A DNA stretch of 64,000 nt from Nanobdellota archaeon (GCA_038045945.1 JBBSXC010000004.1:192001-256000); one strand, 5' to 3'; counted from the first letter of the stretch, positions 1-64,000 are shown. Notes: a model not told the origin generated them from the letters alone. Made by a program: numbers and translations.

Positions 1-1
1 A

Positions 2-1222
2 GAACAAAAAGTAGAAGGAAAAATTAACTCAATATTTGACTCATTTACAAAAGAAAGCATATTCAAAAACAAGAGCTTTCTACAAATAAAACATCTGCCT
101 GAAGATATACTCCATCGAGACGAACAATTACAACAAGTCGCTAGTATCCTAGCACCCGCACTTAGAGGTGAAAGAACAAGTAACCTATTCGTTTATGGAC
201 AAACAGGCACAGGAAAGACTATTTGCGTCAAGTATATCAGAGACCAATTACTAAAAAAAGCTCAAAGCACAGGAGCACCACTAAGAATTGAATATCTTAA
301 CTGTAAACTAAAAAAGGTTGCTGATACAGAATACAGGATTTTAGCAGAACTAATAAAAAAATTAGGAGGAGAAGTACCATCAACAGGCCTACCCACAGAC
401 CAGGTCTATAATAAATTCATTGAGATAATAGAATCAAAAAAACAAACATTCCTACTAATACTTGATGAAATAGACCAAGCGGTTAAAAAGATCTCAAGCG
501 ACTTCCTATATAACCTAACACGTCTCAACTCAGAACTAGAACAAACAACCGTAAGCATAATAGGTATAAGCAATGACCTAAAATTCTTAGACCTAATCGA
601 TCCAAGAGTAAGAAGCAGCTTATCAGAAGAAGAAATAATCTTTGCACCTTACAATGCACTACAATTACAAGACATACTAAAACAAAGAGCTGACTCATCA
701 TTCAAACCAGGAGTACTAAAAGAAGGAGTAATCGCTAAATGCGCAGCTTACGCCGCAAGAGAACACGGAGACGCAAGAAGAGCATTAGACCTATTAAGAA
801 TATCAGGAGAAATAGCTGAAAGGATGACAGAAGGAACAATAGAAATCAAACACATCGATATGGCAAACGAAAAAATTGATAGGGATAAAATATTAGATAT
901 AATATCAGCAGCACCAAAACAATTCCAAATAGTATTATTAGCATCAATTGACCTAATAAGCAAAAATAAAGAACAAAACACAAAAATCTTCACTGGAGAT
1001 ATATACTCATTATACCAGGACTTATGTTCTAAGAGCAGAAACGAGATACTAACACAAAGGAGGGTTAGCGACCTAATAGGAGAATTTGATATGTTAGGAC
1101 TAATAAACGCAAGAGTTGTAAGCAACGGAAGACATGGAAGAACAAGAGAAATAAAACTCCTTATACCAGACCAAATATTACCGAGAGCTAGAGAAATAAT
1201 ACAAAATAATTTGAACTTCTAA
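2..1222 (+). CDS. cdc6: Orc1/Cdc6 replication initiator (5' end cut by window edge)
   Basis: Frame from base 2 reads EQKVEG...LHRDEQL...YGQTGTGKT (Walker A), LILDEID (Walker B), GDARRALDLL and a winged-helix end GRHGRTREI; the track ORF 824..1222 is its C-terminus. Confidence 0.95.
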   Translation, partial: EQKVEGKINSIFDSFTKESIFKNKSFLQIKHLPEDILHRDEQLQQVASILAPALRGERTSNLFVYGQTGTGKTICVKYIRDQLLKKAQSTGAPLRIEYLNCKLKKVADTEYRILAELIKKLGGEVPSTGLPTDQVYNKFIEIIESKKQTFLLILDEIDQAVKKISSDFLYNLTRLNSELEQTTVSIIGISNDLKFLDLIDPRVRSSLSEEEIIFAPYNALQLQDILKQRADSSFKPGVLKEGVIAKCAAYAAREHGDARRALDLLRISGEIAERMTEGTIEIKHIDMANEKIDRDKILDIISAAPKQFQIVLLASIDLISKNKEQNTKIFTGDIYSLYQDLCSKSRNEILTQRRVSDLIGEFDMLGLINARVVSNGRHGRTREIKLLIPDQILPRAREIIQNNLNF

Positions 1223-1226
1223 AAAA

Positions 1227-2807
1227 ATGAATAGAGAAATACTAAAATTTTGTTTAGAAAAAGGGTGCTTAATAGATAAAGAAGCATGCGAAATACTAGA
1301 AAACTTTGAAAATATAGAAATAGCTAAAAAAATCATTATTTCACTAACAGACATACTAAAACAAAAAATAATAACTAAATCAAACATAATAAGCCACTCA
1401 AAACAGATAGAAACATTTGTAGAACAACTAGGAGAAAGAACAACCATAGAAAAAATTAAGATAAGCCTAGGAATAAACATTGAATTATCAAAAGAAACAG
1501 TAGAAAAAACATCAGAATTGGAAACGATTAAGAAAGAATCTAAAGTCAGAGTACTAACAAGCCATTCAGCACTTGAAGAAAAAGTGGAAGTTGAAGACTT
1601 CATCAAACACTTCAAAGCAAGATACGGGGCAATAAGAAACATATTACAACAAAGAACAGAACTAGAAAACCTAACCTCAATAAACAAATTAGGTAACAAA
1701 AGACAAAACGTATCAATAATTGGAATGATTTATGACAAAAGACTAACAAAGAACAAAAACCTAATAATAGAAGTAGAAGACCTAACAGGAAGAATAAGCG
1801 TACTAATAAACAAAGACAAAGAAGACCTTAACGAAATAGCAAAAAGAATGCTACCAGATGACATCATAGGAATAAAAGGCGTTGGTGACAAAGAATTCTT
1901 ATTCGCTAACGGAATAATATACCCAGACTCATTCCTAGAAGAAAAACACAGAATAGAAGAAGACGAATCAATAGCATTCATATCAGATGTACATGTAGGA
2001 AGTAAACTATTCCTAAAAGAAAAACTACTAAAATTCATAGAATGGCTTAACGGAAACTTAGGCGGAGAAGAAGAAAGAGAAGAAGCACTAAAAATAAAAT
2101 ACTTGTTTGTAGTAGGAGACACCATTGACGGAGTAGGAGTATACCCAGGACAAGAAAAATTGTTAGAATTAGTAAACATTGAAGACCAATACAAAGAACT
2201 AGCAAGATACCTAAAAATGATAAGAAAAGACATAACAATAATACTCTCACCAGGACAACATGACTGCGTAAGGGTAGCAGAACCACAACCACCAGTAGGA
2301 AAAGACTATGGATACGCACTACACGAAATAGAAAACCTAATACTAGTAAGCAACCCAGCACTAATAGAAGTAGGATTCAAAAAAGACGAAAAAACAAAAC
2401 TTGAAAAAAGGGGCTTCCGAGTACTGATGTACCACGGAGCAAGCTTCCACCTAATAATTAACGAAATAGACGAACTAAGAATGTCAAAAGCACACGACTC
2501 ACCAACAAAAATAATAAAATTCTTACTAAAAAGAAGACACCTATCACCAGTACACTCATTCAACCCATACATACCAAACCCAGAAAAAGACCCAATGGTA
2601 ATAGACATAGTACCAGACATAGTAGCAACAGGAGACTTGCACAAATCAGACATAGACATATACCAAAACATACTAATGATAGCATCAAGCTGCTGGCAAT
2701 CAACAACACCCTTCGAAGAAAAAGTAGGAAACCACCCAGACCCATGCAAAGTACCAGTATTCAACATGAAAACAAGGAGGCTAAAAGTCCTAGACTTCGC
2801 AAACTAA
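1227..2807 (+). CDS. polB: DNA polymerase D small subunit DP1
   Basis: OB fold then calcineurin-like motifs SDVHVGS, GDTIDGVGVYPGQ, PGQHD, YHG, CWQSTT; lies between cdc6 and DP2. Confidence 0.95.
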   Translation: MNREILKFCLEKGCLIDKEACEILENFENIEIAKKIIISLTDILKQKIITKSNIISHSKQIETFVEQLGERTTIEKIKISLGINIELSKETVEKTSELETIKKESKVRVLTSHSALEEKVEVEDFIKHFKARYGAIRNILQQRTELENLTSINKLGNKRQNVSIIGMIYDKRLTKNKNLIIEVEDLTGRISVLINKDKEDLNEIAKRMLPDDIIGIKGVGDKEFLFANGIIYPDSFLEEKHRIEEDESIAFISDVHVGSKLFLKEKLLKFIEWLNGNLGGEEEREEALKIKYLFVVGDTIDGVGVYPGQEKLLELVNIEDQYKELARYLKMIRKDITIILSPGQHDCVRVAEPQPPVGKDYGYALHEIENLILVSNPALIEVGFKKDEKTKLEKRGFRVLMYHGASFHLIINEIDELRMSKAHDSPTKIIKFLLKRRHLSPVHSFNPYIPNPEKDPMVIDIVPDIVATGDLHKSDIDIYQNILMIASSCWQSTTPFEEKVGNHPDPCKVPVFNMKTRRLKVLDFAN

Positions 2808-2811
2808 AAAA

Positions 2812-5800
2812 ATGAACTCAGAAGAATACTTTAACAAAATACAAGAAGGAGTTGACGGACTATATACTATAGCAAGAGAAGCAAGAGCGAAAGGACTCGA
2901 CCCTTCACGCGACGTAGAAATAAAACTAGCAACAACACTAGGAGCAAAAGCCGTAGGGCTAATATCAACAATATATCCACAAATGGACAAAGTAGAAATA
3001 ATAGACAGGATACTAGAACTAGAAAGGGAGTATGGACAATTAGCGCCTGAAGTATCATTTAAAATAGCTGAAGAAGTAGCAAAACAAAAATTTTGTGAAT
3101 ACAAAAACCAACTAGAAGCAATAGACGCAGGAATAAGACTAGGATTCGCATACAACACACTAGGAGTAGTAAGCAGCCCAATAGAAGGATACACGACACT
3201 AAAAACAAACAAAAATGAAGACGGAGGAGAATACTTTGTACCATACTTTTCAGGACCAATAAGAAGCGCAGGAACAACAGCAAGCTGCATGGTACTAATA
3301 CTAATAGACTTCCTAAGAGAATCATTCGGATACGCAAAATACAAACCAACAGAAAAAGAAATAAAAAGAGTCGTAACAGAACTATATGATTATCACGAAA
3401 GAGTAAACAATCTACAATACTTACCAACAGAAGAAGAAGCAGAATTCTTAGGAAGAAACATGCCAATACAAGTATCAGGAGAACCAACAGAAAAAAGAGA
3501 AGTATCAAACTTCAAAGACCTAGAAAGAATAGAAACAAACTTCATAAGAGGAGGATTCTGCCTAATAATGGGAGAAGGACTAGCACAAAAAGCACAAAAA
3601 GGACTAAGAATCTTAAGAAAACTTCAAACAAGCGGATTCAAAATAAGCGACTGGGAGTTCTTAGAAGAATACGTAGCACTACACAAAAAAAGAGACGAAG
3701 GAAAAAAGTTAGACTCATCACCAACATACATGAAAGACTTAGTAGCAGGAAGACCAATATTCGGACACCCATCAAGAAGCGGATCATTCAGATTCAGATA
3801 CGGAAGAAGCAGATCAGGAGGATTCTCAGCAACAAGCATACACCCAGCAACAATGGCAATAAGTGGAGGATTCATAGCAACAGGAACACAAGTAAAAGTA
3901 GAAAAACCAACAAAAGGGTGCATAACAACAGTATGTGACACTATTGACGGACCAATAGTAAAAATGAAGAACGGAGACCTAAAAAAAGTAAGAAGCGCTG
4001 AAGAAGCAAAAAGTCTATACAAAGACGTAGAAGAAATAGTATACTTCGGAGACATATTATTCTCATTCGGAGACGTACTAAACAGAAACTCACAATTACT
4101 AAAAGCAGGATACGTAGAAGAATGGTGGGAGTTAGAACTAAAAAAAGCATCAGGAGAAACAAAAATGGATGGACTACAATTTCCAAGAACAATAAAACTT
4201 GAAGAAGCAATAAAAATAAGCGAGAAGTACAACATACCACTACACCCAGAATACATCTATTACTGGACACAGATAGACTACAACGCACTATGCTCATTAC
4301 TATACTGGCTAGAAAACAGCCGCCTTCAAGGAAAAATAATCTTACCATACAACAAAGAAGAAAAAGAACAATTCAAAGAGGGAAAAAGAGCACTAGAACT
4401 ATTAGGGGTGCCACATGAAGTAGCAGTAGAGAACGTAGTGCTAAGAGAAGAAGAAAGCAAAGCATTACTATTCAACCTAGGAATACTACCAGACGTATTT
4501 CTCAACGAAAACTACAAACTAAGAGAAGACATAGCACAACTTAAACTAAAAATAAACACCTCAATGACTGTTCTAGAAATAATAAACAAGTTATCATTCG
4601 TAACAATAAAAGACAAAGCAGGAACATTCATAGGATCAAGAATGGGAAGACCAGAAAAAGCAAAACTAAGAAAACTAGTAGGAAGCCCAAGTGTACTATT
4701 CCCAGTAGGAGAAGAGGGAGGAAGATTTAGAAGCGTGAACGAAGCAGGAGAAAAAGGAACAATAAAAGGAGACTTCCCGATACACTACTGTAAAGAATGT
4801 CAAAGAGACACAATATACCCTACTTGCGAAATATGCAAAAACGAAACGGAAAAAAGATACTACTGCATAGACTGCAAAGAAATAATACAAGGAAAAGAAT
4901 GCACAAAAGAAGAACACAAAAGAGTAGTATCACACTCAAACAGAAGAATTGACAGCAAACACTACATACAATCAGCAGCAAAAACACTAGGAATACCAGT
5001 TCGCGACCTACCACCACTAATAAAAGGAGTAAGGGGAACAAGCAACAAAGAACACGTAATAGAAAACTTAAGCAAGGGAATACTGCGAGCAAAACATGGA
5101 CTATGCGTAAACAAAGACGGAACAATAAGGTACGATGCTATAGAAATACCAATAACGCACTTCAAGCCCAAAGAAATAGGAACAACAAAAGAAAAACTAC
5201 TAGAATTAGGATACAACCAAGACGTGAACGGGCAAGAATTAACAAACGATGAACAAGTATTAGAACTAAAACCACATGATATAATACTGCCGTCATGCCC
5301 AGAAGCAAAAGACGAAAAATCAGCTGACGTATTCTTCTCAGTAACAAAATTCTTAGACGAAACACTAGAAAAAATGTATAAGCTGCCAAAATTTTATAAC
5401 CTAACAAAAAAAGAAGAATTAGTAGGGCACTTAGTAACATGCATGAGCCCACACAACTGCGCAGGAGTAGTAGGAAGAATAATAGGGTTCTCAAAAACAC
5501 AAGGATTACTAGCTTCCCCCTACATACACGCAGCAATGAGAAGAGACTGTGACGGAGACGAAGCAGCAGTAATGATGCTACTTGACGTACTACTAAACTT
5601 TTCAAGAGGATTTTTACCAGCACACAGAGGAGGAACACAAGACGCACCACTAGTACTAAACAGCCGCCTAAGAGCAGGAGAAGTAGACGACCAAATATTA
5701 GACTTAGAATTAGTAAACGAACACCCACTAACACTTTACGAACTATCAGAAAAAGGATCACACTCATCAGAAATAAAAATAAGAACAGTAAGAGAAGCAC

Positions 5801-6297
5801 TAAAAAAAGGAGAAGACCCGTTCACAAATATAGGGTACACGCACGCAACAGACAACATAAACGCAGGAGTAACAAACTCATCATACAAATTCCTGCCAAC
5901 AATGCATGACAAAGTAGAAAAACAAATGGAACTAGACACAAAACTAAGATCAGTAGACGAAAGCGACGTAGCAAGACTAATAATAGAAAGACACTTCATA
6001 AGAGACATAAGAGGAAACCTAAGAAAATTCTCACAACAAAGCTTCAGATGCGTAGGGTGCAACGAAATACACCGCAGACCACCAATGAGCGGAAAATGCG
6101 TAAAGTGCGAAGGAAAAATAATATTCACAATATCATACGGAAGCATAATAAAATACTTAGAACCAGCAATAACGCTAGCAACAACATACAACGTAAGCCC
6201 ATACCTAAAACAAAGCTTACTATTAGCAAGAAGCTACATAGAAAGCATATTCGGAAAAGAAAAACACAAACAAGTAGAACTAAAAAAGTGGTTTTGA
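2812..6297 (+). CDS. polC: DNA polymerase D large subunit DP2
   Basis: GPIRSAGTT, RYGRSR, RMGRPEKAK, catalytic RRDCDGDE, Zn-finger CxxC clusters, C-terminal PIP-like QVELKKWF; no intein. Confidence 0.97.
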   Translation: MNSEEYFNKIQEGVDGLYTIAREARAKGLDPSRDVEIKLATTLGAKAVGLISTIYPQMDKVEIIDRILELEREYGQLAPEVSFKIAEEVAKQKFCEYKNQLEAIDAGIRLGFAYNTLGVVSSPIEGYTTLKTNKNEDGGEYFVPYFSGPIRSAGTTASCMVLILIDFLRESFGYAKYKPTEKEIKRVVTELYDYHERVNNLQYLPTEEEAEFLGRNMPIQVSGEPTEKREVSNFKDLERIETNFIRGGFCLIMGEGLAQKAQKGLRILRKLQTSGFKISDWEFLEEYVALHKKRDEGKKLDSSPTYMKDLVAGRPIFGHPSRSGSFRFRYGRSRSGGFSATSIHPATMAISGGFIATGTQVKVEKPTKGCITTVCDTIDGPIVKMKNGDLKKVRSAEEAKSLYKDVEEIVYFGDILFSFGDVLNRNSQLLKAGYVEEWWELELKKASGETKMDGLQFPRTIKLEEAIKISEKYNIPLHPEYIYYWTQIDYNALCSLLYWLENSRLQGKIILPYNKEEKEQFKEGKRALELLGVPHEVAVENVVLREEESKALLFNLGILPDVFLNENYKLREDIAQLKLKINTSMTVLEIINKLSFVTIKDKAGTFIGSRMGRPEKAKLRKLVGSPSVLFPVGEEGGRFRSVNEAGEKGTIKGDFPIHYCKECQRDTIYPTCEICKNETEKRYYCIDCKEIIQGKECTKEEHKRVVSHSNRRIDSKHYIQSAAKTLGIPVRDLPPLIKGVRGTSNKEHVIENLSKGILRAKHGLCVNKDGTIRYDAIEIPITHFKPKEIGTTKEKLLELGYNQDVNGQELTNDEQVLELKPHDIILPSCPEAKDEKSADVFFSVTKFLDETLEKMYKLPKFYNLTKKEELVGHLVTCMSPHNCAGVVGRIIGFSKTQGLLASPYIHAAMRRDCDGDEAAVMMLLDVLLNFSRGFLPAHRGGTQDAPLVLNSRLRAGEVDDQILDLELVNEHPLTLYELSEKGSHSSEIKIRTVREALKKGEDPFTNIGYTHATDNINAGVTNSSYKFLPTMHDKVEKQMELDTKLRSVDESDVARLIIERHFIRDIRGNLRKFSQQSFRCVGCNEIHRRPPMSGKCVKCEGKIIFTISYGSIIKYLEPAITLATTYNVSPYLKQSLLLARSYIESIFGKEKHKQVELKKWF

Positions 6298-6315
6298 ACT
6301 TGCTAGATGTTTTTC

Positions 6316-7194
6316 TTACTTATTTTTAAAATAAAAGAATGCACAAATTAATCCTGCAAGAAATAACGATATGCTTAAAATGTTAGAAGATGATTGAGTA
6401 ACACCTGAAATAACATTTCCTGTAATATTGGATGAAAGAAAGATAAGAGAAACAAGAAAAAGAGTTAATGACGCAGTCGAAAGAGTTGTTTCGAGCTTAC
6501 TTTTTGACTTCTTTGGTAATGGGTGTGACCGGCTGTATGAATCAATAGTCCTTCCTTTTTCGTCAAGCTGTCGATAAGCTAACCAATGGTTCCACGCATA
6601 TTGTTGTATCCTATTCCGTATTTCATCCCGGGAGAACCCGTAATGAGCGTTCCCAAATTCGGAAGGATTATCCTTTCTCCATTGATTATCTGAATAAATT
6701 CTATTTGCCCATTCTTTTTTATCATACTTATTTAATGGTCTAGTCCATTTAGTTTTCCTGAGTACAAAATATCCTCTAAGTTTTCCAGTTTTTGGGTCTC
6801 TAGCTGCTATAGTTGTTGACTTTTGTTTATCATTTAACAAAAATAAATCTATGTCTGTCCAACTAGGTAACCTTTTACGTTCTTCTATCTCAACAGACTG
6901 TTCTTCTTCTCTTGCTTCATCTTCAAAAAATTTAAAAGGAAGAATTTTAGCTAAGTAAGTCGCTACCTTTGAAAGCGGTTTTGGTGATGGGTGGGTATGA
7001 ATTTCTCTATAACCCCCGACTCCTGGGAACCTTTGCTGATCGATAAAGTCTGGTTGCTTAAATCTTACGGAACCTTCATTTCTTTCTTCACTAACATCAT
7101 ATGGTTCCTCGCCAGGATACTTTCGATAAGCTGCTTCTAAATCCGGTCTTGTAGTTGATTCTATAACCTCTTTTGAGTTTCTTCCCTTTTTCAT
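6316..7194 (-). CDS. Membrane-anchored protein with JAB/MPN+-like metal motif
   Basis: EIHTHPS...LPSWTDI; two C-terminal TM helices around SSNITGNVIS; base composition unlike neighbours. Confidence 0.6.
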   Translation of the reverse strand: MKKGRNSKEVIESTTRPDLEAAYRKYPGEEPYDVSEERNEGSVRFKQPDFIDQQRFPGVGGYREIHTHPSPKPLSKVATYLAKILPFKFFEDEAREEEQSVEIEERKRLPSWTDIDLFLLNDKQKSTTIAARDPKTGKLRGYFVLRKTKWTRPLNKYDKKEWANRIYSDNQWRKDNPSEFGNAHYGFSRDEIRNRIQQYAWNHWLAYRQLDEKGRTIDSYSRSHPLPKKSKSKLETTLSTASLTLFLVSLIFLSSNITGNVISGVTQSSSNILSISLFLAGLICAFFYFKNK

Positions 7195-7228
7195 ATCTTA
7201 ATAATTGTTAATTAACTTATATTACTTT

Positions 7229-8437
7229 CTAAAAGGGCAAATAAAAAATTATAGTTGGTATCAAGAGGCAGCCCATCAAGTTAGTCCTTCTAACACCAAG
7301 ACTAATAGTTAATAATCCTAAAAGCGAAGAAACAGAAAAAACTAACAAACCTAAAAAACCACAAAAAAATAAAACAAGAAAAACGATAAGAGCCAAAACA
7401 AGTAAAGAAACAAGCTTATAGTTAACAACACTAATAATAGAAGAAATTTTCTTACTAACAAAAATACCAACAAAGAAACAAATAATACCAGCAATTAAAG
7501 AAACAAACAAAACAACATAAATATCATTTAAAGAAAAAGAAGGAACCAAAGAAAGAATAACTGCGGCAGCACCAGTACGAGCTTTAGAAATAGCAGCAAT
7601 AGCAACAAATGAAAGGCCGAGAACTAAAACATTAACGCCACCAATAAGCCTCATAAAATCCTCACGATTATCATCAATAAAAGAGGAACCAATAACAGCA
7701 GCCTGACCAGAACCTAGTCCAGGCAAGAAACTAACAAGAGGAGAAGAAATAAGCAAAATCTCAAAATGCTTAACAAAAGAATCCCAAGAAAAACCAAAAA
7801 ATTTATCTAAACCAACAATGGTTTGTTTAGGAACAAAATTATCCTCAAACAAACTAAAAATAATAGAAGAACCACCAAAAAGTCCGCCGAGCAAAGGAAG
7901 AAGAGGCTCAGAAAGACCGAGGTTTAAAGAAGAAAAACCAAGAAAACCAGAAAGAAGAAAAACAAAAAAAGCAAAAAACCACTTACCCTGAGAAAAAATA
8001 AGAAAAAGCGAAGAAGAAATAAGAACAAGCCACATAACGGGAGAAAGATAAAGATAAATTTTAGGAATAACAAAAAATAACGGAAGAGCAATAAGAACAA
8101 AACACAAAAGACCAAAAACACACCCTTGCAAAAAATAAACAGAAGCAGAAAAACCCTCACCCTTAAGAAGAAAATGGTGTCCTGGAATTATCGAAACAGA
8201 AGAATCATCATTAGGACAACCAAGAAATATGCCTGGGATACCATCAAGAAAAGTATGAGCAATAGACAAAGAAACAACAAAAACAATAACCTGATAAGAA
8301 GAAAAAATCTCAGGAGAAAAAATTACTCCAGACAAAAGAATACTACCAACAAGATTAATATGAATTCCAGGAATCAAGCCAGTAAAACAACCAATAAATA
8401 AACCTAAGAAAAAAGCAATCACCAAAGAAAAAATCAT
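7229..8437 (-). CDS. TctA-like (DUF112) tripartite tricarboxylate transporter permease family protein
   Basis: GLIPGIHINL, HTFLDGIPGIFLGCP, IIPGH, FLPGLGS; polytopic membrane protein. Confidence 0.85.
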   Translation of the reverse strand: MIFSLVIAFFLGLFIGCFTGLIPGIHINLVGSILLSGVIFSPEIFSSYQVIVFVVSLSIAHTFLDGIPGIFLGCPNDDSSVSIIPGHHFLLKGEGFSASVYFLQGCVFGLLCFVLIALPLFFVIPKIYLYLSPVMWLVLISSSLFLIFSQGKWFFAFFVFLLSGFLGFSSLNLGLSEPLLPLLGGLFGGSSIIFSLFEDNFVPKQTIVGLDKFFGFSWDSFVKHFEILLISSPLVSFLPGLGSGQAAVIGSSFIDDNREDFMRLIGGVNVLVLGLSFVAIAAISKARTGAAAVILSLVPSFSLNDIYVVLFVSLIAGIICFFVGIFVSKKISSIISVVNYKLVSLLVLALIVFLVLFFCGFLGLLVFSVSSLLGLLTISLGVRRTNLMGCLLIPTIIFYLPF

Positions 8438-8727
8438 TGTTTAATAACCAACTTTTCAACAATTGAACGATTATTATAATAACTAAAAAACAAAGAAACA
8501 TTCCTACCAACAAACACGCTAAGACCGCTATCACAGGAATAACAAGTAAAGACAAGGCTCTTATTACCATTAACTAAAATCTTAATTGTTTGGTAATCAT
8601 CATGAAAAGAAAAATTACTAAAACGACCATTAACAAATAATCCATCATGATAATAATCACTAAGAAAAATAATAACTATAATACCAATAAGAGAGCCAAG
8701 AAACAATAAAGCGTTAAGCCTAGGCAT
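8434..8727 (-). CDS. Small membrane-anchored hypothetical protein (possible OB fold)
   Basis: N-terminal TM helix then beta-rich domain; overlaps the start of the TctA-like gene by 4 nt. Confidence 0.55.
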   Translation of the reverse strand: MPRLNALLFLGSLIGIIVIIFLSDYYHDGLFVNGRFSNFSFHDDYQTIKILVNGNKSLVFTCYSCDSGLSVFVGRNVSLFFSYYNNRSIVEKLVIKQ

Positions 8728-8761
8728 AAAAATAATAACTCAACTAATAAATAAATCTTTT

Positions 8762-9673
8762 CTACTTAGTCTTAAACTCGACAACGTCCAAATCCTTAAG
8801 AACATGCTTAAGGCCAACCTTTTGCCCACCAAACTTACTACTAGGACCCCAAATATGAATCTCCTTAATATTATCGGACATACCATGATAAATCCTCTCA
8901 GCAAGATGACCAACAGTAGAACCAGGCTTCATAATAGTAGCATCAACACTCCTCTCCTTCTTAGGCTCCTTAGTAAAAACCCTCATAATACTAAACTTAC
9001 TCAAAATCCTCTTCTTTAACTCCTCAAGATTAGTTGTATTCTTAGAAGAAAACTTGATAAAGTCCTGCTTACTCATCATAAACTTAGCCTCAGTCTTCCT
9101 AGCAACATCAAAATCCATCAAGTCAGACTTATTCCAAACAATAAGCCTCTTACCAGTAGTCCTCTCAAGATAAGGAGAAATCCTGGAAAGATCATCATAA
9201 TTATTAACAACAACAAGAACAAGATCAGCAGAATTAACCAAACCCTTATCAAAAAAATCACTATTAACAGCAGGAAGATCAATAACCTGAGTAACAATAC
9301 CACCATAACTCATAGCACCAATAACAGGCATAACAGTACTATACTCGTACTCGGCAACAAGAGAAGAAGCATTAGTCAAACAATTAAGTATAGAAGACTT
9401 ACCAGAATTAGTAAAACCAACAAGAACAGCCTGAGGCCCATCCTTCCTAATAGCCTTAAGAGTAGACTTACCAACACTCTTAGACTTCTCTTTTTTATCA
9501 CGAAGCTTAATAAGACGAGTCTTAAGCTCAGCAACCATCTTCTCAGAAGACTTATGCTTAGGAGCATACTTAATCATCTCTTGTAAGAAAAAAATCTTTT
9601 CATCAACATCCTTAGCATTAAGATAATTACCCTGAGCCTTACCATACTCAGGACCAGCATTAGTCGAAGCCAT
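8762..9673 (-). CDS. DRG/OBG-family GTPase with TGS domain
   Basis: PKHKSSE, GFTNSGKSS, DLPA, NKSD, C-terminal WGPSSKFGGQKVGLKHVLKDLDVVE; start placed at MASTNAG. Confidence 0.9.
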   Translation of the reverse strand: MASTNAGPEYGKAQGNYLNAKDVDEKIFFLQEMIKYAPKHKSSEKMVAELKTRLIKLRDKKEKSKSVGKSTLKAIRKDGPQAVLVGFTNSGKSSILNCLTNASSLVAEYEYSTVMPVIGAMSYGGIVTQVIDLPAVNSDFFDKGLVNSADLVLVVVNNYDDLSRISPYLERTTGKRLIVWNKSDLMDFDVARKTEAKFMMSKQDFIKFSSKNTTNLEELKKRILSKFSIMRVFTKEPKKERSVDATIMKPGSTVGHLAERIYHGMSDNIKEIHIWGPSSKFGGQKVGLKHVLKDLDVVEFKTK

Positions 9674-9725
9674 AATGATAAACACAATCAAACATATTTA
9701 AAAGTAGGTATGATGAAATAATATA

Positions 9726-10394
9726 ATGAAAATAGGAATACTATACTCTGGAGGAAAAGACTCAAACTACGCAGCAATAATAGCAAAAAGGTACGGGCAT
9801 GAAATAACATGCCTAATAACAATAGAGTCAGAAAACAAAGAAAGCTACATGTTCCAAACACCATCAATAACACAAACAAAAAAACAGGCAGAAGCAATGG
9901 GAATACCAATAGTAACAGTAAAAACAAAAGGAGTAAAAGAAGAAGAACTAGTAGACCTTAATAAAGCAATAAAAACAGCAATAAAAAAATACGAAATAGA
10001 GGGAGTAGCAACAGGAGCAATAGAAAGTGTGTATCAAGCATCAAGAATACAAAAAATTTGCGAAAAAAGAAAAATATGGTGCTTTAACCCTTTATGGCAA
10101 AAAAACCAAGAAGAATTATTAGAAGAAATAATAAAAGAAAAAATAGAAGCAATAATAGTAGGAGTATCGGCAGAAGGACTAAACAAAGACTGGTTAGGAA
10201 GAAAAATAGACAAAAAAATGATAGAAGAAATAAAAATACTAAACAAAAAAAGCGGAATAAACCACGCATTTGAGGGAGGAGAAGCAGAAACATTAGTACT
10301 ACAGTCCCCACTATTCAAAAAAAAGCTAGAGGTAAAAGACAAAAAAATCCTTGGAGAAGGAAACAACTGGAGAATGGAAGCAGAACTAGAATAA
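9726..10394 (+). CDS. dph6: Diphthine--ammonia ligase
   Basis: PP-loop SGGKDS, SYMFQ, GAIESVYQ, PLWQ, FEGGEAET. Confidence 0.9.
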   Translation: MKIGILYSGGKDSNYAAIIAKRYGHEITCLITIESENKESYMFQTPSITQTKKQAEAMGIPIVTVKTKGVKEEELVDLNKAIKTAIKKYEIEGVATGAIESVYQASRIQKICEKRKIWCFNPLWQKNQEELLEEIIKEKIEAIIVGVSAEGLNKDWLGRKIDKKMIEEIKILNKKSGINHAFEGGEAETLVLQSPLFKKKLEVKDKKILGEGNNWRMEAELE

Positions 10395-10398
10395 AAAA

Positions 10399-10962
10399 AT
10401 GAATAAAGAAAAAATACTACTGATTAGCACATGCAAAGAAAAAATAAGTGAACTAGAATTCGTAAAACCAATATCGCAAATAATAAAAGAAGAAGGAAAA
10501 GACTCCGATGTAGAGAGCTATAAAGAAGTAAACGCACTAGTGGCAAACAAATACAAAATAATAATAATTTGTGGAACAGCAATAGCAGACTTTGACTACA
10601 ACAATCACCTAATAAACTTCAAATGGATAAAAAATTATTCTGGAAAAGTATTGGGGATATGCTCAGGAATGCAAATAATAACGAAAGTTTACGGAGAAGA
10701 AGTAAGCACAGAGGGATTGCCAAAAATAGGGATGAAAAAAATAATCATAAAAACGCCAATATTAGGGTTAGAGGGAAGTAAAGAAGTCTACGAATTACAT
10801 AAAGGGATGTGCAAAACACCAAAAGAATTCACAAGCTACACTAGCGGAGAAGAAGCAGAAATAATAAAACACAAAGAAAAAGAAACCTACGGAGTAATAT
10901 TCCACCCAGAAGTAAGAAACAAAGAAATAATAAAGAAATTTCTAGAGTTAGGAGAAAAATAA
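10399..10962 (+). CDS. Class I glutamine amidotransferase
   Basis: Nucleophile LGICSGMQ and GVIFHPE give the Cys-His-Glu triad. Confidence 0.88.
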   Translation: MNKEKILLISTCKEKISELEFVKPISQIIKEEGKDSDVESYKEVNALVANKYKIIIICGTAIADFDYNNHLINFKWIKNYSGKVLGICSGMQIITKVYGEEVSTEGLPKIGMKKIIIKTPILGLEGSKEVYELHKGMCKTPKEFTSYTSGEEAEIIKHKEKETYGVIFHPEVRNKEIIKKFLELGEK

Positions 10963-10963
10963 A

Positions 10964-11767
10964 ATGAAACTAGTAGACGTACACGCACACTTAACATTTG
11001 AAAGATTTGAAGAAGACTTAGAGGAAGTAATAGAGAGAGCAAGAAAAGGTGGATTCAAAATAATAATTGCATCGGGGGTAGGAAAGAAGAGTAATCGGGA
11101 AGTATTAAAATTATCAAAAAAATACTCTGACATAATAAAAGCAAGCTTCGGAATATACCCTGTAGACGCAGTAGCAGAAATGCTGACAGAAGCCAAAGAT
11201 GACGTAACACGAGATTTAGAAATCTTTAATGTAGAAGAAGAATTAGAATGGATTAAAAAAAACAAAGAAGAATGCGTAGCGATAGGAGAGGTAGGACTAG
11301 ACTACAAAATGGTATTGCCAGAAGAAGCAAGAAAAAAACAAAAAGAGATATTCAGAAAAGTAATAGATTTAGCAAAATTGATAAAGAAACCACTAGTAAT
11401 ACACTCAAGAAACGCAGAATCAGACGTTTTAGAAATATTAAAAGAAGAAAATTTCAAAAACGCTGATTTACACTGCTTTAGCGGAAATAAAAACCTCATA
11501 AAAAAGGGCGTGGGACAAGGATTATACTTTAGCATACCAGCAGTAATAACAAGACTAGAACACTTCAAAATGCTAGTAGAAATAGTCCCATTAACACAGA
11601 TACTAACAGAAACAGACGCACCATACTTATCAGCAGAGTTAGGAAAAAGAAGCGAACCCATAGACGTAAAACACACAATAAGAGAAATAGCAAAAATAAA
11701 GAAACTAAGCGAAGAAGAAGTATCAGAACAAATATACCAAAACGCCAAAAACTTGCTAAAAATTTGA
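10964..11767 (+). CDS. tatD: TatD family nuclease
   Basis: DVHAHL, AIGEVGLDY, IHSR, LHCF, ETDAPYL. Confidence 0.93.
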   Translation: MKLVDVHAHLTFERFEEDLEEVIERARKGGFKIIIASGVGKKSNREVLKLSKKYSDIIKASFGIYPVDAVAEMLTEAKDDVTRDLEIFNVEEELEWIKKNKEECVAIGEVGLDYKMVLPEEARKKQKEIFRKVIDLAKLIKKPLVIHSRNAESDVLEILKEENFKNADLHCFSGNKNLIKKGVGQGLYFSIPAVITRLEHFKMLVEIVPLTQILTETDAPYLSAELGKRSEPIDVKHTIREIAKIKKLSEEEVSEQIYQNAKNLLKI

Positions 11768-11839
11768 TTAATAACTATAAAACAAAGAATTAAAAGGACT
11801 AATAATCTGGGAAATAAGGAGAAAAGAACAAAAATAAAA

Positions 11840-12376
11840 ATGAGATTATTCATAGCAATATTCCTGCCAGAAGACGTAAAGAAAGAAATAAAAAACACTC
11901 AAGAAAAAGTAAGAAAACTAGAATTAATGAATGCAAGATACGCAGAAACAGACAACTTACACCTAACACTAAAATTTTTAGGAGAAGTAACAACACAAAA
12001 AGCAGATGAAATAAGCAAAAAATTATCAAAAATAAAAGAAGAATCATTCGAAACAACAATCTCCCAAGCAGGAATATTCACACCAAGCGAACCAAAAATA
12101 TTGTGGTTAGAAATGAGCGGAGCAGAAAAACTACAAAAAAAGATAGATGAAACAATGGAAGAAGAAGGATTCAAAAAAGAACCACGATTCATGAGCCACA
12201 TAACAATAGCAAGAATAAAACAAATGAACAAAACATACGTGATGAAACTACTAGACGAAATGAACAAAAAAGAAAAAGAAGAAAAATTCAAAATAAAAAA
12301 GTTTTCATTAGTAGAGTCAGAACTAACACCAAGCGGGCCAAAATACAAAGTGATAAAAGACTACAAACTAGAATAA
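11840..12376 (+). CDS. thpR: RNA 2',3'-cyclic phosphodiesterase (2H family)
   Basis: MRLFIAI, HLTLKFLG, HITIAR, SELTPSGPKY. Confidence 0.92.
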   Translation: MRLFIAIFLPEDVKKEIKNTQEKVRKLELMNARYAETDNLHLTLKFLGEVTTQKADEISKKLSKIKEESFETTISQAGIFTPSEPKILWLEMSGAEKLQKKIDETMEEEGFKKEPRFMSHITIARIKQMNKTYVMKLLDEMNKKEKEEKFKIKKFSLVESELTPSGPKYKVIKDYKLE

Positions 12377-13945
12377 TTATTCCTTGTCATCATCAAAATC
12401 GCCTAAAACCTTTTGCTCCTTACTGTCAATTTCATCCCTGAGCTTAAAATCCTTACTGATACTATCAATCGCAGAATACATCTTCTTTTCCTTGTGAAAA
12501 GCAGCCCAAAAATAGATTTCATCACGGGTCTTCTGAGTAACTAAAGTAACAACCTTACCAGGCTTGAGCCTAGCAGTACGACCACCACGCTGAATCTTAC
12601 GAATAGCACTAGGAATGGGCTCATAAAAAACAACTAAAGAAACCTCAGGAAGATCCAAACCCTCCTCGCCAATAGAAGTAGCACAAAGAACATTAACACT
12701 ACCAGAACGAAAGTCATTAAGAAGTTCAGACTGCTCGCGCTGAGAAAGACCAGTATCACCCTTCTTCAATTGACCGACAAAAACACGAGAATTAACGCCT
12801 GGCAAAGAATTAAGAGACTTACAAATAGCAGTAGCGGTAGAACGAAACTGAGTAAAAATTATAGCTCTGCGCTTATCACCAATTGATTCATCCTTAATAA
12901 TACCCTTAACAACAGCCAACTTAGGGTGCTCAATATTATCACCAATGAGCTTAAGCAAAAAATCATTAGCCAAAAGAAAATCCTTATTAGCAACCAACGT
13001 CTGAACAGACTTACTCTTCTTACTAGCAGCCTGATCAAACAAATCCTTAAAGTAATCGGCAGTTGAAGAAAGAGTCTGAGTCTCAATCAACTCAATAGCA
13101 TGAGAAACCTTCAAGGCCTGAGCACAAGCAGAAGAACCAGCCATAGAATTAAAATTTTTGTTACCAGCAATAATGCCCTTGATTAGACGAGCCTGAAGCT
13201 CCAAAAGAGATTTCTTACCGCCAGGACCAAACAAGAGTTTCCTACTCTTAAGCTCAAAAACCTTCTTATCATAAATACCTTTTAAGAGATCACGAACACG
13301 AGAAAGAACGGGAGGATAATCAACCTTAACAACCTCCACCTCTAACTCCTGCAAATACTCCTTAACATCATCACTATCTCTAGTTCTAACCTCCAAAGCC
13401 TCAATACCCAAATTATCACAGATCTCCTTAATCTTAGCCTTATCAGAACCTGGAGAAGCAGTCATACCAAGAACACGGGGATTAGAAGCAACCTCCAAAT
13501 AATGATGAGCAACATAATTATAATCATAATTTTTCAAACAACGATGAGCCTCATCCTCAACAAGCAAACAAACAGAAGACAAATCATAAAGATTCTTCTT
13601 AAGATCATTAGCAATACATTGAGGGGTAGAAAAAATTATGTCGGCCCTCTGCCAAAGCTTTTTACGAGTTTGAGCTTCCACACCTCCAGTGAAAATCTCT
13701 ATAGTAGCAAAAAGCTCAGTTAAATGCTTGCGAAAATAACTCATTTGTTGCTCAGCCAAAGGCTTAGTGGGAGCAAGAAACAAAACTTTACCAGAAGGAA
13801 AACTCTTAAGCCTGTCAACAGCAAGCATTAAAGCAATAAGAGTCTTACCAACACCCGTGGGAAGAACAACCAAACAATTCTTATCCCTACAAGTAAGAAA
13901 AATTTCTTCCTGGTACTTACGAGGAGAAATACCAACAATGGTCAT
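12377..13945 (-). CDS. hef: Hef/Mph1 (FANCM-like) DEAH helicase without nuclease domain
   Basis: PRKYQ, LPTGVGKT, DEAHR, MTASPG, TSIGEEGLD, IQRGGRTAR; ends with PIP-like QKVLGDF; start moved to MTIVG. Confidence 0.9.
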   Translation of the reverse strand: MTIVGISPRKYQEEIFLTCRDKNCLVVLPTGVGKTLIALMLAVDRLKSFPSGKVLFLAPTKPLAEQQMSYFRKHLTELFATIEIFTGGVEAQTRKKLWQRADIIFSTPQCIANDLKKNLYDLSSVCLLVEDEAHRCLKNYDYNYVAHHYLEVASNPRVLGMTASPGSDKAKIKEICDNLGIEALEVRTRDSDDVKEYLQELEVEVVKVDYPPVLSRVRDLLKGIYDKKVFELKSRKLLFGPGGKKSLLELQARLIKGIIAGNKNFNSMAGSSACAQALKVSHAIELIETQTLSSTADYFKDLFDQAASKKSKSVQTLVANKDFLLANDFLLKLIGDNIEHPKLAVVKGIIKDESIGDKRRAIIFTQFRSTATAICKSLNSLPGVNSRVFVGQLKKGDTGLSQREQSELLNDFRSGSVNVLCATSIGEEGLDLPEVSLVVFYEPIPSAIRKIQRGGRTARLKPGKVVTLVTQKTRDEIYFWAAFHKEKKMYSAIDSISKDFKLRDEIDSKEQKVLGDFDDDKE

Positions 13946-13967
13946 GAATGAGAAAAGAAAGAGAGGA

Positions 13968-14495
13968 TTATAAAGAAAGTGGTGATAAAACTTTTTGTTC
14001 ATCAATCTTATCATAGATATACTGAGAGAAGAAACCATCATACTTTTTTTGCAGAAACTTATTTTTCCAATCATTTCCTGTAACTAATCCTCTGCATTTG
14101 GGACTCTGGCAGGAACAGACAAAACTATAATCTGTACTTTCGGACATGGCATAATCAAAAGTAATCTCCTCACCAACTGGGATATCCCTCATTGCTACAA
14201 ACTGCATCTTATTCTTAATACCGCAGTTAGGATCACAAGAGTGATTAACATGTCCAAATCTCTTTTCGTTATCATTATTAACTGTGACTAAAAACGAATC
14301 TTTCCCAATCTGAAGCATATGATCAAACCCTGTAGAATACTTTTTGTCAGCTTCAGCTTTACTAATAATTATTTGTGGTGCAGAAGAGAAATCAATTATT
14401 ACTTCTCCTCTCATTATCGGTTTTATAGCAAACGATCCATAACCTGAAATTAAACTTAAACCACTATTAATACTGTTAGAAAAATACGCTCTCAT
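13968..14495 (-). CDS. SET domain lysine methyltransferase-like protein with post-SET motif
   Basis: GYGSFA, VNHSCDPNC, GEEITFDY, CSCQSPKCRG. Confidence 0.9.
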   Translation of the reverse strand: MRAYFSNSINSGLSLISGYGSFAIKPIMRGEVIIDFSSAPQIIISKAEADKKYSTGFDHMLQIGKDSFLVTVNNDNEKRFGHVNHSCDPNCGIKNKMQFVAMRDIPVGEEITFDYAMSESTDYSFVCSCQSPKCRGLVTGNDWKNKFLQKKYDGFFSQYIYDKIDEQKVLSPLSL

Positions 14496-14496
14496 A

Positions 14497-15135
14497 TTAT
14501 ACCAAAAAGAAACTATAAGCCAAAGCTACCAAAACAACACCAGACAAAACCATCCACAAAGAACGATTACCAAAAAATAATTTTGTACCATCAAGCTGAC
14601 CAAAAGGAATCATATTAAAAAAAGAAAACTGGATAGCAATCCTAGAAACCAAAGGAAGATTAAGAATATAAGCAAAAAAAGCAATAAGCAAACAAGAAAA
14701 AACGCCAGCCGCAGAAACAAAAGCAGAATCACGATCAGAAATATTAGTAAAAGAAAGAAGACCATCCTTACGAACCTGCTTATACTTACGAGGCTTAAGA
14801 TCACTCTGCAAAGAAGCATACCAAGGAATAGTACCAAGACTTAAAACAAGAACAACAATAGGAAGAATAATACCCAAAGGAACCTCATTATTAAAATACT
14901 GGTGAGCCCTAAAACCATAACGCTTAAGACTCCAAATCCTAGATTCCTCATCAACACTGAAATAATAACCAGTAAGCTTCTTAGCAAGAAGATAAACAAA
15001 AAGTATGAGGCCAAAAACAATAAGCATAATAAAAAAACCAAAAAAAGTCAAAGACTGAAACTCGACGACAGAACCAACAAAACTAAGAACTATCCAAGCA
15101 CTAATAACCTGACCAAGCTCTTTAAAAGTTTCCAT
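14497..15135 (-). CDS. M50/site-2 protease-like membrane protein, apparently lacking HExxH
   Basis: VSAAG and FFNMIPFGQLDG motifs present; no HExxH. Confidence 0.7.
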   Translation of the reverse strand: METFKELGQVISAWIVLSFVGSVVEFQSLTFFGFFIMLIVFGLILFVYLLAKKLTGYYFSVDEESRIWSLKRYGFRAHQYFNNEVPLGIILPIVVLVLSLGTIPWYASLQSDLKPRKYKQVRKDGLLSFTNISDRDSAFVSAAGVFSCLLIAFFAYILNLPLVSRIAIQFSFFNMIPFGQLDGTKLFFGNRSLWMVLSGVVLVALAYSFFLV

Positions 15136-15212
15136 TTTTTTAATAATCACACCACTCAAACAGTTACGATAGTATAGAAAAGTATATAAATAATGTGCTT
15201 TTGTCTCATCTC

Positions 15213-15500
15213 ATGTTAAAAGTAAAAAAGATTAGTGAAATTTTAGGAAAAAAAGTATTCACCGACACTGGAGACTTCTTCGGAGAAGTTGAAGAAGTAA
15301 ACATTGTGGAGAACAAAATAGACGGTTGGAGAATAAGAGTAGCTGGAGAGTTTGGAGGATTCTTGGGAGGAGCAAGAGGAGTAATAATACCCCACCAATT
15401 CGTAAGAGCAATAGGAACAATAATGTTAGTAGCAAGAAGTTCGCTGCCAAACAATGAGTCTATGGAAGAATCAATGCCATCTGAAGAAGAGGCAATGTAA
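15213..15500 (+). CDS. PRC-barrel domain protein (CdpB-like possible)
   Basis: ISEILGKKVFTDTGDFFGEVEE...IIPHQFVRAIGTIMLV; TATA-like box upstream. Confidence 0.85.
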   Translation: MLKVKKISEILGKKVFTDTGDFFGEVEEVNIVENKIDGWRIRVAGEFGGFLGGARGVIIPHQFVRAIGTIMLVARSSLPNNESMEESMPSEEEAM

Positions 15501-15527
15501 AAAATCCTAAAAAAAGAATAAAAAGCT

Positions 15528-16019
15528 ATGGTAACAACTTTCTTTTCATCACCATTCCTAGTACAGGTCTTACTACCATTCGTAATACTATTCCTGGTAA
15601 TATACGCAATACTACAAAAAACAAAAATTCTTAGCGGAGACAACAAAACACTAAACGTGGTAATATCACTAGCATTATCAATAATAGCAGTATCATTTGC
15701 GTACCCAACTGACATAATAACAAGAATAATACCATTATTCGCAGTAACAATAGTAATAGTATTAGTACTAATGATAATATTCGCATTCGCAGAAGGAAAA
15801 GACAAATTCGAACTAAACAACGGAATAAAATACGCAATTTGGGGAATAGCAGGATTTGCAATACTAGCAATGGTTATATGGGCAAGCGGAATATGGACTT
15901 ACCTAACAAACAAAACACATTCAAACTTACTATGGAACATAATATTCTTCATAATAATAATAGCAGTAATAATAGTAGCATCAATAGGCGGAAGTAGCGG
16001 CGGAGACAAGAAAAAATAA
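15528..16019 (+). CDS. Membrane protein, paralog of 16101..16640
   Basis: Shared LPFxLxFxVxYAILxK...NxVxSLA pattern; about five TM helices. Confidence 0.75.
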   Translation: MVTTFFSSPFLVQVLLPFVILFLVIYAILQKTKILSGDNKTLNVVISLALSIIAVSFAYPTDIITRIIPLFAVTIVIVLVLMIIFAFAEGKDKFELNNGIKYAIWGIAGFAILAMVIWASGIWTYLTNKTHSNLLWNIIFFIIIIAVIIVASIGGSSGGDKKK

Positions 16020-16100
16020 CTCAAAAATTCTCAAAGGACAATATTTTAAGATAAACCAGTTTAACAAAAGATATATAAATAACCCGTCCGTTTTTTTAGA

Positions 16101-16640
16101 ATGGGATTATTAGAGGGATTCGCAACATACGACGCTGGAATAACAAAAGTTTTAGCTGATTGGGAAAAAATGGGTGTTTTCGCATATGTACTACCATTCA
16201 TACTAATATTTGCAGTAACATACGCAATTCTAGAAAAGATACCAGTATTCAAAGGCAAAAAGGGAATAAACCTTGTAGTATCATTAGCAATAGGACTACT
16301 ATCGTTACAAATGAACTTTGTAGCAGTATTCTTCAGAGAAATATTCCCAAGAGCAGGAATAGGGCTATCAGTACTGCTCGTATCATTAATATTATGCGGA
16401 GCATTCATAGACTGGGAAGGAAAAAAACACCAATGGATATTCTTCGGAGTAGGAGCAGTAACATTCTTATTCATAATAGCTAACGCATTCTCAGCATACT
16501 CAGGATACACCACAAACTGGTGGGAAGATTACGGAAGCGCAATAGTAATACTAATACTAGTAATAACACTAATAGTATTATCAATGACTATGGGAAGCTT
16601 CTCATACTTAGGAAGATCAACAAGAATACAAAGAAAGTAA
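16101..16640 (+). CDS. Membrane protein, paralog of 15528..16019
   Basis: YVLPFILIFAVTYAILEK...INLVVSLAIG; TATA box at 16072-16079. Confidence 0.75.
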   Translation: MGLLEGFATYDAGITKVLADWEKMGVFAYVLPFILIFAVTYAILEKIPVFKGKKGINLVVSLAIGLLSLQMNFVAVFFREIFPRAGIGLSVLLVSLILCGAFIDWEGKKHQWIFFGVGAVTFLFIIANAFSAYSGYTTNWWEDYGSAIVILILVITLIVLSMTMGSFSYLGRSTRIQRK

Positions 16641-16758
16641 AAAAAATATTCTCAGAACCGCATAAAAAGAAAAAGAACAATAATTATCCTACGAGCTAAT
16701 AATACTTATAAACCAACAATTAATCAGTAAAACAGAGGAAGAAAGAACAATAACCATT

Positions 16759-16908
16759 ATGGACCTAACAAAAAAGTGCGAGAAGTGCAAAGGATTCAAA
16801 AGAATAAAAAAAGCGGACGGAACAATACAACCATGCTGGGACTGCCTAATGAGCGGAGAAATGGACCAACACTCAAAAGACGTAAAAGACTCAGGACTAA
16901 AAGTATAA
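16759..16908 (+). CDS. 49-aa zinc-finger microprotein (not in ORF track)
   Basis: Translates MDLTKKCEKCKGFKRIKKADGTIQPCWDCLMSGEMDQHSKDVKDSGLKV; two CxxC pairs; host-like codon usage. Confidence 0.65.
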   Translation: MDLTKKCEKCKGFKRIKKADGTIQPCWDCLMSGEMDQHSKDVKDSGLKV

Positions 16909-16924
16909 AAAAACTAAAAACTAA

Positions 16925-17656
16925 TTATTTCTTAACCTTCTTCTTACTCTTCTTCCTTCTAGGCTTAACAACACGACCATTACCAATACTCCTAGACAAA
17001 GGCTCAATAATCTTAGAAAAAGAATTCTGAGTAGACTGTAAATCACTACCCAAATCCTGAATGTTCTGACCATACTCACCAATCTTACGAATAATAGAAT
17101 CCTGCAAAGTATCAATAATAGACTCTATACGCTTAATCCTTTCCTTAAGAAGAATAATCTTATTATCCGTATCAGACTTAAAATCATCAATCTTAGACAA
17201 CTCAGACTTAATCTTAACAATCTTTTGATCAAACACTTGCTCAGCAATCTCGGAAAAAGCCTCAGAGCCTTGAGGTTGAGAATAAGAATACTGGGGGTAG
17301 TTATCACTAGTAACCACAGGAGAAGAATAGGGCTCATAATAATTCTGATCGGCACTCTGCTGATAAGGAGAATCCTGGGGTGGCTGGAAATTAGGAGAAG
17401 GGGTAGGAGGAGAAAAATTAGAGGGGGCAGGCGCTGGAGGAGCAGAATTATTCATAATACTCTGCTGCATATTAGAATCACTAGAAGGATCACCATGGGG
17501 ATTATACTCCTGAGAAACAGCACTCTTAACCTGAAACTGAGAAAGAGCATCCTCAATCTCACGAGGCATAAAACCCTGATTCCTCAAATCAGTAACGATT
17601 TGAGAATCGGACCTACCAGCAGACTTGAGATCCTCAACCTGTTTAATAAGAGACAT
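16925..17656 (-). CDS. Hypothetical protein with helical N-domain, Pro/Gln/Ser linker and coiled coil
   Basis: 243 aa ORF with host-like minus-strand codon usage; heptad-rich C-half. Confidence 0.7.
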   Translation of the reverse strand: MSLIKQVEDLKSAGRSDSQIVTDLRNQGFMPREIEDALSQFQVKSAVSQEYNPHGDPSSDSNMQQSIMNNSAPPAPAPSNFSPPTPSPNFQPPQDSPYQQSADQNYYEPYSSPVVTSDNYPQYSYSQPQGSEAFSEIAEQVFDQKIVKIKSELSKIDDFKSDTDNKIILLKERIKRIESIIDTLQDSIIRKIGEYGQNIQDLGSDLQSTQNSFSKIIEPLSRSIGNGRVVKPRRKKSKKKVKK

Positions 17657-18012
17657 TAGAGTTTAGACTCCTGAATAATTCTTTTAACATCATCAACTGT
17701 AGTAAGCTTCAAAGGCTCAAACATACGAGCCTGACGCTGCAAAATCTCCAAATCAGCCTTACGAGCACGAGACTCAACATCCTCAGAAATCCTCCTAACA
17801 GAACCGGTCAACTTATCAACATCATCCCTAACAGCATCAAGAACAGACTTCATAGAAGAAACACCATGGGAAATCTCGGAACGAAAATCAACCAAGTTCT
17901 CACCAATTAAAAGAATCCTTTCTTTGAGAAGCTTATGCTTCTCCTCAAGATCCCTAAGCTTAGCAATAGGAGAGAATTCATCCTGAGAAACAAAACCTTG
18001 TTGTTCAACCAT
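17656..18012 (-). CDS. Coiled-coil hypothetical protein
   Basis: 118 aa heptad pattern; stop overlaps the start of 16925..17656. Confidence 0.7.
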   Translation of the reverse strand: MVEQQGFVSQDEFSPIAKLRDLEEKHKLLKERILLIGENLVDFRSEISHGVSSMKSVLDAVRDDVDKLTGSVRRISEDVESRARKADLEILQRQARMFEPLKLTTVDDVKRIIQESKL

Positions 18013-18171
18013 CTTTATATTATTAAGAATAGGATGATGAGTTTAAAATACTTACTGTCATAAGCAACGACAAAACAAGGTATAGAAAGAGTTTTTAATA
18101 ACACAAAACATCAAAACAATGAGCAACGAAACAAAGAAATTTGTTTAAGCAAAAAAAGAAGGAAAAAAATA

Positions 18172-20478
18172 ATGTTATTCAAAAAAGAGACACAACAATA
18201 CGGATACGAAATTATCAGAGAAAGCGGACAAGACATAATGTACATCAACTTCCTAAAAGTACCATTCGTGCCATCGATAGCAGAACAAGGACAAATAATG
18301 GCAAGAATAATAGACTACCTAATAGAAAACCCGAACACATCAAGAATAGTACTAGTACAACAAAGAAACTACAGCCACTCATTCTCACAAGTAAGCCTAC
18401 TAACAGAAATAGCAAGCTTATACAACACACTAATACAACAAGTAGGGCTACTAAGAGTCGACCCCAGAACACAAAACATTTGCAGAGAATGCACAGAAAG
18501 AAGAAACAAAAACATGACATACTTCCTAAGCATACTAAAACAAGACCCAATAGCAGCATACTACGAAATAAAAAGATTCAGAAACGAAGAAGAAGGAAAA
18601 ATAAATGTATCAGAACAAAAATGCAGAACGATAATAAACGACAACATAAGAGTAATAGAAAGAACAACAATGCTACTAGAATCAACAAGCATATACAAAA
18701 AACTAGAATCATCACTACCATATTACAAATTCGGTGAAAGAGAAATATACAACAATGTTCTACAACCAGACGTAGTACCAAACTTTACATTCACAAGACT
18801 CCTTGCATCACTACCAACAGACGCAGAAATAGTAAAACAATACCAAATAGCAGAAGGAAGCGACGAAAGCACAGTAACAATAATGAAAAAGAAAGACGAC
18901 CTAAAATACTTCTACCACCTAATGCCGCCAGAATACTCGTTAAGTGAAGACCATTACTACCTGCTAAACCTAGCAAGAAACGTACTAGTAGAACACGCAC
19001 CAAAAAACGAAGAATTCACAGACCCAGAAAGAACAAGACACGTATTCATAAACGTAAGCAAAGATCTCCTAAGAGAATTAGCCGCAAACAAAGGAGTAGC
19101 AATAAGCTACCAAGACCTAGAAAAATTAGCAAACATACTAGTGAGACACACAATAGGATTCGGAATACTAGAAGTATTACTACAAGACGAAAACATACAA
19201 GACATGATGCTAAACGCACCAGCAAGCATAAACCAAATATTCATAAAACACGGAGAATTCGACGAATGCGTAACAAACATAATACCAAGCCAAGAAGACG
19301 TACAATCGTGGGCAGCAAAATTCAGAATACTATCAGGAAGACCACTAGACGAAGCAAACCCGGTACTAGACACAAACTTGGAACTCGGAAGAATGAGTGC
19401 GAGAGTAGCAATAATACAACAGCCACTATCGCCAAACGGATTAGCATACGCATTTCGAAGACACAGAGACAACCCATGGACACTACCACTATTCATAAAA
19501 AACAAAATGTTAAGCCCACTAGCAGCAGGACTACTATCATTCCTAATAGATGGAGCAAGAACATTCCTAGTAGCAGGAACAAGAAGCAGCGGAAAAACAT
19601 CACTACTAGGAGCACTAATGCTAGAGATAATGCCCAAGTACAGAGTAATAGTACTAGAAGACACACTAGAACTACCAGTAGAGGCACTAAGAGAAATAGG
19701 GTACGATATTCTAAGAATGAAAGTAAGAAGCGCACTACTAGAAAAAACAAGCGAAGTAGCAGCAGACGAAGGAATAAGAACCTCGCTTAGACTAGGAGAC
19801 TCATCACTTATAGTTGGAGAAGTAAGAAGCATAGAAGCAAGAGCACTATACGAAGCAATGAGAGTAGGAGCACTAGCAAACGTAGTAGCTGGAACAATAC
19901 ACGGAGCATCACCATATGGAGTATTCGACAGAGTAGTAAACGACCTAGAAGTACCAGCAACAAGCTTCAAAGCAACAGACCTAATAATAATAGCAAACCC
20001 AGTAAGAAGCGCAGACGGACAAAAAAGCTACAGACGCATGATACAACTAACAGAAGTAAGAAAGGGATGGAGTAAAGATCCTGAAGAAGAACACGGATTC
20101 GTAGACCTACTAAGATACAACGTAGAAAAAGACATGCTAGAACCAACAGACGAACTAATAAACGGAGACAGCGAAGTAATAAAAGCAATAGCAGCAAACG
20201 TAAAAGGGTGGGCGGGAAACTGGGACGCAGTATGGGACAACATCCAACTAAGAGCAAAAATAAAAGAAGAAATAGTAAAACAAGCAGAAAAAAACAAAAC
20301 ACCAGAATTATTAGAAGCAAAATTCAACAGCTTAAGCAACTCAGCATTCTACAAAATAAGCGAAAAAGTAACAAAACAAGAAGGACTACCAAAAAGCGAA
20401 ATAGTATTCCCGCAATGGGAAGAATGGCTAAAACAAAAAATAAAAGAAATAAAAAGCGGGAAGAATAAAGAAGATTAG
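18172..20478 (+). CDS. Type II/IV secretion ATPase (FlaI/TadA/VirB11 family) with long N-terminal extension
   Basis: Walker A GTRSSGKT, Asp box LEDTLEL, Walker B LIVGEVR, His box GTIHG. Confidence 0.93.
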   Translation: MLFKKETQQYGYEIIRESGQDIMYINFLKVPFVPSIAEQGQIMARIIDYLIENPNTSRIVLVQQRNYSHSFSQVSLLTEIASLYNTLIQQVGLLRVDPRTQNICRECTERRNKNMTYFLSILKQDPIAAYYEIKRFRNEEEGKINVSEQKCRTIINDNIRVIERTTMLLESTSIYKKLESSLPYYKFGEREIYNNVLQPDVVPNFTFTRLLASLPTDAEIVKQYQIAEGSDESTVTIMKKKDDLKYFYHLMPPEYSLSEDHYYLLNLARNVLVEHAPKNEEFTDPERTRHVFINVSKDLLRELAANKGVAISYQDLEKLANILVRHTIGFGILEVLLQDENIQDMMLNAPASINQIFIKHGEFDECVTNIIPSQEDVQSWAAKFRILSGRPLDEANPVLDTNLELGRMSARVAIIQQPLSPNGLAYAFRRHRDNPWTLPLFIKNKMLSPLAAGLLSFLIDGARTFLVAGTRSSGKTSLLGALMLEIMPKYRVIVLEDTLELPVEALREIGYDILRMKVRSALLEKTSEVAADEGIRTSLRLGDSSLIVGEVRSIEARALYEAMRVGALANVVAGTIHGASPYGVFDRVVNDLEVPATSFKATDLIIIANPVRSADGQKSYRRMIQLTEVRKGWSKDPEEEHGFVDLLRYNVEKDMLEPTDELINGDSEVIKAIAANVKGWAGNWDAVWDNIQLRAKIKEEIVKQAEKNKTPELLEAKFNSLSNSAFYKISEKVTKQEGLPKSEIVFPQWEEWLKQKIKEIKSGKNKED

Positions 20479-20616
20479 ACTTTTATTTTTTGTTTTAGAT
20501 AGAAATTTAATTATCTGCTAATCAACCCATTCTAAATAATGTTGCCTTGATCTTTTGTGGACTAGGTTTTTCTTTATGGCACATATAACGGTAGTATCTG
20601 TATTCACAACTACACC

Positions 20617-20853
20617 TCATCTTTCTTCACTTCTTTTTTCAAGATAAGCCGCAACTCCAAAAGCCGTAAGGCTAATACCTAAAACTACGGCTGTTGGGCC
20701 TAAAAGTTCCGGATCATAAACTTTTGCGCCCTGTTCGTTTGGACCAATAAAATCGCCAACACCCTTAAGCAGGCCATAATAAGTTCCAGCCATAACTGAC
20801 CCGCCAAATAGCAAGGCTAAGTCTAGCTTTGAGAGTCTTCTTCTTTCATTCAT
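20617..20853 (-). CDS. Small two-TM hypothetical protein
   Basis: 78 aa, two hydrophobic segments, GGAGGT Shine-Dalgarno upstream of the ATG. Confidence 0.6.
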   Translation of the reverse strand: MNERRRLSKLDLALLFGGSVMAGTYYGLLKGVGDFIGPNEQGAKVYDPELLGPTAVVLGISLTAFGVAAYLEKRSEER

Positions 20854-20915
20854 TTTTTACCTCCAAAATATTTATTCATTACTACCATGTACTCCTCAAA
20901 GCCTTTTGAATCTAA

Positions 20916-20936
20916 GTTGTTATTAAACATAACAAC
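20916..20936. promoter_or_regulatory. Perfect 8-bp inverted repeat, candidate operator
   Basis: GTTGTTAT-taaac-ATAACAAC between the divergent small gene and the TrmB gene. Confidence 0.5.
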
Positions 20937-20966
20937 AATTAAAAAGCTAAAAATCAATGTTTTCAT

Positions 20967-21695
20967 ATGGATATTTATGAACAGTTAGGAGAAGCTGGCC
21001 TAACAGGTAATGAATCAAAAGTTTACAAGGAATTATTGGTAAGGGGTCAGTCTTCAGCAAATAGGATAGCAAAACAACTATCAATGGATAGAACACTAAG
21101 CTATACTGTACTAAACCACCTAATAGAAAAGGGATTGGTGAGTTATACTGTAAAAGAAGGTAAAAAATTCTTTGAAGCATCAAATCCCAAAAATCTCTTA
21201 AACCAAGTAAAGAAAAAAGAGCTAATAATAGGAGAATTAATAAAAGAGTTAAGTAAAATAAAAAAAAATTCTAATTCGCCTTTAGAAATTAATGTGTATG
21301 AAGGAAGAGAGGGACTAAGGAGTTGGTTCAACTTCGTTCTAGATAAGAGTAAAGAGTTCTTATCATTTGGAGCAACTGGAAAAGCATTTTATGAACTTTA
21401 TGAAATGCCTGCACTAACAAAAAACGTAAAAAAGATGAAGCTAAAAGTAAGAATCGTAGGCAACAAGGAACATCAAAAAACAGAAGCATTCAATGTGCCT
21501 CATGTAGAATATAGGTATTTAGACGTTAAGTCAGAGGCAACAACATCGATATTTGGAGAATACATTTCAATACATCTCATAAAAGAAAAACCATTCATAA
21601 TACTAATAAAAAATAAGGAAATAGCAGAAAGTTACAAGAACTATTTTGAGGTCTTATGGTCCAGCGCTAAGAAATATAAAGTGGGGAAAGCATAA
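20967..21695 (+). CDS. TrmB family transcriptional regulator
   Basis: GLTGNESKVY...LIEKGLV HTH, VYEGREG, C-terminal IAESYKNYFEVLW. Confidence 0.9.
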   Translation: MDIYEQLGEAGLTGNESKVYKELLVRGQSSANRIAKQLSMDRTLSYTVLNHLIEKGLVSYTVKEGKKFFEASNPKNLLNQVKKKELIIGELIKELSKIKKNSNSPLEINVYEGREGLRSWFNFVLDKSKEFLSFGATGKAFYELYEMPALTKNVKKMKLKVRIVGNKEHQKTEAFNVPHVEYRYLDVKSEATTSIFGEYISIHLIKEKPFIILIKNKEIAESYKNYFEVLWSSAKKYKVGKA

Positions 21696-21714
21696 AATAT
21701 GGTCGTAAAGAGGT

Positions 21715-23883
21715 GTGAAAATGGCGTATAATGATGATGAAACAAGAAGAATAATAGAAAAGTATGAAAGAAAACTAGGAAACCAAATAAACCTAAGCAA
21801 CACAAGAACAAATTCTGGAATAGGGGGAGTAGATATGTCACGAGAATACTCACAATTCAAAGAAGAAATGATACCTCAAATATCAAGATACGAAAGACTA
21901 TGCAAAAGCCTAGGAAGCATAATAACAGTAAAAGTATCAAGCAAAGACGAAGGAAAAATACAAAGATCACTAGACATAGCACACCTAGAAATAACGCCGG
22001 GAGAATCATTTGGTCTGGCAATAATGGCATTACTAATAGTAATGATACTAGGAATAATAAGCGCGACAATAATATACCTACTAACAAACGAAATATCACT
22101 ATCATTTATTTTCTTATCATTCCTAACAGCAATATTTTTGTTCTATTACTATTACTCAACACCAGAAAGATTAGCAAACAAATGGAGACTGAAAGCAAGC
22201 AGCCAAATGGTACCATGCATGCTATACGTAGTAGCATACATGAAACACACAAGCAACTTAGAAAGAGCAATACAATTTGTAAGCCAAAACCTACCAGCAC
22301 CACTATCACTAGACTTCAAAAAAGTATTCTACGATGTAGAAACAGGAAGATACTCGAGCATAAAGGAAAGCCTAGACCATTACTTAGAAACATGGAGAGA
22401 TTACAGCATAGAATTCGTAGAAAGCTTCCACTTAGTAGAAAGCAGCTTGTACGAACCAGATGAATCGGAAAGACTCAGAATACTAGAAAGATCACTGCAG
22501 GTAATACTAGATGGAGTATACGAAAAAATGTTAAAGTTCAGCCATGAAGTAAGAAGCCCATTAACAAACCTATACATGCTAGGAATAGTACTACCAACAC
22601 TAGGGCTAGCACTACTGCCACTGGCAAGCGCACTACTAGGAGGAATAGTAAAATGGTACCACATAGTACTATTATTCAACATAATAATACCATTAGGAGT
22701 ATTTTATCTGTCAAGCCAAATAATGCTAAAAAGGCCAGGAGGATACGGAGAAACAGACACACTAGAAAAAAATCCTTATTACCCAGAATACAAATCAACA
22801 AGTCATTATTGGAAAGCACTAATAATAGTACTACCACTAATAATACTAGGACTATCACCACTGTTCATAACACAAATAATAGGACAAGACCCGAAAATGA
22901 CAGACCTAGGACTAAGCATATTCGGACCAGTAAAAGTTTTTGATTACCAAACAGCAGCAAACGGAAAAGTGACAGGGCCATTTGGGCTAGGGGCACTAAT
23001 ACTAAGCTTATTCTTACCATTAGGAATAGCAATGTTTTTCGCAATAGCATACAAAGCAAAAACAAAAAATTTGATACAGGCACGCGAAAAATCAAAAAGT
23101 TTAGAAGAAGAATTCGCAAGTTCACTATTCCAACTAGGAAACAGAATAGGTGACGGAACACCAGCAGAATTAGCATTCGGAAAAGTAGCAGAATCATCAA
23201 AAGGACAAATAACAGCAGAATTCTTCAACGTAGTAAACATAAACATAAAACAAGTAGGAATGAGCCTAGAAGAAGCAATATTCAATAATTCAAGAGGAGC
23301 AATAATATACTACCCATCAAACCTGATAGCAACAAGCATGAGAATCCTCACAGAAAGCGTAAAGAAAGGCCTGGCTGTAGCTGCAAGAAGCCTAATGAGC
23401 ATAAGCGAATACATAAAAAACATACACAAAATAAACGAAAGACTAAGAGATTTATTAGCAGAAGTAGTATCAGACATGAAAAGCAACATGACATTCCTAG
23501 CACCACTACTATCGGGAATAGTACTTGGGCTAGCATTCATGATAACAGCAATACTATCAAGACTAGAACTACTATTCCAAGCAGGAGGAGACCAAGCGAT
23601 AGAAGGATTCGGAAATTTGTCATCAATACTAACAATATTCGACCTAAAATCAATGATACCACCATACTTCCTACAAGCATCAATAGGAATATACATAATA
23701 GAAATAGCATTCATACTAACAAACGCGCTAGTAACAGTAGACTCTGGAGAAGACGAACTAAAAAAAACAAACGAGCTAGGAAAAAACCTAAAAACAGGAA
23801 TAATACTATACATAATAGTAGCACTAATATCAACAGTAACACTAGCAATACTAGCATCAGTAGCTTTGAAAGGTGTAGGTTAG
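21715..23883 (+). CDS. Pilus assembly platform protein (TadB/TadC, FlaJ-like; two T2SSF-like repeats)
   Basis: Two cytoplasmic domains each followed by TM hairpins (NLERAI; GTPAELAF...GMSLEEAIF); downstream of the ATPase. Confidence 0.82.
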   Translation: MKMAYNDDETRRIIEKYERKLGNQINLSNTRTNSGIGGVDMSREYSQFKEEMIPQISRYERLCKSLGSIITVKVSSKDEGKIQRSLDIAHLEITPGESFGLAIMALLIVMILGIISATIIYLLTNEISLSFIFLSFLTAIFLFYYYYSTPERLANKWRLKASSQMVPCMLYVVAYMKHTSNLERAIQFVSQNLPAPLSLDFKKVFYDVETGRYSSIKESLDHYLETWRDYSIEFVESFHLVESSLYEPDESERLRILERSLQVILDGVYEKMLKFSHEVRSPLTNLYMLGIVLPTLGLALLPLASALLGGIVKWYHIVLLFNIIIPLGVFYLSSQIMLKRPGGYGETDTLEKNPYYPEYKSTSHYWKALIIVLPLIILGLSPLFITQIIGQDPKMTDLGLSIFGPVKVFDYQTAANGKVTGPFGLGALILSLFLPLGIAMFFAIAYKAKTKNLIQAREKSKSLEEEFASSLFQLGNRIGDGTPAELAFGKVAESSKGQITAEFFNVVNINIKQVGMSLEEAIFNNSRGAIIYYPSNLIATSMRILTESVKKGLAVAARSLMSISEYIKNIHKINERLRDLLAEVVSDMKSNMTFLAPLLSGIVLGLAFMITAILSRLELLFQAGGDQAIEGFGNLSSILTIFDLKSMIPPYFLQASIGIYIIEIAFILTNALVTVDSGEDELKKTNELGKNLKTGIILYIIVALISTVTLAILASVALKGVG

Positions 23884-24022
23884 TGTTAAAATCATAAATC
23901 GTGTCAGCATGAAACAGCAACAACACTAAAAAGGAACAGTTTAAGAAATAATAGCTCCTAAAGAGTAGGTAATAAAGAAGAAATATTTATAAAGAAGAAT
24001 AAACACTCTAAAATAGAAGAAG

Positions 24023-27000
24023 ATGGTGAATCTAGAGAGGAATAATTATATTCTGATAATAACAATGCTACTAATGTTCCCATTAGTAAACGCGTTTGAT
24101 GCAAATTTCTCAAGCTCATCACCGTTCTTAGACTTATCACAAAACAACACGATAAATATAACAATAGGGGCAATGTCAAACAACATAACAGAAATAGAAT
24201 TCCGATATCAAACAAATCTTGCAGGTTCACCACTACCAGACTTATTCATAAATTCCAGCAACGGAACAAGCGCAACAAGCATAAACTTTTCAGATAACAC
24301 AAACTATTCTGCAACAATAACAAGAACATACTTACTAAACTTCACAAATTCTAGCGGTACACCAATAATAAATAACGGAACAACAAAAAACTTCTGGATT
24401 AGCGTTGCGGCAAGAAGAATGGACTCTGGAACGGGAGCATTATTATCATTACAAATAAAAACAAAAGACCTTAACGGGAATATAAACACCACAACAATAA
24501 GTTTTTTCCCATCATTCGCATTTACAGGGTACGTACTAAACGAAACAGCATGTGTGAGCTGCGGACAAAACGGAACAAACGTAAGCATTTACGGAGCATC
24601 ACAAACACAAAACGGCCCACCATCAAGCACACTACTAGCTTCAACAATGACAAACGCAAGTGGATACTTCAGAATAGCAAGAGTTAATGCCTCATCATCA
24701 TTTGGTGGATTCCAACTAAAAATGGTCTATTACAACGCAACAGGGACAGCAACAAAAACGGGAATGATAATGCCACAATTTCCATCATTCATGTATTACG
24801 GCGCAGGAGGAGATGGGGAGTTTGACATGTCACTAAACGGAGCAACATTCTACCTACAACAAGCATTCACAATTAACCTATCAGCAAATAACGGAACAAC
24901 ACCAGTAAGTTTCGGATACGAAATAGTGGACCAAGCATTAGGATTCCCAATAGAAAGCTCATCACAACAAAAAACGAATAATGTCCAAGTAGTAGTGCCA
25001 GCAAGCAGAGGATACACAATATCATTTTTCAGAATGCCAGCATTCCCAGGAAGCTCAATAGGGTACTCTAACGACCCTGCGTGCTTTGGAACAGACTTCA
25101 TGAATGACTCATTATGCCCCGCACCACCAAAAACTTATGCCATATCAGCAGCAAATGCGGTTGGAGGAAACGTATCAATAATTAACCAAAGCTTAATAAT
25201 AAGAAAAGTAAACCTGATAGGATGCTTAAACCCTGCTAGCGGAGTAAACAGTTCACCAGTGAACGTGACAGCAATAAATATTAAGATGTTACCATGGACG
25301 ACGAGCGCAGGAAGTTTTGTTCCACCAACAAGGGGAGATGACGGAAGAATTAATCTAACACAAAGCATCAATTACACAACAACCGGATGCCCATTCGCAT
25401 TCTATAACATATCAGTACTAAACCAAACAGGGTACATGCTAGAATTCTACGCTAAGAACGGGAGTGTAGAATCAGACAATCCAGGATCAGCAAACAACTT
25501 AGCATCATTCATTAACCTAACCTCAAACGACGAATTAAGAATGAATGGAACACTATACAAACTAGCAGGAACATACAGAACAACAAACCAGACAGGACTA
25601 GCAATAAACACCTCATCAATAAAAATAAATGTGATAAACTCCAGCGGAGGAGCAGTAACTACAAGCATTAACGCAAACATAAAAGTAAGACATACAGCAT
25701 CAGGAATAGGAACAGTATTCTACATGATCGACACATCAAGCATAAGCAACGGATCATTCTACCTGCCAATATTCAACAACTCAAACTACGCTAAAGCAAT
25801 GATATTCTCACAAAACGGACCACCAAAAGAAATAAGTTTAAACTTGAGCGCAACAGAAATAAACATAACAATGACATCAATGAGCATGGACAAAGGATTC
25901 AAAAAATTTAACTCCACAGGGGGATTAGACTCAACAAACACTACCAGTATACCAATAAGAATGAGATTCTTAAGAAACACCCCTGAATGTGGAATGGCAG
26001 ATGCGCCAAGCACATGCGTAATAACAGAAATGAACGCAAGCTCATTCAACCCACTAAAAGCATTACTAGCAGGAAAAGTTAACATGGAATTAAAAATAAC
26101 AAGCACTAATGTAACACTAATATACAAAGACTATGACATGATGAGCGCTAAACAACCACCAATGGAATCAGTAATGGGAGACAGCGCAGACGCAAGAGGA
26201 ACAACAAGTGGAAGTACAGCAGTAAGAGACACATGGAACTTTGGTTCTTTCGCGCCTGCAGACTCATACTCAAACGTAACAGTAATAATACCATACTCAG
26301 ACACCACAACAGCATCAGGATACATCAATGACTCAGCACAAGTAAACGTATCAATACCAGTACTATATGATGAGAACAACAGAGTAACATGGAATAAGAG
26401 CATGGGGAGTGATTACGTAAACTTATCAGATGACTTTTCTGCATACAACAGCACTTATTACAGGGGGCTAATGAACACTAGCGGAGTAATATGCCAAAGC
26501 GGAGGATTTAATGAAACATGCTTCAAGAACACAACAGGAAACTACCTAGCATTAAACATACCGCACTTCTCAACAATAGGAGCACAAATATCAGGAGCAG
26601 CAACAACAGCCAGCAGTGATTCAAGCAGCTCAGGAAGCGGCGGTGGAGGCGGCGGAGGAGGAAACGGATACCACACATACTCAATAACACAATACCAACT
26701 AGACTCAGGATACAACAAAGTATTATACGCTTACGACAAAATAAGAATGAACATTTCAGGACAATACCACAACGTAATGCTAATAAGCATAAGCTCTAGC
26801 GGAGCAACAATAAATGTATCAAGCACACCACAACAAAAAGTTTTCGCAATAGGAGAAAAAAGCAGTTTTGACGTAACAGACGACGGAAAAAAAGACATAG
26901 AAGTAAAACTAGAAAAAATAAATAGTACAAGCGGATGGGCAAACGTGACAGTAACAAGAATAACCACAACAAACAATTCTATAGTGCCACAAAACCAAAC

Positions 27001-27226
27001 AAACAATAATGCACAAATACCCCAACAACCTGCTAGTAAAGGAGTAGGGGCAGGAACATTAAGCGAAGAAAAAATAATTTCTTCATCAACATGGTGGACT
27101 ATAGGAATAATAGTAACAATAATAGTATTAGCAATAATTGTAGCATTACTAATAACAAAGTACCAACAATACAAAGAAAACAAAAACTCAAGAAAAGTAA
27201 GAGTTTACGGAAATCTAGCAAAATAA
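24023..27226 (+). CDS. Large cell-surface glycoprotein (S-layer/adhesin-like)
   Basis: Signal peptide, dense N-x-S/T sequons, SSSSGSGGGGGGGG linker, C-terminal TM helix and basic tail. Confidence 0.75.
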   Translation: MVNLERNNYILIITMLLMFPLVNAFDANFSSSSPFLDLSQNNTINITIGAMSNNITEIEFRYQTNLAGSPLPDLFINSSNGTSATSINFSDNTNYSATITRTYLLNFTNSSGTPIINNGTTKNFWISVAARRMDSGTGALLSLQIKTKDLNGNINTTTISFFPSFAFTGYVLNETACVSCGQNGTNVSIYGASQTQNGPPSSTLLASTMTNASGYFRIARVNASSSFGGFQLKMVYYNATGTATKTGMIMPQFPSFMYYGAGGDGEFDMSLNGATFYLQQAFTINLSANNGTTPVSFGYEIVDQALGFPIESSSQQKTNNVQVVVPASRGYTISFFRMPAFPGSSIGYSNDPACFGTDFMNDSLCPAPPKTYAISAANAVGGNVSIINQSLIIRKVNLIGCLNPASGVNSSPVNVTAINIKMLPWTTSAGSFVPPTRGDDGRINLTQSINYTTTGCPFAFYNISVLNQTGYMLEFYAKNGSVESDNPGSANNLASFINLTSNDELRMNGTLYKLAGTYRTTNQTGLAINTSSIKINVINSSGGAVTTSINANIKVRHTASGIGTVFYMIDTSSISNGSFYLPIFNNSNYAKAMIFSQNGPPKEISLNLSATEINITMTSMSMDKGFKKFNSTGGLDSTNTTSIPIRMRFLRNTPECGMADAPSTCVITEMNASSFNPLKALLAGKVNMELKITSTNVTLIYKDYDMMSAKQPPMESVMGDSADARGTTSGSTAVRDTWNFGSFAPADSYSNVTVIIPYSDTTTASGYINDSAQVNVSIPVLYDENNRVTWNKSMGSDYVNLSDDFSAYNSTYYRGLMNTSGVICQSGGFNETCFKNTTGNYLALNIPHFSTIGAQISGAATTASSDSSSSGSGGGGGGGGNGYHTYSITQYQLDSGYNKVLYAYDKIRMNISGQYHNVMLISISSSGATINVSSTPQQKVFAIGEKSSFDVTDDGKKDIEVKLEKINSTSGWANVTVTRITTTNNSIVPQNQTNNNAQIPQQPASKGVGAGTLSEEKIISSSTWWTIGIIVTIIVLAIIVALLITKYQQYKENKNSRKVRVYGNLAK

Positions 27227-27282
27227 AGAAAGAAAAGCATTCGAGAAGTCAGTTTTAAATAGTTACTAAATCTAAAGAAAAC

Positions 27283-27438
27283 ATGAAAGAAAAAAGGGGA
27301 CAAGAGACAAGCACACTAATACCATGGATAATAGCAGTAGCCATTTTAGGGCTAGTTATTGCTGGAACTATAATAATAAATCGTAGTGGATCTTCTGCTA
27401 TTGATGTTATTAAGTCGATGCTTGGAAGAGGTTCTTAG
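27283..27438 (+). CDS. 51-aa Flp-like micro-pilin (not in ORF track)
   Basis: MKEKRG/QETSTLIPWIIAVAILGLVIAGTIII...; TATA at 27254-27261; stop abuts the next ATG. Confidence 0.75.
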   Translation: MKEKRGQETSTLIPWIIAVAILGLVIAGTIIINRSGSSAIDVIKSMLGRGS

Positions 27439-28422
27439 ATGATTCGACACAAGGGCGGTCAGAGTGTAACAAGTTCTAAGCTAACTATCTGGGTAATCGC
27501 AGCAATAGTTTTGGTGATAGTTCTTGGGGGAATAATGAAGTTTGGAATACTGGAAAAAATTTATGGGATTTTCCCAGACTATACTGTTGATGATGCAAAT
27601 AATCTAATAAAATCTCAGGAAGACGCCGTGCCTATTCAAGAAAAGACTTCTGGTGACTGGGCTTCAATAAACGGGCGGATAGAGGACAAGGGGCATCTAC
27701 CTATTATTGGTTTAGAATTTGATATGGCTACAGGTATCTTAGAGTATGGAGACATAGCAGATAATGCTGTGTTCCGATGGAATCCTGATTTTATGGGAGA
27801 CCTCAGTATGCGGGGAAGAGTCCAAGTATACTTAAGATCAAACTTTAAAAAAGTTGATGCAGGAGGATATAGGCTCAGTCCAACATCTTACAAAGAAGGT
27901 TATGCTGACCTCCACGAAACTTCAAGAGATTATATCAACAAAATTATGAATTCAGACTCAGAAGAAGAAATGTTTGAGAATATTTACCAAGTAACAAAGA
28001 ACGAACCAGAACACATTAAAGTAATGCTACACTCAATTTACGGGGAATATTCAAGGCCTGCAAGAGAAATCTCTCTGCCAGAGTCTTACCAAAAACTTTT
28101 AACTCTAAGTCATAAAAACTACGTTGATGACGTTGATACTAACACCGAAGATGGAAAAATGATAACGGGTTATGAGCGGGTAGTCATATATCCTAATATG
28201 GTGCTTGAAGAAACGTTATTTGAAAAAAATAGTTGGGAAAAAACTAAATACCAAAATTTATACTTTTATTCTAAAGAAATAGACGCCTGGAATGGTAAAG
28301 AAAAGGTTTCTGTCTACCTGCTAAATAATAAAATCGCCAAGATAATAAGAGAATCTGCTGAAGGAAAATCCGAATCAATAGATTTCCATTATCTGATGAT
28401 AGAGAAAAATGATAAAAACTAA
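27439..28422 (+). CDS. Class III signal-peptide (pilin-like) protein
   Basis: MIRHKGG/QSV followed by a hydrophobic helix. Confidence 0.7.
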   Translation: MIRHKGGQSVTSSKLTIWVIAAIVLVIVLGGIMKFGILEKIYGIFPDYTVDDANNLIKSQEDAVPIQEKTSGDWASINGRIEDKGHLPIIGLEFDMATGILEYGDIADNAVFRWNPDFMGDLSMRGRVQVYLRSNFKKVDAGGYRLSPTSYKEGYADLHETSRDYINKIMNSDSEEEMFENIYQVTKNEPEHIKVMLHSIYGEYSRPAREISLPESYQKLLTLSHKNYVDDVDTNTEDGKMITGYERVVIYPNMVLEETLFEKNSWEKTKYQNLYFYSKEIDAWNGKEKVSVYLLNNKIAKIIRESAEGKSESIDFHYLMIEKNDKN

Positions 28423-28936
28423 CAAAAAAGGATTTGAACTACTAGGTGGAAAGACTGTGGGAATAATAATCGGCCTTTTATGTTTAATAGTCTTATTAAC
28501 TCTCGGAGCAAAAATAGCGGGCGTTAGATCCCAAGCAGAGACAAAAGAAAGAGCTCAAGGGATGATGAATGAAATAGTTAGCATAATGGAAAAACTAAAT
28601 GAAGGACAAAGTCAAGAATATTTCATAACTGCTGTTCATGAATGGTATTTAGTAAGGAATTTTGATGTCTACCCGAGATCATGTAACGGAGATTATGAAT
28701 GTTTTTGTTTATGCCCTGATGAAAGCTATGAATCTTGTTTCAGTTATGATATATGCAAAGCTCCATACTACATAACTCTAAAAAAACTTCCAAGTGATTC
28801 GGGCTCGGCTCGCACTCTTGAGTTACATTCCCCAGTCAAGGGGTCTGATGAGTTAAAACAGAGCCTTGTGATAACAAAAAACTCTGACGGCTATTTAATC
28901 ACTTATAAACCTCTGCTACAAAAAGTTTCAACATGA
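28409..28936 (+). CDS. Pilin-like protein with Cys-rich domain
   Basis: NKKG/FELLG plus hydrophobic helix; CNG..ECFCLC..C..C. Confidence 0.75.
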   Translation: MIKTNKKGFELLGGKTVGIIIGLLCLIVLLTLGAKIAGVRSQAETKERAQGMMNEIVSIMEKLNEGQSQEYFITAVHEWYLVRNFDVYPRSCNGDYECFCLCPDESYESCFSYDICKAPYYITLKKLPSDSGSARTLELHSPVKGSDELKQSLVITKNSDGYLITYKPLLQKVST

Positions 28937-29052
28937 GAAAAAAAGGAGAAGGAGACATGAGTCCAATTATAAAAATATTACTCTTGATAGCATTTGCTCT
29001 ACTAGCCGGGGGAGCAGTCTATGTTTTAGTAACAAAAATAATTGGAGAATGA
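28933..29052 (+). CDS. 39-aa micro-pilin (not in ORF track)
   Basis: MRKKG/EGDMSPIIKILLLIAFALLAGGAVYVLVTKIIGE; ATGA overlap with the upstream gene. Confidence 0.7.
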   Translation: MRKKGEGDMSPIIKILLLIAFALLAGGAVYVLVTKIIGE

Positions 29053-29081
29053 TATTTAAAGTTAGAAAAACAAGAGAAATA

Positions 29082-30137
29082 ATGGAAAGTAAAAAAGGGG
29101 AGCTTACATCAGGGCAAATAATAGTTGTGATAATATTAGTTCTAAGCTTTGCAGCAGTGCTATTCTTCTACAATCTTTTAGACTTTGATAAACAAGTAGA
29201 CCGAGACGTTTGTGAAGCTACAATAGCTGCAAGAGGGGCGGCGAGATATGATGAAATATTTGAGTTGGGCCCTACAAGTATACCTCTGAAATGTAAAACC
29301 GAAAAGTATTGTATCTCGGATAGTGAAAATCTTGATGGAAAATGCGCTGGTTTGCCTCAAACAGAAGACAATCCTGTAAAAGCACAGGTCCTAAAAAAAG
29401 AAGGATCAACGCTGAGAGAGGTGAGGGAAGAGTACCTTGATTTCTTATCAGAGCAGTTATACAGCTGTAACCAACTTTTGGGAGAGGGTGAAATAAACTT
29501 CCTGCCTACAAAATCTTGGGACAAAAGTTATTGCTTAATATGTTCAAGAATAGAAGTGGATGAGAAATACAGAGACGAAATAGGAAAAGTTACTTATTTA
29601 GAATTATATAAACATATGGAAGAAAAGATGGCGCTTGATGGAAAATCATACTTAGAACATCTGGGGATGATAGAAGCAGAAAAAGCATTGAGCAACATAC
29701 TTGAAAGCATAAAGAAAACAGCTGAAGACAGCGACGATAAACAATTTGCAAGTACAATGCAACGAACAACTTTAAACAACTGGTATCTACCAGAAGGACA
29801 ATTTGCAATAATATCGATGATGCATATAGATGGAAACTTAGAAGAAGTTGTATCTGGTGTCGGTACTGGAATAGCTGTGGGGGGCGTGATAATTGCAGGC
29901 GTATTCTCTGGCGGGGCAACTTGGGCAGCATTACCATTCCTTATAGGGGGAACAGTTGTAGGAGTAGGGGCGGGAGCAACAGCTGGAGGATTTGTTTATG
30001 CATTAGGGTCAAGAAATAATGACTTTGAAAAAGGCGACCAAGAAGGAGAATATTTCTATTTACCGCCAACAATACACAGCTATGACTCAAAAACAATCAA
30101 TGCTCTAGGATGCAACAGCTTTGAAACAGCACCATAG
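29082..30137 (+). CDS. Pilin-like protein with C-terminal glycine-zipper hydrophobic hairpin
   Basis: MESKKG/ELTSG plus hydrophobic helix; PLKCKT and CLICS; long Gly/Ala/Val segment near the C-terminus. Confidence 0.75.
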   Translation: MESKKGELTSGQIIVVIILVLSFAAVLFFYNLLDFDKQVDRDVCEATIAARGAARYDEIFELGPTSIPLKCKTEKYCISDSENLDGKCAGLPQTEDNPVKAQVLKKEGSTLREVREEYLDFLSEQLYSCNQLLGEGEINFLPTKSWDKSYCLICSRIEVDEKYRDEIGKVTYLELYKHMEEKMALDGKSYLEHLGMIEAEKALSNILESIKKTAEDSDDKQFASTMQRTTLNNWYLPEGQFAIISMMHIDGNLEEVVSGVGTGIAVGGVIIAGVFSGGATWAALPFLIGGTVVGVGAGATAGGFVYALGSRNNDFEKGDQEGEYFYLPPTIHSYDSKTINALGCNSFETAP

Positions 30138-30154
30138 GGGGTGGTTATATAAAC

Positions 30155-30577
30155 ATGCTATGCAAAAATAAAAAGGGGACAGAAAACTTACAATATCTTG
30201 TTATATACCTAATACTAACGATAGCTTTCTTCGCAGCAATGTTCATATTTGTCTATAGCTCCTCCTCAGGCCTTTCCTTTAAAGAAAAAGCCTACGCAAG
30301 ACAAATAGCACTGATTATAGATTCAATGGAGCCTGGAACAACAGTAACATTAAACTTAGATTACATGAGAATAATAGCTAAAGAGAGTGAATACAGGGGT
30401 CCAGTCGTGTCTTTTATACAAAACAAAGATGGAATAAACGAAATAATAGTCCAGCTATCACAAAGTAATGGGCATTCATACAGATACTTTACGAGAATAG
30501 AACAACCTCTATTCAATGACGCCGGAAACATTGTGGAAATAAAAACTAAAAACAAAATTATCGAGGCACGATCATAA
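30155..30577 (+). CDS. Pilin-like protein
   Basis: NKKG/TENL plus hydrophobic helix; YARQIALIID. Confidence 0.72.
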   Translation: MLCKNKKGTENLQYLVIYLILTIAFFAAMFIFVYSSSSGLSFKEKAYARQIALIIDSMEPGTTVTLNLDYMRIIAKESEYRGPVVSFIQNKDGINEIIVQLSQSNGHSYRYFTRIEQPLFNDAGNIVEIKTKNKIIEARS

Positions 30578-30578
30578 A

Positions 30579-31094
30579 ATGTTAAATCTATCAAATAAAC
30601 GAGGTGAAGAAATAATATTTTTCTGGTTTTTCATAATATTCCTAGCTGTTGGAGTAACTTTTGGAGCAACAATCTCAGTTTTCAACTCATCAAAAACAGA
30701 CATAAGACTACTAGAATCAGAAATATTAGCACAGAAGGTTGCTAACTGTTTAATACGAGATAATGCCTTAGATTTAAATCTGTTAAGGAGCAAGGAAGAA
30801 TTTATGGAACTGTGTGGCCTAGAAGAAAAAATAATTGATAAATCAGGGCATTTTTACATAAACCTCACCATAACAAGAATAGAAGACCTTGAAAGCAAAA
30901 AAGTATTCAAAAATCTAGACTTAGGAAATAATGACTTAGTAATGCAATGCTCACTAAAAGAAGCATCTGACTCTGACGAGTCCATTAATCTGGGAATATG
31001 CTCTTATAGGAGAGTTTATGTAAACTTCTTAACAAATAATAAAAAAGAGCACGGGGTACTAGAAATAACTACTGGGGCTAACACAAAACTATGA
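30579..31094 (+). CDS. Pilin-like protein
   Basis: NKRG/EEII plus hydrophobic helix; four Cys. Confidence 0.72.
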   Translation: MLNLSNKRGEEIIFFWFFIIFLAVGVTFGATISVFNSSKTDIRLLESEILAQKVANCLIRDNALDLNLLRSKEEFMELCGLEEKIIDKSGHFYINLTITRIEDLESKKVFKNLDLGNNDLVMQCSLKEASDSDESINLGICSYRRVYVNFLTNNKKEHGVLEITTGANTKL

Positions 31095-31492
31095 TTAACA
31101 AAAAAGCAGAAATCGGAGCAACAATAGCTTGGATACCAGCAATCTTTGTAATAGCAATTATAATCTCAGTATACGTCGTGTTAGCAACGGGTGAACGAGC
31201 AAAATTAGGACAAGTACAATACGAACTCTTAACATCTTCTGAAAATCTAAAAGACACAGTAATACTACAATCACTGAGCACGTTAATCATTAATGGAAAA
31301 CTGTTCGATGCTGAATTAATAAAAAAGATCTGCAAAAATTATGATCTAAGATTCTTAGAGCTCGGAAAAGACTATTCTCAAGATGCAGAAAACCAAAGGC
31401 TTGATATGAACCTAAAAAGAAAAATAGACCTGGTCTATTATGGTTCTGGCGAACAGAAGAGGGTTGTCTTCAGGGAGGGAATTAGATGTTAG
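31091..31492 (+). CDS. Pilin-like protein
   Basis: MINKKA/EIGATIAW plus hydrophobic helix. Confidence 0.72.
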   Translation: MINKKAEIGATIAWIPAIFVIAIIISVYVVLATGERAKLGQVQYELLTSSENLKDTVILQSLSTLIINGKLFDAELIKKICKNYDLRFLELGKDYSQDAENQRLDMNLKRKIDLVYYGSGEQKRVVFREGIRC

Positions 31493-31971
31493 TAAAAGCC
31501 GTTCATAATAAGCGTGGTTCAATATCGATACCTGTAGTCGTAATCGTATTCTTAATTCTAACACTCGCTGCGTATTCGCTGATGGTTTTTGGAAAAGAAA
31601 GAGAAGACTCCCAAACCTCTATCAGTCCGGGATTATTTTTGAGGGAAACTTATGTTAAAGAACAAGCGATAAGGCTATACGTAGACGGCGTTACTACCGA
31701 ATCAATAAGAATTTCAACAAAAGATAAAGAGTTGGATTTAGACCAATTTAAAAAAAGCTTTTTGGAAAAAATCAGAGAAGGATACTCAACATATCCTGAG
31801 ATGCAACAGTTGGAAGGTCAATTATCAAAAATAAGCTATAGTGAAAAAAGGTTAAAAGAAAACTTCGTAGTTTTACTAGCATCAACCTCCAGAATGCGTT
31901 ACAATGGCGAAAACTACCGAGTTGCAGAAGCAAAACACCAATTTTTAATAGACAGAGAATACTCATCATAA
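31486..31971 (+). CDS. Pilin-like protein
   Basis: NKRG/SISIP plus hydrophobic helix. Confidence 0.72.
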   Translation: MLVKAVHNKRGSISIPVVVIVFLILTLAAYSLMVFGKEREDSQTSISPGLFLRETYVKEQAIRLYVDGVTTESIRISTKDKELDLDQFKKSFLEKIREGYSTYPEMQQLEGQLSKISYSEKRLKENFVVLLASTSRMRYNGENYRVAEAKHQFLIDREYSS

Positions 31972-32013
31972 AATTTTAGAAACCTTTATAAATAAGCAGA
32001 ACTTTGAGCTTGA

Positions 32014-32517
32014 ATGATAAGTAAAAGGGGAGGTATGACTGGGCCGGAGATTGTTGGACTCGTACTGGCTTTTTTAGTACTCGCCCTTTTAGCTTGGGGA
32101 TTTTCTATTGGTTTTTTCTCATCTTTTGGTAATATTTTCAATCTTGGTGGCGGGAAATCAACAGTTAGTAGCGTTGTAACGTCTTGTAATGCTGCATGTA
32201 ACAATAACCCAAATGCATTCTGCAACGAAAATAAGGAGTTTTCCTTCGAGGACGGAGTAAAACAATCCGCGACTTGTGAACAACTAATGCAAGGGAAATC
32301 ATTCCAAGTCACTATAGATGGCAAACAAGAAACCAAAACTGTCTTGGGAATTAATAACTGTTTTATATGTAAAAATGCTGCCTTCGTGCCTGAAGTGGCC
32401 GCATGTAAGGGCAAGGCTAAAAATGATATTTGCCAGTATACCGCAGCAGGCAGTTCTACGTTAACGTCTGGTGCTTGTCAGGAAAAAGAGAAAGTATTGA
32501 CATGTATCTCTGCTTAA
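32014..32517 (+). CDS. Pilin-like protein, Cys-rich; major pilin candidate
   Basis: MISKRGG/MTGPE (Glu at +5) plus hydrophobic helix; own TATA box at 31985-31992; T-rich tract after the stop. Confidence 0.75.
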   Translation: MISKRGGMTGPEIVGLVLAFLVLALLAWGFSIGFFSSFGNIFNLGGGKSTVSSVVTSCNAACNNNPNAFCNENKEFSFEDGVKQSATCEQLMQGKSFQVTIDGKQETKTVLGINNCFICKNAAFVPEVAACKGKAKNDICQYTAAGSSTLTSGACQEKEKVLTCISA

Positions 32518-32569
32518 ACTTTTTATTATTCTATAAATTTTTAAATAACGATTACTCTTAATTATAATC

Positions 32570-32689
32570 ATGTCTGACGATTACGCAACACCTCACCAAA
32601 GAAAGAGCAAGAAAGATAAGTGGAGAAAGAGAAGAGATAGAGTATACAAAAGGGGCGGAAAGTATAGGGGAACAGACTTAGGAGTATAA
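32570..32689 (+). CDS. 39-aa highly basic microprotein (not in ORF track)
   Basis: MSDDYATPHQRKSKKDKWRKRRDRVYKRGGKYRGTDLGV; TTTAAATA box 22 nt upstream. Confidence 0.6.
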   Translation: MSDDYATPHQRKSKKDKWRKRRDRVYKRGGKYRGTDLGV

Positions 32690-32749
32690 AAGGAAAAAAG
32701 CGTACTTTGAGCAAGGATTAAAAAAGGAATAAATTCTAAGAAAATAATA

Positions 32750-33622
32750 ATGGATTACTTAATAGGGCTAATAATCATAGGGTTCTTATGGGTTATAACG
32801 GCAACAATATTTGACATAAAAACAAAAGAAGTACCAAACTGGCTAAACTTTACATTAATAATAGTAACAATAACATACAGACTACTATACTCAATAACAA
32901 CAAACAATTACGGAATAGTAATAAGCGGAATAATAGGACTAATAACATTCACAATAATAGCAAACTTGCTATACTACGCAAAAGCATTCGGAGGAGGAGA
33001 CGCAAAACTACTAATAGCCTTAGGGGGAGTACTATGGCTAAGCACGGACTGGAAAACAAGCTTAGCATACGCAACAATATTCATAATGAGCCTACTAATA
33101 ATAGGGTTCATATACGGAATAACAATGAGCATAATAATTCTAGCAAGAAGTAAAAAAGAAACAAAAAAGAGCTTCATGAAATTCCTAAAAAAACAAACAA
33201 AAAACAACAAAAACCTACTAATAATAACAGCACTACTAGTAATAATAGCAGCAATAACAAGCATCTACTACAAATCAATAGCCGGATTGACAATAACAAT
33301 AATCCTAGCATTACTACCAATACTACTAATATACTCAAAAACAGTAGAAAAAACACTACTAACAAAAAAAATACTCACAAAAGAACTAAGACCTGGGGAC
33401 TGGCTAGAAAAAGACATAAAAATAGGAAGATCACAAATAATAAAAGCAAAATTTGACGGGGTAACAAAAGAAGAAATAAAAATAATAAAAAAGAACTTAG
33501 AATACGTATCAATAAAAGACGGGATACCATTCGTACCAGCATTCCTAATAACTTACACTACAACAATAATATTATGGTACTCTGGAAGGAGCTTTATAAC
33601 GAACACTCTTAGCCTTATCTGA
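32750..33622 (+). CDS. Prepilin/preflagellin peptidase (A24)
   Basis: Catalytic aspartates in IFDIKTKEVPNW and FGGGDAKL; C-terminal IPFVPAF. Confidence 0.92.
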   Translation: MDYLIGLIIIGFLWVITATIFDIKTKEVPNWLNFTLIIVTITYRLLYSITTNNYGIVISGIIGLITFTIIANLLYYAKAFGGGDAKLLIALGGVLWLSTDWKTSLAYATIFIMSLLIIGFIYGITMSIIILARSKKETKKSFMKFLKKQTKNNKNLLIITALLVIIAAITSIYYKSIAGLTITIILALLPILLIYSKTVEKTLLTKKILTKELRPGDWLEKDIKIGRSQIIKAKFDGVTKEEIKIIKKNLEYVSIKDGIPFVPAFLITYTTTIILWYSGRSFITNTLSLI

Positions 33623-34357
33623 CTTAGGCTTAACAACAACATCTCCAGCTTTCTTAACTTCAATAGCAGGCTTATCATCACCCCTTCTCTCAGTAGTAAT
33701 GGGAGTAAGAGGGACAATATCTTCTGGTGAGGGCTTAGCAGGTTTGCCTTTAACCTTTCTATTAGTCTTTTGAGGAATAACAATAACTTCTTTCTTAACA
33801 TCAGTCTTAATAACCTCACTAGAAAACTTCTTAACCAAATCCTCTAACTCCTTAGAATCAGCAGACCTCTTAGAAAGCTTCTCAGAAGAATAAAGCGGAA
33901 TAGCATTAATTATCGTATGACCCATAATTTCAGCTTTAGAAATCTCGACCTTTTCAGGATCAAGAACAGACTGAATTTTAGAAGTAACAAGCTTAATCAT
34001 AGAATTAACATTTTCTGGAATAATAGACAACTTACCGTGAACCTTAGGAATAATAATCACATGACCCTTAGATAAAGGATTAATCTCCAAAACAGCTAAT
34101 GAGTGCTCATCACTAAGAACTTTATAACTATCAACAGTGCCAGAAAAAATAGAACAAAAAATACAATTAGAAGAACCATTATCACCAGAACCATCACTTC
34201 CGCCATGACTTCCCTGATTAATAAGGGATAACAACTCTTCATGAGAACTAGAATTAATCTTCTCCTTAAGCTGATCCTTACTAGACGAATCAAGACTAGA
34301 AGAATCAACCTGAGATATAAGACTTTTCCTCAAAGAATCAACATTTTGATCACTCAT
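33572..34357 (-). CDS. HIT-family protein with degenerate triad
   Basis: CIFCSI and EINPLSKGHVIIIPKVH; HxHxH replaced by GHTIINAIP. Confidence 0.75.
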   Translation of the reverse strand: MSDQNVDSLRKSLISQVDSSSLDSSSKDQLKEKINSSSHEELLSLINQGSHGGSDGSGDNGSSNCIFCSIFSGTVDSYKVLSDEHSLAVLEINPLSKGHVIIIPKVHGKLSIIPENVNSMIKLVTSKIQSVLDPEKVEISKAEIMGHTIINAIPLYSSEKLSKRSADSKELEDLVKKFSSEVIKTDVKKEVIVIPQKTNRKVKGKPAKPSPEDIVPLTPITTERRGDDKPAIEVKKAGDVVVKPKSDKAKSVRYKAPSRVP

Positions 34358-34388
34358 AAAAAAAAGATGATTAGAGTATTATTAAAAC

Positions 34389-34664
34389 TTATCCAAAAGC
34401 CCTTCTATAATCAATAATCTCACAAGAAGAAACACCGCTAATAGAAGAAAGCTTATTCTTAGCCTCATCATCAGAAGTTTCCTCAGGCCAAGCACAACCA
34501 ATAAGTAAAGCCTTAAGACCAAAAGCTATAGGCTCCTCCTCAAAAGTCAAGTTTTGAGCTCCCAAAGCAAGCAAAACCTTCTTAGAATGATTCTCCAAAT
34601 CCTTAATAGAAACATCAAGGCCTGTTGGAAGAATCCTCAATTTTAAAGCAACTATTCCTGACAT
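34389..34664 (-). CDS. ef1b: Elongation factor 1-beta
   Basis: EEEPIAFGLKAL signature; 91 aa. Confidence 0.92.
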   Translation of the reverse strand: MSGIVALKLRILPTGLDVSIKDLENHSKKVLLALGAQNLTFEEEPIAFGLKALLIGCAWPEETSDDEAKNKLSSISGVSSCEIIDYRRAFG

Positions 34665-34831
34665 AACAAAGGGAAAAAAACTTGGTATATAAACCTTTAT
34701 AAGAACTTGAAAAACAGTGGTTTTTCATTAAGAAATGATAACTTCTCATATTAAACTCTTAGAAAAACAATAACAACATAATAATTTAGGCCAGAAATGC
34801 TTTTAAAGAAACAAAAACTCCAATAAGAATA

Positions 34832-35788
34832 ATGGTCCAAGACTACGAAACAATAATAAGCAGAATAGCAGAAAGCTCAAACACAACAGTAGAAGAAGTA
34901 AACAGAAGAGTAGAAGCAAAAAGAGCAAAACTATCAGGACTAATAAGCAAAGAAGGAGCAGCACAAATAGTAGCAGCAGAACTAGGAATATCATTCGACA
35001 AACAAAACGTAAAAATAAACCAAATAATAGAAGGAATGAGAAGAATAAGCCTAACAGCAAAAATAATCAACACATTCCCAATAAGAACATACGACAAGAA
35101 CGGAAGAAGTGGAAAAGTACTAAACATAATAGTAGCTGACGAAACAGGAAACGCAAAAACTGTGCTATGGGACATAAACCACATAGCACTATTCGAAAAC
35201 GGACAAATAAGCAATGGAGACACAATAGAAATAGCAAACGGAAGCCTAAGAAACCAAGAAATACATTTAACAGCATTCTCAGAAATAAAAAAGAGCGGCG
35301 TGTCAATGAATAACGTAAAAACAGAAATAACAAACACTGTGACAGTAGTAGACAAAAAAATCATTGACCTAAAAACAATGGACAAAGCAAGAATGAGATG
35401 TGTAATAGTGCAAGTATTCGAACCAAGAGCCTTCGAAGTATGCCCACAATGCTCAAGCAGAATAAAAAAAGAAGAAGGAGCAGCAGCAGGAGGAGAATGC
35501 GAAAAACACGGAAAAGTAATACCAGAAAAAAGAGTACTAATAAACGTAGTATTAGACGACGGAACAGAAACAATAAGAGCAGTATTCTTCTCAGACAACG
35601 TAAGTAAACTAGGTCTAGCAAAAAACGCTGAAGACTACTCAGAAAAAAGAGAAATAATACTAGGAAAAGAAGCATACTTCACAGGAAACGTAAGACAAAA
35701 CAAAATATTTGGCACACAAGAAATAGTAATAACAGACGTGGAAGAAATAGAACTTGACAAACTAATAAGCCAACTAGAAAAACACTAA
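34832..35788 (+). CDS. rpa: Replication protein A (OB folds plus Zn ribbon)
   Basis: LSGLISKEGAAQIVA, VADETG..LW, CPQC...CEKHG, LDDGTETIRAVFF. Confidence 0.88.
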   Translation: MVQDYETIISRIAESSNTTVEEVNRRVEAKRAKLSGLISKEGAAQIVAAELGISFDKQNVKINQIIEGMRRISLTAKIINTFPIRTYDKNGRSGKVLNIIVADETGNAKTVLWDINHIALFENGQISNGDTIEIANGSLRNQEIHLTAFSEIKKSGVSMNNVKTEITNTVTVVDKKIIDLKTMDKARMRCVIVQVFEPRAFEVCPQCSSRIKKEEGAAAGGECEKHGKVIPEKRVLINVVLDDGTETIRAVFFSDNVSKLGLAKNAEDYSEKREIILGKEAYFTGNVRQNKIFGTQEIVITDVEEIELDKLISQLEKH

Positions 35789-35816
35789 TAACCTAAAAGT
35801 CATAAGAAAAACAAAA

Positions 35817-35890
35817 TGGACCTAGAAGGATTTGAACCTTCGTCACAACCTCCGCAAGGTCGTATTCTATCCGGGCTGAACTATAGGTCC
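35817..35890 (-). tRNA. tRNA-Arg(GCG)
   Basis: Reverse complement folds to a cloverleaf; anticodon arm CGACC-TTGCGGA-GGTTG; acceptor GGACCTA/TAGGTCC. Confidence 0.93.
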
Positions 35891-36000
35891 GACACAAAAA
35901 AGAAGAAGAAAGAAGTTTATTAAATGTATCTTCCTGTATAAAAAGAGATTTTTGTTTGAAAATAGGAAGCTACTTAAAGTCAAGCTTACTTAATCGTTTC

Positions 36001-36846
36001 ATGTTTTGGGAAAATTGGAACTATAGAAAAAGAGGATTATTAGTAGGAATATTTTTATGGATCTTGATCTTATTAGTGAAATTATATTTTTCTTATTTCT
36101 ACAGCTTATTTTCTGAGGGAAGCATAATTGTGGGAATTCTTTCTCTTCTTTTCTGTTATATCTCTGGTTGGGCTATTGATGTAGCTAAAAATGATTCTTC
36201 ATCAACAAAGAAAGGTCTGTTCTATGGATTAATTTTATCAACATTCGCGCTGTCATTTATGTTCTTTGAAGGTTATTTTAATTTATTTGGAATAGGTCAA
36301 CAAACTCTCTTAGGGCACATGGTTGACAACTTTGTTGGAAATTCTGGCCATTTATGGATGTCGATACCAATAATCATCTTTACTCTAATAGGCTTTATTA
36401 TAGATAAAACAAAAAAGGAAACAAAAAAGTCAAAGGAGATACTAAAAAGCATTATATCTGCGCTTATACTTCTTGTAATCATATTTGGATTATATGGGGT
36501 GGGTTCATATTTCTATAGTGATAATCCCTCTAAATGCGAATATTTCTCTGATAAGGATAACTGCTACTCCAGTGTTGCTTTAAACCTGGTAAATCAAGGC
36601 AAATTAGAAATATCTCTCTGCGAAAAAATTCAGTACGACTCATTAAAGTTTAAATGCTACATTTGGCTAGCAGGACAAAATAAGGACTTGCAAGTTTGTG
36701 ACAACATTCCATATTATCCAACAAAAGACCAATGCATAAGCAACCTTGCGTTACTTCAAAATGATCCATCAATTTGTGATAAAACGCAAAAAGAATTTAA
36801 AGAAGAATGCTTAAAATGGGTTTCTCAAGGATCATCTTCATACTAA
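36001..36846 (+). CDS. Multi-TM membrane protein with C-terminal Cys-pair repeats
   Basis: About five TM helices then four Cys-pair repeats; atypical codon usage. Confidence 0.7.
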   Translation: MFWENWNYRKRGLLVGIFLWILILLVKLYFSYFYSLFSEGSIIVGILSLLFCYISGWAIDVAKNDSSSTKKGLFYGLILSTFALSFMFFEGYFNLFGIGQQTLLGHMVDNFVGNSGHLWMSIPIIIFTLIGFIIDKTKKETKKSKEILKSIISALILLVIIFGLYGVGSYFYSDNPSKCEYFSDKDNCYSSVALNLVNQGKLEISLCEKIQYDSLKFKCYIWLAGQNKDLQVCDNIPYYPTKDQCISNLALLQNDPSICDKTQKEFKEECLKWVSQGSSSY

Positions 36847-36864
36847 AATAACACTTTATAAAAA

Positions 36865-37866
36865 TCATAACACTACGTCTTTGAGACCCTGAGTAGTAAT
36901 CTGGAAAACAGTCTCGTTATCAGGCAAGTTAGGAGAATCAATAAGCTTAGCAACCCTAGTATCCTTCTTACCACGACGCAAATAAATACGATAAGTAGAA
37001 GCATGACCAACAATGTTACCACCAACAGCCTGAGTAGGATCACCAAACATTTGAGCAGGATTAGCCATAACCTGATTAGTAACATAAATAGCCAAATTAT
37101 GCTGCTCAGCAATCTTCATAAGATTATGCATGTATCTGTTAAGCTTTTGTTGACGATCAGCAAGCTGACCCCTACCAGCAAACTCAGCACGAAAATGAGC
37201 AGTCAAAGAATCAACAATAATAATCTTAATAGGCTCACCATCCTTAATCATCTCAGAAATCTTATCAAGAAGAAGAATTTGGTGATCAGAATTAAAAGCC
37301 CTAGCAACAAGAATATTCTTAAGAACCTTATCAGGATTAGCACCTAAACCCTCAGAAATCTGCTTGATTCTTTCAGGACGAAAAGTACCCTCAGTATCAA
37401 TATAAACAGACTTACCATTAGCACCACCCTTATCAATAGGCAACTGCGCATTAACAGCTAAACACAAACCTAGCTGAGTCTTACCAGAACCATAAGCACC
37501 AAAAGCCTCAGTAATAGACTTAGTCTCAACACCACGACCACCAAGCAGACCATCAAGATTCTTAGAACCAGAAGTAATATACAAAACTTCCTTACGCTTC
37601 TTCTCAAACTCCAAACCATCCTGGAAACCAAGCTTCATCATCTTACGAGCAGCCTGAATAGCCTTACGAGCAACAGCCTCGCCCATACCAGCCATTTCAG
37701 CAAGAGAAGGAGGAGAAAGAACGGCCAAACCCATTAAGTCATAAATACCCGCAGCAGATAACTTTTCCATAACGGCAGGGCCAACGCCAGGAATATCAGC
37801 AAGAGTCAACTCTTTCTCAACAGAGTCATCAACCAACACTTTAGAATCATCCTTTTTAACAGCCAT
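36865..37866 (-). CDS. radA: DNA repair and recombination protein RadA
   Basis: HhH IPGVGP, GAYGSGKTQ, IDTEGTFRPER, VDSLTAHFRAEF, VTNQV. Confidence 0.97.
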   Translation of the reverse strand: MAVKKDDSKVLVDDSVEKELTLADIPGVGPAVMEKLSAAGIYDLMGLAVLSPPSLAEMAGMGEAVARKAIQAARKMMKLGFQDGLEFEKKRKEVLYITSGSKNLDGLLGGRGVETKSITEAFGAYGSGKTQLGLCLAVNAQLPIDKGGANGKSVYIDTEGTFRPERIKQISEGLGANPDKVLKNILVARAFNSDHQILLLDKISEMIKDGEPIKIIIVDSLTAHFRAEFAGRGQLADRQQKLNRYMHNLMKIAEQHNLAIYVTNQVMANPAQMFGDPTQAVGGNIVGHASTYRIYLRRGKKDTRVAKLIDSPNLPDNETVFQITTQGLKDVVL

Positions 37867-37938
37867 AACAAAGAGATGGGCAAAGCCGTTTATAAGCATT
37901 ATACAAACAAGAAAATATACATTAACAAAAGACAAAAA

Positions 37939-38388
37939 TCAAGAAAAATGCCTAATAATAAGCAAAATATCAAAAAGAGAAATAACAACAAAAAAAGCAT
38001 TCTCAAAATAACCACCAGTCTTAAGTTTCCAACTAATCCTGCCCCTAAGAGGCCAAAAAGGAGAAACACCCTCAATAGTAAAACTATCAGCTAAAAGATG
38101 AATAGAATAACCAAGAAAGAAGCCAAGAGCAGCAGAAGGAAAAATTAAAGATAACAACAAAGAGAGAATAAAAGCAAGAGTCAAACTATGAATAAGGCCA
38201 CGATGATTAACAAGACTCTGCAAAGGAGAAAAAACCTTATTCTTACCAAACAAAGACATAGGAGAATCAATATCAGGAATAAGAGAAGAAATAATCATAG
38301 CAAAAGAAAAAATCCAAGGGTGAGAAGTAGAAGGAAGAAAAATCATAACAAAAAGTAAACCAATAACAAAATGGGTTCTGGAAAGCAT
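37939..38388 (-). CDS. YdjM-like membrane metal-dependent hydrolase
   Basis: RTH, LIPDIDSP, HRGLIHS, HLLADSFT. Confidence 0.88.
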   Translation of the reverse strand: MLSRTHFVIGLLFVMIFLPSTSHPWIFSFAMIISSLIPDIDSPMSLFGKNKVFSPLQSLVNHRGLIHSLTLAFILSLLLSLIFPSAALGFFLGYSIHLLADSFTIEGVSPFWPLRGRISWKLKTGGYFENAFFVVISLFDILLIIRHFS

Positions 38389-38439
38389 AACTGTTAAATT
38401 ACCCCTAGTTTTAAATAGTTTTTCAATGTAAACAAAAGT

Positions 38440-39042
38440 ATGAGCGTACATGAAGAACTAGAAAAAATAAAAAGAAGAATCATAGAAGAAAAAATACCCT
38501 TACACGAAGGAGCAACAAACGTAGTAATGGGCAAAGGAAACGAACAAGCAAAAATAATGTTTGTTGGAGAAGCGCCAGGCCGCAACGAGGATTTACAAGG
38601 AATGCCATTTGTTGGAGCAGCAGGAAAAAACCTAGACAAACTATTAGCAGCAGTAGGATTAAGCATTAACGACGTATACATAGCAAACATACTAAAATAT
38701 CGCCCGCCAGAAAACAGAAATCCCTCACCAGAAGAAATAATCTCACACACACCATACCTACTAGAACAAATAAAAGTGATAAAACCAAAAATAGTTTGTT
38801 CACTAGGAAACTACGCAACAAAATTCTTCATGAGTGATTGCAACCCAGAAAAAATGAACGAGCAGCCAGGAATAACAACACTTCATGGAAAAATAAAAGA
38901 AATAGAAATACACGGAACAAAAATAAAGCTAATACCACTATTCCACCCAGCAGCAATAATATACAACAGAAAACTAATAACATTATGGGAAGAAGACATG
39001 AAAATAGTAAAAAAAGAATTAGAACAGAAAAATTTTTATTAA
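38440..39042 (+). CDS. udg: Family 4 uracil-DNA glycosylase lacking Fe-S cysteines
   Basis: GEAPG..ED..G.PFVGAAG, RPPENRNP, FHPAA. Confidence 0.92.
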   Translation: MSVHEELEKIKRRIIEEKIPLHEGATNVVMGKGNEQAKIMFVGEAPGRNEDLQGMPFVGAAGKNLDKLLAAVGLSINDVYIANILKYRPPENRNPSPEEIISHTPYLLEQIKVIKPKIVCSLGNYATKFFMSDCNPEKMNEQPGITTLHGKIKEIEIHGTKIKLIPLFHPAAIIYNRKLITLWEEDMKIVKKELEQKNFY

Positions 39043-39146
39043 TCAACAAACTTCAAAAATTTGTGATGAGCACTAACAACCTTCTCACCACAATGATCAT
39101 CACTTAAAGTGTAAACACCACAAACAGAGCATTTGTTAGTAATCAT
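39039..39146 (-). CDS. nop10: Nop10-like protein, 35 aa (not in ORF track)
   Basis: MITNKCSVCGVYTLSDDHCGEKVVSAHHKF; ATGA overlap with aIF2-alpha, the usual archaeal neighbour. Confidence 0.75.
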   Translation of the reverse strand: MITNKCSVCGVYTLSDDHCGEKVVSAHHKFLKFVD

Positions 39147-39865
39147 TTTTCAACAATAGAGAAATCGACACCTTTATCCTTAGACTCCTTCTCAATACGA
39201 GAAACCTCAAAAATAATCACATTATTAGCATCCTTATAATCCTTAGCCTTAGAACTCAAAGAGTAACGACCACCAGCAATATAATTAACCTCACACTTAC
39301 AAGCAGAAAGAATAGACTTAATATCGACAAGACCCTCAGACTTCTTACTCTTAAGAATAACCTCCTTCTTAACTTCCTTATCCTTATCCTTCTTTTCAGA
39401 AACAATCTTAAGAAGCTTATCAGACTGATCAGAAGTCAAATACTTAGAAATAACCTCTTGGTTAGTCTTAAAATCATCAAACAATTCCCTCAAACTCTTA
39501 CCCTCTTCCATGATAATCTTACTATGAAGACTCTTACCAGCAACTTCATCACCAAGAACAATCTCAAGAATTTTCTGAGCAGTCCTCTCACGCTTATTAT
39601 CATCAAGAACACTCTTCATCTCCTTAATACTAACTCTTCTAAGAGAAAGAACCAAACTACCAGTAGAATTAACTTTTAAGACCTTACAAACAATACGCTT
39701 ATTAGGAACAACATAATCTCTCAAGTTTCTAATCCTACCAGGAGCAATCTCAGAAATAGGAATAGTACCATCAACTTTGTTATCACTATCAACAACTACG
39801 GAAACAGCAGTCTTACCAACCTCTAAAACCTTACACAAAACCAATTCTCCATCATTATAAGCCAT
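39143..39865 (-). CDS. eif2a: Translation initiation factor 2 alpha subunit
   Basis: S1 domain GELVLCKV, ISEIAPGRIRNLRDYV, LSLRRV; YIAGGRY...DYKDA. Confidence 0.88.
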   Translation of the reverse strand: MAYNDGELVLCKVLEVGKTAVSVVVDSDNKVDGTIPISEIAPGRIRNLRDYVVPNKRIVCKVLKVNSTGSLVLSLRRVSIKEMKSVLDDNKRERTAQKILEIVLGDEVAGKSLHSKIIMEEGKSLRELFDDFKTNQEVISKYLTSDQSDKLLKIVSEKKDKDKEVKKEVILKSKKSEGLVDIKSILSACKCEVNYIAGGRYSLSSKAKDYKDANNVIIFEVSRIEKESKDKGVDFSIVEK

Positions 39866-39917
39866 TAATTATCGAAAGAATAAAGGCTTTTAAAACTATT
39901 CAAAACGCATAAAAAAG

Positions 39918-41240
39918 CTAAATCTGAACAACCTCAACATCAAGCTTCCTTCTAAGAATTTCAACAAAACGATCCTGATCAACCCTACTAATAGTACAAG
40001 TAGCAGAAGAAGAATGGCCGCTCCAATCACCAGAAAAAGACTCCATCATAGAAGAAATAAAATCATCAGCCTTCCTCCCAGACTTTTCGTAACCGCCAAC
40101 CATCCGAAAAAAAACCTTAACTTTATCAGAATTAAGATAAGACATACAAATAATAGAAGTACCCTCCTTGTAACCTGAAGAAAAAGTTATAAGGCTAGAA
40201 ACAACATTCATCATAGAATCCTTAATACGATCCTTAGAATTAATAATAACATAACCTTGGCCTTGCGTTTTATCAGCAAAATTAACAAAATTGATAGCCT
40301 CAACAATTTCTTGCTTGTAACGAGCATGAATCTTATCAGCCTCAACCCTAGCAAACTTATTATTAAGACAAAAAGAAACACCAATCTGACTAAAACCAGC
40401 ATGACTACAAGCATTAATCAAAGCAGAAAGCTCACGAGCATCTTCAAGCTTACCAAAAAGCTTAACCAAATAGATATTACCAATAATCCCAGAATTATCA
40501 TAATCCTTACGCCTCATAATAATAGAAGTTATCAGACGAGAATTCTCATCATCATCAATATCCATAAGAGACTTAAAACGACCATTATCCTTAGGAATAT
40601 TAGCCTCGCGCAAAAGCTCAACGGCACCAAGAGAATTACCAGTAACGCCTGGAATAAAGAGGTTAGAACTAAACTCTAAAGCCTTATCAAGAGGCCTAGT
40701 AGCAGGATAAAGAAGCAAACCCTTCTTAACAACAACCTGAGCATCAAAAAAGATGCTATCATTAATGGGTCCATTACCCTTAACCAAGTCACCAACACTA
40801 CCAATAATAGCTAAACTAGCCAAATCAGAATTATTAACATCAAGCTCCTTAGCAAACAAATAAGAAACAGCAGAAGAACACAACTCCTCCCTATCACCAA
40901 CAAGGTGAGGATTAAGCAAAAAAGTATTAGGTAAAAAATCACTCTTAACATCATGATGATCAATAACAAAAACTTCCTTAAGATGACCAAAAAGCTTCAA
41001 ACTGGAAGAACCCAAATCAAGAAAAACAATAAGAGAATCAGTAGGAAGACCCATAACAAAATCAGGAGTTAAAGAATTAACAATATTAAGGGTGAAAGAA
41101 ACACCGGCTCGACTAAGAGCCTTACACATAATAGAAGCAGAAGTTATACCATCAGTATCAAAATGACTAATAATGCGAACAGGATAACTACTAGAGCTAG
41201 AAACAAACTTTTTAACAGCCTCTTTAATTAAAACTTTCAT
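39918..41240 (-). CDS. recJ: RecJ-like DHH phosphoesterase
   Basis: SHFDTDGITS, FLDLGS, IDHH, NPHL, SGHSSSA; next to rps15 as in other archaea. Confidence 0.88.
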   Translation of the reverse strand: MKVLIKEAVKKFVSSSSSYPVRIISHFDTDGITSASIMCKALSRAGVSFTLNIVNSLTPDFVMGLPTDSLIVFLDLGSSSLKLFGHLKEVFVIDHHDVKSDFLPNTFLLNPHLVGDREELCSSAVSYLFAKELDVNNSDLASLAIIGSVGDLVKGNGPINDSIFFDAQVVVKKGLLLYPATRPLDKALEFSSNLFIPGVTGNSLGAVELLREANIPKDNGRFKSLMDIDDDENSRLITSIIMRRKDYDNSGIIGNIYLVKLFGKLEDARELSALINACSHAGFSQIGVSFCLNNKFARVEADKIHARYKQEIVEAINFVNFADKTQGQGYVIINSKDRIKDSMMNVVSSLITFSSGYKEGTSIICMSYLNSDKVKVFFRMVGGYEKSGRKADDFISSMMESFSGDWSGHSSSATCTISRVDQDRFVEILRRKLDVEVVQI

Positions 41241-41335
41241 AAAAAACACCTCTAAACAAAAAAAGGAAGGAAAGACTATTTAAAAATGTTTCAAAACAAA
41301 ATGATTTATCGACGAGAAAAAATATTATTTTCGAA

Positions 41336-41653
41336 TTAGTTTCTTGTAGCCAAGTATTCTTCAACAGTCTTAACTTGAGCTGCAGTCTTAATAAGGCGTC
41401 TCTTAGCTGGCTGATCATGATGATTCTTAGCAAAATGATCCCTAAGAGTTTGAAGTCTCTTCTTAACATTAATTAAGTCAGCATCATTCTTACCAATAAC
41501 CTGAGCAATTTTAACACCAAACTCTTCCTTAAAGTTCTTAACACCATGATCCTTCTTAAAAACAAGGCCAATCTTCTCAGAGGTAATACCACTAGCGTAT
41601 AAGTCAAGGACTATCTTCTCAGCATCCTTCATTGACAACTTCTTATTAACCAT
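41336..41653 (-). CDS. rps15: 30S ribosomal protein S15 (uS15), short form
   Basis: SEKIGLVFKKDHGV, LRDHFAKNHHDQPAKRRL. Confidence 0.85.
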   Translation of the reverse strand: MVNKKLSMKDAEKIVLDLYASGITSEKIGLVFKKDHGVKNFKEEFGVKIAQVIGKNDADLINVKKRLQTLRDHFAKNHHDQPAKRRLIKTAAQVKTVEEYLATRN

Positions 41654-41781
41654 AAATAAACAATCAGAAAGAGTGTTTTTAAAGCTTTGGGGTTTCTTGA
41701 ATTTTTTGTGTTTGAAACCACAAGGCCTCAAAATTTAGAAATTTTTGAAGTTAACGATAAGGCAAAAACTAGAAAATCATC

Positions 41782-41840
41782 AATAGCCCCTCCTGTAGTC
41801 TGTTCAAAACTTGAAGGTTTTGATATTAAATAGCCCCTCC
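41782..41840. repeat. 12-bp direct repeat of the tRNA-Gln 3' end flanking a hairpin
   Basis: AATAGCCCCTCC at 41782-41793 and 41829-41840. Confidence 0.6.
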
Positions 41841-41904
41841 CGGATTCGAACCGGGGTCTCAGGCTCCAAAGGCCTGCATCTTTGACCAACTGGACGAAGG
41901 GGCT
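41831..41904 (-). tRNA. tRNA-Gln(TTG)
   Basis: Anticodon arm CAGGC-CTTTGGA-GCCTG; A1-U72 pair typical of archaeal tRNA-Gln. Confidence 0.93.
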
Positions 41905-41955
41905 ATAAATTAGAGAAACAAGCAAGGCTTTTTAAAAGTTAGCAAAAATCTCAAA

Positions 41956-42576
41956 CTAATGCCTGTAACGACCGCGAGCCTCAACCTTAGATAATTGATC
42001 AATAACCTTATTAAAATTCTTACTAGAACTATAACCCTTAAGGAAAGACTCATATAAAGAATCAAAACGATCATAATGCTTAGCTTCTAAAGCCTCCTTA
42101 AACAAGTGAACATCAACAGCCTTATCCTCAAACTTTTCAGAATAAAAAGAAAGGCCAAAATCAATAAAAAACACTTCTTTACCACCATTTGGAACGATAA
42201 TATTGCTGCTGGTCAAGTCACCATGAACAATATTAGAGTCATGAAGTTTAGAAACCTCTTTACCAAGAACAAAACAAATACTTTTAGCATTATCAACACC
42301 AGAGCTAGTAAGGAAATCGGAAAGCTTTTCTCCATCAACAAAACTCATAACCAACTTATGATTCTTTTCATCAACAGAAAAAACTGTTGGGGCATTAACG
42401 ATCTTAGAAGCCCTAAGCATCAAACGACCCTCAGCACGGGTACGCAACTTACGAATTTTATCATCAATCTGGAAAATACGATAACCCTTGACAGGACGAA
42501 CCTTAGAAACCGTCTTATCAGAATTCAAAGTAACAACAGCTTCAGCACCAAGACCGATAATTTTAGATTTAACCAT
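41956..42576 (-). CDS. bud32: KEOPS kinase Bud32
   Basis: GAEA, RTRAEG, VHGDLTSSN, IDFGLS, EDKAVD, RGRY. Confidence 0.93.
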   Translation of the reverse strand: MVKSKIIGLGAEAVVTLNSDKTVSKVRPVKGYRIFQIDDKIRKLRTRAEGRLMLRASKIVNAPTVFSVDEKNHKLVMSFVDGEKLSDFLTSSGVDNAKSICFVLGKEVSKLHDSNIVHGDLTSSNIIVPNGGKEVFFIDFGLSFYSEKFEDKAVDVHLFKEALEAKHYDRFDSLYESFLKGYSSSKNFNKVIDQLSKVEARGRYRH

Positions 42577-42606
42577 AAAAATAGTTATGAAAAACCATTA
42601 AAAAGG

Positions 42607-43224
42607 TTATTGTTTCCTGTTAAGATACATCCTAAAAAACCAGAAAAAGACAAAAACACCAAGAATAGCTAAACCGGCATCCCAAAGAGTGTCCTGAAAA
42701 GGGGTCATAACATCAAGAACATTACTAATACCAAAGAAGTGAGACGAAGGATCAGCCTTAAGAAAAACGCCCATAAAGTAAGAACCAAACAGTTGATCAA
42801 AAACAAACTCAACAACTTCCCAAAAAAGACTAAAGCAAACAGCTAATAAAGAAGACCTAAAAAGACGAGACTTCTCATCCTTAACAAAAGGCTTGAGAAC
42901 ATAATAAAAAAATAAAGTTATCATCATAGGATTAAAAAAATGAAGAATCTTATCATAATACTGATAAAGATAAAAAAATTCTAAGACCTCGCCAAAAATA
43001 TTAAGCAGCACTATAAGAGAAAGAAAAAGATGAGCATGAAGAGGTATCTTACGAAAAAAGAAATAAACAGATATTAAAGCAAAAAGAGCAATAAACCAAA
43101 TTATAGAGCGATAAGGAACAAAAAACAAATCGTAAATAGCAACTATTAACAAAAATAACCAAAAACAATAATTGGCAATTCTAAAAAAAGAAAGAAACTT
43201 ATTATCTTTAATCATAATTTTCAC
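42607..43224 (-). CDS. Membrane protein (DUF2238/YjdF-like)
   Basis: YDKILH, WEVVEF, DTLWD in a polytopic protein. Confidence 0.7.
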   Translation of the reverse strand: MKIMIKDNKFLSFFRIANYCFWLFLLIVAIYDLFFVPYRSIIWFIALFALISVYFFFRKIPLHAHLFLSLIVLLNIFGEVLEFFYLYQYYDKILHFFNPMMITLFFYYVLKPFVKDEKSRLFRSSLLAVCFSLFWEVVEFVFDQLFGSYFMGVFLKADPSSHFFGISNVLDVMTPFQDTLWDAGLAILGVFVFFWFFRMYLNRKQ

Positions 43225-44591
43225 ATCCTTACTTTTTTACCAAACTTCTTAGCAATCTTTTGCATTTGCTCTCGCGAAAGCTGACCAGACTCCAAACCTT
43301 CCATACCGCCCATGCCTCCGGAAGAAAATTCCTTAATCAAATCATACTGCTTAAGCAAAGCCTTAACATCAGAAACTGTCGAACCTGCACCATGAGCAAT
43401 ACGAGAAATTCTAGACTTTTGTTTATCTAAAACTGCCGGGTTATCAATCTCCTCTGGGGTCATAGAATCAATAATGTTCTTCCACTTCTTAATCTTATTC
43501 TCCTGACTACCAAGCATTTCTTCAGGAATCTTAGCCTTAGAAAAACCAGGAATAAGACTAGTAATTTTAGAAAGAGAACCCATACTCTGCATAGCCTTAA
43601 TTTGTTCATAAAGATCAAGAAGATTAAACTTACCCTCCTCTAAACGCTTAAGAGACTTCTTTTGAGAATTCTCATCAATTGAAGACTTAACCTTATCAAG
43701 AAGAGCTTCCAAATCACCCATACCAAGAATCCTAGAAACAAAATTCTCAGGATTAAAAACCTCTAAGTCATTAAGCTTTTCACCAGTAGTAATAAAATAA
43801 ACAGGAGTACCCGTCTGCGAACAAGCAGACAAAGCACCACCCCCCTTAGCAGAAGAATCCATCCTAGTAACAATAACACCAGAAATATCTAGCGACTTCT
43901 TAAATTCCTGAGCCTGACGCTTAACAACCTGACCAATATCAGCAGGAATAACAAGAAGAACATGAGTAGGCTTAACTTCCTTATTAATAACCTTTAATTC
44001 TTCAATAAGCTCACCATCAAGATCATGACGACCAGCAGTATCAAAAAACAACAAGTCATAATCATCAAACTCTGACTTAAACTTCTTAATAATCTTAGAA
44101 GGATTCTTCTCAGAAGCATCAACAAAAACCCGAATTTTAGAATTCTTACCAAGCTGCTCTAACTGCTCAGAAGCAGCAGGACGATGAACATCCAAACCAA
44201 CAATAGCAGACTTAAAACCCCTCTTAGAATAATAATAAGCAAGCTTATTAGTAGTAGTAGTCTTACCAGAACCATAAAGACCAATAAGAACAACACGATC
44301 ACCGCGAGCAAGCTTCAACTCCTTCTTCTCACCACCAATAATAGAAAGAATTTTATCATGAAGAAGCTTAATAATTTGTTCCTTTTTGTCAACACCCTTA
44401 ATACTCTCAGAAGAAGCAACAGCTCTGAGCTCATCACTAATCTGCTTAACAAGAGTAACAGCAACATCAGACTCAATAAGAGCTCTTTGCAAATCCTTAA
44501 TAATAGAATCAACAAGCTTCTTATCAACAAAAATAGCTGAAGCTAAACGATCCATACTATTACGCAAAACGCCAGAAAGCTTTTCAAGCAT
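43221..44591 (-). CDS. srp54: Signal recognition particle protein SRP54
   Basis: GLYGSGKTTT, DTAGRH, AKGGGALS, RILGMGD, M domain. Confidence 0.96.
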   Translation of the reverse strand: MLEKLSGVLRNSMDRLASAIFVDKKLVDSIIKDLQRALIESDVAVTLVKQISDELRAVASSESIKGVDKKEQIIKLLHDKILSIIGGEKKELKLARGDRVVLIGLYGSGKTTTTNKLAYYYSKRGFKSAIVGLDVHRPAASEQLEQLGKNSKIRVFVDASEKNPSKIIKKFKSEFDDYDLLFFDTAGRHDLDGELIEELKVINKEVKPTHVLLVIPADIGQVVKRQAQEFKKSLDISGVIVTRMDSSAKGGGALSACSQTGTPVYFITTGEKLNDLEVFNPENFVSRILGMGDLEALLDKVKSSIDENSQKKSLKRLEEGKFNLLDLYEQIKAMQSMGSLSKITSLIPGFSKAKIPEEMLGSQENKIKKWKNIIDSMTPEEIDNPAVLDKQKSRISRIAHGAGSTVSDVKALLKQYDLIKEFSSGGMGGMEGLESGQLSREQMQKIAKKFGKKVRM

Positions 44592-44647
44592 AAAAAAGAA
44601 AGCAAAGAAGGGATTAATAAAGTTACGGTTTTGAAGAAAAAAAGAAC

Positions 44648-45835
44648 TTACAAACCAAGAGCAGCAAGAATCTTATCCTTATCAAAAGGAACTAAATCAT
44701 CATAAGATTGACCATTACCTAAAAAAACAATAGGCTTACCAGTAACTTTACTCACAGAGATAGCAGTACCGCCCTTCTCATCAATATCAGACTTAGTAAG
44801 AATAATACCGTCAATATTAACAGAATCATTAAAAATCCTGGCCTGCTCGGTAGCATCATTACCTGTAATGGATTCACCAACAAAAAACTTAAAGTCAGGC
44901 TTAGCAACACGAACAATCTTGCCCATCTCATCCATCAAGTTCTGCTTAGTATGCATACGACCAGCAGTATCAACAAGAACAACCTTAATCTTCTTAGCCT
45001 TAGCATACTGAATAGCATCATAAGCAACAGCAGCAGGATCAGAACCATAAGTCTGCTTAATAACGTGAACACCTAAACGCTCACCATGAATAGCCAATTG
45101 TTCAATAGAAGCAGCACGAAAAGTATCAGCAGCAGCAAAAACACAAGAAATATTATTATTTTTCAATAATTTAGCAAACTTGGCAAGAGTAGTAGTCTTA
45201 CCAGAACCATTAATACCACAGAAAAGAATAGTAACAGTAGTGGGAGACTTCTTAATATAATCAATAACATCAAAAGAAGGCTTAATTAATAATTCGTCAA
45301 TAGTCTCACGCAAAGCAGAAGTAACCTTCCCTTTAACTTCATCCTTCTTAAACTCCCGACCAACAAGCTTAGAAGACATACGCTCCTTAATAAAATCAAC
45401 AACGGAAACAGCAACATTACCCTCAAGAAGAATCAATTCCAAATCATTAAAAGAATCAACAAAAAATTCTTCAGTTATAGTAAGATTAGAAAAAACAGAC
45501 TTAATCTTAGAAAAAAACCCTTTTTTAGGCTCAACATGGGGCATAACTGGCTCAGACTTAGCAGAATTATCAGAAGATGATTGAGGTTTATCAAGATCAA
45601 CAGAATCAAAATCATCAACAACTGCCGCAGAATCAACAGTGGAAGATTTAGAATTTTTTGAAGTTTTAGAAACCTTAGAAGAAGACTTTTTAGAGGAAGA
45701 AACAACCCTCTTAGCTACAGGTTTATCAAAAACTTCCTTAACGAGCGGCTTATCAGGAGATGAATCAATAGTTTTTTCAGATGAAAGCCAACCAGCAATT
45801 TTTTTCTTTAATAAATCAAACATTGCAATACTCAT
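44648..45835 (-). CDS. ftsY: SRP receptor FtsY
   Basis: GINGSGKTTTLAK, DTFRAAS, DTAGR, KGGTAIS, GQSYDDL. Confidence 0.96.
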   Translation of the reverse strand: MSIAMFDLLKKKIAGWLSSEKTIDSSPDKPLVKEVFDKPVAKRVVSSSKKSSSKVSKTSKNSKSSTVDSAAVVDDFDSVDLDKPQSSSDNSAKSEPVMPHVEPKKGFFSKIKSVFSNLTITEEFFVDSFNDLELILLEGNVAVSVVDFIKERMSSKLVGREFKKDEVKGKVTSALRETIDELLIKPSFDVIDYIKKSPTTVTILFCGINGSGKTTTLAKFAKLLKNNNISCVFAAADTFRAASIEQLAIHGERLGVHVIKQTYGSDPAAVAYDAIQYAKAKKIKVVLVDTAGRMHTKQNLMDEMGKIVRVAKPDFKFFVGESITGNDATEQARIFNDSVNIDGIILTKSDIDEKGGTAISVSKVTGKPIVFLGNGQSYDDLVPFDKDKILAALGL

Positions 45836-45876
45836 TTAGATGAATTTATAAGCATTACGTAAGTAAAAATATCATT

Positions 45877-47112
45877 ATGAGAGGTGTATTGATAATACTA
45901 GACGGTGTAGGAGACCGACCATGCAGACTACTAAACGGTCTAAGCCCGCTAGAAGCAGCAAAAACACCAAACCTTGATTGGTTAGCAGAAAGAAGTATCA
46001 TGGGAACACACCAATCAAGAATGGAAGGATTACCGCAATCAGACGAAGCAACAATAAAACTATTAGGGAACGACTTATCAAAACAAAAAATTTCTAGAGG
46101 AATAATAGAAGCGGTAGGAGCAGGAATAAAACTAGAAAAATTAGGGGACTACTTAGCATTTAGAGCAGACTTTGCAACAATAGACAAAAAAACTAGGAGA
46201 ATAATAGACCGAAGGGTAGGAAGAACACTAACAAGCAAAGAAGCAAAAAAATTATCAGAAGAAATAAACAAAAAGGTGAAACTATTATTCGAATTCAAAA
46301 TAACACCAACAGTACAACACAGAGGAGTGCTAGTAATAAAAGGAAACTTATCACAAAACATTTCTGACACAGACCCAGAATACGAAATGCTAGAACCATA
46401 CATACAAGAAGCAAAACCATTAGATGAGAGAATTATAAGCAAGTACACGGCAGAACTAATAAACTACTTCACAAAAAAATCATCAGAAGTACTAGAAGAA
46501 CACCCAATAAACAAAGAAAGGAGAAGAAAAGGATTACTGCCAGCAAACGCAATAATAATGAGAGGGGCAGGAACAAAAAAACCAACACTAAAAAACCATT
46601 CTGACTGGAGAAGCGTAAACTACATGCCAGTAGAAAGAGGAATAGCAATACTTTCAGGAATGAAAACAACAACTTTTCAATACCCAAAAATTCACGGAGA
46701 AGACGTATACAAAACATTACACGAAGGACTAAAAAAAGCATGCAAAGTAGCAACAATAACCTTAGACCAAACAAAAGAAAAATACTTATACATACACATA
46801 AAAGAAACAGACATACCTGGACACGACGGTAATCCATACGAAAAAAAGAAGATGCTAGAAGAAATAGACGAGTTACTAATGGGAAAAATAAAAGAATTAG
46901 TAAAAGAAAAAGGAATAAAAGTAATAATCACCGGAGACCATGCAACACCATGCGAAATGAAAGGACACTCAAAAGACCAAGTACCAATAATGCTAATAAA
47001 AACAAGCAGCCATCATAAAACCGGAAGAAGATTTAACGAAAAAGAAGCAAAAAAAGGAGAATTGGGGATGATACACTCAGAAAAATTATTAGAAGTCTGC
47101 GAATTCTCATAA
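45877..47112 (+). CDS. apgM: Archaeal cofactor-independent phosphoglycerate mutase
   Basis: ILDGVGD, PLEAAKTPNLD, QSD, DIPGHDG, TGDHATP, GHS. Confidence 0.9.
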   Translation: MRGVLIILDGVGDRPCRLLNGLSPLEAAKTPNLDWLAERSIMGTHQSRMEGLPQSDEATIKLLGNDLSKQKISRGIIEAVGAGIKLEKLGDYLAFRADFATIDKKTRRIIDRRVGRTLTSKEAKKLSEEINKKVKLLFEFKITPTVQHRGVLVIKGNLSQNISDTDPEYEMLEPYIQEAKPLDERIISKYTAELINYFTKKSSEVLEEHPINKERRRKGLLPANAIIMRGAGTKKPTLKNHSDWRSVNYMPVERGIAILSGMKTTTFQYPKIHGEDVYKTLHEGLKKACKVATITLDQTKEKYLYIHIKETDIPGHDGNPYEKKKMLEEIDELLMGKIKELVKEKGIKVIITGDHATPCEMKGHSKDQVPIMLIKTSSHHKTGRRFNEKEAKKGELGMIHSEKLLEVCEFS

Positions 47113-47198
47113 CAAAAAAAGAAATTTTTCTAACAAAAAAGTTGCGGTGTTAAAGATATCACCATAATAGTTAAAAAAGCAAAGAATCAGTCATTATC

Positions 47199-47777
47199 AT
47201 GATAACCTACAATGACATTTATGAAGCACTAAGAAAAGAAAGATACTCAGAACAACTACAAACACTAACAAAAAAGTTCTTAAGAGACATAGCAGAATAC
47301 TTCGATGACAAAAAAAAGTCATCAGAAAAAGAAGAATCACTTTCTGGAGAAACATCGTCAAAGGGAAAAAAACAATTAGAAAACGCGATTTCAATGTTTA
47401 AAGAACTAATGCTACGGCGCAAGAAAAAAATACTTAACTTAGTGTTCATAGCAGCAGAAACAGGACTGTCAAAAAGAGACTTCGAAAACCTCTTACCATT
47501 CGAAAAATCATTATTTGAAAAAATTATGGACTCGGTAGAAATATCTGATAGAGAACTAAAAGAAATAATGAAAGGATCAGAAGAAGTAACAACACTAATA
47601 TCAAAAGAAAATATGCTAATAGTATTCAAAGAAGACATAGAAGAATTCTTAGACTTAGAGGGAAACAAAACCGGGCCATTTGCTAAAGGAGAAATAGCAA
47701 GCATAAATTCAGACATAGCAAAAATATTAATCGGTGGAGGAAAAGCAGAAAACGTAGAAGGAAACAAAGAAGAATAA
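47199..47777 (+). CDS. GINS subunit (Gins51-like)
   Basis: YEALRKER...RRKKKILNL, LLPFEK, B domain GPFAKGEIA. Confidence 0.8.
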   Translation: MITYNDIYEALRKERYSEQLQTLTKKFLRDIAEYFDDKKKSSEKEESLSGETSSKGKKQLENAISMFKELMLRRKKKILNLVFIAAETGLSKRDFENLLPFEKSLFEKIMDSVEISDRELKEIMKGSEEVTTLISKENMLIVFKEDIEEFLDLEGNKTGPFAKGEIASINSDIAKILIGGGKAENVEGNKEE

Positions 47778-47821
47778 AAATAAAGGTGTACCCTTATCAA
47801 CCTACCACAAAAAAGTTTTTC

Positions 47822-48658
47822 TTATAAGCGTAAATTTCCACCAACCCAAGCACGAAGAATAAAAATAATTGCCCTTTGTCTATCTGGAAGGCCACCCCTC
47901 TTCAAATAATTATTCTTTAAAGCAACGCTGTCAATAACAACATCGGGATTATCTCCAGAAAACTCTATGCCGAAAAACTTCCTTAGAGCATTAGGGTTCT
48001 TAGAAACAAAAATTTCGATAAGCTTCATAGCAACAAGTTCAGGATTAACAGTCCTTTCAGGATCCTTAGCACCAAGAAGACCCTCCCTAACAGGATCCTT
48101 ATTACTAAGAGGAATAACCCCAGGACTATCCATAAGCAAAGCATTATCGCCAAAACTCATCCACTGAACACCATGAGTAGTACCTGCACGCTTAGAAACC
48201 TTAGCAGAATGCTTCCTAATAAGAGCATTAACAAGACTAGACTTACCCGTGTTAGGGTAACCAACAACACCAATCCTTAACTTACCAAAATTATTCTTAA
48301 CTTCAGAAAAATCCTTAAAAATAAGAGACTTAAGCTTCTTAAGATCATAATCATCCTTAGAAGAAACATAAACACACTCAGCAATCTTCCTAAGCCTCTT
48401 ACGATCATCATCCAAAACTTCTCGAGAAACAAGATCGGCTTTATTCATAACAAAAACAAGCCTCTTACCAGAAGCAAAAATCTTTGCTTCAATCTCATCA
48501 TTACGAGAAAGATCAGGCATACGAGCATCTAAAACCTCTAAAATAACATCACACTGAGAAATAATCTTATCAATTACTTCCCAGTAACCAAGAACGTCCC
48601 TAGGGATAGAACTTCTTCCCTTAAAACCTTCACGAGGCCTAGTAGTAGCACGATACAT
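47822..48658 (-). CDS. RbgA/YlqF-like circularly permuted GTPase
   Basis: VLDARMP and NKADL precede GYPNTGKSS, GTT and DSPGV. Confidence 0.92.
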   Translation of the reverse strand: MYRATTRPREGFKGRSSIPRDVLGYWEVIDKIISQCDVILEVLDARMPDLSRNDEIEAKIFASGKRLVFVMNKADLVSREVLDDDRKRLRKIAECVYVSSKDDYDLKKLKSLIFKDFSEVKNNFGKLRIGVVGYPNTGKSSLVNALIRKHSAKVSKRAGTTHGVQWMSFGDNALLMDSPGVIPLSNKDPVREGLLGAKDPERTVNPELVAMKLIEIFVSKNPNALRKFFGIEFSGDNPDVVIDSVALKNNYLKRGGLPDRQRAIIFILRAWVGGNLRL

Positions 48659-48693
48659 AAAAAAAGCAGTGAAAAATAGGTTATAAACATGAC

Positions 48694-48800
48694 TATGTCG
48701 AGAATCAAACTTTTCGATCACTTCAGAAATAAAATTTCTGACATCAATCAAGAATTAACATTCTTGATGTGTTAAAAAACAATATGTAGTTTTTGACATA
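48694..48800. repeat. Cluster of four hairpins with terminal inverted repeat
   Basis: TCGAGAA/TTTTCGA, TCAGAAAT/ATTTCTGA, ATCAAGAAT/ATTCTTGAT, GTTAAAAAAC/GTTTTTGAC; ends TATGTC...GACATA. Confidence 0.6.
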
Positions 48801-48835
48801 ACAATACTTAAAAGATATGGTGAGTAATTAATGAA

Positions 48836-49231
48836 ATGAATGAGCGTGTTGAAAATGGTTCTTATATCCATGTTACTGGATACGTAACAGAAGAGGGGCT
48901 GGTCAGAGTAGCCTATCATTTAGAACAAATAACCACCGGAGAAAATGAAGCAAGCGGCGGGGGTGCAAGAAGAAAGTTTGCAGATAAGAAAAGCCTTGCA
49001 GAATTAGGAGATTTATTAGCGACTAACCCTGAATTTGGTGGGGGCAGTGACAAACTAAATTTTTTACATTTAAGGCCTGCTAGAAAAGAAACCCTTTTTT
49101 GTGTTGATGACACTGAATACGAAGATGGAAAATTTGGTTATAGGTTCGAAAGACCAGCAAGGGATGATGAGCTAGCAGAGATAATACAAACATACGCCAA
49201 AGCTATAAAACCATTTTGTGCAGCGCCCTAA
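48836..49231 (+). CDS. Hypothetical protein
   Basis: 131 aa ORF with globular composition and atypical codon usage. Confidence 0.6.
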   Translation: MNERVENGSYIHVTGYVTEEGLVRVAYHLEQITTGENEASGGGARRKFADKKSLAELGDLLATNPEFGGGSDKLNFLHLRPARKETLFCVDDTEYEDGKFGYRFERPARDDELAEIIQTYAKAIKPFCAAP

Positions 49232-49238
49232 AAAATAA

Positions 49239-49808
49239 CTACTTTTTCTTTTTTGAAGACTTCTCAACCCTTCTATAACCTAACCAAATAACAAGTACTA
49301 ATTCAACTCCAAGAAGAATAACTCTCATAACCTTTGATAAATCACCAAAAACCCTAATAGTTCCATATATAAGAATCAAAATACCACCAAGAATGAAACC
49401 AGAACCAATAGACTCTAAAGATAAGAATAATCCGGCAGCAATCAAAGCAATACTAATAGGAGCTAAAATGAAGAAAAGATTCCTAGAATAATCCTGATTA
49501 GCTGATTCAAGCTCTACTTGACAAGTCTCACAATAATAAGAAGAGGGGCAACTGCTAGTATAATTAAAAGTTATGTAACCCTTACTATCATAACAACTCT
49601 TCTCATCCGTAGCAGAAACAGTGATGTTCGGGCAGCCACTAACAAGTTCACGATTAACAGTTTTTTCATAAGCAATAGGATAATTATTATTAGTGCAAAA
49701 ATCTTCATACTTAGGAGAAGAATAAATAGCATCAACTAAGAAACCAACAAATAAAGCAAGCAAGATGCCTACTGCAAGAGTTAAAGCAACCTTCTTAATA
49801 TCAGCCAT
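49239..49808 (-). CDS. Membrane protein with Cys-rich extracellular loop
   Basis: One TM helix, a loop with six Cys, then three TM helices. Confidence 0.75.
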   Translation of the reverse strand: MADIKKVALTLAVGILLALFVGFLVDAIYSSPKYEDFCTNNNYPIAYEKTVNRELVSGCPNITVSATDEKSCYDSKGYITFNYTSSCPSSYYCETCQVELESANQDYSRNLFFILAPISIALIAAGLFLSLESIGSGFILGGILILIYGTIRVFGDLSKVMRVILLGVELVLVIWLGYRRVEKSSKKKK

Positions 49809-49868
49809 AAAGAAATAATGATAACGTCATTTAAAAGGGTTGTGATAAACCCTATCCTAAATAAACTA

Positions 49869-49971
49869 AGCCTCTAGAGGGATTTGAACCCCCGACCCCT
49901 AGTTAATTTGGCTTTTGCTTTTTATTTCAAAAACTTACAAAACTAGTGCTCTGCCACTGAGCTATAGAGGC
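49869..49971 (-). tRNA. tRNA-Thr(TGT) with 31-nt intron at 37/38 (49905..49935)
   Basis: Acceptor GCCTCTA/TAGAGGC with U73; BHB helix UUUG/CAAA with bulges UAA and UUA. Confidence 0.9.
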
Positions 49972-50052
49972 ACAAGAATGACAATTTAAGACGGTTTAAA
50001 AATACTTTCCTTCACAAAAAATAAACAGAAATTTATAAGAAAATTAGAATTT

Positions 50053-50589
50053 TTATTCTTCCTTAACTTTTTCAACTTCTAAATGCCTAATCTCACAAAG
50101 AGCAAGAGGATAAACTTTCTTAAGACGTGTAAGCATCAACTTCTGAATTTTAGACTGAATAACATCAGAAAAAACATCCTCAGTGGACTTGTCCTTACAA
50201 TAATCCTTAAGAAATTCAATAGTAGCAACCCTTAAAGCATTACGAACAGCACGAGAAACTTCCTTCCTAGTAATAAGAAAAGGCTTAATTCTGAGTTTAC
50301 CATCACTAACATCAACAACGAAAGAATCCTCAACATAACTACTACGCTTGCGAATCATCCTACGAATAAAATAAGGAAGCAAACGCATCATTTTAGGCTT
50401 AGCAACAGCCTTACCATCAACAACATTAATATCAAAACTAGCCTCAACACCCTTGCCTCTAAAAATTCTAGTAAGATCAAGCTTCAAATGACGACCCTGA
50501 AGGTTCTCAAGCTCCACAGCATAAACACTAGAAGTCTCACCAAGCAAAGGGACCTCAACTTCAAAAAACTTTTTTTTAATATTAGCCAT
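50053..50589 (-). CDS. rps3ae: 30S ribosomal protein S3Ae (eS1)
   Basis: KKKFFEVEVP, IRRMIRKRSSYVEDS, KKVYPL..CEIR. Confidence 0.9.
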   Translation of the reverse strand: MANIKKKFFEVEVPLLGETSSVYAVELENLQGRHLKLDLTRIFRGKGVEASFDINVVDGKAVAKPKMMRLLPYFIRRMIRKRSSYVEDSFVVDVSDGKLRIKPFLITRKEVSRAVRNALRVATIEFLKDYCKDKSTEDVFSDVIQSKIQKLMLTRLKKVYPLALCEIRHLEVEKVKEE

Positions 50590-50620
50590 GGTTTAATTAT
50601 TTTAATAACAGTTTATAACT

Positions 50621-50929
50621 TTATTGCTCAAAAACTATTTTGCTAACTCTACGACTCCTAGCAGGTTTAGATTTTTTGCAAACAGCACAAGTATACATAA
50701 CAACAAGCCTCTTAGTAGCCTTAGTCTTACGTTTCCATTTAGTAACAGCAGGTTTACTCCATCTTCCTTGATTACCGTAACCCCTAGCTCTACCCCTAAG
50801 TCTAGCACGAATCTTACTACCATACTTTAAACTACCTCTCTTATGACCAGTACTAACCAGAACGATCTTCTGCTCAGTCTGCTTATGGCAATAAGGGCAA
50901 AGCCTATTTGTCTTCTTAGGAAGCTTCAT
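50621..50929 (-). CDS. rpl44e: 50S ribosomal protein L44e (eL42)
   Basis: MKLPK..CPYCHK, GYGNQG, KATKR, CAVC. Confidence 0.92.
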   Translation of the reverse strand: MKLPKKTNRLCPYCHKQTEQKIVLVSTGHKRGSLKYGSKIRARLRGRARGYGNQGRWSKPAVTKWKRKTKATKRLVVMYTCAVCKKSKPARSRRVSKIVFEQ

Positions 50930-51017
50930 AAAATACACTCAAATTATTTGGTTTATAAATCTATGGTCATGATGGACCCATAGTCAAGCATATAAACCTC
51001 CGCCCATTATTAATGTC

Positions 51018-51395
51018 ATGGTTAGGGTAGTATTTGATAAGGGAAAGCAGAAGGAATTTTTTGATTTAATAAAAGAAAAGATAAAACTCTTATCACTAAG
51101 ATCAATAAACCAGTACGGGATTGAAACAAACTACTCCACAATTAAGAACTATTATAATGAAAAAAGACTAATGCCTGAATCATTACTCAAAGAACTATGC
51201 TACTTAGCAAAAATAAACATTGAAGAGTTAAAAGTAAAATACGCTAATGATAACTGGGGTCAAATAAAAGGGGGAAAGAAAGGGATAATAACACTAAGAA
51301 AAAATTATGCTAATAAAGTAGCCTTTTGGAGAAGAAAAGGGGGAAAGGCCAAGGCAAAAAAACATGAAAGCAAGCTATCAACAATCTTTATATAA
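51018..51395 (+). CDS. Hypothetical basic protein, possible HTH
   Basis: YSTIKNYYNEKRLMP and WGQIKGGKKG...WRRKGG; immediately upstream of tRNA-Val. Confidence 0.6.
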   Translation: MVRVVFDKGKQKEFFDLIKEKIKLLSLRSINQYGIETNYSTIKNYYNEKRLMPESLLKELCYLAKINIEELKVKYANDNWGQIKGGKKGIITLRKNYANKVAFWRRKGGKAKAKKHESKLSTIFI

Positions 51396-51420
51396 GGATC
51401 TAGATTTTCCATTTAAACTC

Positions 51421-51494
51421 GGCCGTATAGTCTAGCTGGTTACGACGCCTCTTTGACGTAGAGGAGATCCCTGGTTCGAATCCAGGTACGACCA
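51421..51494 (+). tRNA. tRNA-Val(GAC)
   Basis: Anticodon arm CCTCT-TTGACGT-AGAGG; T arm CCTGG-TTCGAAT-CCAGG; one acceptor-stem mismatch. Confidence 0.9.
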
Positions 51495-51541
51495 TGTCCT
51501 TGACGTGGACAATTCCGCAGTTCGATCCTGCGGTAGGGCCA
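51495..51541 (+). other. tRNA-Val(GAC)-like 3' fragment
   Basis: TGTCC-TTGACGT-GGACA and CCGCAG-TTCGATC-CTGCGG then TAGGGCCA, directly after tRNA-Val. Confidence 0.7.
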
Positions 51542-51641
51542 CCCAATTTAAAAAAAAACATTTTCTCTGATGAGGGGTCGGTTTTTTGGTTCTGCATGGG
51601 ACCATAAATAATTAAAGCACTAAGATAAATAATTATTCGTT

Positions 51642-51953
51642 ATGCTTAAAAGAACTACAGTTTACTACGATTCTAAAACGGCAGACCCGACAACTCCTGG
51701 AGTAAGCCATTTAATAATCGAAGAAGGAAAAATAGGTTACATTACAGCAACACTCTACATCACTAGAAGACTAGAGGTATCTCTTAAAGAAGGACAAAGA
51801 CTAGTGCCCATTGGTGAAGCAAGAGAAAAGTATGATTTTAGGGAAATAATGCCCCCATATATTGATCAAAGAGCAATAAGAGAACTTGAAGAGGAGAGAG
51901 ATCAAGAAATAAGAGAAGGAATAAGTAGAAGAATAGGAAGAAAAGTAGCTTAA
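51642..51953 (+). CDS. Hypothetical protein
   Basis: 103 aa ORF with AT-rich promoter-like sequence upstream. Confidence 0.55.
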   Translation: MLKRTTVYYDSKTADPTTPGVSHLIIEEGKIGYITATLYITRRLEVSLKEGQRLVPIGEAREKYDFREIMPPYIDQRAIRELEEERDQEIREGISRRIGRKVA

Positions 51954-51997
51954 CAACGGTAAGCAATCTTTATATATCGTTAATTACTAATTCTTGA

Positions 51998-53896
51998 ATG
52001 CTTATTAAAGGGGTAAATAAGAGGGGACAAGTAACAATTTTTGTCATCATAGCACTAGTAATATTGGGAGCAATAGGAATATACTTAGCAACAAATTATT
52101 CTACAACGAATCAAGGAATACCAGAACAATTCCAAGAATTAGAAGAATACTACAATTCATGCATAAAAGAAATAGCCAGTGGGGGAATAAGTATAATAGA
52201 AAACAACGGAGGATTTATAGAAGAACCAGAACTAATAAGAGGAAACCCACAAGAACCATTATCCTCAAAAATAAATTATTTAGGAGAAACAATACCCTAC
52301 TGGTTATACCTAAATGACGGAAAAATAGTAGAGCAAGCGCCAACAAAAAATTCTATGCAAGAACAAATAAGCAAATACATAAAAAACAGAATAAATGAAT
52401 GCAACTTTGAAGATTACTCAAGCCAAGGATACATAATAGAAAGGGGAGAAAACCCTGTAGTGGAAGTAACAATCAATAACAAAGAAGTAACAACAAAGGT
52501 GACAGATCAATTAGTGTACGCAAAAGAAGAAACAAAGCAGCTGGTAAGCAACCACGAAATAAGAATAGACAGTAATCTGGGAGCACTATACAATAAAGCA
52601 ATAGAACTATACAACAAAGAATTACAAAACGAATACTTAGAAAATTATACTGTAGACATGATAAGACTATACGCACCAGTTGATGGAGTAGAAATATCAT
52701 GCTCGCCAAAAGTATGGAAAGAAAAAGAAGTATTCGACGAATTAAGAGAAGCAATAGAAGCAAACACACAACAAATAATGCTGGACTCAGGAAAAAATGA
52801 TGATTCAATGACAACAAAAGAAAAATATTTCACAATACCAATAAGCAGCGACGGACTACAAACATACATGCGATACTCAAAAGACTGGCCAACAAGCATG
52901 AAAATACACCAAAGCGACGGAGGAATACTAATAGCAAACCCGGTAGGAAACCAAGAAGGATTAGGAATACTAGGATTCTGCTACGTACCATACCACTTCG
53001 TATACGACCTAGACTACCCACTAATGATACAAATATTCGATGAAAACAGTGAAGAGATGTTCCAATACCCAATACAAGTAATAATAAGATCAAACCACGC
53101 AAGACAAGGAATAAACCAAGTATACCAGGGACTAGAAAACACAATCTGCAAATACAAAGTAAAAAGCATAGAAGTAAACACCTACGATGAAGAAACATTA
53201 ATGCCAGTAGAAGCACAAATATCATTCAAATGCCTAAACGAAGGATGCTACTTAGGGGAAACAAGAACAGACACAAACAATAACGCAAAAGCAACACTTA
53301 ACGCACCACAATGCGTTAACGGATTCTTAACAGCAACAGCAGAAGGATACAACAAAGGAGAATACCAAATATCAACAAATAACGAAACAATAGCAAACAT
53401 ACTGCTAAAAAAACAATACACACTAAACATAAACGTAAAATACGATGACGGACAAGAAGTAAAAAGCAACGCATTCATATACCTAAAACCTGCAAGAGGA
53501 AACGGAGAAGTAAAAACAGTGGTTTGGCCAGAACAAAAAACAATAACTATAACAGAAGGAGAATATAACATAACAGCATACGCATACGAATTGTCAAACA
53601 TAACACTACCAGGAACAAAAGAAAAAAAGTGCTTCCAAGTACCTAGGCCAGGACTATCAGCAGTACTGGGACTAACAAAAGAACAATGCTACGACATAAC
53701 AATACCAGGACAAAAAATAAGCACGAGCATAAGTGGAGGAGGAAAAACAAACTATTACTTCACACAAAGCCAAATAAGAACACAAAAAAACGTACAAGTA
53801 ACAATACCAAGAGGGCCAACACCAAGAACAATAGAAGCACTACAAACAGCATACGCAATAGCAGACAATAAACAAATAACAATAACAACACAATGA
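51998..53896 (+). CDS. Large class III signal-peptide protein
   Basis: NKRG/QVTIFVIIALVILG; Cys pairs; beta-rich C-terminal domains. Confidence 0.8.
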   Translation: MLIKGVNKRGQVTIFVIIALVILGAIGIYLATNYSTTNQGIPEQFQELEEYYNSCIKEIASGGISIIENNGGFIEEPELIRGNPQEPLSSKINYLGETIPYWLYLNDGKIVEQAPTKNSMQEQISKYIKNRINECNFEDYSSQGYIIERGENPVVEVTINNKEVTTKVTDQLVYAKEETKQLVSNHEIRIDSNLGALYNKAIELYNKELQNEYLENYTVDMIRLYAPVDGVEISCSPKVWKEKEVFDELREAIEANTQQIMLDSGKNDDSMTTKEKYFTIPISSDGLQTYMRYSKDWPTSMKIHQSDGGILIANPVGNQEGLGILGFCYVPYHFVYDLDYPLMIQIFDENSEEMFQYPIQVIIRSNHARQGINQVYQGLENTICKYKVKSIEVNTYDEETLMPVEAQISFKCLNEGCYLGETRTDTNNNAKATLNAPQCVNGFLTATAEGYNKGEYQISTNNETIANILLKKQYTLNINVKYDDGQEVKSNAFIYLKPARGNGEVKTVVWPEQKTITITEGEYNITAYAYELSNITLPGTKEKKCFQVPRPGLSAVLGLTKEQCYDITIPGQKISTSISGGGKTNYYFTQSQIRTQKNVQVTIPRGPTPRTIEALQTAYAIADNKQITITTQ

Positions 53897-53924
53897 AAAC
53901 AGGTAAATTTTCAAGCATTAAATT

Positions 53925-56900
53925 ATGGAACAATTTAACACAATGAAAGTAAAAAAATACTATTTTTACATAACAATAATACTGTTATCAATAATAGCAA
54001 TAACAAACGCAGAAGCAATAACAAACTTCCAAACATTCAACCAAGAAAGAGGTCTAGTAACAAACAACTTCTGGGACATAAACCAAAAAAACGCTATATG
54101 TCAAACAGGACAAGACATGATACTAGAAATAATACCCGGAAGCTGCAGCCCAAGCGTAGTACGAAGCGACTTATTAGAAAGCCAAAACGTACCAGTATTT
54201 TGCCAAGTCACAGGAATAAAAATAAATCCATCAGTAGACCTAGGAAAAATAGCATCAGTAAGCTTCGCAGGAAGCGGAGGACTACCAGAAGGAGTGGCAG
54301 GGATATCATTCTACCCATACAGAGCAGCGGTAACACAAACAAACAACCTATTCACATCAGGAGGAGTAGCAAACATAGGAAACAGCTTAGGATACGTAGT
54401 AGTAGTGCTAAAACAAACACCAGTAGAAAAAGACATGCCAGGGGCAATAATGTTAAACCTAACAGCAAAAATAAGTTATGACGTAAAAAAAGTTTATGGG
54501 TCGGGAAAAGTAGAATACTTCCTACAACAAAACACTGACGAAGAATGGAACGAAAACTACAAAGAATACGGAATATTCAAAGGACAACAATACCTAAGAC
54601 TAGAAGAATTATCAATTGACGGAACGCAAGCAAAAGTAAGCATATACAAAGACAAAGACACAATAATAAATTCAATAAACCTGAGATTAGGAGAACAATC
54701 AAGCCTGCTAAACATACCCGGATTCTACTGCGGAGCAGGAATAAGGATGAAACTAACAGGATCAGAAGCACCAAGAAAAAAAGTACAATTACAAGTGGAC
54801 CAAGACACAATATGGCTACATGAAGGACAAAAATTCCTAAACGAACAATGCGTCGTACGAAGTATTGAAATAACAAACAGAACAAGAAATAACGGGCTAG
54901 AAAAAGGGATAGTAAGAATAAGCTGCCCTAAGGGAAGTTACGAACTAGAAATAAGCGAATTAGACCAAAGCCTAGGGACACAAAACATAGCCTGGGACAA
55001 AGTATTAGCAGGAATAAGCTCAGACCCAACAAAAAAACAAATAATAGAAAGTTTTGAAAAAGCAAAAGAAGAAGCATACCTAGTAGCAGACCTATACACA
55101 AGCGAAAAAAGAAGCAATAACGAAAATTACAAACCAGGACAATTCTACGGCCTTTCAGACTTGCAAGAACTGGCAATAACAGCACAAAACCTAGGACAAT
55201 ATAAAACAGAACTAGAAATACAAGAAAAAATCATAAGCAAATATCCTGGAACAATTGAAGAATTAGAATCACAAAAAAGGATAGGGGAACTAAAAAACTT
55301 TTCATACATAAAAGCAAACGCAATAACAACAGTAGACTTCTCAATACACACAATAACAATAAAAAATTATAAGAATCCAGCAGTAAGCGAAGCAAGCGTA
55401 GAATTTGACAGACCAGCAGAACCAAGGATAATAGGAGACTACATATACACAACAGACAAAAACCAAACTGCTGGAGAAGCAGCAGAAACATGGGTAAGGA
55501 TAAGAGAAATAAAAAAAGACTCAATAATACTACAAGCAAGAATAACAGAAACAATAAAAGACGCTAACGGAAAAGAAACAAAAAACGTTAGAAGCGCAGA
55601 CTACACGATGACAGAAGGACAAACACTAGCAACAATAAACGGACTAAACCTGCCAGGACTAATCGGGGGAATTAACGGAAACAATGTACAACTAAAAAAG
55701 ATTAATCTTAAAGTAGAAGCAAAAGTAGAAGTGGTACCAGAAATATTACAAACAGGAAGCAGCAGCAACTTCACATTCAAAGTAGCAATAGAAAAAAGAG
55801 GAATAAAAATATCAACAGAAAAAACAGAGGAGATGATAAGAAACATTAATGAATCAATAGAAAAATTCACAAAAATAACAGAAAAATTAGGCCAGGCAGT
55901 AGAAACAGGAAAAGCAGCATGCCTAGCAGGAAGCTCAGCACTATTCATTAAAAACTTCATAGCAAATGCAGGAGGAGCAGCAGGCTCAAGAGCAGAAGTA
56001 ATGAACGGACCAGACGGATGGTACCAAAAATGTGATAGGTTAGTAAAAAGTAGCCCTAGCCAATACAACAACCTAAACGACTGCTTACTAAAAAACAACG
56101 CAAACATACAAGAAGACGTAACAAAATGGACAGAAGCAGAAAAAGCAGTTAATACACAATTCGACAATGTGTACAACAAAGAAAACATAACAGGATCACA
56201 ACAAGAATTCATAAAAGTATTCGCAAACGACGTGTGCGGAGGAAAACTAAAAGACAAACAAATAACCATTGAAGAAAAAACAAAAATCATTTGCGGACAA
56301 GGAGGAGTATTCGAAAACAAAGAAGCAGTAATAGCGGCTTATAACCAAGGAGACTTCACAATAGCAGACGCAAAAAAAGTAATGACTGCATCACAAACAT
56401 ACGGAGGAGCAAACACGATAAGCCAAAATACTGACACATTAGGAGCGCAAAAAATAAACGGTTTCTTCTCAAACATGCAAAGAAGGCCAGGACTAACAAC
56501 GGCAAACTATGCTGGTGCTTTAGGAACAGCATCTGGAAAAGTATTCTCAGCATACTCGCCAGACACAAGAATAGCAAACGTTGAAGTAATTGAAGTAAAA
56601 GCGGGAGACAAACTAGGGGGGACGGTTGATGTGAAAGAGGGAAGATACACACTAATATCTGTAGCACCAGGAACAAGATTCGCCGACCCTGCATCAACAA
56701 CAAAACTAGCAGGAAAAGTATTAGTAGTGCCAGTAACAACAGACGCATCAGGAAACGTACAATTAAACGAAAGCGACCCAACAAAAAACATAATAATAGA
56801 CTCGAATGGAAAAAATGTGGACACATTCACAAGAGACGAATACGGGCAGGTATTAGGACAAAACAAAATATCAAGCTTCAAATCAATAACAGAATCACAA

Positions 56901-59339
56901 GCATCATGCTCAAACTATTACCAAAACCCAACAGTAAAATACTTCACAAGCGGACAATACAGCGGACTACCAGCAGTAGTACCAATAGATACAGCAAAAG
57001 GGTGGTACGTAGCAACAAAAGACAGCGAACTAGCGCCATACACAGAAGCAGGACAACTAAGAACATTCTGGATTTGTAACGTAGGAAAAGATGGACTAGA
57101 ACAATTCGATTACGACACAGACGACAAACACACATGCTTCCAAGTAAACCTGGATAAAGGAACACCAGTAGACCAAAGCTACTGCTTTAACGAAGCAGAA
57201 ACAAGGCAAATAATCAGCAGAGCACAACAAGCAATCGGGCAAGCAGGAAAATACGACCAAGGAAGAACAAAAACAAACATCCTTGGAACAAACTACAACA
57301 TAGAAAAAGTAGCATCAAGCGCACCAGGAACACAATGCCAAGACTTCATGAGCCCAAGCGATTGTAACATAATGTTCAATCTGTGCGACCCGGTAATATG
57401 CCCAGCAAGCAGATGCGACCTAGGAGGAACATACAGAGTTGACGACGTAATACAATCAGGAATAGCAGGAAGCATAGCACTATGCTTACCAAACGCAAAA
57501 GAAGGAATATATGTGCCAATATGCTTATCAGGAATATACGCGGGCCTGGACGCATACACAAGCGTGCAAAAAGCACACAGAGACTGCCTACAAAATTCCC
57601 TCGCAACAGGACAATACACAGGACTGTGTGACGAAATAAGATCAGTATACATGTGCGAATTCTTCTGGAGACAAGCAACACCAATAATAAAAGCAGGAAT
57701 ACCAAAACTAATAGAAGGATTAACATCAAGCAACACCGCAAGAGCTGGAGGAGAATACTCAAACTTCCAAAAAGCATACACAACAGCAGACCAATCAGTA
57801 AACTACTTCACACAAGTATACGGACAACAAGCATTCTCAGCATTCAAAATAAGAAGCACGGCAGACATAGGAACACAAGTATGCCAACAATTCGCATCAG
57901 CAAACTACCCAGACAGCGCAAGCATAATAGACTCACTAATAAAACCAGAAAGCCCAGTACAATTCTACGCACAATTCGACGAAATACCATACAGCGAAGC
58001 AACAGTACCGCCAACAAGCCAATACAACGTATTCTACCACATATACGCAGGAAAAGAAAAAGGAACATACTTCACAGTATACCTAAAGAACCCCCCACAA
58101 AACGGGCTATACGCAGGACAAGAAACAATACTAATAAACCAAGGGTTCATACCAGCAGGAGAATACGATTCACAAAAAATAGAAAAAACACTACCATCAG
58201 GATACAGAGAACTATGCGTAAACATTAACGGAAAAGACGAATGCGGATTCCAAAAAGTAACAACAGACTACGGAATAAACACGCTAGGAGACAAATACGC
58301 ACAAGAACAAGCAACAAACCAAGCAGTAACAAAAGAAGAAGAATGCATAAACGGAGACTCAAGCATATACTCACTAGCAAATTCGAATCTAGAAGCAGGT
58401 CTGGATAATGCTCTAAACCCTGCAATATACCAACAAGGAATAATAAGAATGTGCTCTGCACAAAACCCAGGACAAAACGCAGGAGATAACACAGGCCTAG
58501 AAACAGTAAGGTGGAAAGACGTAGGATACTGCACAGACCAAAAAATAAGATGCTGGTTAGACACAACAAGCGTGAAAGAAGTAATAAAAAACAAACAAAT
58601 ACAAAACCAAACAATAGAACAGGTAAGCCAACAACTTGGAGAACCATCACAAGGACAAGCAGAACAAAGAATAAGCGCAGCACTAGGAATAATAAACGGG
58701 GTAACATTCGCAGCAATACAACCAGCACAACTGTATCCTAGCATAATTGACCCAATGACAGAAATAGAACAAGACGCATTCCCATCATTCACAAAAGTAC
58801 GCGCAACAGACACAAAATTCCAAGCATTCATAAAAATAGTAAACGGGCTATACGCAGGACAAACAATAAACAACATAAATACAATAAGCACAAATGTAGC
58901 AAACGCAACAGCACAAATAAAAAGAGACTGCGAAATAACAGGGTACACAATACCCCCAGTAAACCCATTAACTACAGGAAAAACATTACCATTCCTAATA
59001 AACTTCGCAGGACAATGCAACGATTGGAACACAACAACAGTAGAGCTAATAAAAATTGGAGATCCGAACTACGCAAACCAAGATTTTACTCAACAAACAT
59101 ACCAGCATCAAATTGATTTGCAAAAAGAAAAAGGAGTATTCTCACAAAACATAGCGCTAACAGAAAAGGGAAAATATTTCCTAAAAATAAGTTTAACATA
59201 CAAAGACTCACAAGGAAGAACATTCACAGAAATAAGTTATAACGGAAAAGGAAAACAACAATTCGAAGTAATAGACGGAGGAGCAAGCGGAGCGACAAAC
59301 CAAAGTCCAGGAGCTCCAGGAACTTTAGGAAACCCCTAA
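53925..59339 (+). CDS. Giant secreted Cys-rich protein (1804 aa)
   Basis: Signal peptide ending NAEA; dense Cys clusters (CQDFMSPSDC...CDPVICPASRC); no C-terminal TM helix. Confidence 0.8.
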   Translation: MEQFNTMKVKKYYFYITIILLSIIAITNAEAITNFQTFNQERGLVTNNFWDINQKNAICQTGQDMILEIIPGSCSPSVVRSDLLESQNVPVFCQVTGIKINPSVDLGKIASVSFAGSGGLPEGVAGISFYPYRAAVTQTNNLFTSGGVANIGNSLGYVVVVLKQTPVEKDMPGAIMLNLTAKISYDVKKVYGSGKVEYFLQQNTDEEWNENYKEYGIFKGQQYLRLEELSIDGTQAKVSIYKDKDTIINSINLRLGEQSSLLNIPGFYCGAGIRMKLTGSEAPRKKVQLQVDQDTIWLHEGQKFLNEQCVVRSIEITNRTRNNGLEKGIVRISCPKGSYELEISELDQSLGTQNIAWDKVLAGISSDPTKKQIIESFEKAKEEAYLVADLYTSEKRSNNENYKPGQFYGLSDLQELAITAQNLGQYKTELEIQEKIISKYPGTIEELESQKRIGELKNFSYIKANAITTVDFSIHTITIKNYKNPAVSEASVEFDRPAEPRIIGDYIYTTDKNQTAGEAAETWVRIREIKKDSIILQARITETIKDANGKETKNVRSADYTMTEGQTLATINGLNLPGLIGGINGNNVQLKKINLKVEAKVEVVPEILQTGSSSNFTFKVAIEKRGIKISTEKTEEMIRNINESIEKFTKITEKLGQAVETGKAACLAGSSALFIKNFIANAGGAAGSRAEVMNGPDGWYQKCDRLVKSSPSQYNNLNDCLLKNNANIQEDVTKWTEAEKAVNTQFDNVYNKENITGSQQEFIKVFANDVCGGKLKDKQITIEEKTKIICGQGGVFENKEAVIAAYNQGDFTIADAKKVMTASQTYGGANTISQNTDTLGAQKINGFFSNMQRRPGLTTANYAGALGTASGKVFSAYSPDTRIANVEVIEVKAGDKLGGTVDVKEGRYTLISVAPGTRFADPASTTKLAGKVLVVPVTTDASGNVQLNESDPTKNIIIDSNGKNVDTFTRDEYGQVLGQNKISSFKSITESQASCSNYYQNPTVKYFTSGQYSGLPAVVPIDTAKGWYVATKDSELAPYTEAGQLRTFWICNVGKDGLEQFDYDTDDKHTCFQVNLDKGTPVDQSYCFNEAETRQIISRAQQAIGQAGKYDQGRTKTNILGTNYNIEKVASSAPGTQCQDFMSPSDCNIMFNLCDPVICPASRCDLGGTYRVDDVIQSGIAGSIALCLPNAKEGIYVPICLSGIYAGLDAYTSVQKAHRDCLQNSLATGQYTGLCDEIRSVYMCEFFWRQATPIIKAGIPKLIEGLTSSNTARAGGEYSNFQKAYTTADQSVNYFTQVYGQQAFSAFKIRSTADIGTQVCQQFASANYPDSASIIDSLIKPESPVQFYAQFDEIPYSEATVPPTSQYNVFYHIYAGKEKGTYFTVYLKNPPQNGLYAGQETILINQGFIPAGEYDSQKIEKTLPSGYRELCVNINGKDECGFQKVTTDYGINTLGDKYAQEQATNQAVTKEEECINGDSSIYSLANSNLEAGLDNALNPAIYQQGIIRMCSAQNPGQNAGDNTGLETVRWKDVGYCTDQKIRCWLDTTSVKEVIKNKQIQNQTIEQVSQQLGEPSQGQAEQRISAALGIINGVTFAAIQPAQLYPSIIDPMTEIEQDAFPSFTKVRATDTKFQAFIKIVNGLYAGQTINNINTISTNVANATAQIKRDCEITGYTIPPVNPLTTGKTLPFLINFAGQCNDWNTTTVELIKIGDPNYANQDFTQQTYQHQIDLQKEKGVFSQNIALTEKGKYFLKISLTYKDSQGRTFTEISYNGKGKQQFEVIDGGASGATNQSPGAPGTLGNP

Positions 59340-59405
59340 GTTAGATTTAATAATAAAAGTAAAAACTTGATAAATAAAAATAAGTAATCTTCTAAGAAAA
59401 AACTT

Positions 59406-60299
59406 TTAAGGCCTTTGCTGTGGTGCACCAATAGCTCCAGGGTGACCAGGTCCGGGTACAGCAGGCTTTAATCCTCTATTAGCAACATAAGAAGCAACAT
59501 CTCCCTTCTTAAAGACAACAACGTGACCATAAAGAGTAGGATTAGAAGCACTAGTGCCATTTCTTTCAAGTTGGAAACCTTCCTTACCATCAACTCTAAC
59601 AAAGTAGAAAGGAAGAACATCAGTTTGTTTAAGAGTGTTATGGAATTCTTGATCCTTACTCATAGGGAAAACAACATAATTTTGACCAACGCCAAGAGTT
59701 TGAGTAACAAAAGGCATGTTAGCTTCAGTTATAGTTTCAAGAGCAAGATTTGAAGTTGAAGTAGCAGCATTCTTAATTTCAGGCATACTCATTGATGGAA
59801 CAAGAAGTCTAGCTAAACCATCACCAGCAGATAAGTCCCTAACTTTCAAAGCTGGCTTATTAGGATTAGTAAGATCAAATTCAGCAACATAAGGAACATA
59901 ATTTTCTCCAGCAGGAGAATCAATAACAACTTTACCGCCAGGAATTCCTACTTGAGTAACAGAGATTCTAGCTTTATCAGAAGGAATCAATGAAACAGCA
60001 GGAAGATAATCTCTATCAACAACTTCGCCCTTAGGCCCAGTTAAACCAACAGCATAAGCGTTAGCATCATACATTTTAACTCTTGGAACGCCAAAAACAT
60101 CCTCACTAGCAGCATCAACATTACCTAATTGGTAATCAGAGAAAGCGTTATGAGATAAAGGGGTTTTAACAGGTGCAGAAGGAACAACAGGGGTTGTTGG
60201 TGCACGAGGAGTTCTAAGAGGATTAGTCTTACAACCAGCTAAAGTTGATAATGCAAGAGCGCTAACAAGAGCGCTTGATTGAACTAATCTTTTATTCAT
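59406..60299 (-). CDS. Putative lipoprotein
   Basis: Signal peptide ending LAGC, then a Pro/Thr linker. Confidence 0.65.
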   Translation of the reverse strand: MNKRLVQSSALVSALALSTLAGCKTNPLRTPRAPTTPVVPSAPVKTPLSHNAFSDYQLGNVDAASEDVFGVPRVKMYDANAYAVGLTGPKGEVVDRDYLPAVSLIPSDKARISVTQVGIPGGKVVIDSPAGENYVPYVAEFDLTNPNKPALKVRDLSAGDGLARLLVPSMSMPEIKNAATSTSNLALETITEANMPFVTQTLGVGQNYVVFPMSKDQEFHNTLKQTDVLPFYFVRVDGKEGFQLERNGTSASNPTLYGHVVVFKKGDVASYVANRGLKPAVPGPGHPGAIGAPQQRP

Positions 60300-60381
60300 A
60301 AAAATATATTAATAAAAGAGGTTTATAAATCTTTCTTTTTGTTGTAATAATAAAGTAGTATCAAAATGATTAAATTTTTTA

Positions 60382-60465
60382 TGCGGGAGAGAGGGATCGA
60401 ACCTCCGAAGGCACTAAGCCATACGCTCCTAAGGCGTATCCGTTTGACCGCTCCGGCACTCCCGC
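60382..60465 (-). tRNA. tRNA-Leu(TAG)
   Basis: Anticodon arm TACGC-CTTAGGA-GCGTA; long variable arm; A73. Confidence 0.93.
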
Positions 60466-60536
60466 ATTATAATGTCGCGGGGAAACACGTTTAAAAAGTT
60501 ATGGAATAAACAAAAAAATATTCTTTGATAGAATAA

Positions 60537-61478
60537 TTATCCTTTCTTCTTAATCTTGCTAGCTTTCTCTTCAGCTTCCTTAATCTTAAGCTTCTCAGTC
60601 AAGTCTAACCTATCAATAAGCTCCTTGTAACGATTACGAATAGTAACCTCAGTAATACCAGCTACATCCGCAACTTCTCTCTGAGTCTTTTTCTCATCAT
60701 TAATAAGAGCAGCAACATACAAAGCAGCAGCAGCGATACCCGCAGGACCGCGACCAGAAGTTAACTCAGAAATATCAGCCTTCTTAAGAATCTTGAGAGC
60801 CTCATTCTGAGTTTTAGGAGAAAGACTAAGAATACTAGCAAAACGAGAAATATAATCCTTAGGAGATGAAGGAGTAACCTTAATAGCTAATTTTCGAATA
60901 ATAAAACGATAAGTCCTACCTATCTCTTTTCTCTCAACGTCTGATGCATTAGCTATCTCGTCCAGTGTCCTAGGAATATTATAAGAACGACAAGCAGCGT
61001 AAATACAAGCAGCAATGACAGACTCCATACTTCTACCTCTAACAAGTCCTCTTTGAAGAACAAAATTGTAAACTCTAGCAGCCTCATCACCAACAACTTT
61101 AGGCAAAGACAAAAACGAAGCAACCCTTCTTAGTTCAGCCATAGCAAGACGAAGATTCCTCTCAATACTAGTAGAAACTCGCTCCTGCCACTTCTTAAGT
61201 CGTAAAAACTTTCTTGTTTGTTTCGATTCTAAACGATAAATATCAGATATTTCACCAACATTAGTAGTCAAACCCTTATCAAACTTTTGAATAGAAAGAG
61301 GAGCACCACCACGACCCTTCTTCTCGCCCTTATCAAACTGAGCATGAACCTCGTGTCCCGTATCAACCATCTTTTCCTCAACTAATAAACCACAATCATT
61401 ACAAATAACCTCACCACGTTGAGGATCATAAGTAAGATTAATACTATCACACTCAGGACACTTTTTTACATAAGACAT
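60537..61478 (-). CDS. tfb: Transcription initiation factor B
   Basis: Zn ribbon CPEC..CNDCG, ERNL, LVRGRS, PRTLDEI, TQREVA..TEVTIRNRYKEL. Confidence 0.96.
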   Translation of the reverse strand: MSYVKKCPECDSINLTYDPQRGEVICNDCGLLVEEKMVDTGHEVHAQFDKGEKKGRGGAPLSIQKFDKGLTTNVGEISDIYRLESKQTRKFLRLKKWQERVSTSIERNLRLAMAELRRVASFLSLPKVVGDEAARVYNFVLQRGLVRGRSMESVIAACIYAACRSYNIPRTLDEIANASDVERKEIGRTYRFIIRKLAIKVTPSSPKDYISRFASILSLSPKTQNEALKILKKADISELTSGRGPAGIAAAALYVAALINDEKKTQREVADVAGITEVTIRNRYKELIDRLDLTEKLKIKEAEEKASKIKKKG

Positions 61479-61557
61479 ATTTTTATTTTTTATTTCAAAA
61501 AGAGATTTAGTTAGATTTATAAGATTAATCACTCAAGGTTTAAAAACCTTTCTGCAA

Positions 61558-62061
61558 CTATCGAGGAGAAGATATATCAACCCTCACAGAATTAAAATGC
61601 GTCAATTTTGTACCATCATACTTGACCAACACTTGAAAAATACCTTCCATGCCAAATAATTCTGGAATTCTTCTATCTCCCTCATGCATGGGGTAACGAA
61701 AAACGTCTCTATCTGGAATCCAAAGTGGAGGAGACTTTCTACCCTCCTCTTCCTTTAATCTACCGGAAAACTTAGTAGCAGTATAAATCTCAACAAGCCA
61801 ATCTTCGGGGCTAGTAACGCTGCCTAACAATCTATCCTGATTATAAAAAGTAGCAATAGCCTTTAAACGGGGATCATGAACTACTAAACCTGTTTCCTCT
61901 TCAAACTCTCTGATCAAGCAATCAATTCCCCTTTCCCCTGACTCGGGTCTACCTCCGGGAGCGACATAAAAACCGCTATGGATATCATTTCCTTTTCTAT
62001 TTCTATGTAAAAAGAGTGTTTCACCACCACTTTTTAAATAGCACAAAGTGCCATTGATCAT
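61558..62061 (-). CDS. NUDIX hydrolase (MutT/MutX-like)
   Basis: PGGRPESGE...REFEEETGL, MHEGDR. Confidence 0.88.
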   Translation of the reverse strand: MINGTLCYLKSGGETLFLHRNRKGNDIHSGFYVAPGGRPESGERGIDCLIREFEEETGLVVHDPRLKAIATFYNQDRLLGSVTSPEDWLVEIYTATKFSGRLKEEEGRKSPPLWIPDRDVFRYPMHEGDRRIPELFGMEGIFQVLVKYDGTKLTHFNSVRVDISSPR

Positions 62062-62123
62062 AATCTAATAAAAGAGAAACAAGTTATAAAGATTTATATA
62101 AAAAGAAAGAACTTTTCAAAAAA

Positions 62124-62498
62124 TTATTTTGATTCAGGTAAAAGCACTGCTTGAACATTACCCTCTTGTGAAGGCCTGTTAGTAATTCTAGCCTTACCCA
62201 ACTCTGTTTCAATAACAGAGCTCTTTTGAAGAACATTCTGTCTAGCTAAGAAGCGGTTTGATGGAGTCTCAATAACATTAACAATCTTAGAAACTGTTGA
62301 CTTCTTAGTTTTAGGGTTAAAAACATTAGCAACATCAGCCATCAAAAGAACAACTTTGGAATTACCGCCACGAGTTCTCATCTCTTTAGCCTTAACATTT
62401 CCAAGCTTAACAACACGAGACTGACCAGTATTATCATAATGTTTTCTCTTACGAGAAGCATGATACAAACCGCCAGATATCTTTTTACCAATCTTCAT
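62124..62498 (-). CDS. rps8e: 30S ribosomal protein S8e
   Basis: RTRGGN, IETELGKARITNRPSQEGNVQAVL. Confidence 0.95.
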   Translation of the reverse strand: MKIGKKISGGLYHASRKRKHYDNTGQSRVVKLGNVKAKEMRTRGGNSKVVLLMADVANVFNPKTKKSTVSKIVNVIETPSNRFLARQNVLQKSSVIETELGKARITNRPSQEGNVQAVLLPESK

Positions 62499-62597
62499 AA
62501 AAACAACTATAAGTTTTTGGTTTTTAAAGCTTTGGTTAGGGTCAAGCCCCTTTGAAGCTTAAGAATAATATAAAAACAATGTTTACTTGCCTAATTT

Positions 62598-63086
62598 ATG
62601 AATCACAAAAAGATTTGGGGAAGAACGGTAGTACTAACAATGATAACTTGGATAATTTTGTCTTTAGTTATGTGGTATAAGAGATTCTTCATAACTATTT
62701 GTATCGCTGAAGCAGGGGTTAAATGCCCATCAGGTCTAGAATTATTCGCAAGTTTCTCAATAAGGATAATACCATTTTTTATAATACTCTTCGCGATAAT
62801 TAGTTATATAATAGAGTATTATAAGTTAAAAGCGAAAGGCCTAAATATAGACCACTTGAGGGTCTGGTTAATAACAATAATAAGCTCCGCTGTCATATGG
62901 GTTATAATCTATTTAGCCGGTTTAAAAGCAGGATATTTCAGAGTTATGTGCTTTCAAGGGCCGTGCCCCTTACAGCTAGAAGTTTATTTACAGTACTCAA
63001 AACTACTGCTGCCAATAATAATTTTATTATTAGCCGGAATTAATTACTTAATAGAATACTTTCTTGAAAGAAAAAAGCAGCAGTAA
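62598..63086 (+). CDS. Membrane protein made of two tandem TM-Cys loop-TM repeats
   Basis: C...CPSGLE...ISYIIEYY and C...CPLQLE...INYLIEYF. Confidence 0.7.
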   Translation: MNHKKIWGRTVVLTMITWIILSLVMWYKRFFITICIAEAGVKCPSGLELFASFSIRIIPFFIILFAIISYIIEYYKLKAKGLNIDHLRVWLITIISSAVIWVIIYLAGLKAGYFRVMCFQGPCPLQLEVYLQYSKLLLPIIILLLAGINYLIEYFLERKKQQ

Positions 63087-63140
63087 TCTATAATAAAATT
63101 TTGTAGATATATTTAAAAACTAAAAAAGTTGAGTGACCTT

Positions 63141-63389
63141 ATGGCTAACGGAATTGAAAGACCACTTGACCTTTTGAATCACTCAAAGGGAAAAGAGATC
63201 TTAGTACAATTGAACGACGAAAAACAGCTAGTAGGAACACTACTTGCATTTGACATCCACATCAACCTGGTGTTAGACAATGCAAAAGAGATGCACAACG
63301 GAGAAATGAAAAGAAGCATAGGCTTAACATTTTTACGAGGAGCTACGATATCATTCATAGCACCAGCATCAACTGCTAGCAAAAAATAA
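63141..63389 (+). CDS. Sm-like protein (Lsm/SmAP1)
   Basis: ERPLDLL, GTLLAFDIHINLVL, FLRG. Confidence 0.92.
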   Translation: MANGIERPLDLLNHSKGKEILVQLNDEKQLVGTLLAFDIHINLVLDNAKEMHNGEMKRSIGLTFLRGATISFIAPASTASKK

Positions 63390-63490
63390 TCAAGCATTAA
63401 ATTATCTAGACCTTTGCTTGTCTAGAAAAAGATGATAAATGATTAATAAATAGTGCTAACTCTAAAAAAAAGAAGCTCATTATAAAAAAA

Positions 63491-64000
63491 CTAAAATTCG
63501 AATTTGTCTAAATCATTAGTTAACTTAGTATTCTTAAAAACTTCACAAGCCTGATCCAAAAGAATAGACTCTTTATGCTCATATCTTTGAGAAAAATGAG
63601 TAAGAAGAAGAATTTTAGACTTAGACTTCTTAGCAATAGAAGCAGCTTGACGAGAAGTCATATGCTTATACTCAAGAGCAGTCTCTTCCTCATTATCACC
63701 ATAAGTAGACTCACAAATAAGAGCAGTAGAATTCTTAGCTAATCTAACAGCATTATCATTAGGAGAAGAATCAAAAATAATAGTCAACTTCTTACCAGGC
63801 TCAGCATAAGTCAAAGACTTAGACTTAACCTTCTTACCATTAATAACAACATCCTTACCAGCCTTAATATCCCCAAGCAAAGGAGAATTAGGAATATTAA
63901 ACTTCTTAAGCTTAGCACTATCAATCCGAAGCTTATCCTTACCAACAATAGAAAAAGCCAAGCAAGGAACAGTATGAGTCATTAAAGAACACTCAACAAA
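63491..64000 (-). CDS. rnz: Ribonuclease Z, C-terminal part (cut by window edge)
   Basis: HTVPC, exosite, LICESTY, HMTS, LLTHFSQRY. Confidence 0.9.
   Translation of the reverse strand, partial: FVECSLMTHTVPCLAFSIVGKDKLRIDSAKLKKFNIPNSPLLGDIKAGKDVVINGKKVKSKSLTYAEPGKKLTIIFDSSPNDNAVRLAKNSTALICESTYGDNEEETALEYKHMTSRQAASIAKKSKSKILLLTHFSQRYEHKESILLDQACEVFKNTKLTNDLDKFEF

Follow-up and report, generated by a model that had tools for sequence, protein, structure and literature searches.

Why should one strand of an archaeal chromosome be rich in A whichever way its genes point, and why should that bias hold its sign across a replication origin? Such a non-flipping bias hints at unusual DNA copying. The window analysed here is a stretch of 64,000 nucleotides that starts at C4:192001 (contig C4, position 192001) of genome G000, a tiny groundwater DPANN archaeon of the Pacearchaeota/Woesearchaeota type (847 kb in seven contigs, C1–C7, not closed). 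Codon-position work used greedy ORF calls of at least 90 amino acids and no gene finder, and the gene calls are crude. The window carries the following features:

2..1222, plus strand: orc1/cdc6, the sole copy found in the genome; its start, at C4:191981, lies 20 nt outside the left edge of the window
1227..2807, plus strand: PolD small subunit DP1 (Pfam); third-position AT skew +0.80
2812..6297, plus strand: PolD large subunit DP2 (Pfam); four-fold AT skew +0.89
6316..7194, minus strand: ORF of 292 amino acids with no Pfam match; third-position AT skew −0.06/−0.07
7229..8437, minus strand: TctA-family transporter gene, containing 7381–7440; third-position top-strand AT skew +0.76
12377..14074, minus strand: DEAD/DEAH helicase gene, a genuine minus-strand gene with T-ending codons
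36865..37935, minus strand: RadA (Rad51-family) recombinase gene (Pfam)
38440..39042, plus strand: uracil-DNA glycosylase (UDG) gene (Pfam)
43221–44591, minus strand: SRP54, a conserved gene with a T-rich coding strand
44648–45835, minus strand: FtsY, a conserved gene with a T-rich coding strand

Genes are real on both strands, because Pfam matches were found on the plus strand (Orc1/Cdc6, PolD DP1 and DP2, UDG) and on the minus strand (DEAD helicase, SRP54, FtsY, RadA, DHH nuclease, TctA, TFB and GTPases). The 292-residue ORF, an unskewed exception amid a skewed domain, is possibly a recent arrival or a false ORF.

The window contains 27,018 A, 14,268 T, 12,056 C and 10,658 G (AT skew +0.309). 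A reading of this DNA from sequence alone had described plus-strand genes with codons ending in A or C and minus-strand genes with codons ending in T or G, and the silent sites agree. Four-fold sites of plus-strand genes are A.75, C.05, G.08 and T.11 (n = 4,560), and those of minus-strand genes, in coding-strand letters, are T.82, A.07, C.07 and G.03 (n = 3,237). The top-strand four-fold AT skew is thus +0.74 in plus-strand and +0.83 in minus-strand genes; across all third positions it is +0.67 in both, with C exceeding G on the top strand (GC skews −0.39 and −0.49, respectively). At two-fold sites the plus strand is also C-rich and the minus strand also G-rich. The example given for a minus-strand gene, 7381–7440, does hold 33 A and 10 T on the plus strand. 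The claim that no switch occurs in 64 kb is borne out by all 125 sliding 2-kb windows, none of which has a negative AT skew, and extends to the full 847 kb.

The skew would have been expected to follow gene orientation had it been linked to transcription. Read on the coding strand, the four-fold AT skew is +0.74 in plus-strand genes versus −0.83 in minus-strand genes; transcription-linked asymmetry or purine loading (Szybalski's rule) therefore fails, as the skew tracks the chromosome strand and not each gene's coding strand. The asymmetry is tied to chromosome strand rather than to gene orientation. It also looks mutational: it peaks at four-fold sites, is uniform from one codon family or context to the next, and drags amino-acid usage along. 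The A/T bias is present in all eight four-fold codon families and in every neighbour context, with the rare CGN family in A-strand genes as the sole exception. Loss of UDG does not account for the bias, because the gene is present at 38440..39042 (plus strand), and a search of G000 for lost replication or repair genes found none.

The bias marks the whole genome. Each of the seven contigs is uniformly signed, and only 52 of 900 ORFs (480 on the contig plus strands, 420 on the minus) have a third-position AT skew opposite to that of their own contig, mostly near zero. The disparity is chiefly of A versus T, with contig AT skews of 0.17–0.39 in magnitude against GC skews of 0.01–0.10. The window is the most strongly skewed region, with a four-fold AT skew of 0.75–0.88 per 10 kb. 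Proteins are affected much as had been proposed, A-strand genes being richer in the amino acids T, E, Q, N and I and T-strand genes in F, V, D, S and L; lysine, also listed on the plus-strand side, barely differs (ratio 1.05).

The sequence-only reading had called such a bias unusual for archaea, and a strong A/T bias is indeed absent from 29 GTDB relatives, the congener G001 included. Among them the DP2 orthologue has four-fold AT skews of −0.33 to +0.40, versus +0.89 in G000. We compared conserved four-fold codons in 115 reciprocal-best orthologues of G000 and G001. In A-strand genes, A 39% and T 26% in G001 stand against A 76% and T 13% in G000; in T-strand genes, A 28% and T 34% stand against A 14% and T 77%. 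The amino-acid gains of G000 over G001 also follow strand (T, K, I, Q and N against V, D, S and F). On this orthologue comparison, the asymmetry is derived and lineage-specific in G000. In the order-level relatives G028 and G030 the pattern is weak and linked to gene orientation.

Immediately left of the window, a 683-bp spacer (C4:191298–191980) contains a nearly pure A/T stretch flanked by inverted ORB-like boxes, and we regard it as a candidate oriC of canonical appearance. The genome has a single Cdc6_C match (C4:192899–193171). The box TTCCNNNGGAA lies 84 bp upstream of cdc6 in G000; of 36 relatives, 11 have it within the 900 bp scanned ahead of cdc6, always 23–153 bp from the start, an 8-fold enrichment. 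Both ORB-like arms are still present beside the A/T stretch, and the origin is not visibly one-sided. The four-fold AT skew (AT4; GC4 for G and C) is positive on both flanks, so that its sign does not change there, and its median is 0.85 in the 60 kb to the right versus 0.53 in the 60 kb to the left (P = 1.4 × 10^−5).

Relatives of the same family (G003, G002 and G015) share the oriC–cdc6–DP1–DP2 module, and G003 also the flanking gene order. Like G000, they have four-fold skews that do not depend on gene orientation and are strong by archaeal standards (AT4 magnitude at most 0.38, GC4 at most 0.69), although the A/T skew of G000 is 2–4 times stronger. On the 511-kb contig of G003, the right side of the origin has AT4 of −0.2 to −0.3 and GC4 of +0.3, and the left side AT4 of +0.05 to +0.18 and GC4 of −0.1; the skew of G002 also changes sign at its cdc6-adjacent origin locus. 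The leading strand is T- and G-rich in both, whereas G000 keeps a single sign that, to the right of oriC, is opposite to theirs and contradicts its own family's leading-strand rule. Of the marks of classical bidirectional theta replication, G000 shows orientation-independent skew but, for A/T, no change of sign at origin or terminus.

All seven contig joins can be rebuilt with polarity kept, five with independent support and two by elimination. The evidence for individual joins includes:

C1 end to C7 start: a single gene divided between the two contigs; a 188-residue G001 homologue spans both halves, and downstream genes are collinear
C5 end (5′ part of 16S) to C4 start (3′ part of 23S): the sole two rRNA pieces in G000
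Reverse complement of C1 to C3: a 53-nt overlap, in frame
C4 to reverse complement of C2: within one giant repetitive ORF
C3 to C5: G003 synteny and a shared 55-mer that ends giant paralogues

For the C5–C4 join, every relative with both 16S and 23S (15 of 15) has the two linked, and the genes flanking the G003 operon match both sides. The joins in giant genes assume that there are no further unassembled copies, and the circle is seven contigs ordered by inference.

Around this rebuilt circle (887 genes), AT4 ranges from +0.41 to +0.77 in 40-kb bins and never changes sign; the A-rich strand holds 0.58 of coding bases in the right half and 0.53 in the left. Its magnitude peaks just right of oriC, in the window, falls gradually round the circle and reaches its minimum just left of oriC. 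AT4 declines with distance from oriC (Spearman rho −0.25, P = 10^−13; noisy, R2 about 0.27), as do GC4 (rho −0.32) and the two-fold-site asymmetries, and a scan of 170 positions places the largest step-up of both AT4 and GC4 no more than 10 kb from oriC. At two-fold sites in the 21 full 40-kb bins (the last bin, of 7 kb and with fewer than 110 sites per class in plus-strand genes, was left out), C/(C+T) is 0.54–0.76 and G/(A+G) 0.09–0.20 in plus-strand genes, with 0.12–0.33 and 0.33–0.70, respectively, in minus-strand genes. The T-rich strand therefore has an excess of T over C and of G over A at two-fold sites, and at four-fold sites its purines have given way to T; both would be expected of a strand that stays single-stranded for longer.

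We favour, with a probability of about 0.5, a lineage-specific mutational asymmetry produced by essentially one-directional or strand-asynchronous replication from the Orc1 origin. Copying would run essentially one way from that origin, or asynchronously on the two strands as in vertebrate mitochondrial DNA (mtDNA), so that the same parental strand would be exposed all round the circle. The A-rich plus strand would then look 'lagging' everywhere, because the family leading strand is T- and G-rich in G003 and G002. In the simplest version, only the leftward fork from oriC would be productive; forks would cross the window from right to left and replicate it last, which assumes that single-strand exposure increases along the path of the fork. 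By our calculation, a simple strand-displacement model with the T-rich strand displaced would predict the opposite gradient. More tentatively, and with a likelihood somewhat below even, an archaeal chromosome with a canonical Orc1/ORB origin may have come to be copied in this way within a genus, giving a mitochondrion-like, graded asymmetry of single polarity.

The closest precedents are vertebrate mtDNA and CPR bacteria with G/C disparity. In vertebrate mtDNA, a graded asymmetry of single sign has been explained by strand displacement (Xia 2012, PMC3269012). As described there, and as in G000, one sign is kept round the circle, an A+C-rich strand faces a G+T-rich strand at two-fold sites, the magnitude is graded by position and discontinuous at an origin, and codon usage and protein composition are reshaped. 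Unlike mtDNA, G000 has an 850-kb cellular chromosome with a canonical Orc1/ORB origin; its exposed-looking strand is T-rich and purine-poor at four-fold sites rather than G+T-rich, and the direction of its gradient misfits the simplest mtDNA displacement model. In strength, the asymmetry of G000 is comparable to that of animal mitochondria.

For the CPR bacteria Microgenomates Ch65, Ca. Collierbacteria and Ca. Beckwithbacteria, a whole-chromosome G/C disparity has been reported, with unidirectional replication proposed without proof (Kadnikov et al. 2020, PMC7143001); the figures given there are C 29.8% and G 15.0%, A about equal to T, and 449 and 389 genes by strand. Those cases, as reported, resemble G000 in that the two strands differ in composition over the length of the chromosome (in G000, over the circle as rebuilt) and the skew does not switch, genes are divided nearly evenly (449/389 versus about 54:46 by bases here), and the organisms are uncultivated, from groundwater or the subsurface, with tiny genomes and a clade-restricted trait. 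They differ in that the disparity is in G/C, whereas that of G000 is mainly in A/T (A 42% and T 22% in the window, C slightly above G); in being bacteria with DnaA-type replication rather than an archaeon with Orc1 and PolD; and in having closed genomes, against seven contigs ordered by inference. The graded magnitude and the step at the origin set G000 apart from the CPR cases as described. If the one-directional or asynchronous reading is true, ultra-small symbionts would, with the CPR cases, have repeatedly given up symmetric bidirectional replication.

The proposed likeness to Borrelia holds in kind and understates the strength. Borrelia burgdorferi shares an orientation-independent four-fold bias, two strand-wise classes of codon usage and amino-acid effects, but its skew flips at a central origin, as that of G000 does not. 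At D4 sites its values are RT 0.300 and RG 0.229; among 352 bacterial chromosomes, the highest overall value on the D4-site measure is 0.446 (Morton & Morton 2007, PMC2099444, Table 6 for Borrelia). With AT4 at 0.74–0.83 in the window and 0.41–0.77 genome-wide, G000 stands at about 2 to 2.7 times the Borrelia T/A component of 0.300, although the measures may differ in definition.

Replication from the Orc1 origin could instead be ordinary and bidirectional, with a separate process marking one physical strand round the circle: a single-stranded phase, rolling-circle or transfer-like, through which the whole chromosome repeatedly passes; copying that is break-induced or recombination-dependent and of fixed polarity; or pervasive one-directional transcription. 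This we consider unlikely, although the G/C component speaks for it. Four-fold G/(G+C) is fitted better by a two-level step (0.61 and 0.47) that switches at 432 kb, or 51% of the circle, than by a linear gradient (delta-LL 123 versus 96). Only this weak component changes sign, at oriC and at 432 kb, in the sign pattern seen in G003. Such a step is the signature of ordinary bidirectional replication, yet purine:pyrimidine variation can yield it as a by-product: round the circle, A/(A+G) (0.90) and T/(T+C) (0.75) hardly change, and only the purine:pyrimidine ratio varies; the GC4 sign change is derivable from that gradient alone. A second process would also suit the higher GC4 of right-half than of left-half bins at equal AT4 (about 0.6), and the conservation of origin architecture and flanking gene order with a relative whose skew flips. 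Against it, the A/T and transition asymmetries have their single discontinuity at oriC, which ties both to replication, and the genes examined indicate none of the candidate processes. We know of no such process for a cellular chromosome.

The sequence-only reading had placed the window on one replichore with an ordinary leading/lagging bias, which would leave the switches hidden in gaps and the Orc1-adjacent origin unused. Its replication-linked mutational bias survives, in that the asymmetry is strand-tied, mutational in appearance and atypical of relatives; the placement is not supported, as the window begins 20 nt inside the sole orc1/cdc6 with the same sign on both sides of the origin, no contig contains a switch, all joins can be rebuilt with polarity preserved, and G003 and G002 flip at this very locus. 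A single replichore fits a strand-linked, orientation-independent skew, the sizeable replication-linked skews of the family relatives and two contig chains of near-equal length (445 and about 400 kb), like two replichores. It is nevertheless very improbable: five of the seven joins preserve polarity on independent evidence, among them C3 to C5 and the two joins whose ends are not repeats, additional unassembled giant-gene halves would be required, the magnitude step at oriC would go unexplained with incoherent gradients along the arms, and relatives use the same Orc1-adjacent origin.

Scarcely tenable is a relic, in which inversion of a whole replichore or relocation of the origin turned an ordinary strong replicative skew into a uniform one that is still short of equilibrium. 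Small segments in which the skew is reversed or missing (C4:51.4–55.6 kb and genes at C4:185–189 kb) indicate that inverted or new DNA keeps its old composition for a while. However, gene order and orientation on either side of the origin agree with those of G003 over about 60–170 kb (G000 0–64 kb with G003 0–96 kb; G000 676–846 kb with G003 410–510 kb), the cdc6–DP1–DP2–TctA order is conserved, the 'wrong-sign' side is the more strongly skewed and is not decaying, and the congener G001 has no strong skew to start from.

Strand-specific codon selection, which could make four-fold sites more skewed than spacers, or an assembly or sequencing artefact is hardly credible, given that all eight four-fold families and all contexts behave alike, one tRNA pool serves all genes, the gene classes differ by chromosome strand only and amino-acid usage shifts as mutation predicts. 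Long ORFs on either strand are unbroken and match Pfam strongly; the tRNAs and rRNA, too, are normal. 'Intergenic' DNA in G000 has a skew of +0.15, versus about +0.57 at four-fold sites. This weaker spacer skew may reflect constraint and unannotated small genes, because the spacers of G003 are likewise attenuated, by 2- to 5-fold.

Across the window, the + strand carries 27018 A against 14268 T (AT skew +0.309), and AT skew is negative in none of the 125 2-kb windows covering it. This bears out the sequence-only reading, which had described an A-rich + strand without a switch over 64 kb; its count of 33 A and 10 T at 7381-7440 is also correct. At four-fold sites, + genes have A.75, T.11, G.08 and C.05 (n=4560), and - genes, in coding letters, T.82, A.07, C.07 and G.03 (n=3237), genes here being greedy ORF calls, not gene-finder predictions. 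Top-strand AT skew at these sites (AT4) is thus +0.74 in + genes and +0.83 in - genes, independent of gene direction, and the skew tracks the chromosome strand rather than gene orientation. At two-fold sites, C exceeds T and A exceeds G in + genes, and T exceeds C and G exceeds A in - genes; together with the four-fold counts, this agrees with the A/C-ending (+) and T/G-ending (-) codons first described. The bias is common to all eight four-fold families and to every neighbour context, with the exception of the rare CGN codons of A-strand genes, that is, genes whose coding strand lies on the A-rich chromosome strand. As had been proposed, it reaches the proteins: T, E, Q, N and I are over-represented in the products of A-strand genes, and F, V, D, S and L in those of T-strand genes. 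The strength had been likened to that of Borrelia; the bias is indeed extreme, but it exceeds that of Borrelia burgdorferi, for which passages of Morton & Morton 2007 (PMC2099444) give RT 0.300 and RG 0.229 at D4 sites, the measures possibly not being identical. The same passages give a maximum of 0.446 over 352 bacterial chromosomes for the overall D4-site measure, and AT4 in the window is about twice that or more, with the same proviso about the measures.

The genome (G000) comprises 847,022 bp in seven contigs (C1-C7), with a GC content of about 35% and an estimated completeness of 93%, and its sequence is present in four public runs, which are groundwater metagenomes. Genes in the window for PolD, Orc1/Cdc6, RadA, TFB and SRP54/FtsY (Pfam) identify the host as an archaeon. 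In 10-kb bins, each contig has a single AT-skew sign (magnitude 0.17-0.39) and no switch, including C4 (304 kb) and C3 (252 kb), and the 52 of 900 ORFs with the opposite sign genome-wide are mostly near zero.

We looked for a hidden switch at the contig joins, with all contigs set A-rich strand on top before joining. Five right ends are broken inside giant outward open ORFs (646 to 1999 aa), and five left ends carry matching inward 3' parts of giant ORFs; the same 55-mer, which forms the C-terminus of tandem giant paralogues that are complete in C6, opens three left ends and is exact between C5 and C7. The four non-repeat ends pair as C1-C7 and C5-C4, both polarity-preserving, which rules out a switch there. 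The end of C1 and the start of C7 hold one gene in two pieces, both spanned by a 188-aa homologue in the congener G001, and the genes downstream of that homologue continue into C7. The end of C5 holds 16S positions 1-493 and the start of C4 holds 23S positions 1859-2987, on the same strand (cmscan), with a gap of about 3.2 kb of the rRNA region between them, and the genome has no other rRNA pieces (cmscan, blastn):

G000:C5:59862-60344, partial 16S rRNA gene (cmscan, blastn)
G000:C4:1-1114, partial 23S rRNA gene (cmscan, blastn)

A genome profile search with RF01959 and RF02540 misses both truncated genes, and its absence calls are unreliable for such cases. The 16S and 23S genes are adjacent and co-oriented in all 15 relatives that have both, and the genes either side of the rRNA operon in the same-family relative G003 match C5 and C4 in order. 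The reverse complement (rc) of C1 runs into C3 through an in-frame 53-nt overlap, C4 joins rc C2 inside one repetitive giant ORF, and C3-C5 is backed by G003 synteny. Adding the last two joins by elimination gives a unique single circle, with the inferred order oriC (the candidate origin beside orc1/cdc6), C4 right part, rc C2, rc C6, rc C7, rc C1, C3, C5 and C4 left part. Polarity is kept at all seven reconstructed joins, the last two by elimination. The whole chromosome therefore very probably has a single polarity, the main caveat being that further copies of the giant genes may have gone unassembled.

A single Cdc6_C match is present in the genome, at C4:192899-193171, and the candidate origin lies at the window edge (L051 and L056 are sequence loci there):

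G000:C4:191298-191980 (683 bp; L051 1-582; L056), candidate oriC spacer, just left of the window and directly upstream of orc1/cdc6-DP1-DP2
L051 246-274 and 497-525, 29-nt inverted repeat pair in the candidate oriC
L051 403-420, third related box in the candidate oriC
L051 about 305-370, nearly pure A/T stretch in the candidate oriC, flanked by boxes
G000:C4:191981-193222, orc1/cdc6, first ORF of the window, followed by DP1 and DP2

We take the repeat boxes to be ORB-like, as recognised from archaeal origins. The core box TTCCNNNGGAA lies 84 bp upstream of cdc6 and has six copies in the whole genome; in 11 of 36 relatives it is likewise found upstream of cdc6, at a distance of 23-153 bp and a density 8x background. 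The two 10-kb bins to the left of oriC have AT4 of +0.63 and +0.41, and values to its right are +0.75 to +0.88, with no sign change. The bias had been placed on one replichore, which is not borne out: oriC lies at the window edge, and AT4 has the same sign on both sides. In G003 (one 511-kb contig), by contrast, the skew flips exactly at the cdc6 module and a second time roughly half-way round, and the strand that leads out from the origin is T- and G-rich; the skew of G002, another same-family relative, flips at the cdc6 module as well. The origin flanks of G003 and G000 are collinear and co-oriented (270 reciprocal-best pairs): 0-64 kb right of oriC in G000 corresponds to 0-96 kb in G003, and the last 170 kb of G000 to the last 100 kb of G003. 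A replichore inversion is thereby ruled out, because it is unable to account for the flip/no-flip difference between genomes with such flanks.

Along the rebuilt order (887 genes, starting at oriC), AT4 ranges from +0.41 to +0.77 in 40-kb bins and falls with distance from oriC (rho -0.25, p 1e-13), as does GC skew at four-fold sites (GC4), from about +0.3 to -0.1 (rho -0.32). Among 170 positions scanned, the biggest step-up of both AT4 and GC4 lies within 10 kb of oriC. Asymmetries at two-fold sites keep a constant sign everywhere and fade gradually, and G/(A+G) in - genes goes from 0.70 beside oriC to about 0.35 at 600 kb. Logistic fits to A/T do not separate a linear sawtooth from a step (delta-LL 312 versus 300). 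Vertebrate mitochondrial DNA characteristically shows the like: one sign throughout, a magnitude that is graded, and just one break, at an origin.

A long single-stranded state is described in part of PMC3269012 as converting C to T and A to G, with purines lost to T. Carried over to this genome, the T-rich strand would show the pattern expected from prolonged single-strandedness. Passages of PMC7143001 describe a like pattern in closed CPR genomes, in G/C rather than A/T, read there as a hint of unidirectional replication. We consider that one-directional or strand-asynchronous copying may explain the bias, with a probability of about 0.5. If the leading strand is T-rich, as is the rule in the family, the A-rich strand resembles the lagging strand everywhere; the simplest mechanism would then be that the fork leaving oriC leftward is the only productive one, in which case the window would be replicated last, with forks traversing it from right to left. 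Several findings weigh against one-directional copying. Origin boxes stand on both sides of the A/T stretch, the direction of the gradient is at odds with the simplest displacement model, and spacers are less skewed than four-fold sites (+0.15 versus about +0.57), with similar attenuation in G003. There is also no gene loss among the eight repair and replication families checked.

The main rival, which we judge unlikely, combines normal bidirectional replication with an unknown mechanism that would mark one strand throughout the chromosome. It draws on G/(G+C), for which a step placed 51% of the way round, at 432 kb, beats a linear fit (delta-LL 123 versus 96). Round the circle, though, A/(A+G) stays close to 0.90 and T/(T+C) close to 0.75, so that the G/C sign change can come from the purine:pyrimidine ratio alone. 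Gene-orientation bias is uninformative as a guide to fork direction, because about 58% of coding bases lie on the + strand in both replichores of G003, although its skew flips. As a cause of the bias, the absence of some standard repair or replication gene is not supported by profile search, which finds predicted genes for UDG, endonuclease V, one HhH-GPD glycosylase, PolB, RNase HII, NucS/EndoMS and an ExoIII-type AP endonuclease; endonuclease IV gives a sub-threshold match only, and the search for AGOG, above cut-off in none of 31 genomes and none of 14 controls, is uninformative.

The bias, which the sequence-only reading had called unusual for archaea, is atypical for relatives: AT4 of the DP2 orthologue is +0.89 here and -0.33 to +0.40 in 29 GTDB relatives. 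Over 20 contigs (263 kb) of the congener G001, per-strand AT4 runs from -0.40 to +0.39 with inconsistent sign, and skew on its 64-kb origin contig is likewise weak; in two order-level relatives (G028 and G030), the bias is weak and linked to gene orientation. We examined 53 of 74 public DP2 loci, the 21 omitted being distant (<=44% identity) or truncated; cdc6 lies upstream of DP2 in 48 of the 53, where right-of-origin AT4 is -0.44 to +0.08, and the nearest loci from public MAGs come under the labels Candidatus Pacearchaeota, Woesearchaeota or Nanoarchaeota. At conserved four-fold codons of 115 reciprocal-best orthologues (median identity 65.6%), composition is nearly balanced in G001 and 76% A or 77% T by strand in G000, with G+C of about 35-38% and about 10%, respectively, and net amino-acid changes between the two go with the strand. 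On these comparisons, the strong bias is a derived state of the G000 lineage and arose after its split from G001.

Archaea are generally regarded as having weak or multi-origin skews. According to passages of Chen et al. 2020 (PMC7111523), skew of the bidirectional (bacterial-type peaked) kind occurs in only 18 of 224 RefSeq archaeal genomes and in a single DPANN, and some bacterial genomes have a 'rolling circle' skew pattern. In the literature searched, we found no archaeal account of such asymmetry. The present genome adds a near-complete circle, a within-genus origin of the state and the contrast with the collinear, flipping G003; contrary to expectation, the bias ignores a canonical origin, whereas the skew of a relative with matching gene order flips there, and codon and amino-acid usage have been rewritten by strand. 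If one-directional or asynchronous copying is the cause, this would be a natural experiment on archaeal replication mode; if not, it would point to an unknown strand-marking process. Such genomes violate the assumptions of skew-based origin finding, codon-usage-based detection of HGT and compositional phylogenetics.

Three same-family contigs (G015:C8, G002:C8 and G003:C1) have replication-type four-fold skews that are strong by archaeal standards. GC4 is -0.51 to -0.69 along the entire 62-kb G015:C8 (L097-L100), and the two arms of G002:C8 either side of the origin are unequal in magnitude (AT4 +0.35 against about 0 to -0.1). At public loci L111, L112, L119, L141, L142, L146 and L150, from several Pace- and Woesearchaeota MAGs, GC4 lies clearly above zero to either side of cdc6 (+0.72/+0.48 and +0.43/+0.50 at two of them, in small samples with 6-7 kb on the left), and a skew flip at cdc6 may be absent there too.

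Within G000, five adjacent - ORFs at C4:51422-55604 have reversed third-position AT skew (-0.31 to -0.57), and this island (C4:51.4-55.6 kb) resembles a recent inversion. Genes immediately to the left of the origin (C4:185-189 kb) and a 292-aa ORF in the window (6316-7194) are nearly unskewed and may be recent acquisitions. The giant repetitive tandem paralogues lie at contig ends (C4:298.4-304.4 kb, C2, C6, the C3 end and the C1 start), all on the A-rich strand, with a conserved C-terminal 55-mer; they comprise open ORFs of 646-1999 aa and, in C6, complete copies (1174 and 1709 aa), a Gly/Pro/Thr-rich low-complexity repeat is present in one of the paralogues, and they cause five of the seven assembly breaks. 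The two congeners also differ by a rearrangement: genes at 305-5139 of G001:C5 (L035) match G000 C1:47798-43852, reversed, and adjoin the homologue of the gene split between the C1 end and C7 start, about 90 kb away in G000. Four large + ORFs of the window match no Pfam family (E<=0.001):

53925-59339, +, 1804 aa
24023-27226, +, 1067 aa
21715-23883, +, 722 aa
51998-53896, +, 632 aa

The window also holds a tRNA that ARAGORN missed, and its length suggests that it contains an intron:

49869-49971, -, tRNA (Rfam match of 103 nt, 60 bits)

Follow-up and report, generated by a model that had tools for sequence, protein, structure and literature searches.

A Ten-Slot Prepilin Array With a Subclade 4F Motor in Nanobdellota Archaea and Its Possible Role in DNA Uptake

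Related Filament Systems

The motor ATPase of archaeal type IV filament (T4F) subclade 4F is known from nanoarchaea, where the search for the pilins that go with it was unsuccessful (Makarova et al., 2016, PMC4858521). Published rows for Pacearchaeota list arCOG01818 and, two genes on, arCOG01814, and assign the peptidase to arCOG02300, while one Pacearchaeota locus lists only arCOG05055 in the pilin rows; in N. equitans, a published table places RadA next to the 4-clade ATPase. For cluster 2 DPANN archaea, the passages of Hamm et al. (2024, PMC11291902) considered here describe a core of coiled-coil protein, CpaF and TadC as type IV pilus-like loci, and propose a role in host interaction. A T4F survey from 2026 saw the pilins of Nanobdellati as scattered. 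On the methanogen side, transformation of M. maripaludis requires a type IV-like pilus together with a gene for an OB-fold protein with a single transmembrane segment (TM) and a TctA-like gene (PMC10133366). Pacearchaeales and Woesearchaeales are abundant archaea, most of which have not been cultured.

The locus considered here lies in a window, i.e., the whole analyzed stretch, of 64,000 nucleotides from a Nanobdellota archaeon (GCA_038045945.1, JBBSXC010000004.1:192001-256000; Table 1). It fills the reported gap in the pilins of the nanoarchaeal 4F motor, with an ordered ten-slot array where the 2026 survey saw scattered genes. This array is tied to the handling of ssDNA, to a candidate DNA channel of archaea, and to enzymes whose only substrate is the bacterial wall. 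The ATPase, platform, ten-gene array and A24 peptidase named in a preliminary description all lie where it had placed them. Its claim of an undescribed system, however, cannot be upheld: the nanoarchaeal 4F motor appears in Makarova et al. (2016, PMC4858521), and the core in the passages of Hamm et al. (2024, PMC11291902), whose loci share a pair of coiled-coil genes next to ATPase and TadC, the 6GAO match and the same lineages. Those passages describe neither a pilin array nor a membrane triplet, and mention no TctA, hydrolase fusions or link to RPA. The preliminary description did not include the TrmB regulator or an ORF of 78 aa located between the ATPase and platform genes, and it missed the RPA/RadA link and the OB + TctA pair, which lie outside the region it covered.

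Table 1. Features of the filament locus and associated genes; positions are counted from the first nucleotide of the window.
Feature	Position	Strand	Basis or remark
TctA-like membrane protein, 402 aa, ~12 TM	7229..8437	-	PF01970 E 1.5e-34
97-aa single-TM protein, probable divergent OB-fold TctA partner (MMJJ_13020-like)	8434..8727	-	
PRC-barrel protein	15213..15500	+	PF05239 E 3e-7; syntenic neighbor; filament link putative
mem1, 5-TM membrane protein	15528..16019	+	conserved upstream of ATPase (synteny)
mem2, 5-TM membrane protein, mem1 paralogue	16101..16640	+	candidate base component
Coiled-coil protein, 243 aa (CCP of Hamm 2024)	16925..17656	-	synteny; 6GAO profile match
Second CCP, coiled-coil, 118 aa	17656..18012	-	synteny reaching an Aenigmarchaeota locus
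Secretion ATPase, 768 aa, subclade 4F / arCOG01818 type	18172..20478	+	PF00437, tree
TrmB-family regulator, local insertion	20967..21695	+	PF01978 E 1e-12
TadC-type platform, 9-TM, arCOG01814 type	21724..23883 (alternative start 21715)	+	
S-layer-like glycoprotein, 1067 aa	24023..27226	+	58 sequons; not a conserved part
p1, 51-aa headless (Flp-like) prepilin	27283..27438	+	32/43 order-level arrays
p2, 327-aa prepilin, orphan head	27439..28422	+	
p3, 175-aa prepilin	28409..28936	+	38/43 arrays
p4, 39-aa headless prepilin	28933..29052	+	18/43 arrays; TIGR02537 E 0.0017, below cut-off
p5, 351-aa Cys-rich pilin	29082..30137	+	Gly-rich hydrophobic hairpin loop
p6, core minor pilin	30155..30577	+	42/43 arrays
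p7, core minor pilin	30579..31094	+	53/60 relatives
p8, core minor pilin	31091..31492	+	43/43 arrays
p9, core minor pilin	31486..31971	+	40/43 arrays; directly before RPA in most lineages
p10, candidate major pilin	32014..32517	+	putative role
A24 prepilin peptidase	32750..33622	+	PF01478 E 1.4e-11
RPA, ssDNA-binding protein	34832..35788	+	array linkage across the class
RadA recombinase	36865..37899	-	PF08423 E 3.5e-93; synteny

Motor, Platform, and Peptidase

The ATPase matches PF00437 over residues 381-608 (Pfam, E 6e-12), with the Walker A motif GTRSSGKT at 469 and the Walker B motif GEVRSIE at 549; the long N-terminal extension recognized previously corresponds to residues 1-290 and is conserved among 1197 homologues. 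Orthologues occur in 58/60 relatives (49-79% identity) and in 118 of the 120 phylum genomes, nearly always in single copy, and nine genomes carry intein-sized insertions in the gene, a pattern by which the ATPase behaves like an essential gene. Its closest named relatives are from Ca. Pacearchaeota. Judged by sequence, the motor is a member of archaeal subclade 4F: the phylogeny, which had been suggested as a check, consists of quick trees, in which the ATPase groups (SH-aLRT 100) with that of a 4F locus on an H. turkmenica plasmid, the single named 4F reference and one on a long branch, with crenarchaeal clade 4, Aap and Ups sequences absent from the tree. Further likeness to this subclade is found in the single 9-TM platform, the coiled-coil accessory proteins, the partly conserved cysteines of the ATPase extension and, here, the S-layer-like neighbor. 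In contrast to the PilA-family pilins of subclade 4F, arCOG02981 and arCOG10216, the locus has a ten-slot, lineage-specific array, in which p7 is modeled with an alpha/beta head, and its peptidase is linked to the locus and EppA-like.

Other described systems fit less well. The competence pilus of Methanococcus is Epd, of clade 1, to which the motor does not belong: the ATPases are ~30% identical, and one clade with Epd, a label inferred in the tree from two adjacent platform genes in genome G181, is rejected (p-AU 2e-9). Moreover, Epd/system 1 has two platform genes, whereas the locus has one fused gene. As an archaellum motor, the ATPase scores 132 with NF058587 (cut-off 550) and falls on a separate branch from FlaI; in line with the earlier impression, no locus protein scanned with Pfam and NCBIfam matches the archaellin or FlaH families. 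For Aap, Ups and Bas, which combine an arCOG01817-type motor with PilA-family pilins, the BasE model reaches 74 bits (cut-off 1000), and the accessory proteins AapX, UpsX and BasC gave no matches. A gene-for-gene correspondence with Epd, Aap, Ups or Bas, raised in the preliminary description as the finding that would speak against it, was not observed.

The platform, a single gene product of 719-722 aa with nine predicted TMs, matches no Pfam or NCBIfam family at cut-off and is colinear with the 4F TadC of H. turkmenica (arCOG01814, E 1.4e-41). Its initial reading as a double-domain protein is borne out in part: the N-terminal half aligns with single TadC proteins (E about 2e-5), the C-terminal half does so weakly (E 0.03), and the two halves show no significant alignment with each other (hhalign). 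The A24 peptidase is the only one found in the window's genome, where 46 class III-like candidates share it. It has EppA-like extra TMs and an EppA-like C-terminal motif, with an N-domain closer to FlaK (E 1e-12 vs. 0.14).

The Prepilin Array

Ten consecutive ORFs (27283-32517) with intergenic gaps of -14 to 42 bp form the array. All of them (10/10) pass a relaxed class III filter, whereas the strict pattern of FlaFind, the check proposed earlier, fits only p5 and p8 by eye (2/10). Since the relaxed filter passes 46 of the 975 called genes genome-wide, a run of ten is not due to chance, and the claim of ten consecutive pilin-like genes holds at this level. Among relatives, 435/503 slot genes carry a class III motif, with Gln as the commonest +1 residue (94/435). 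Many minor pilins, headless pilins and Gln at +1 are features shared with Epd/system 1 of M. maripaludis (PMC10133366, PMC13705601), whose EppA peptidase the A24 protein resembles in part.

The slots p6-p9 resemble a fixed minor-pilin set, without a clear major pilin, and p6-p7-p8 are contiguous in 46/56 arrays. The anticipated type IV filament of DPANN type, with its many minor pilins, is supported. p10 is a candidate major pilin because it has its own BRE/TATA-like promoter, is often duplicated and is mobile in position. p4 is the sole array ORF with a TIGR02537 match, albeit a weak one. For p2, a homologue search returned only p2 itself and an Atlas search nothing usable; the slot is hypervariable. 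p5 probably starts at 29082 (MESKKG) rather than at 29049. Its hairpin spans residues of about 260-310, and a glycine-rich hydrophobic hairpin is present in 50 of 66 slot-5 sequences. The AF2 model of p5 (pTM 0.78) leaves the hairpin loop unresolved, the fold search (pdb, pdb_via_wide) gave no clear match (best Z 3.3), and the p5 profile has no PDB sequence match. p7 is modeled by AF2 (pLDDT 92) as a long N-terminal helix followed by an alpha/beta head with an antiparallel sheet and four conserved Cys, for which the same search returned no clear match (best Z 6.9, to unrelated folds).

Wall Hydrolases in Relatives

Pfam wall-hydrolase domains are found on array pilins at 21/73 loci (14/53 at the order level and 7/20 from other orders). 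The class III motif is present in 18 of the 23 hydrolase-bearing pilins, and several keep catalytic motifs. The p2 slot of relatives carries SLT, M23 or lysozyme domains; p3 is often fused to amidase, SLT, glucosaminidase or M15; a hydrolase is inserted into p7 in some relatives; and p9 carries SLT, M23 or NlpC/P60 in other orders. At least six unrelated muralytic families have been swapped onto these four slots. Most hydrolases of relatives lie outside the array (SLT in 29/36 genomes, M23 in 20/22), and the window's genome has no recognized wall hydrolase by Pfam SLT and M23 and seven local profiles (one M23 match, E 0.002). The earlier proposal of delivery is supported in part by the fusions in relatives.

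Links to DNA Handling

RPA comes directly after p9 in 14/14 loci of the order outside the window's family, and at array loci of other orders it is nearby in 14/17, vs. TadC in 4/17 and RadA in 6/17. The gaps range from -7 to 168 bp, and the counts come from related genomes, which do not provide independent observations. The window's family has A24, HIT and EF-1beta separating the array from RPA. RPA is a single-copy housekeeping gene in the window's genome, and its place by the array may therefore reflect an ancestral gene order retained by small genomes.

The TctA-like protein, present in 56/60 relatives and 108/120 phylum genomes, is 30% identical over 407 aa to a Methanothermococcus protein and is a candidate DNA channel, by analogy with the proposal for MMJJ_13030 of M. 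maripaludis. The OB protein of the window has no Pfam match (E 0.05 vs. an OB profile), and proteins at the same position in relatives match PF01336 (E 6e-10 to 4e-7); an OB-profile gene lies directly upstream of TctA at 8/20 loci and also in Methanothermococcus. The window holds the OB + TctA gene pair of Methanococcus-type competence (PMC10133366, PMC13705601), with a divergent OB copy. TctA is 10 kb away, behind housekeeping genes, and is also found in H. volcanii and M. acetivorans. In a further difference from the Methanococcus system, the thermonuclease family essential for transformation is patchy, with members in 28/121 genomes; the window's genome has one with an N-terminal TM. ComEC and RuBisCO were not found in the window's genome (93% complete), nor was GARS, and no palindromic operator shared by OB/TctA and the array was found in it. 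The lack of RuBisCO means that nucleoside fermentation is not indicated.

Possible Functions of the Filament

Bacterial Com pili and the competence pili of CPR bacteria, which serve here as an analogy, have one motor, a fixed minor-pilin set, and an ssDNA protein and a recombinase nearby. The locus differs from the Com pilus in lacking ComEC (in the window's genome), in its motor lineage and in the wall-hydrolase-bearing pilins of relatives. On balance, we see about even chances that the locus encodes a type IV filament that is core to Nanoarchaeia (Pacearchaeales, Woesearchaeales and related orders), built by a 4F ATPase and platform from lineage-specific pilins, with DNA uptake as its main job. 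The functional evidence consists throughout of associations, and such a filament would probably be aimed at bacterial cells; the wall-cutting enzymes on the subunits of many relatives would make bacteria the DNA source.

For DNA uptake, A24 would cleave the ten prepilins, p6-p9 might form a priming or tip complex with p3 and p5, and p10 or p1 would extend the filament. Where present, hydrolase heads on p2, p3, p7 or p9 could open bacterial peptidoglycan. DNA would then enter by the TctA-like channel, together with the OB protein anchored in the membrane, and RPA and RadA would take it up inside; a DNA-binding pilin was not identified. For a cell that does not make purines de novo, this DNA would provide a nucleotide supply, in addition to repair and recombination. 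Natural competence, if true, would open these archaea to genetics, as happened with CPR bacteria.

The same hydrolases could belong to a host-contact organelle without dedicated DNA import, which would attach to a bacterium, digest its wall and open a feeding or delivery contact via the p5 hairpin, with RPA and RadA as mere neighbors. The variety of muralytic families on four slots, the recurrent p5 hairpin and the hypervariable p2 all suit such an organelle, as do the host interaction proposed in the Hamm et al. passages and the transglycosylases of Woese- and Pacearchaeota, previously taken to indicate that bacteria are attacked. However, hydrolases are recognized in a minority of arrays and not in the window's genome, the array stays with RPA more consistently than with its platform gene, and, in the same passages (Hamm et al., 2024, PMC11291902), the core is also found in lineages with archaeal hosts; we consider this explanation less likely than DNA uptake. 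Somewhat less probable still is a contact-dependent DNA-feeding harpoon, whose interchangeable hydrolases would breach the wall and whose p5 hairpin would enter the prey membrane, so that host DNA is drawn through TctA/OB to RPA and RadA; if true, Pacearchaeales and Woesearchaeales would have it as their core organ for feeding, and bacteria would be the hosts.

A short pseudopilus or bindosome-like machine, which would display or secrete the genome's many class III proteins as well as large surface enzymes at the S-layer, is among the functionalized platforms proposed by the 2026 survey. It would accommodate 46 class III-like candidates with one peptidase and a minor-pilin set without a clear major pilin, but leaves the RPA/RadA link and the retained OB + TctA pair unexplained, and we consider it improbable. 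An ordinary pilus for adhesion, the role proposed for other 4F systems and for those of clade 2, is the established default for archaeal type IV pili and would suit the S-layer-like gene frequent at 4F loci (Makarova et al., 2016, PMC4858521). Against it, a plain adhesin would not be expected to be kept in single copy almost everywhere or to carry hydrolase fusions, and a second locus has canonical pilins; we consider it very unlikely.

Second Filament Locus and Neighboring Genes

The second T4F of the window's genome (C3:164-173 kb) has canonical PilA-like pilins, which makes plain host attachment, as first suggested, less likely for the array locus. This second filament can cover adhesion and was counted in favor of DNA uptake.

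The TrmB gene, the 78-aa ORF and the glycoprotein are local insertions; TrmB is seldom at this place in relatives. The surface glycoprotein reported earlier is indeed present, with N- and C-terminal TMs and N-glycosylation sequons well above shuffled sequences (mean 23, maximum 36), but is not part of the conserved system: a full-length homologue occurs only in locus L004 of the same genus, with one shorter match in L105. Upstream, the PRC-barrel protein is possibly of the cell-division CdpB type, and the profile of the 243-aa coiled-coil protein matches the sigma-1 structure. mem1 matched no family among Pfam and NCBIfam profiles, and the mem proteins gave one marginal match in 40 Methanococci-side genomes. 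The Atlas clusters of mem2 are unnamed, and their commonest phylum is Nanobdellota.

Composition and Conservation of the Locus

The locus is real and conserved, its pilin array is the new part, and a role in feeding or competence is a testable hypothesis. The genes of the preliminary description are present at their given positions: the secretion ATPase has intact Walker motifs, and its 290-aa N-terminal extension is common to 1197 homologues (named members mostly Ca. Pacearchaeota or Nanoarchaeota), while the ten consecutive prepilin-like genes (p1-p10) are tightly packed, with intergenic gaps of -14 to 42 bp. As for the suggested FlaFind-type check, all ten carry a relaxed class III motif, which 46 of the 975 called genes in this 847-kb genome also pass, but only two match the strict FlaFind pattern, which is probably why annotation missed these prepilins. 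About 30 proteins of the genome are plausible class III substrates for the single peptidase. The 1067-aa protein is credible as a surface glycoprotein (58 sequons vs. a shuffle maximum of 36), but its gene, like that for TrmB, is a local insertion. The forward strand of the whole window is strongly asymmetric (A 42%, T 22%), less so over the array.

Coordinates of the locus and of associated features (window positions unless a contig or relative locus is named)
Feature	Position	Remark
TctA-like gene	7229-8437 (-)	
Probable OB-fold partner	8434-8727 (-)	
Hef-type helicase	12377-14074	Precedes the locus in several lineages (also relative locus L045)
Secretion ATPase	18172-20478	
TrmB	20967-21695	
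TadC platform	21724-23883	
Glycoprotein	24023-27226	
Prepilins p1-p10	27283-32517	p7, core minor pilin; p10, candidate major pilin
39-aa ORF	32570-32689	Strongly basic, between p10 and peptidase; no family match
A24 peptidase	32750-33622	
RPA	34832-35788	
RadA	36865-37899 (-)	
YdjM-family membrane gene	37939-38451; relative locus L006:18180-18635	Found repeatedly next to RadA or between it and RPA
632-aa class III protein (KRG/QVTIF), then orphan 1804-aa membrane-anchored protein	51998-59339	Relatives encode ~2000-aa proteins with SLT or M23 domains
Third PF00437 match, same genome	C1:116292-117464	390 aa
Second type IV filament locus, same genome	C3:164004-173154	Six canonical PilA-like prepilins, 513-aa ATPase, 440-aa platform
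Run of four class III-like genes, same genome	C4:39247-41821	Outside the window
Three tandem paralogues of the upstream 5-TM proteins, same genome	C7:1674-4473	Longer than these
Thermonuclease gene adjoining or close to TctA on its upstream side, same strand	G089 C35:6003-7660; G117 C3:72305-75476	Two comparison genomes

An orthologue of the ATPase was identified in 58 of 60 relatives; across the phylum, 118 of 120 genomes carry it, almost always in a single copy. Nine genomes (G018, G055, G089, G094, G104, G117, G128, G132, G180) carry intein-sized insertions near residues 487-499 and 554, adjoining catalytic motifs, and precomputed PF14528/PF14890 domains (LAGLIDADG and intein) occur in 7 of the 120 ATPase homologues listed. 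Upstream, two to three paralogous 5-TM genes and two coiled-coil genes in opposite orientation are found class-wide and in one Aenigmarchaeota locus. Profile matches to p7 were obtained in 53/60 relatives and 35/120 phylum genomes, the lower figure of which may reflect sequence divergence. Among array loci fetched around a selection of all p7 matches (43 order-level, 17 from other orders), slots keep their order, and p6-p7-p8 are contiguous in 46/56; in the 43 order-level arrays, p8 recurs in 43, p5 and p6 in 42 each, p9 in 40, p3 in 38, p10 in 36, p1 in 32 and p4 in 18. In three loci of one family (L018, L019, L021), differently inverted pilin blocks surround inserted 630-730 aa secreted orphan genes.

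Motor Class and Relation to Described Systems

The best plasmid match of the ATPase is that of H. turkmenica, whose locus belongs to subclade 4F (Makarova 2016, PMC4858521). In quick trees, where the 4F reference is a single long branch and crenarchaeal references are absent, the two group together (SH-aLRT 100), while Methanococci clade 1, FlaI and the second ATPase of this genome fall outside; a common clade with presumed Epd ATPases was rejected (p-AU 2e-9). We therefore regard the system as a chimera of a 4F motor, a putatively EppA-like peptidase and pilins of its own. In the haloarchaeal 4F plasmid locus, a superfamily II helicase likewise follows TadC.

A coiled-coil/CpaF/TadC core has been described for cluster 2 DPANN (Hamm 2024, PMC11291902), and the window's 243-aa coiled-coil protein gives the same 6GAO match as reported there. 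The idea of an undescribed system is not supported, since it is known in outline from this core and the 4F motor; what is new is its pilin array. A 2026 survey treats Nanobdellati pilins as scattered, and its table gives the layout of the present locus for one Pacearchaeota genome, with just a single pilin recognised between arCOG01814 and arCOG02300 (PMC13705601).

Linkage to DNA-Handling Genes

As the most likely reading, at roughly even odds, we propose a DNA-uptake filament that would bring DNA to a TctA/OB channel, from which it would be passed to RPA and RadA, and that would often carry arms to reach DNA within bacterial walls. RPA directly follows p9 in 14/14 order-level loci outside the window's family and is present in 14 of 17 array loci from other orders (RadA in 6, TadC in 4), counts that come from related and hence non-independent genomes. 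The p9-RPA gaps span -7 to 168 bp; loci of the window's family have A24, HIT and EF-1beta genes between the array and RPA. The arCOG01818 ATPase of N. equitans comes immediately after RadA; genome G119 has the same order and does not enter as a second case.

In M. maripaludis, transformation depends on a type IV-like pilus and a secreted thermonuclease as well as on an OB/1-TM and a TctA-like gene (PMC10133366); the presence of such genes was examined here as a prediction. TctA occurs in the window, 56/60 relatives and 108/120 phylum genomes, and in 8 of 20 further loci the gene just upstream matches an OB profile, as it does in Aenigmarchaeota and Methanothermococcus. Three positional homologues of the window's putative OB gene match PF01336, the window's own copy scoring just E 0.05 against an OB profile. 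TctA is apparently fragmented in G119, a genome lacking a p7 match; this is a single case. Searches of the source genome found neither ComEC nor GARS. However, RPA is a single-copy housekeeping gene in the source genome, RuBisCO is absent from it, the thermonuclease family occurs in just 28/121 genomes, TctA is also present in H. volcanii and M. acetivorans, and a search of the source genome revealed no operator common to OB/TctA and the array, all of which count against the DNA-handling link.

DNA import via pili has been proposed generically. Literature searches, exclusive of Dataset 13 of Hamm 2024 and the Undinarchaeota supplementary discussion, which may bear on the point, turned up no paper that connects the array with RPA, TctA or pilins fused to hydrolases; the texts compared came from PMC4858521, PMC13705601, PMC10133366, PMC11291902, PMC8204110, PMC12352652, PMC9723730, PMC9563170 and PMC7414124.

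Wall Hydrolases and Alternative Functions

Pfam scans of 58 and 118 proteins (the latter array-region proteins exceeding their slot's usual length) identified SLT, Amidase_2, glucosaminidase, phage lysozyme, M23, M15 or NlpC/P60 domains in 14/53 order-level and 7/20 other-order arrays, and local profiles added four SLT-like cases. The domains are borne by slots p2, p3, p7 (inserted inside the head) and p9, and 18 of 23 hydrolase-bearing array proteins have the class III motif. This link is tempered by genome-wide controls: of the 36/61 genomes with SLT, 7 have it within the array, and of the 22/61 with M23, 2 do. No wall hydrolase was recognised in the source genome, whose p2 head is an orphan; wall hydrolases of these archaea are published, the parts compared not mentioning pili. 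Wall-breaching contact without DNA import, which would draw on the same hydrolases and make RPA and RadA mere neighbours, is possible but rather unlikely.

The predicted p7 structure consists of a long N-terminal helix and an alpha/beta head; p5 gave a confident model, for which structure searches found no fold match. A Gly-rich hydrophobic loop, present in 50 of 66 p5 sequences, is unresolved in the model and projects from the sheet. We infer that it inserts into a membrane, which could equally be that of the cell itself, where it would act as an anchor. A pseudopilus for display or secretion is an improbable reading of the array.

The second type IV filament is the likelier adhesion pilus, and plain adhesion by the array seems very improbable. 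The third PF00437 protein, the strongest match to the profile (E 3e-42), has no pilus genes nearby and is possibly a PilT/GspE-like bacterial-type ATPase.
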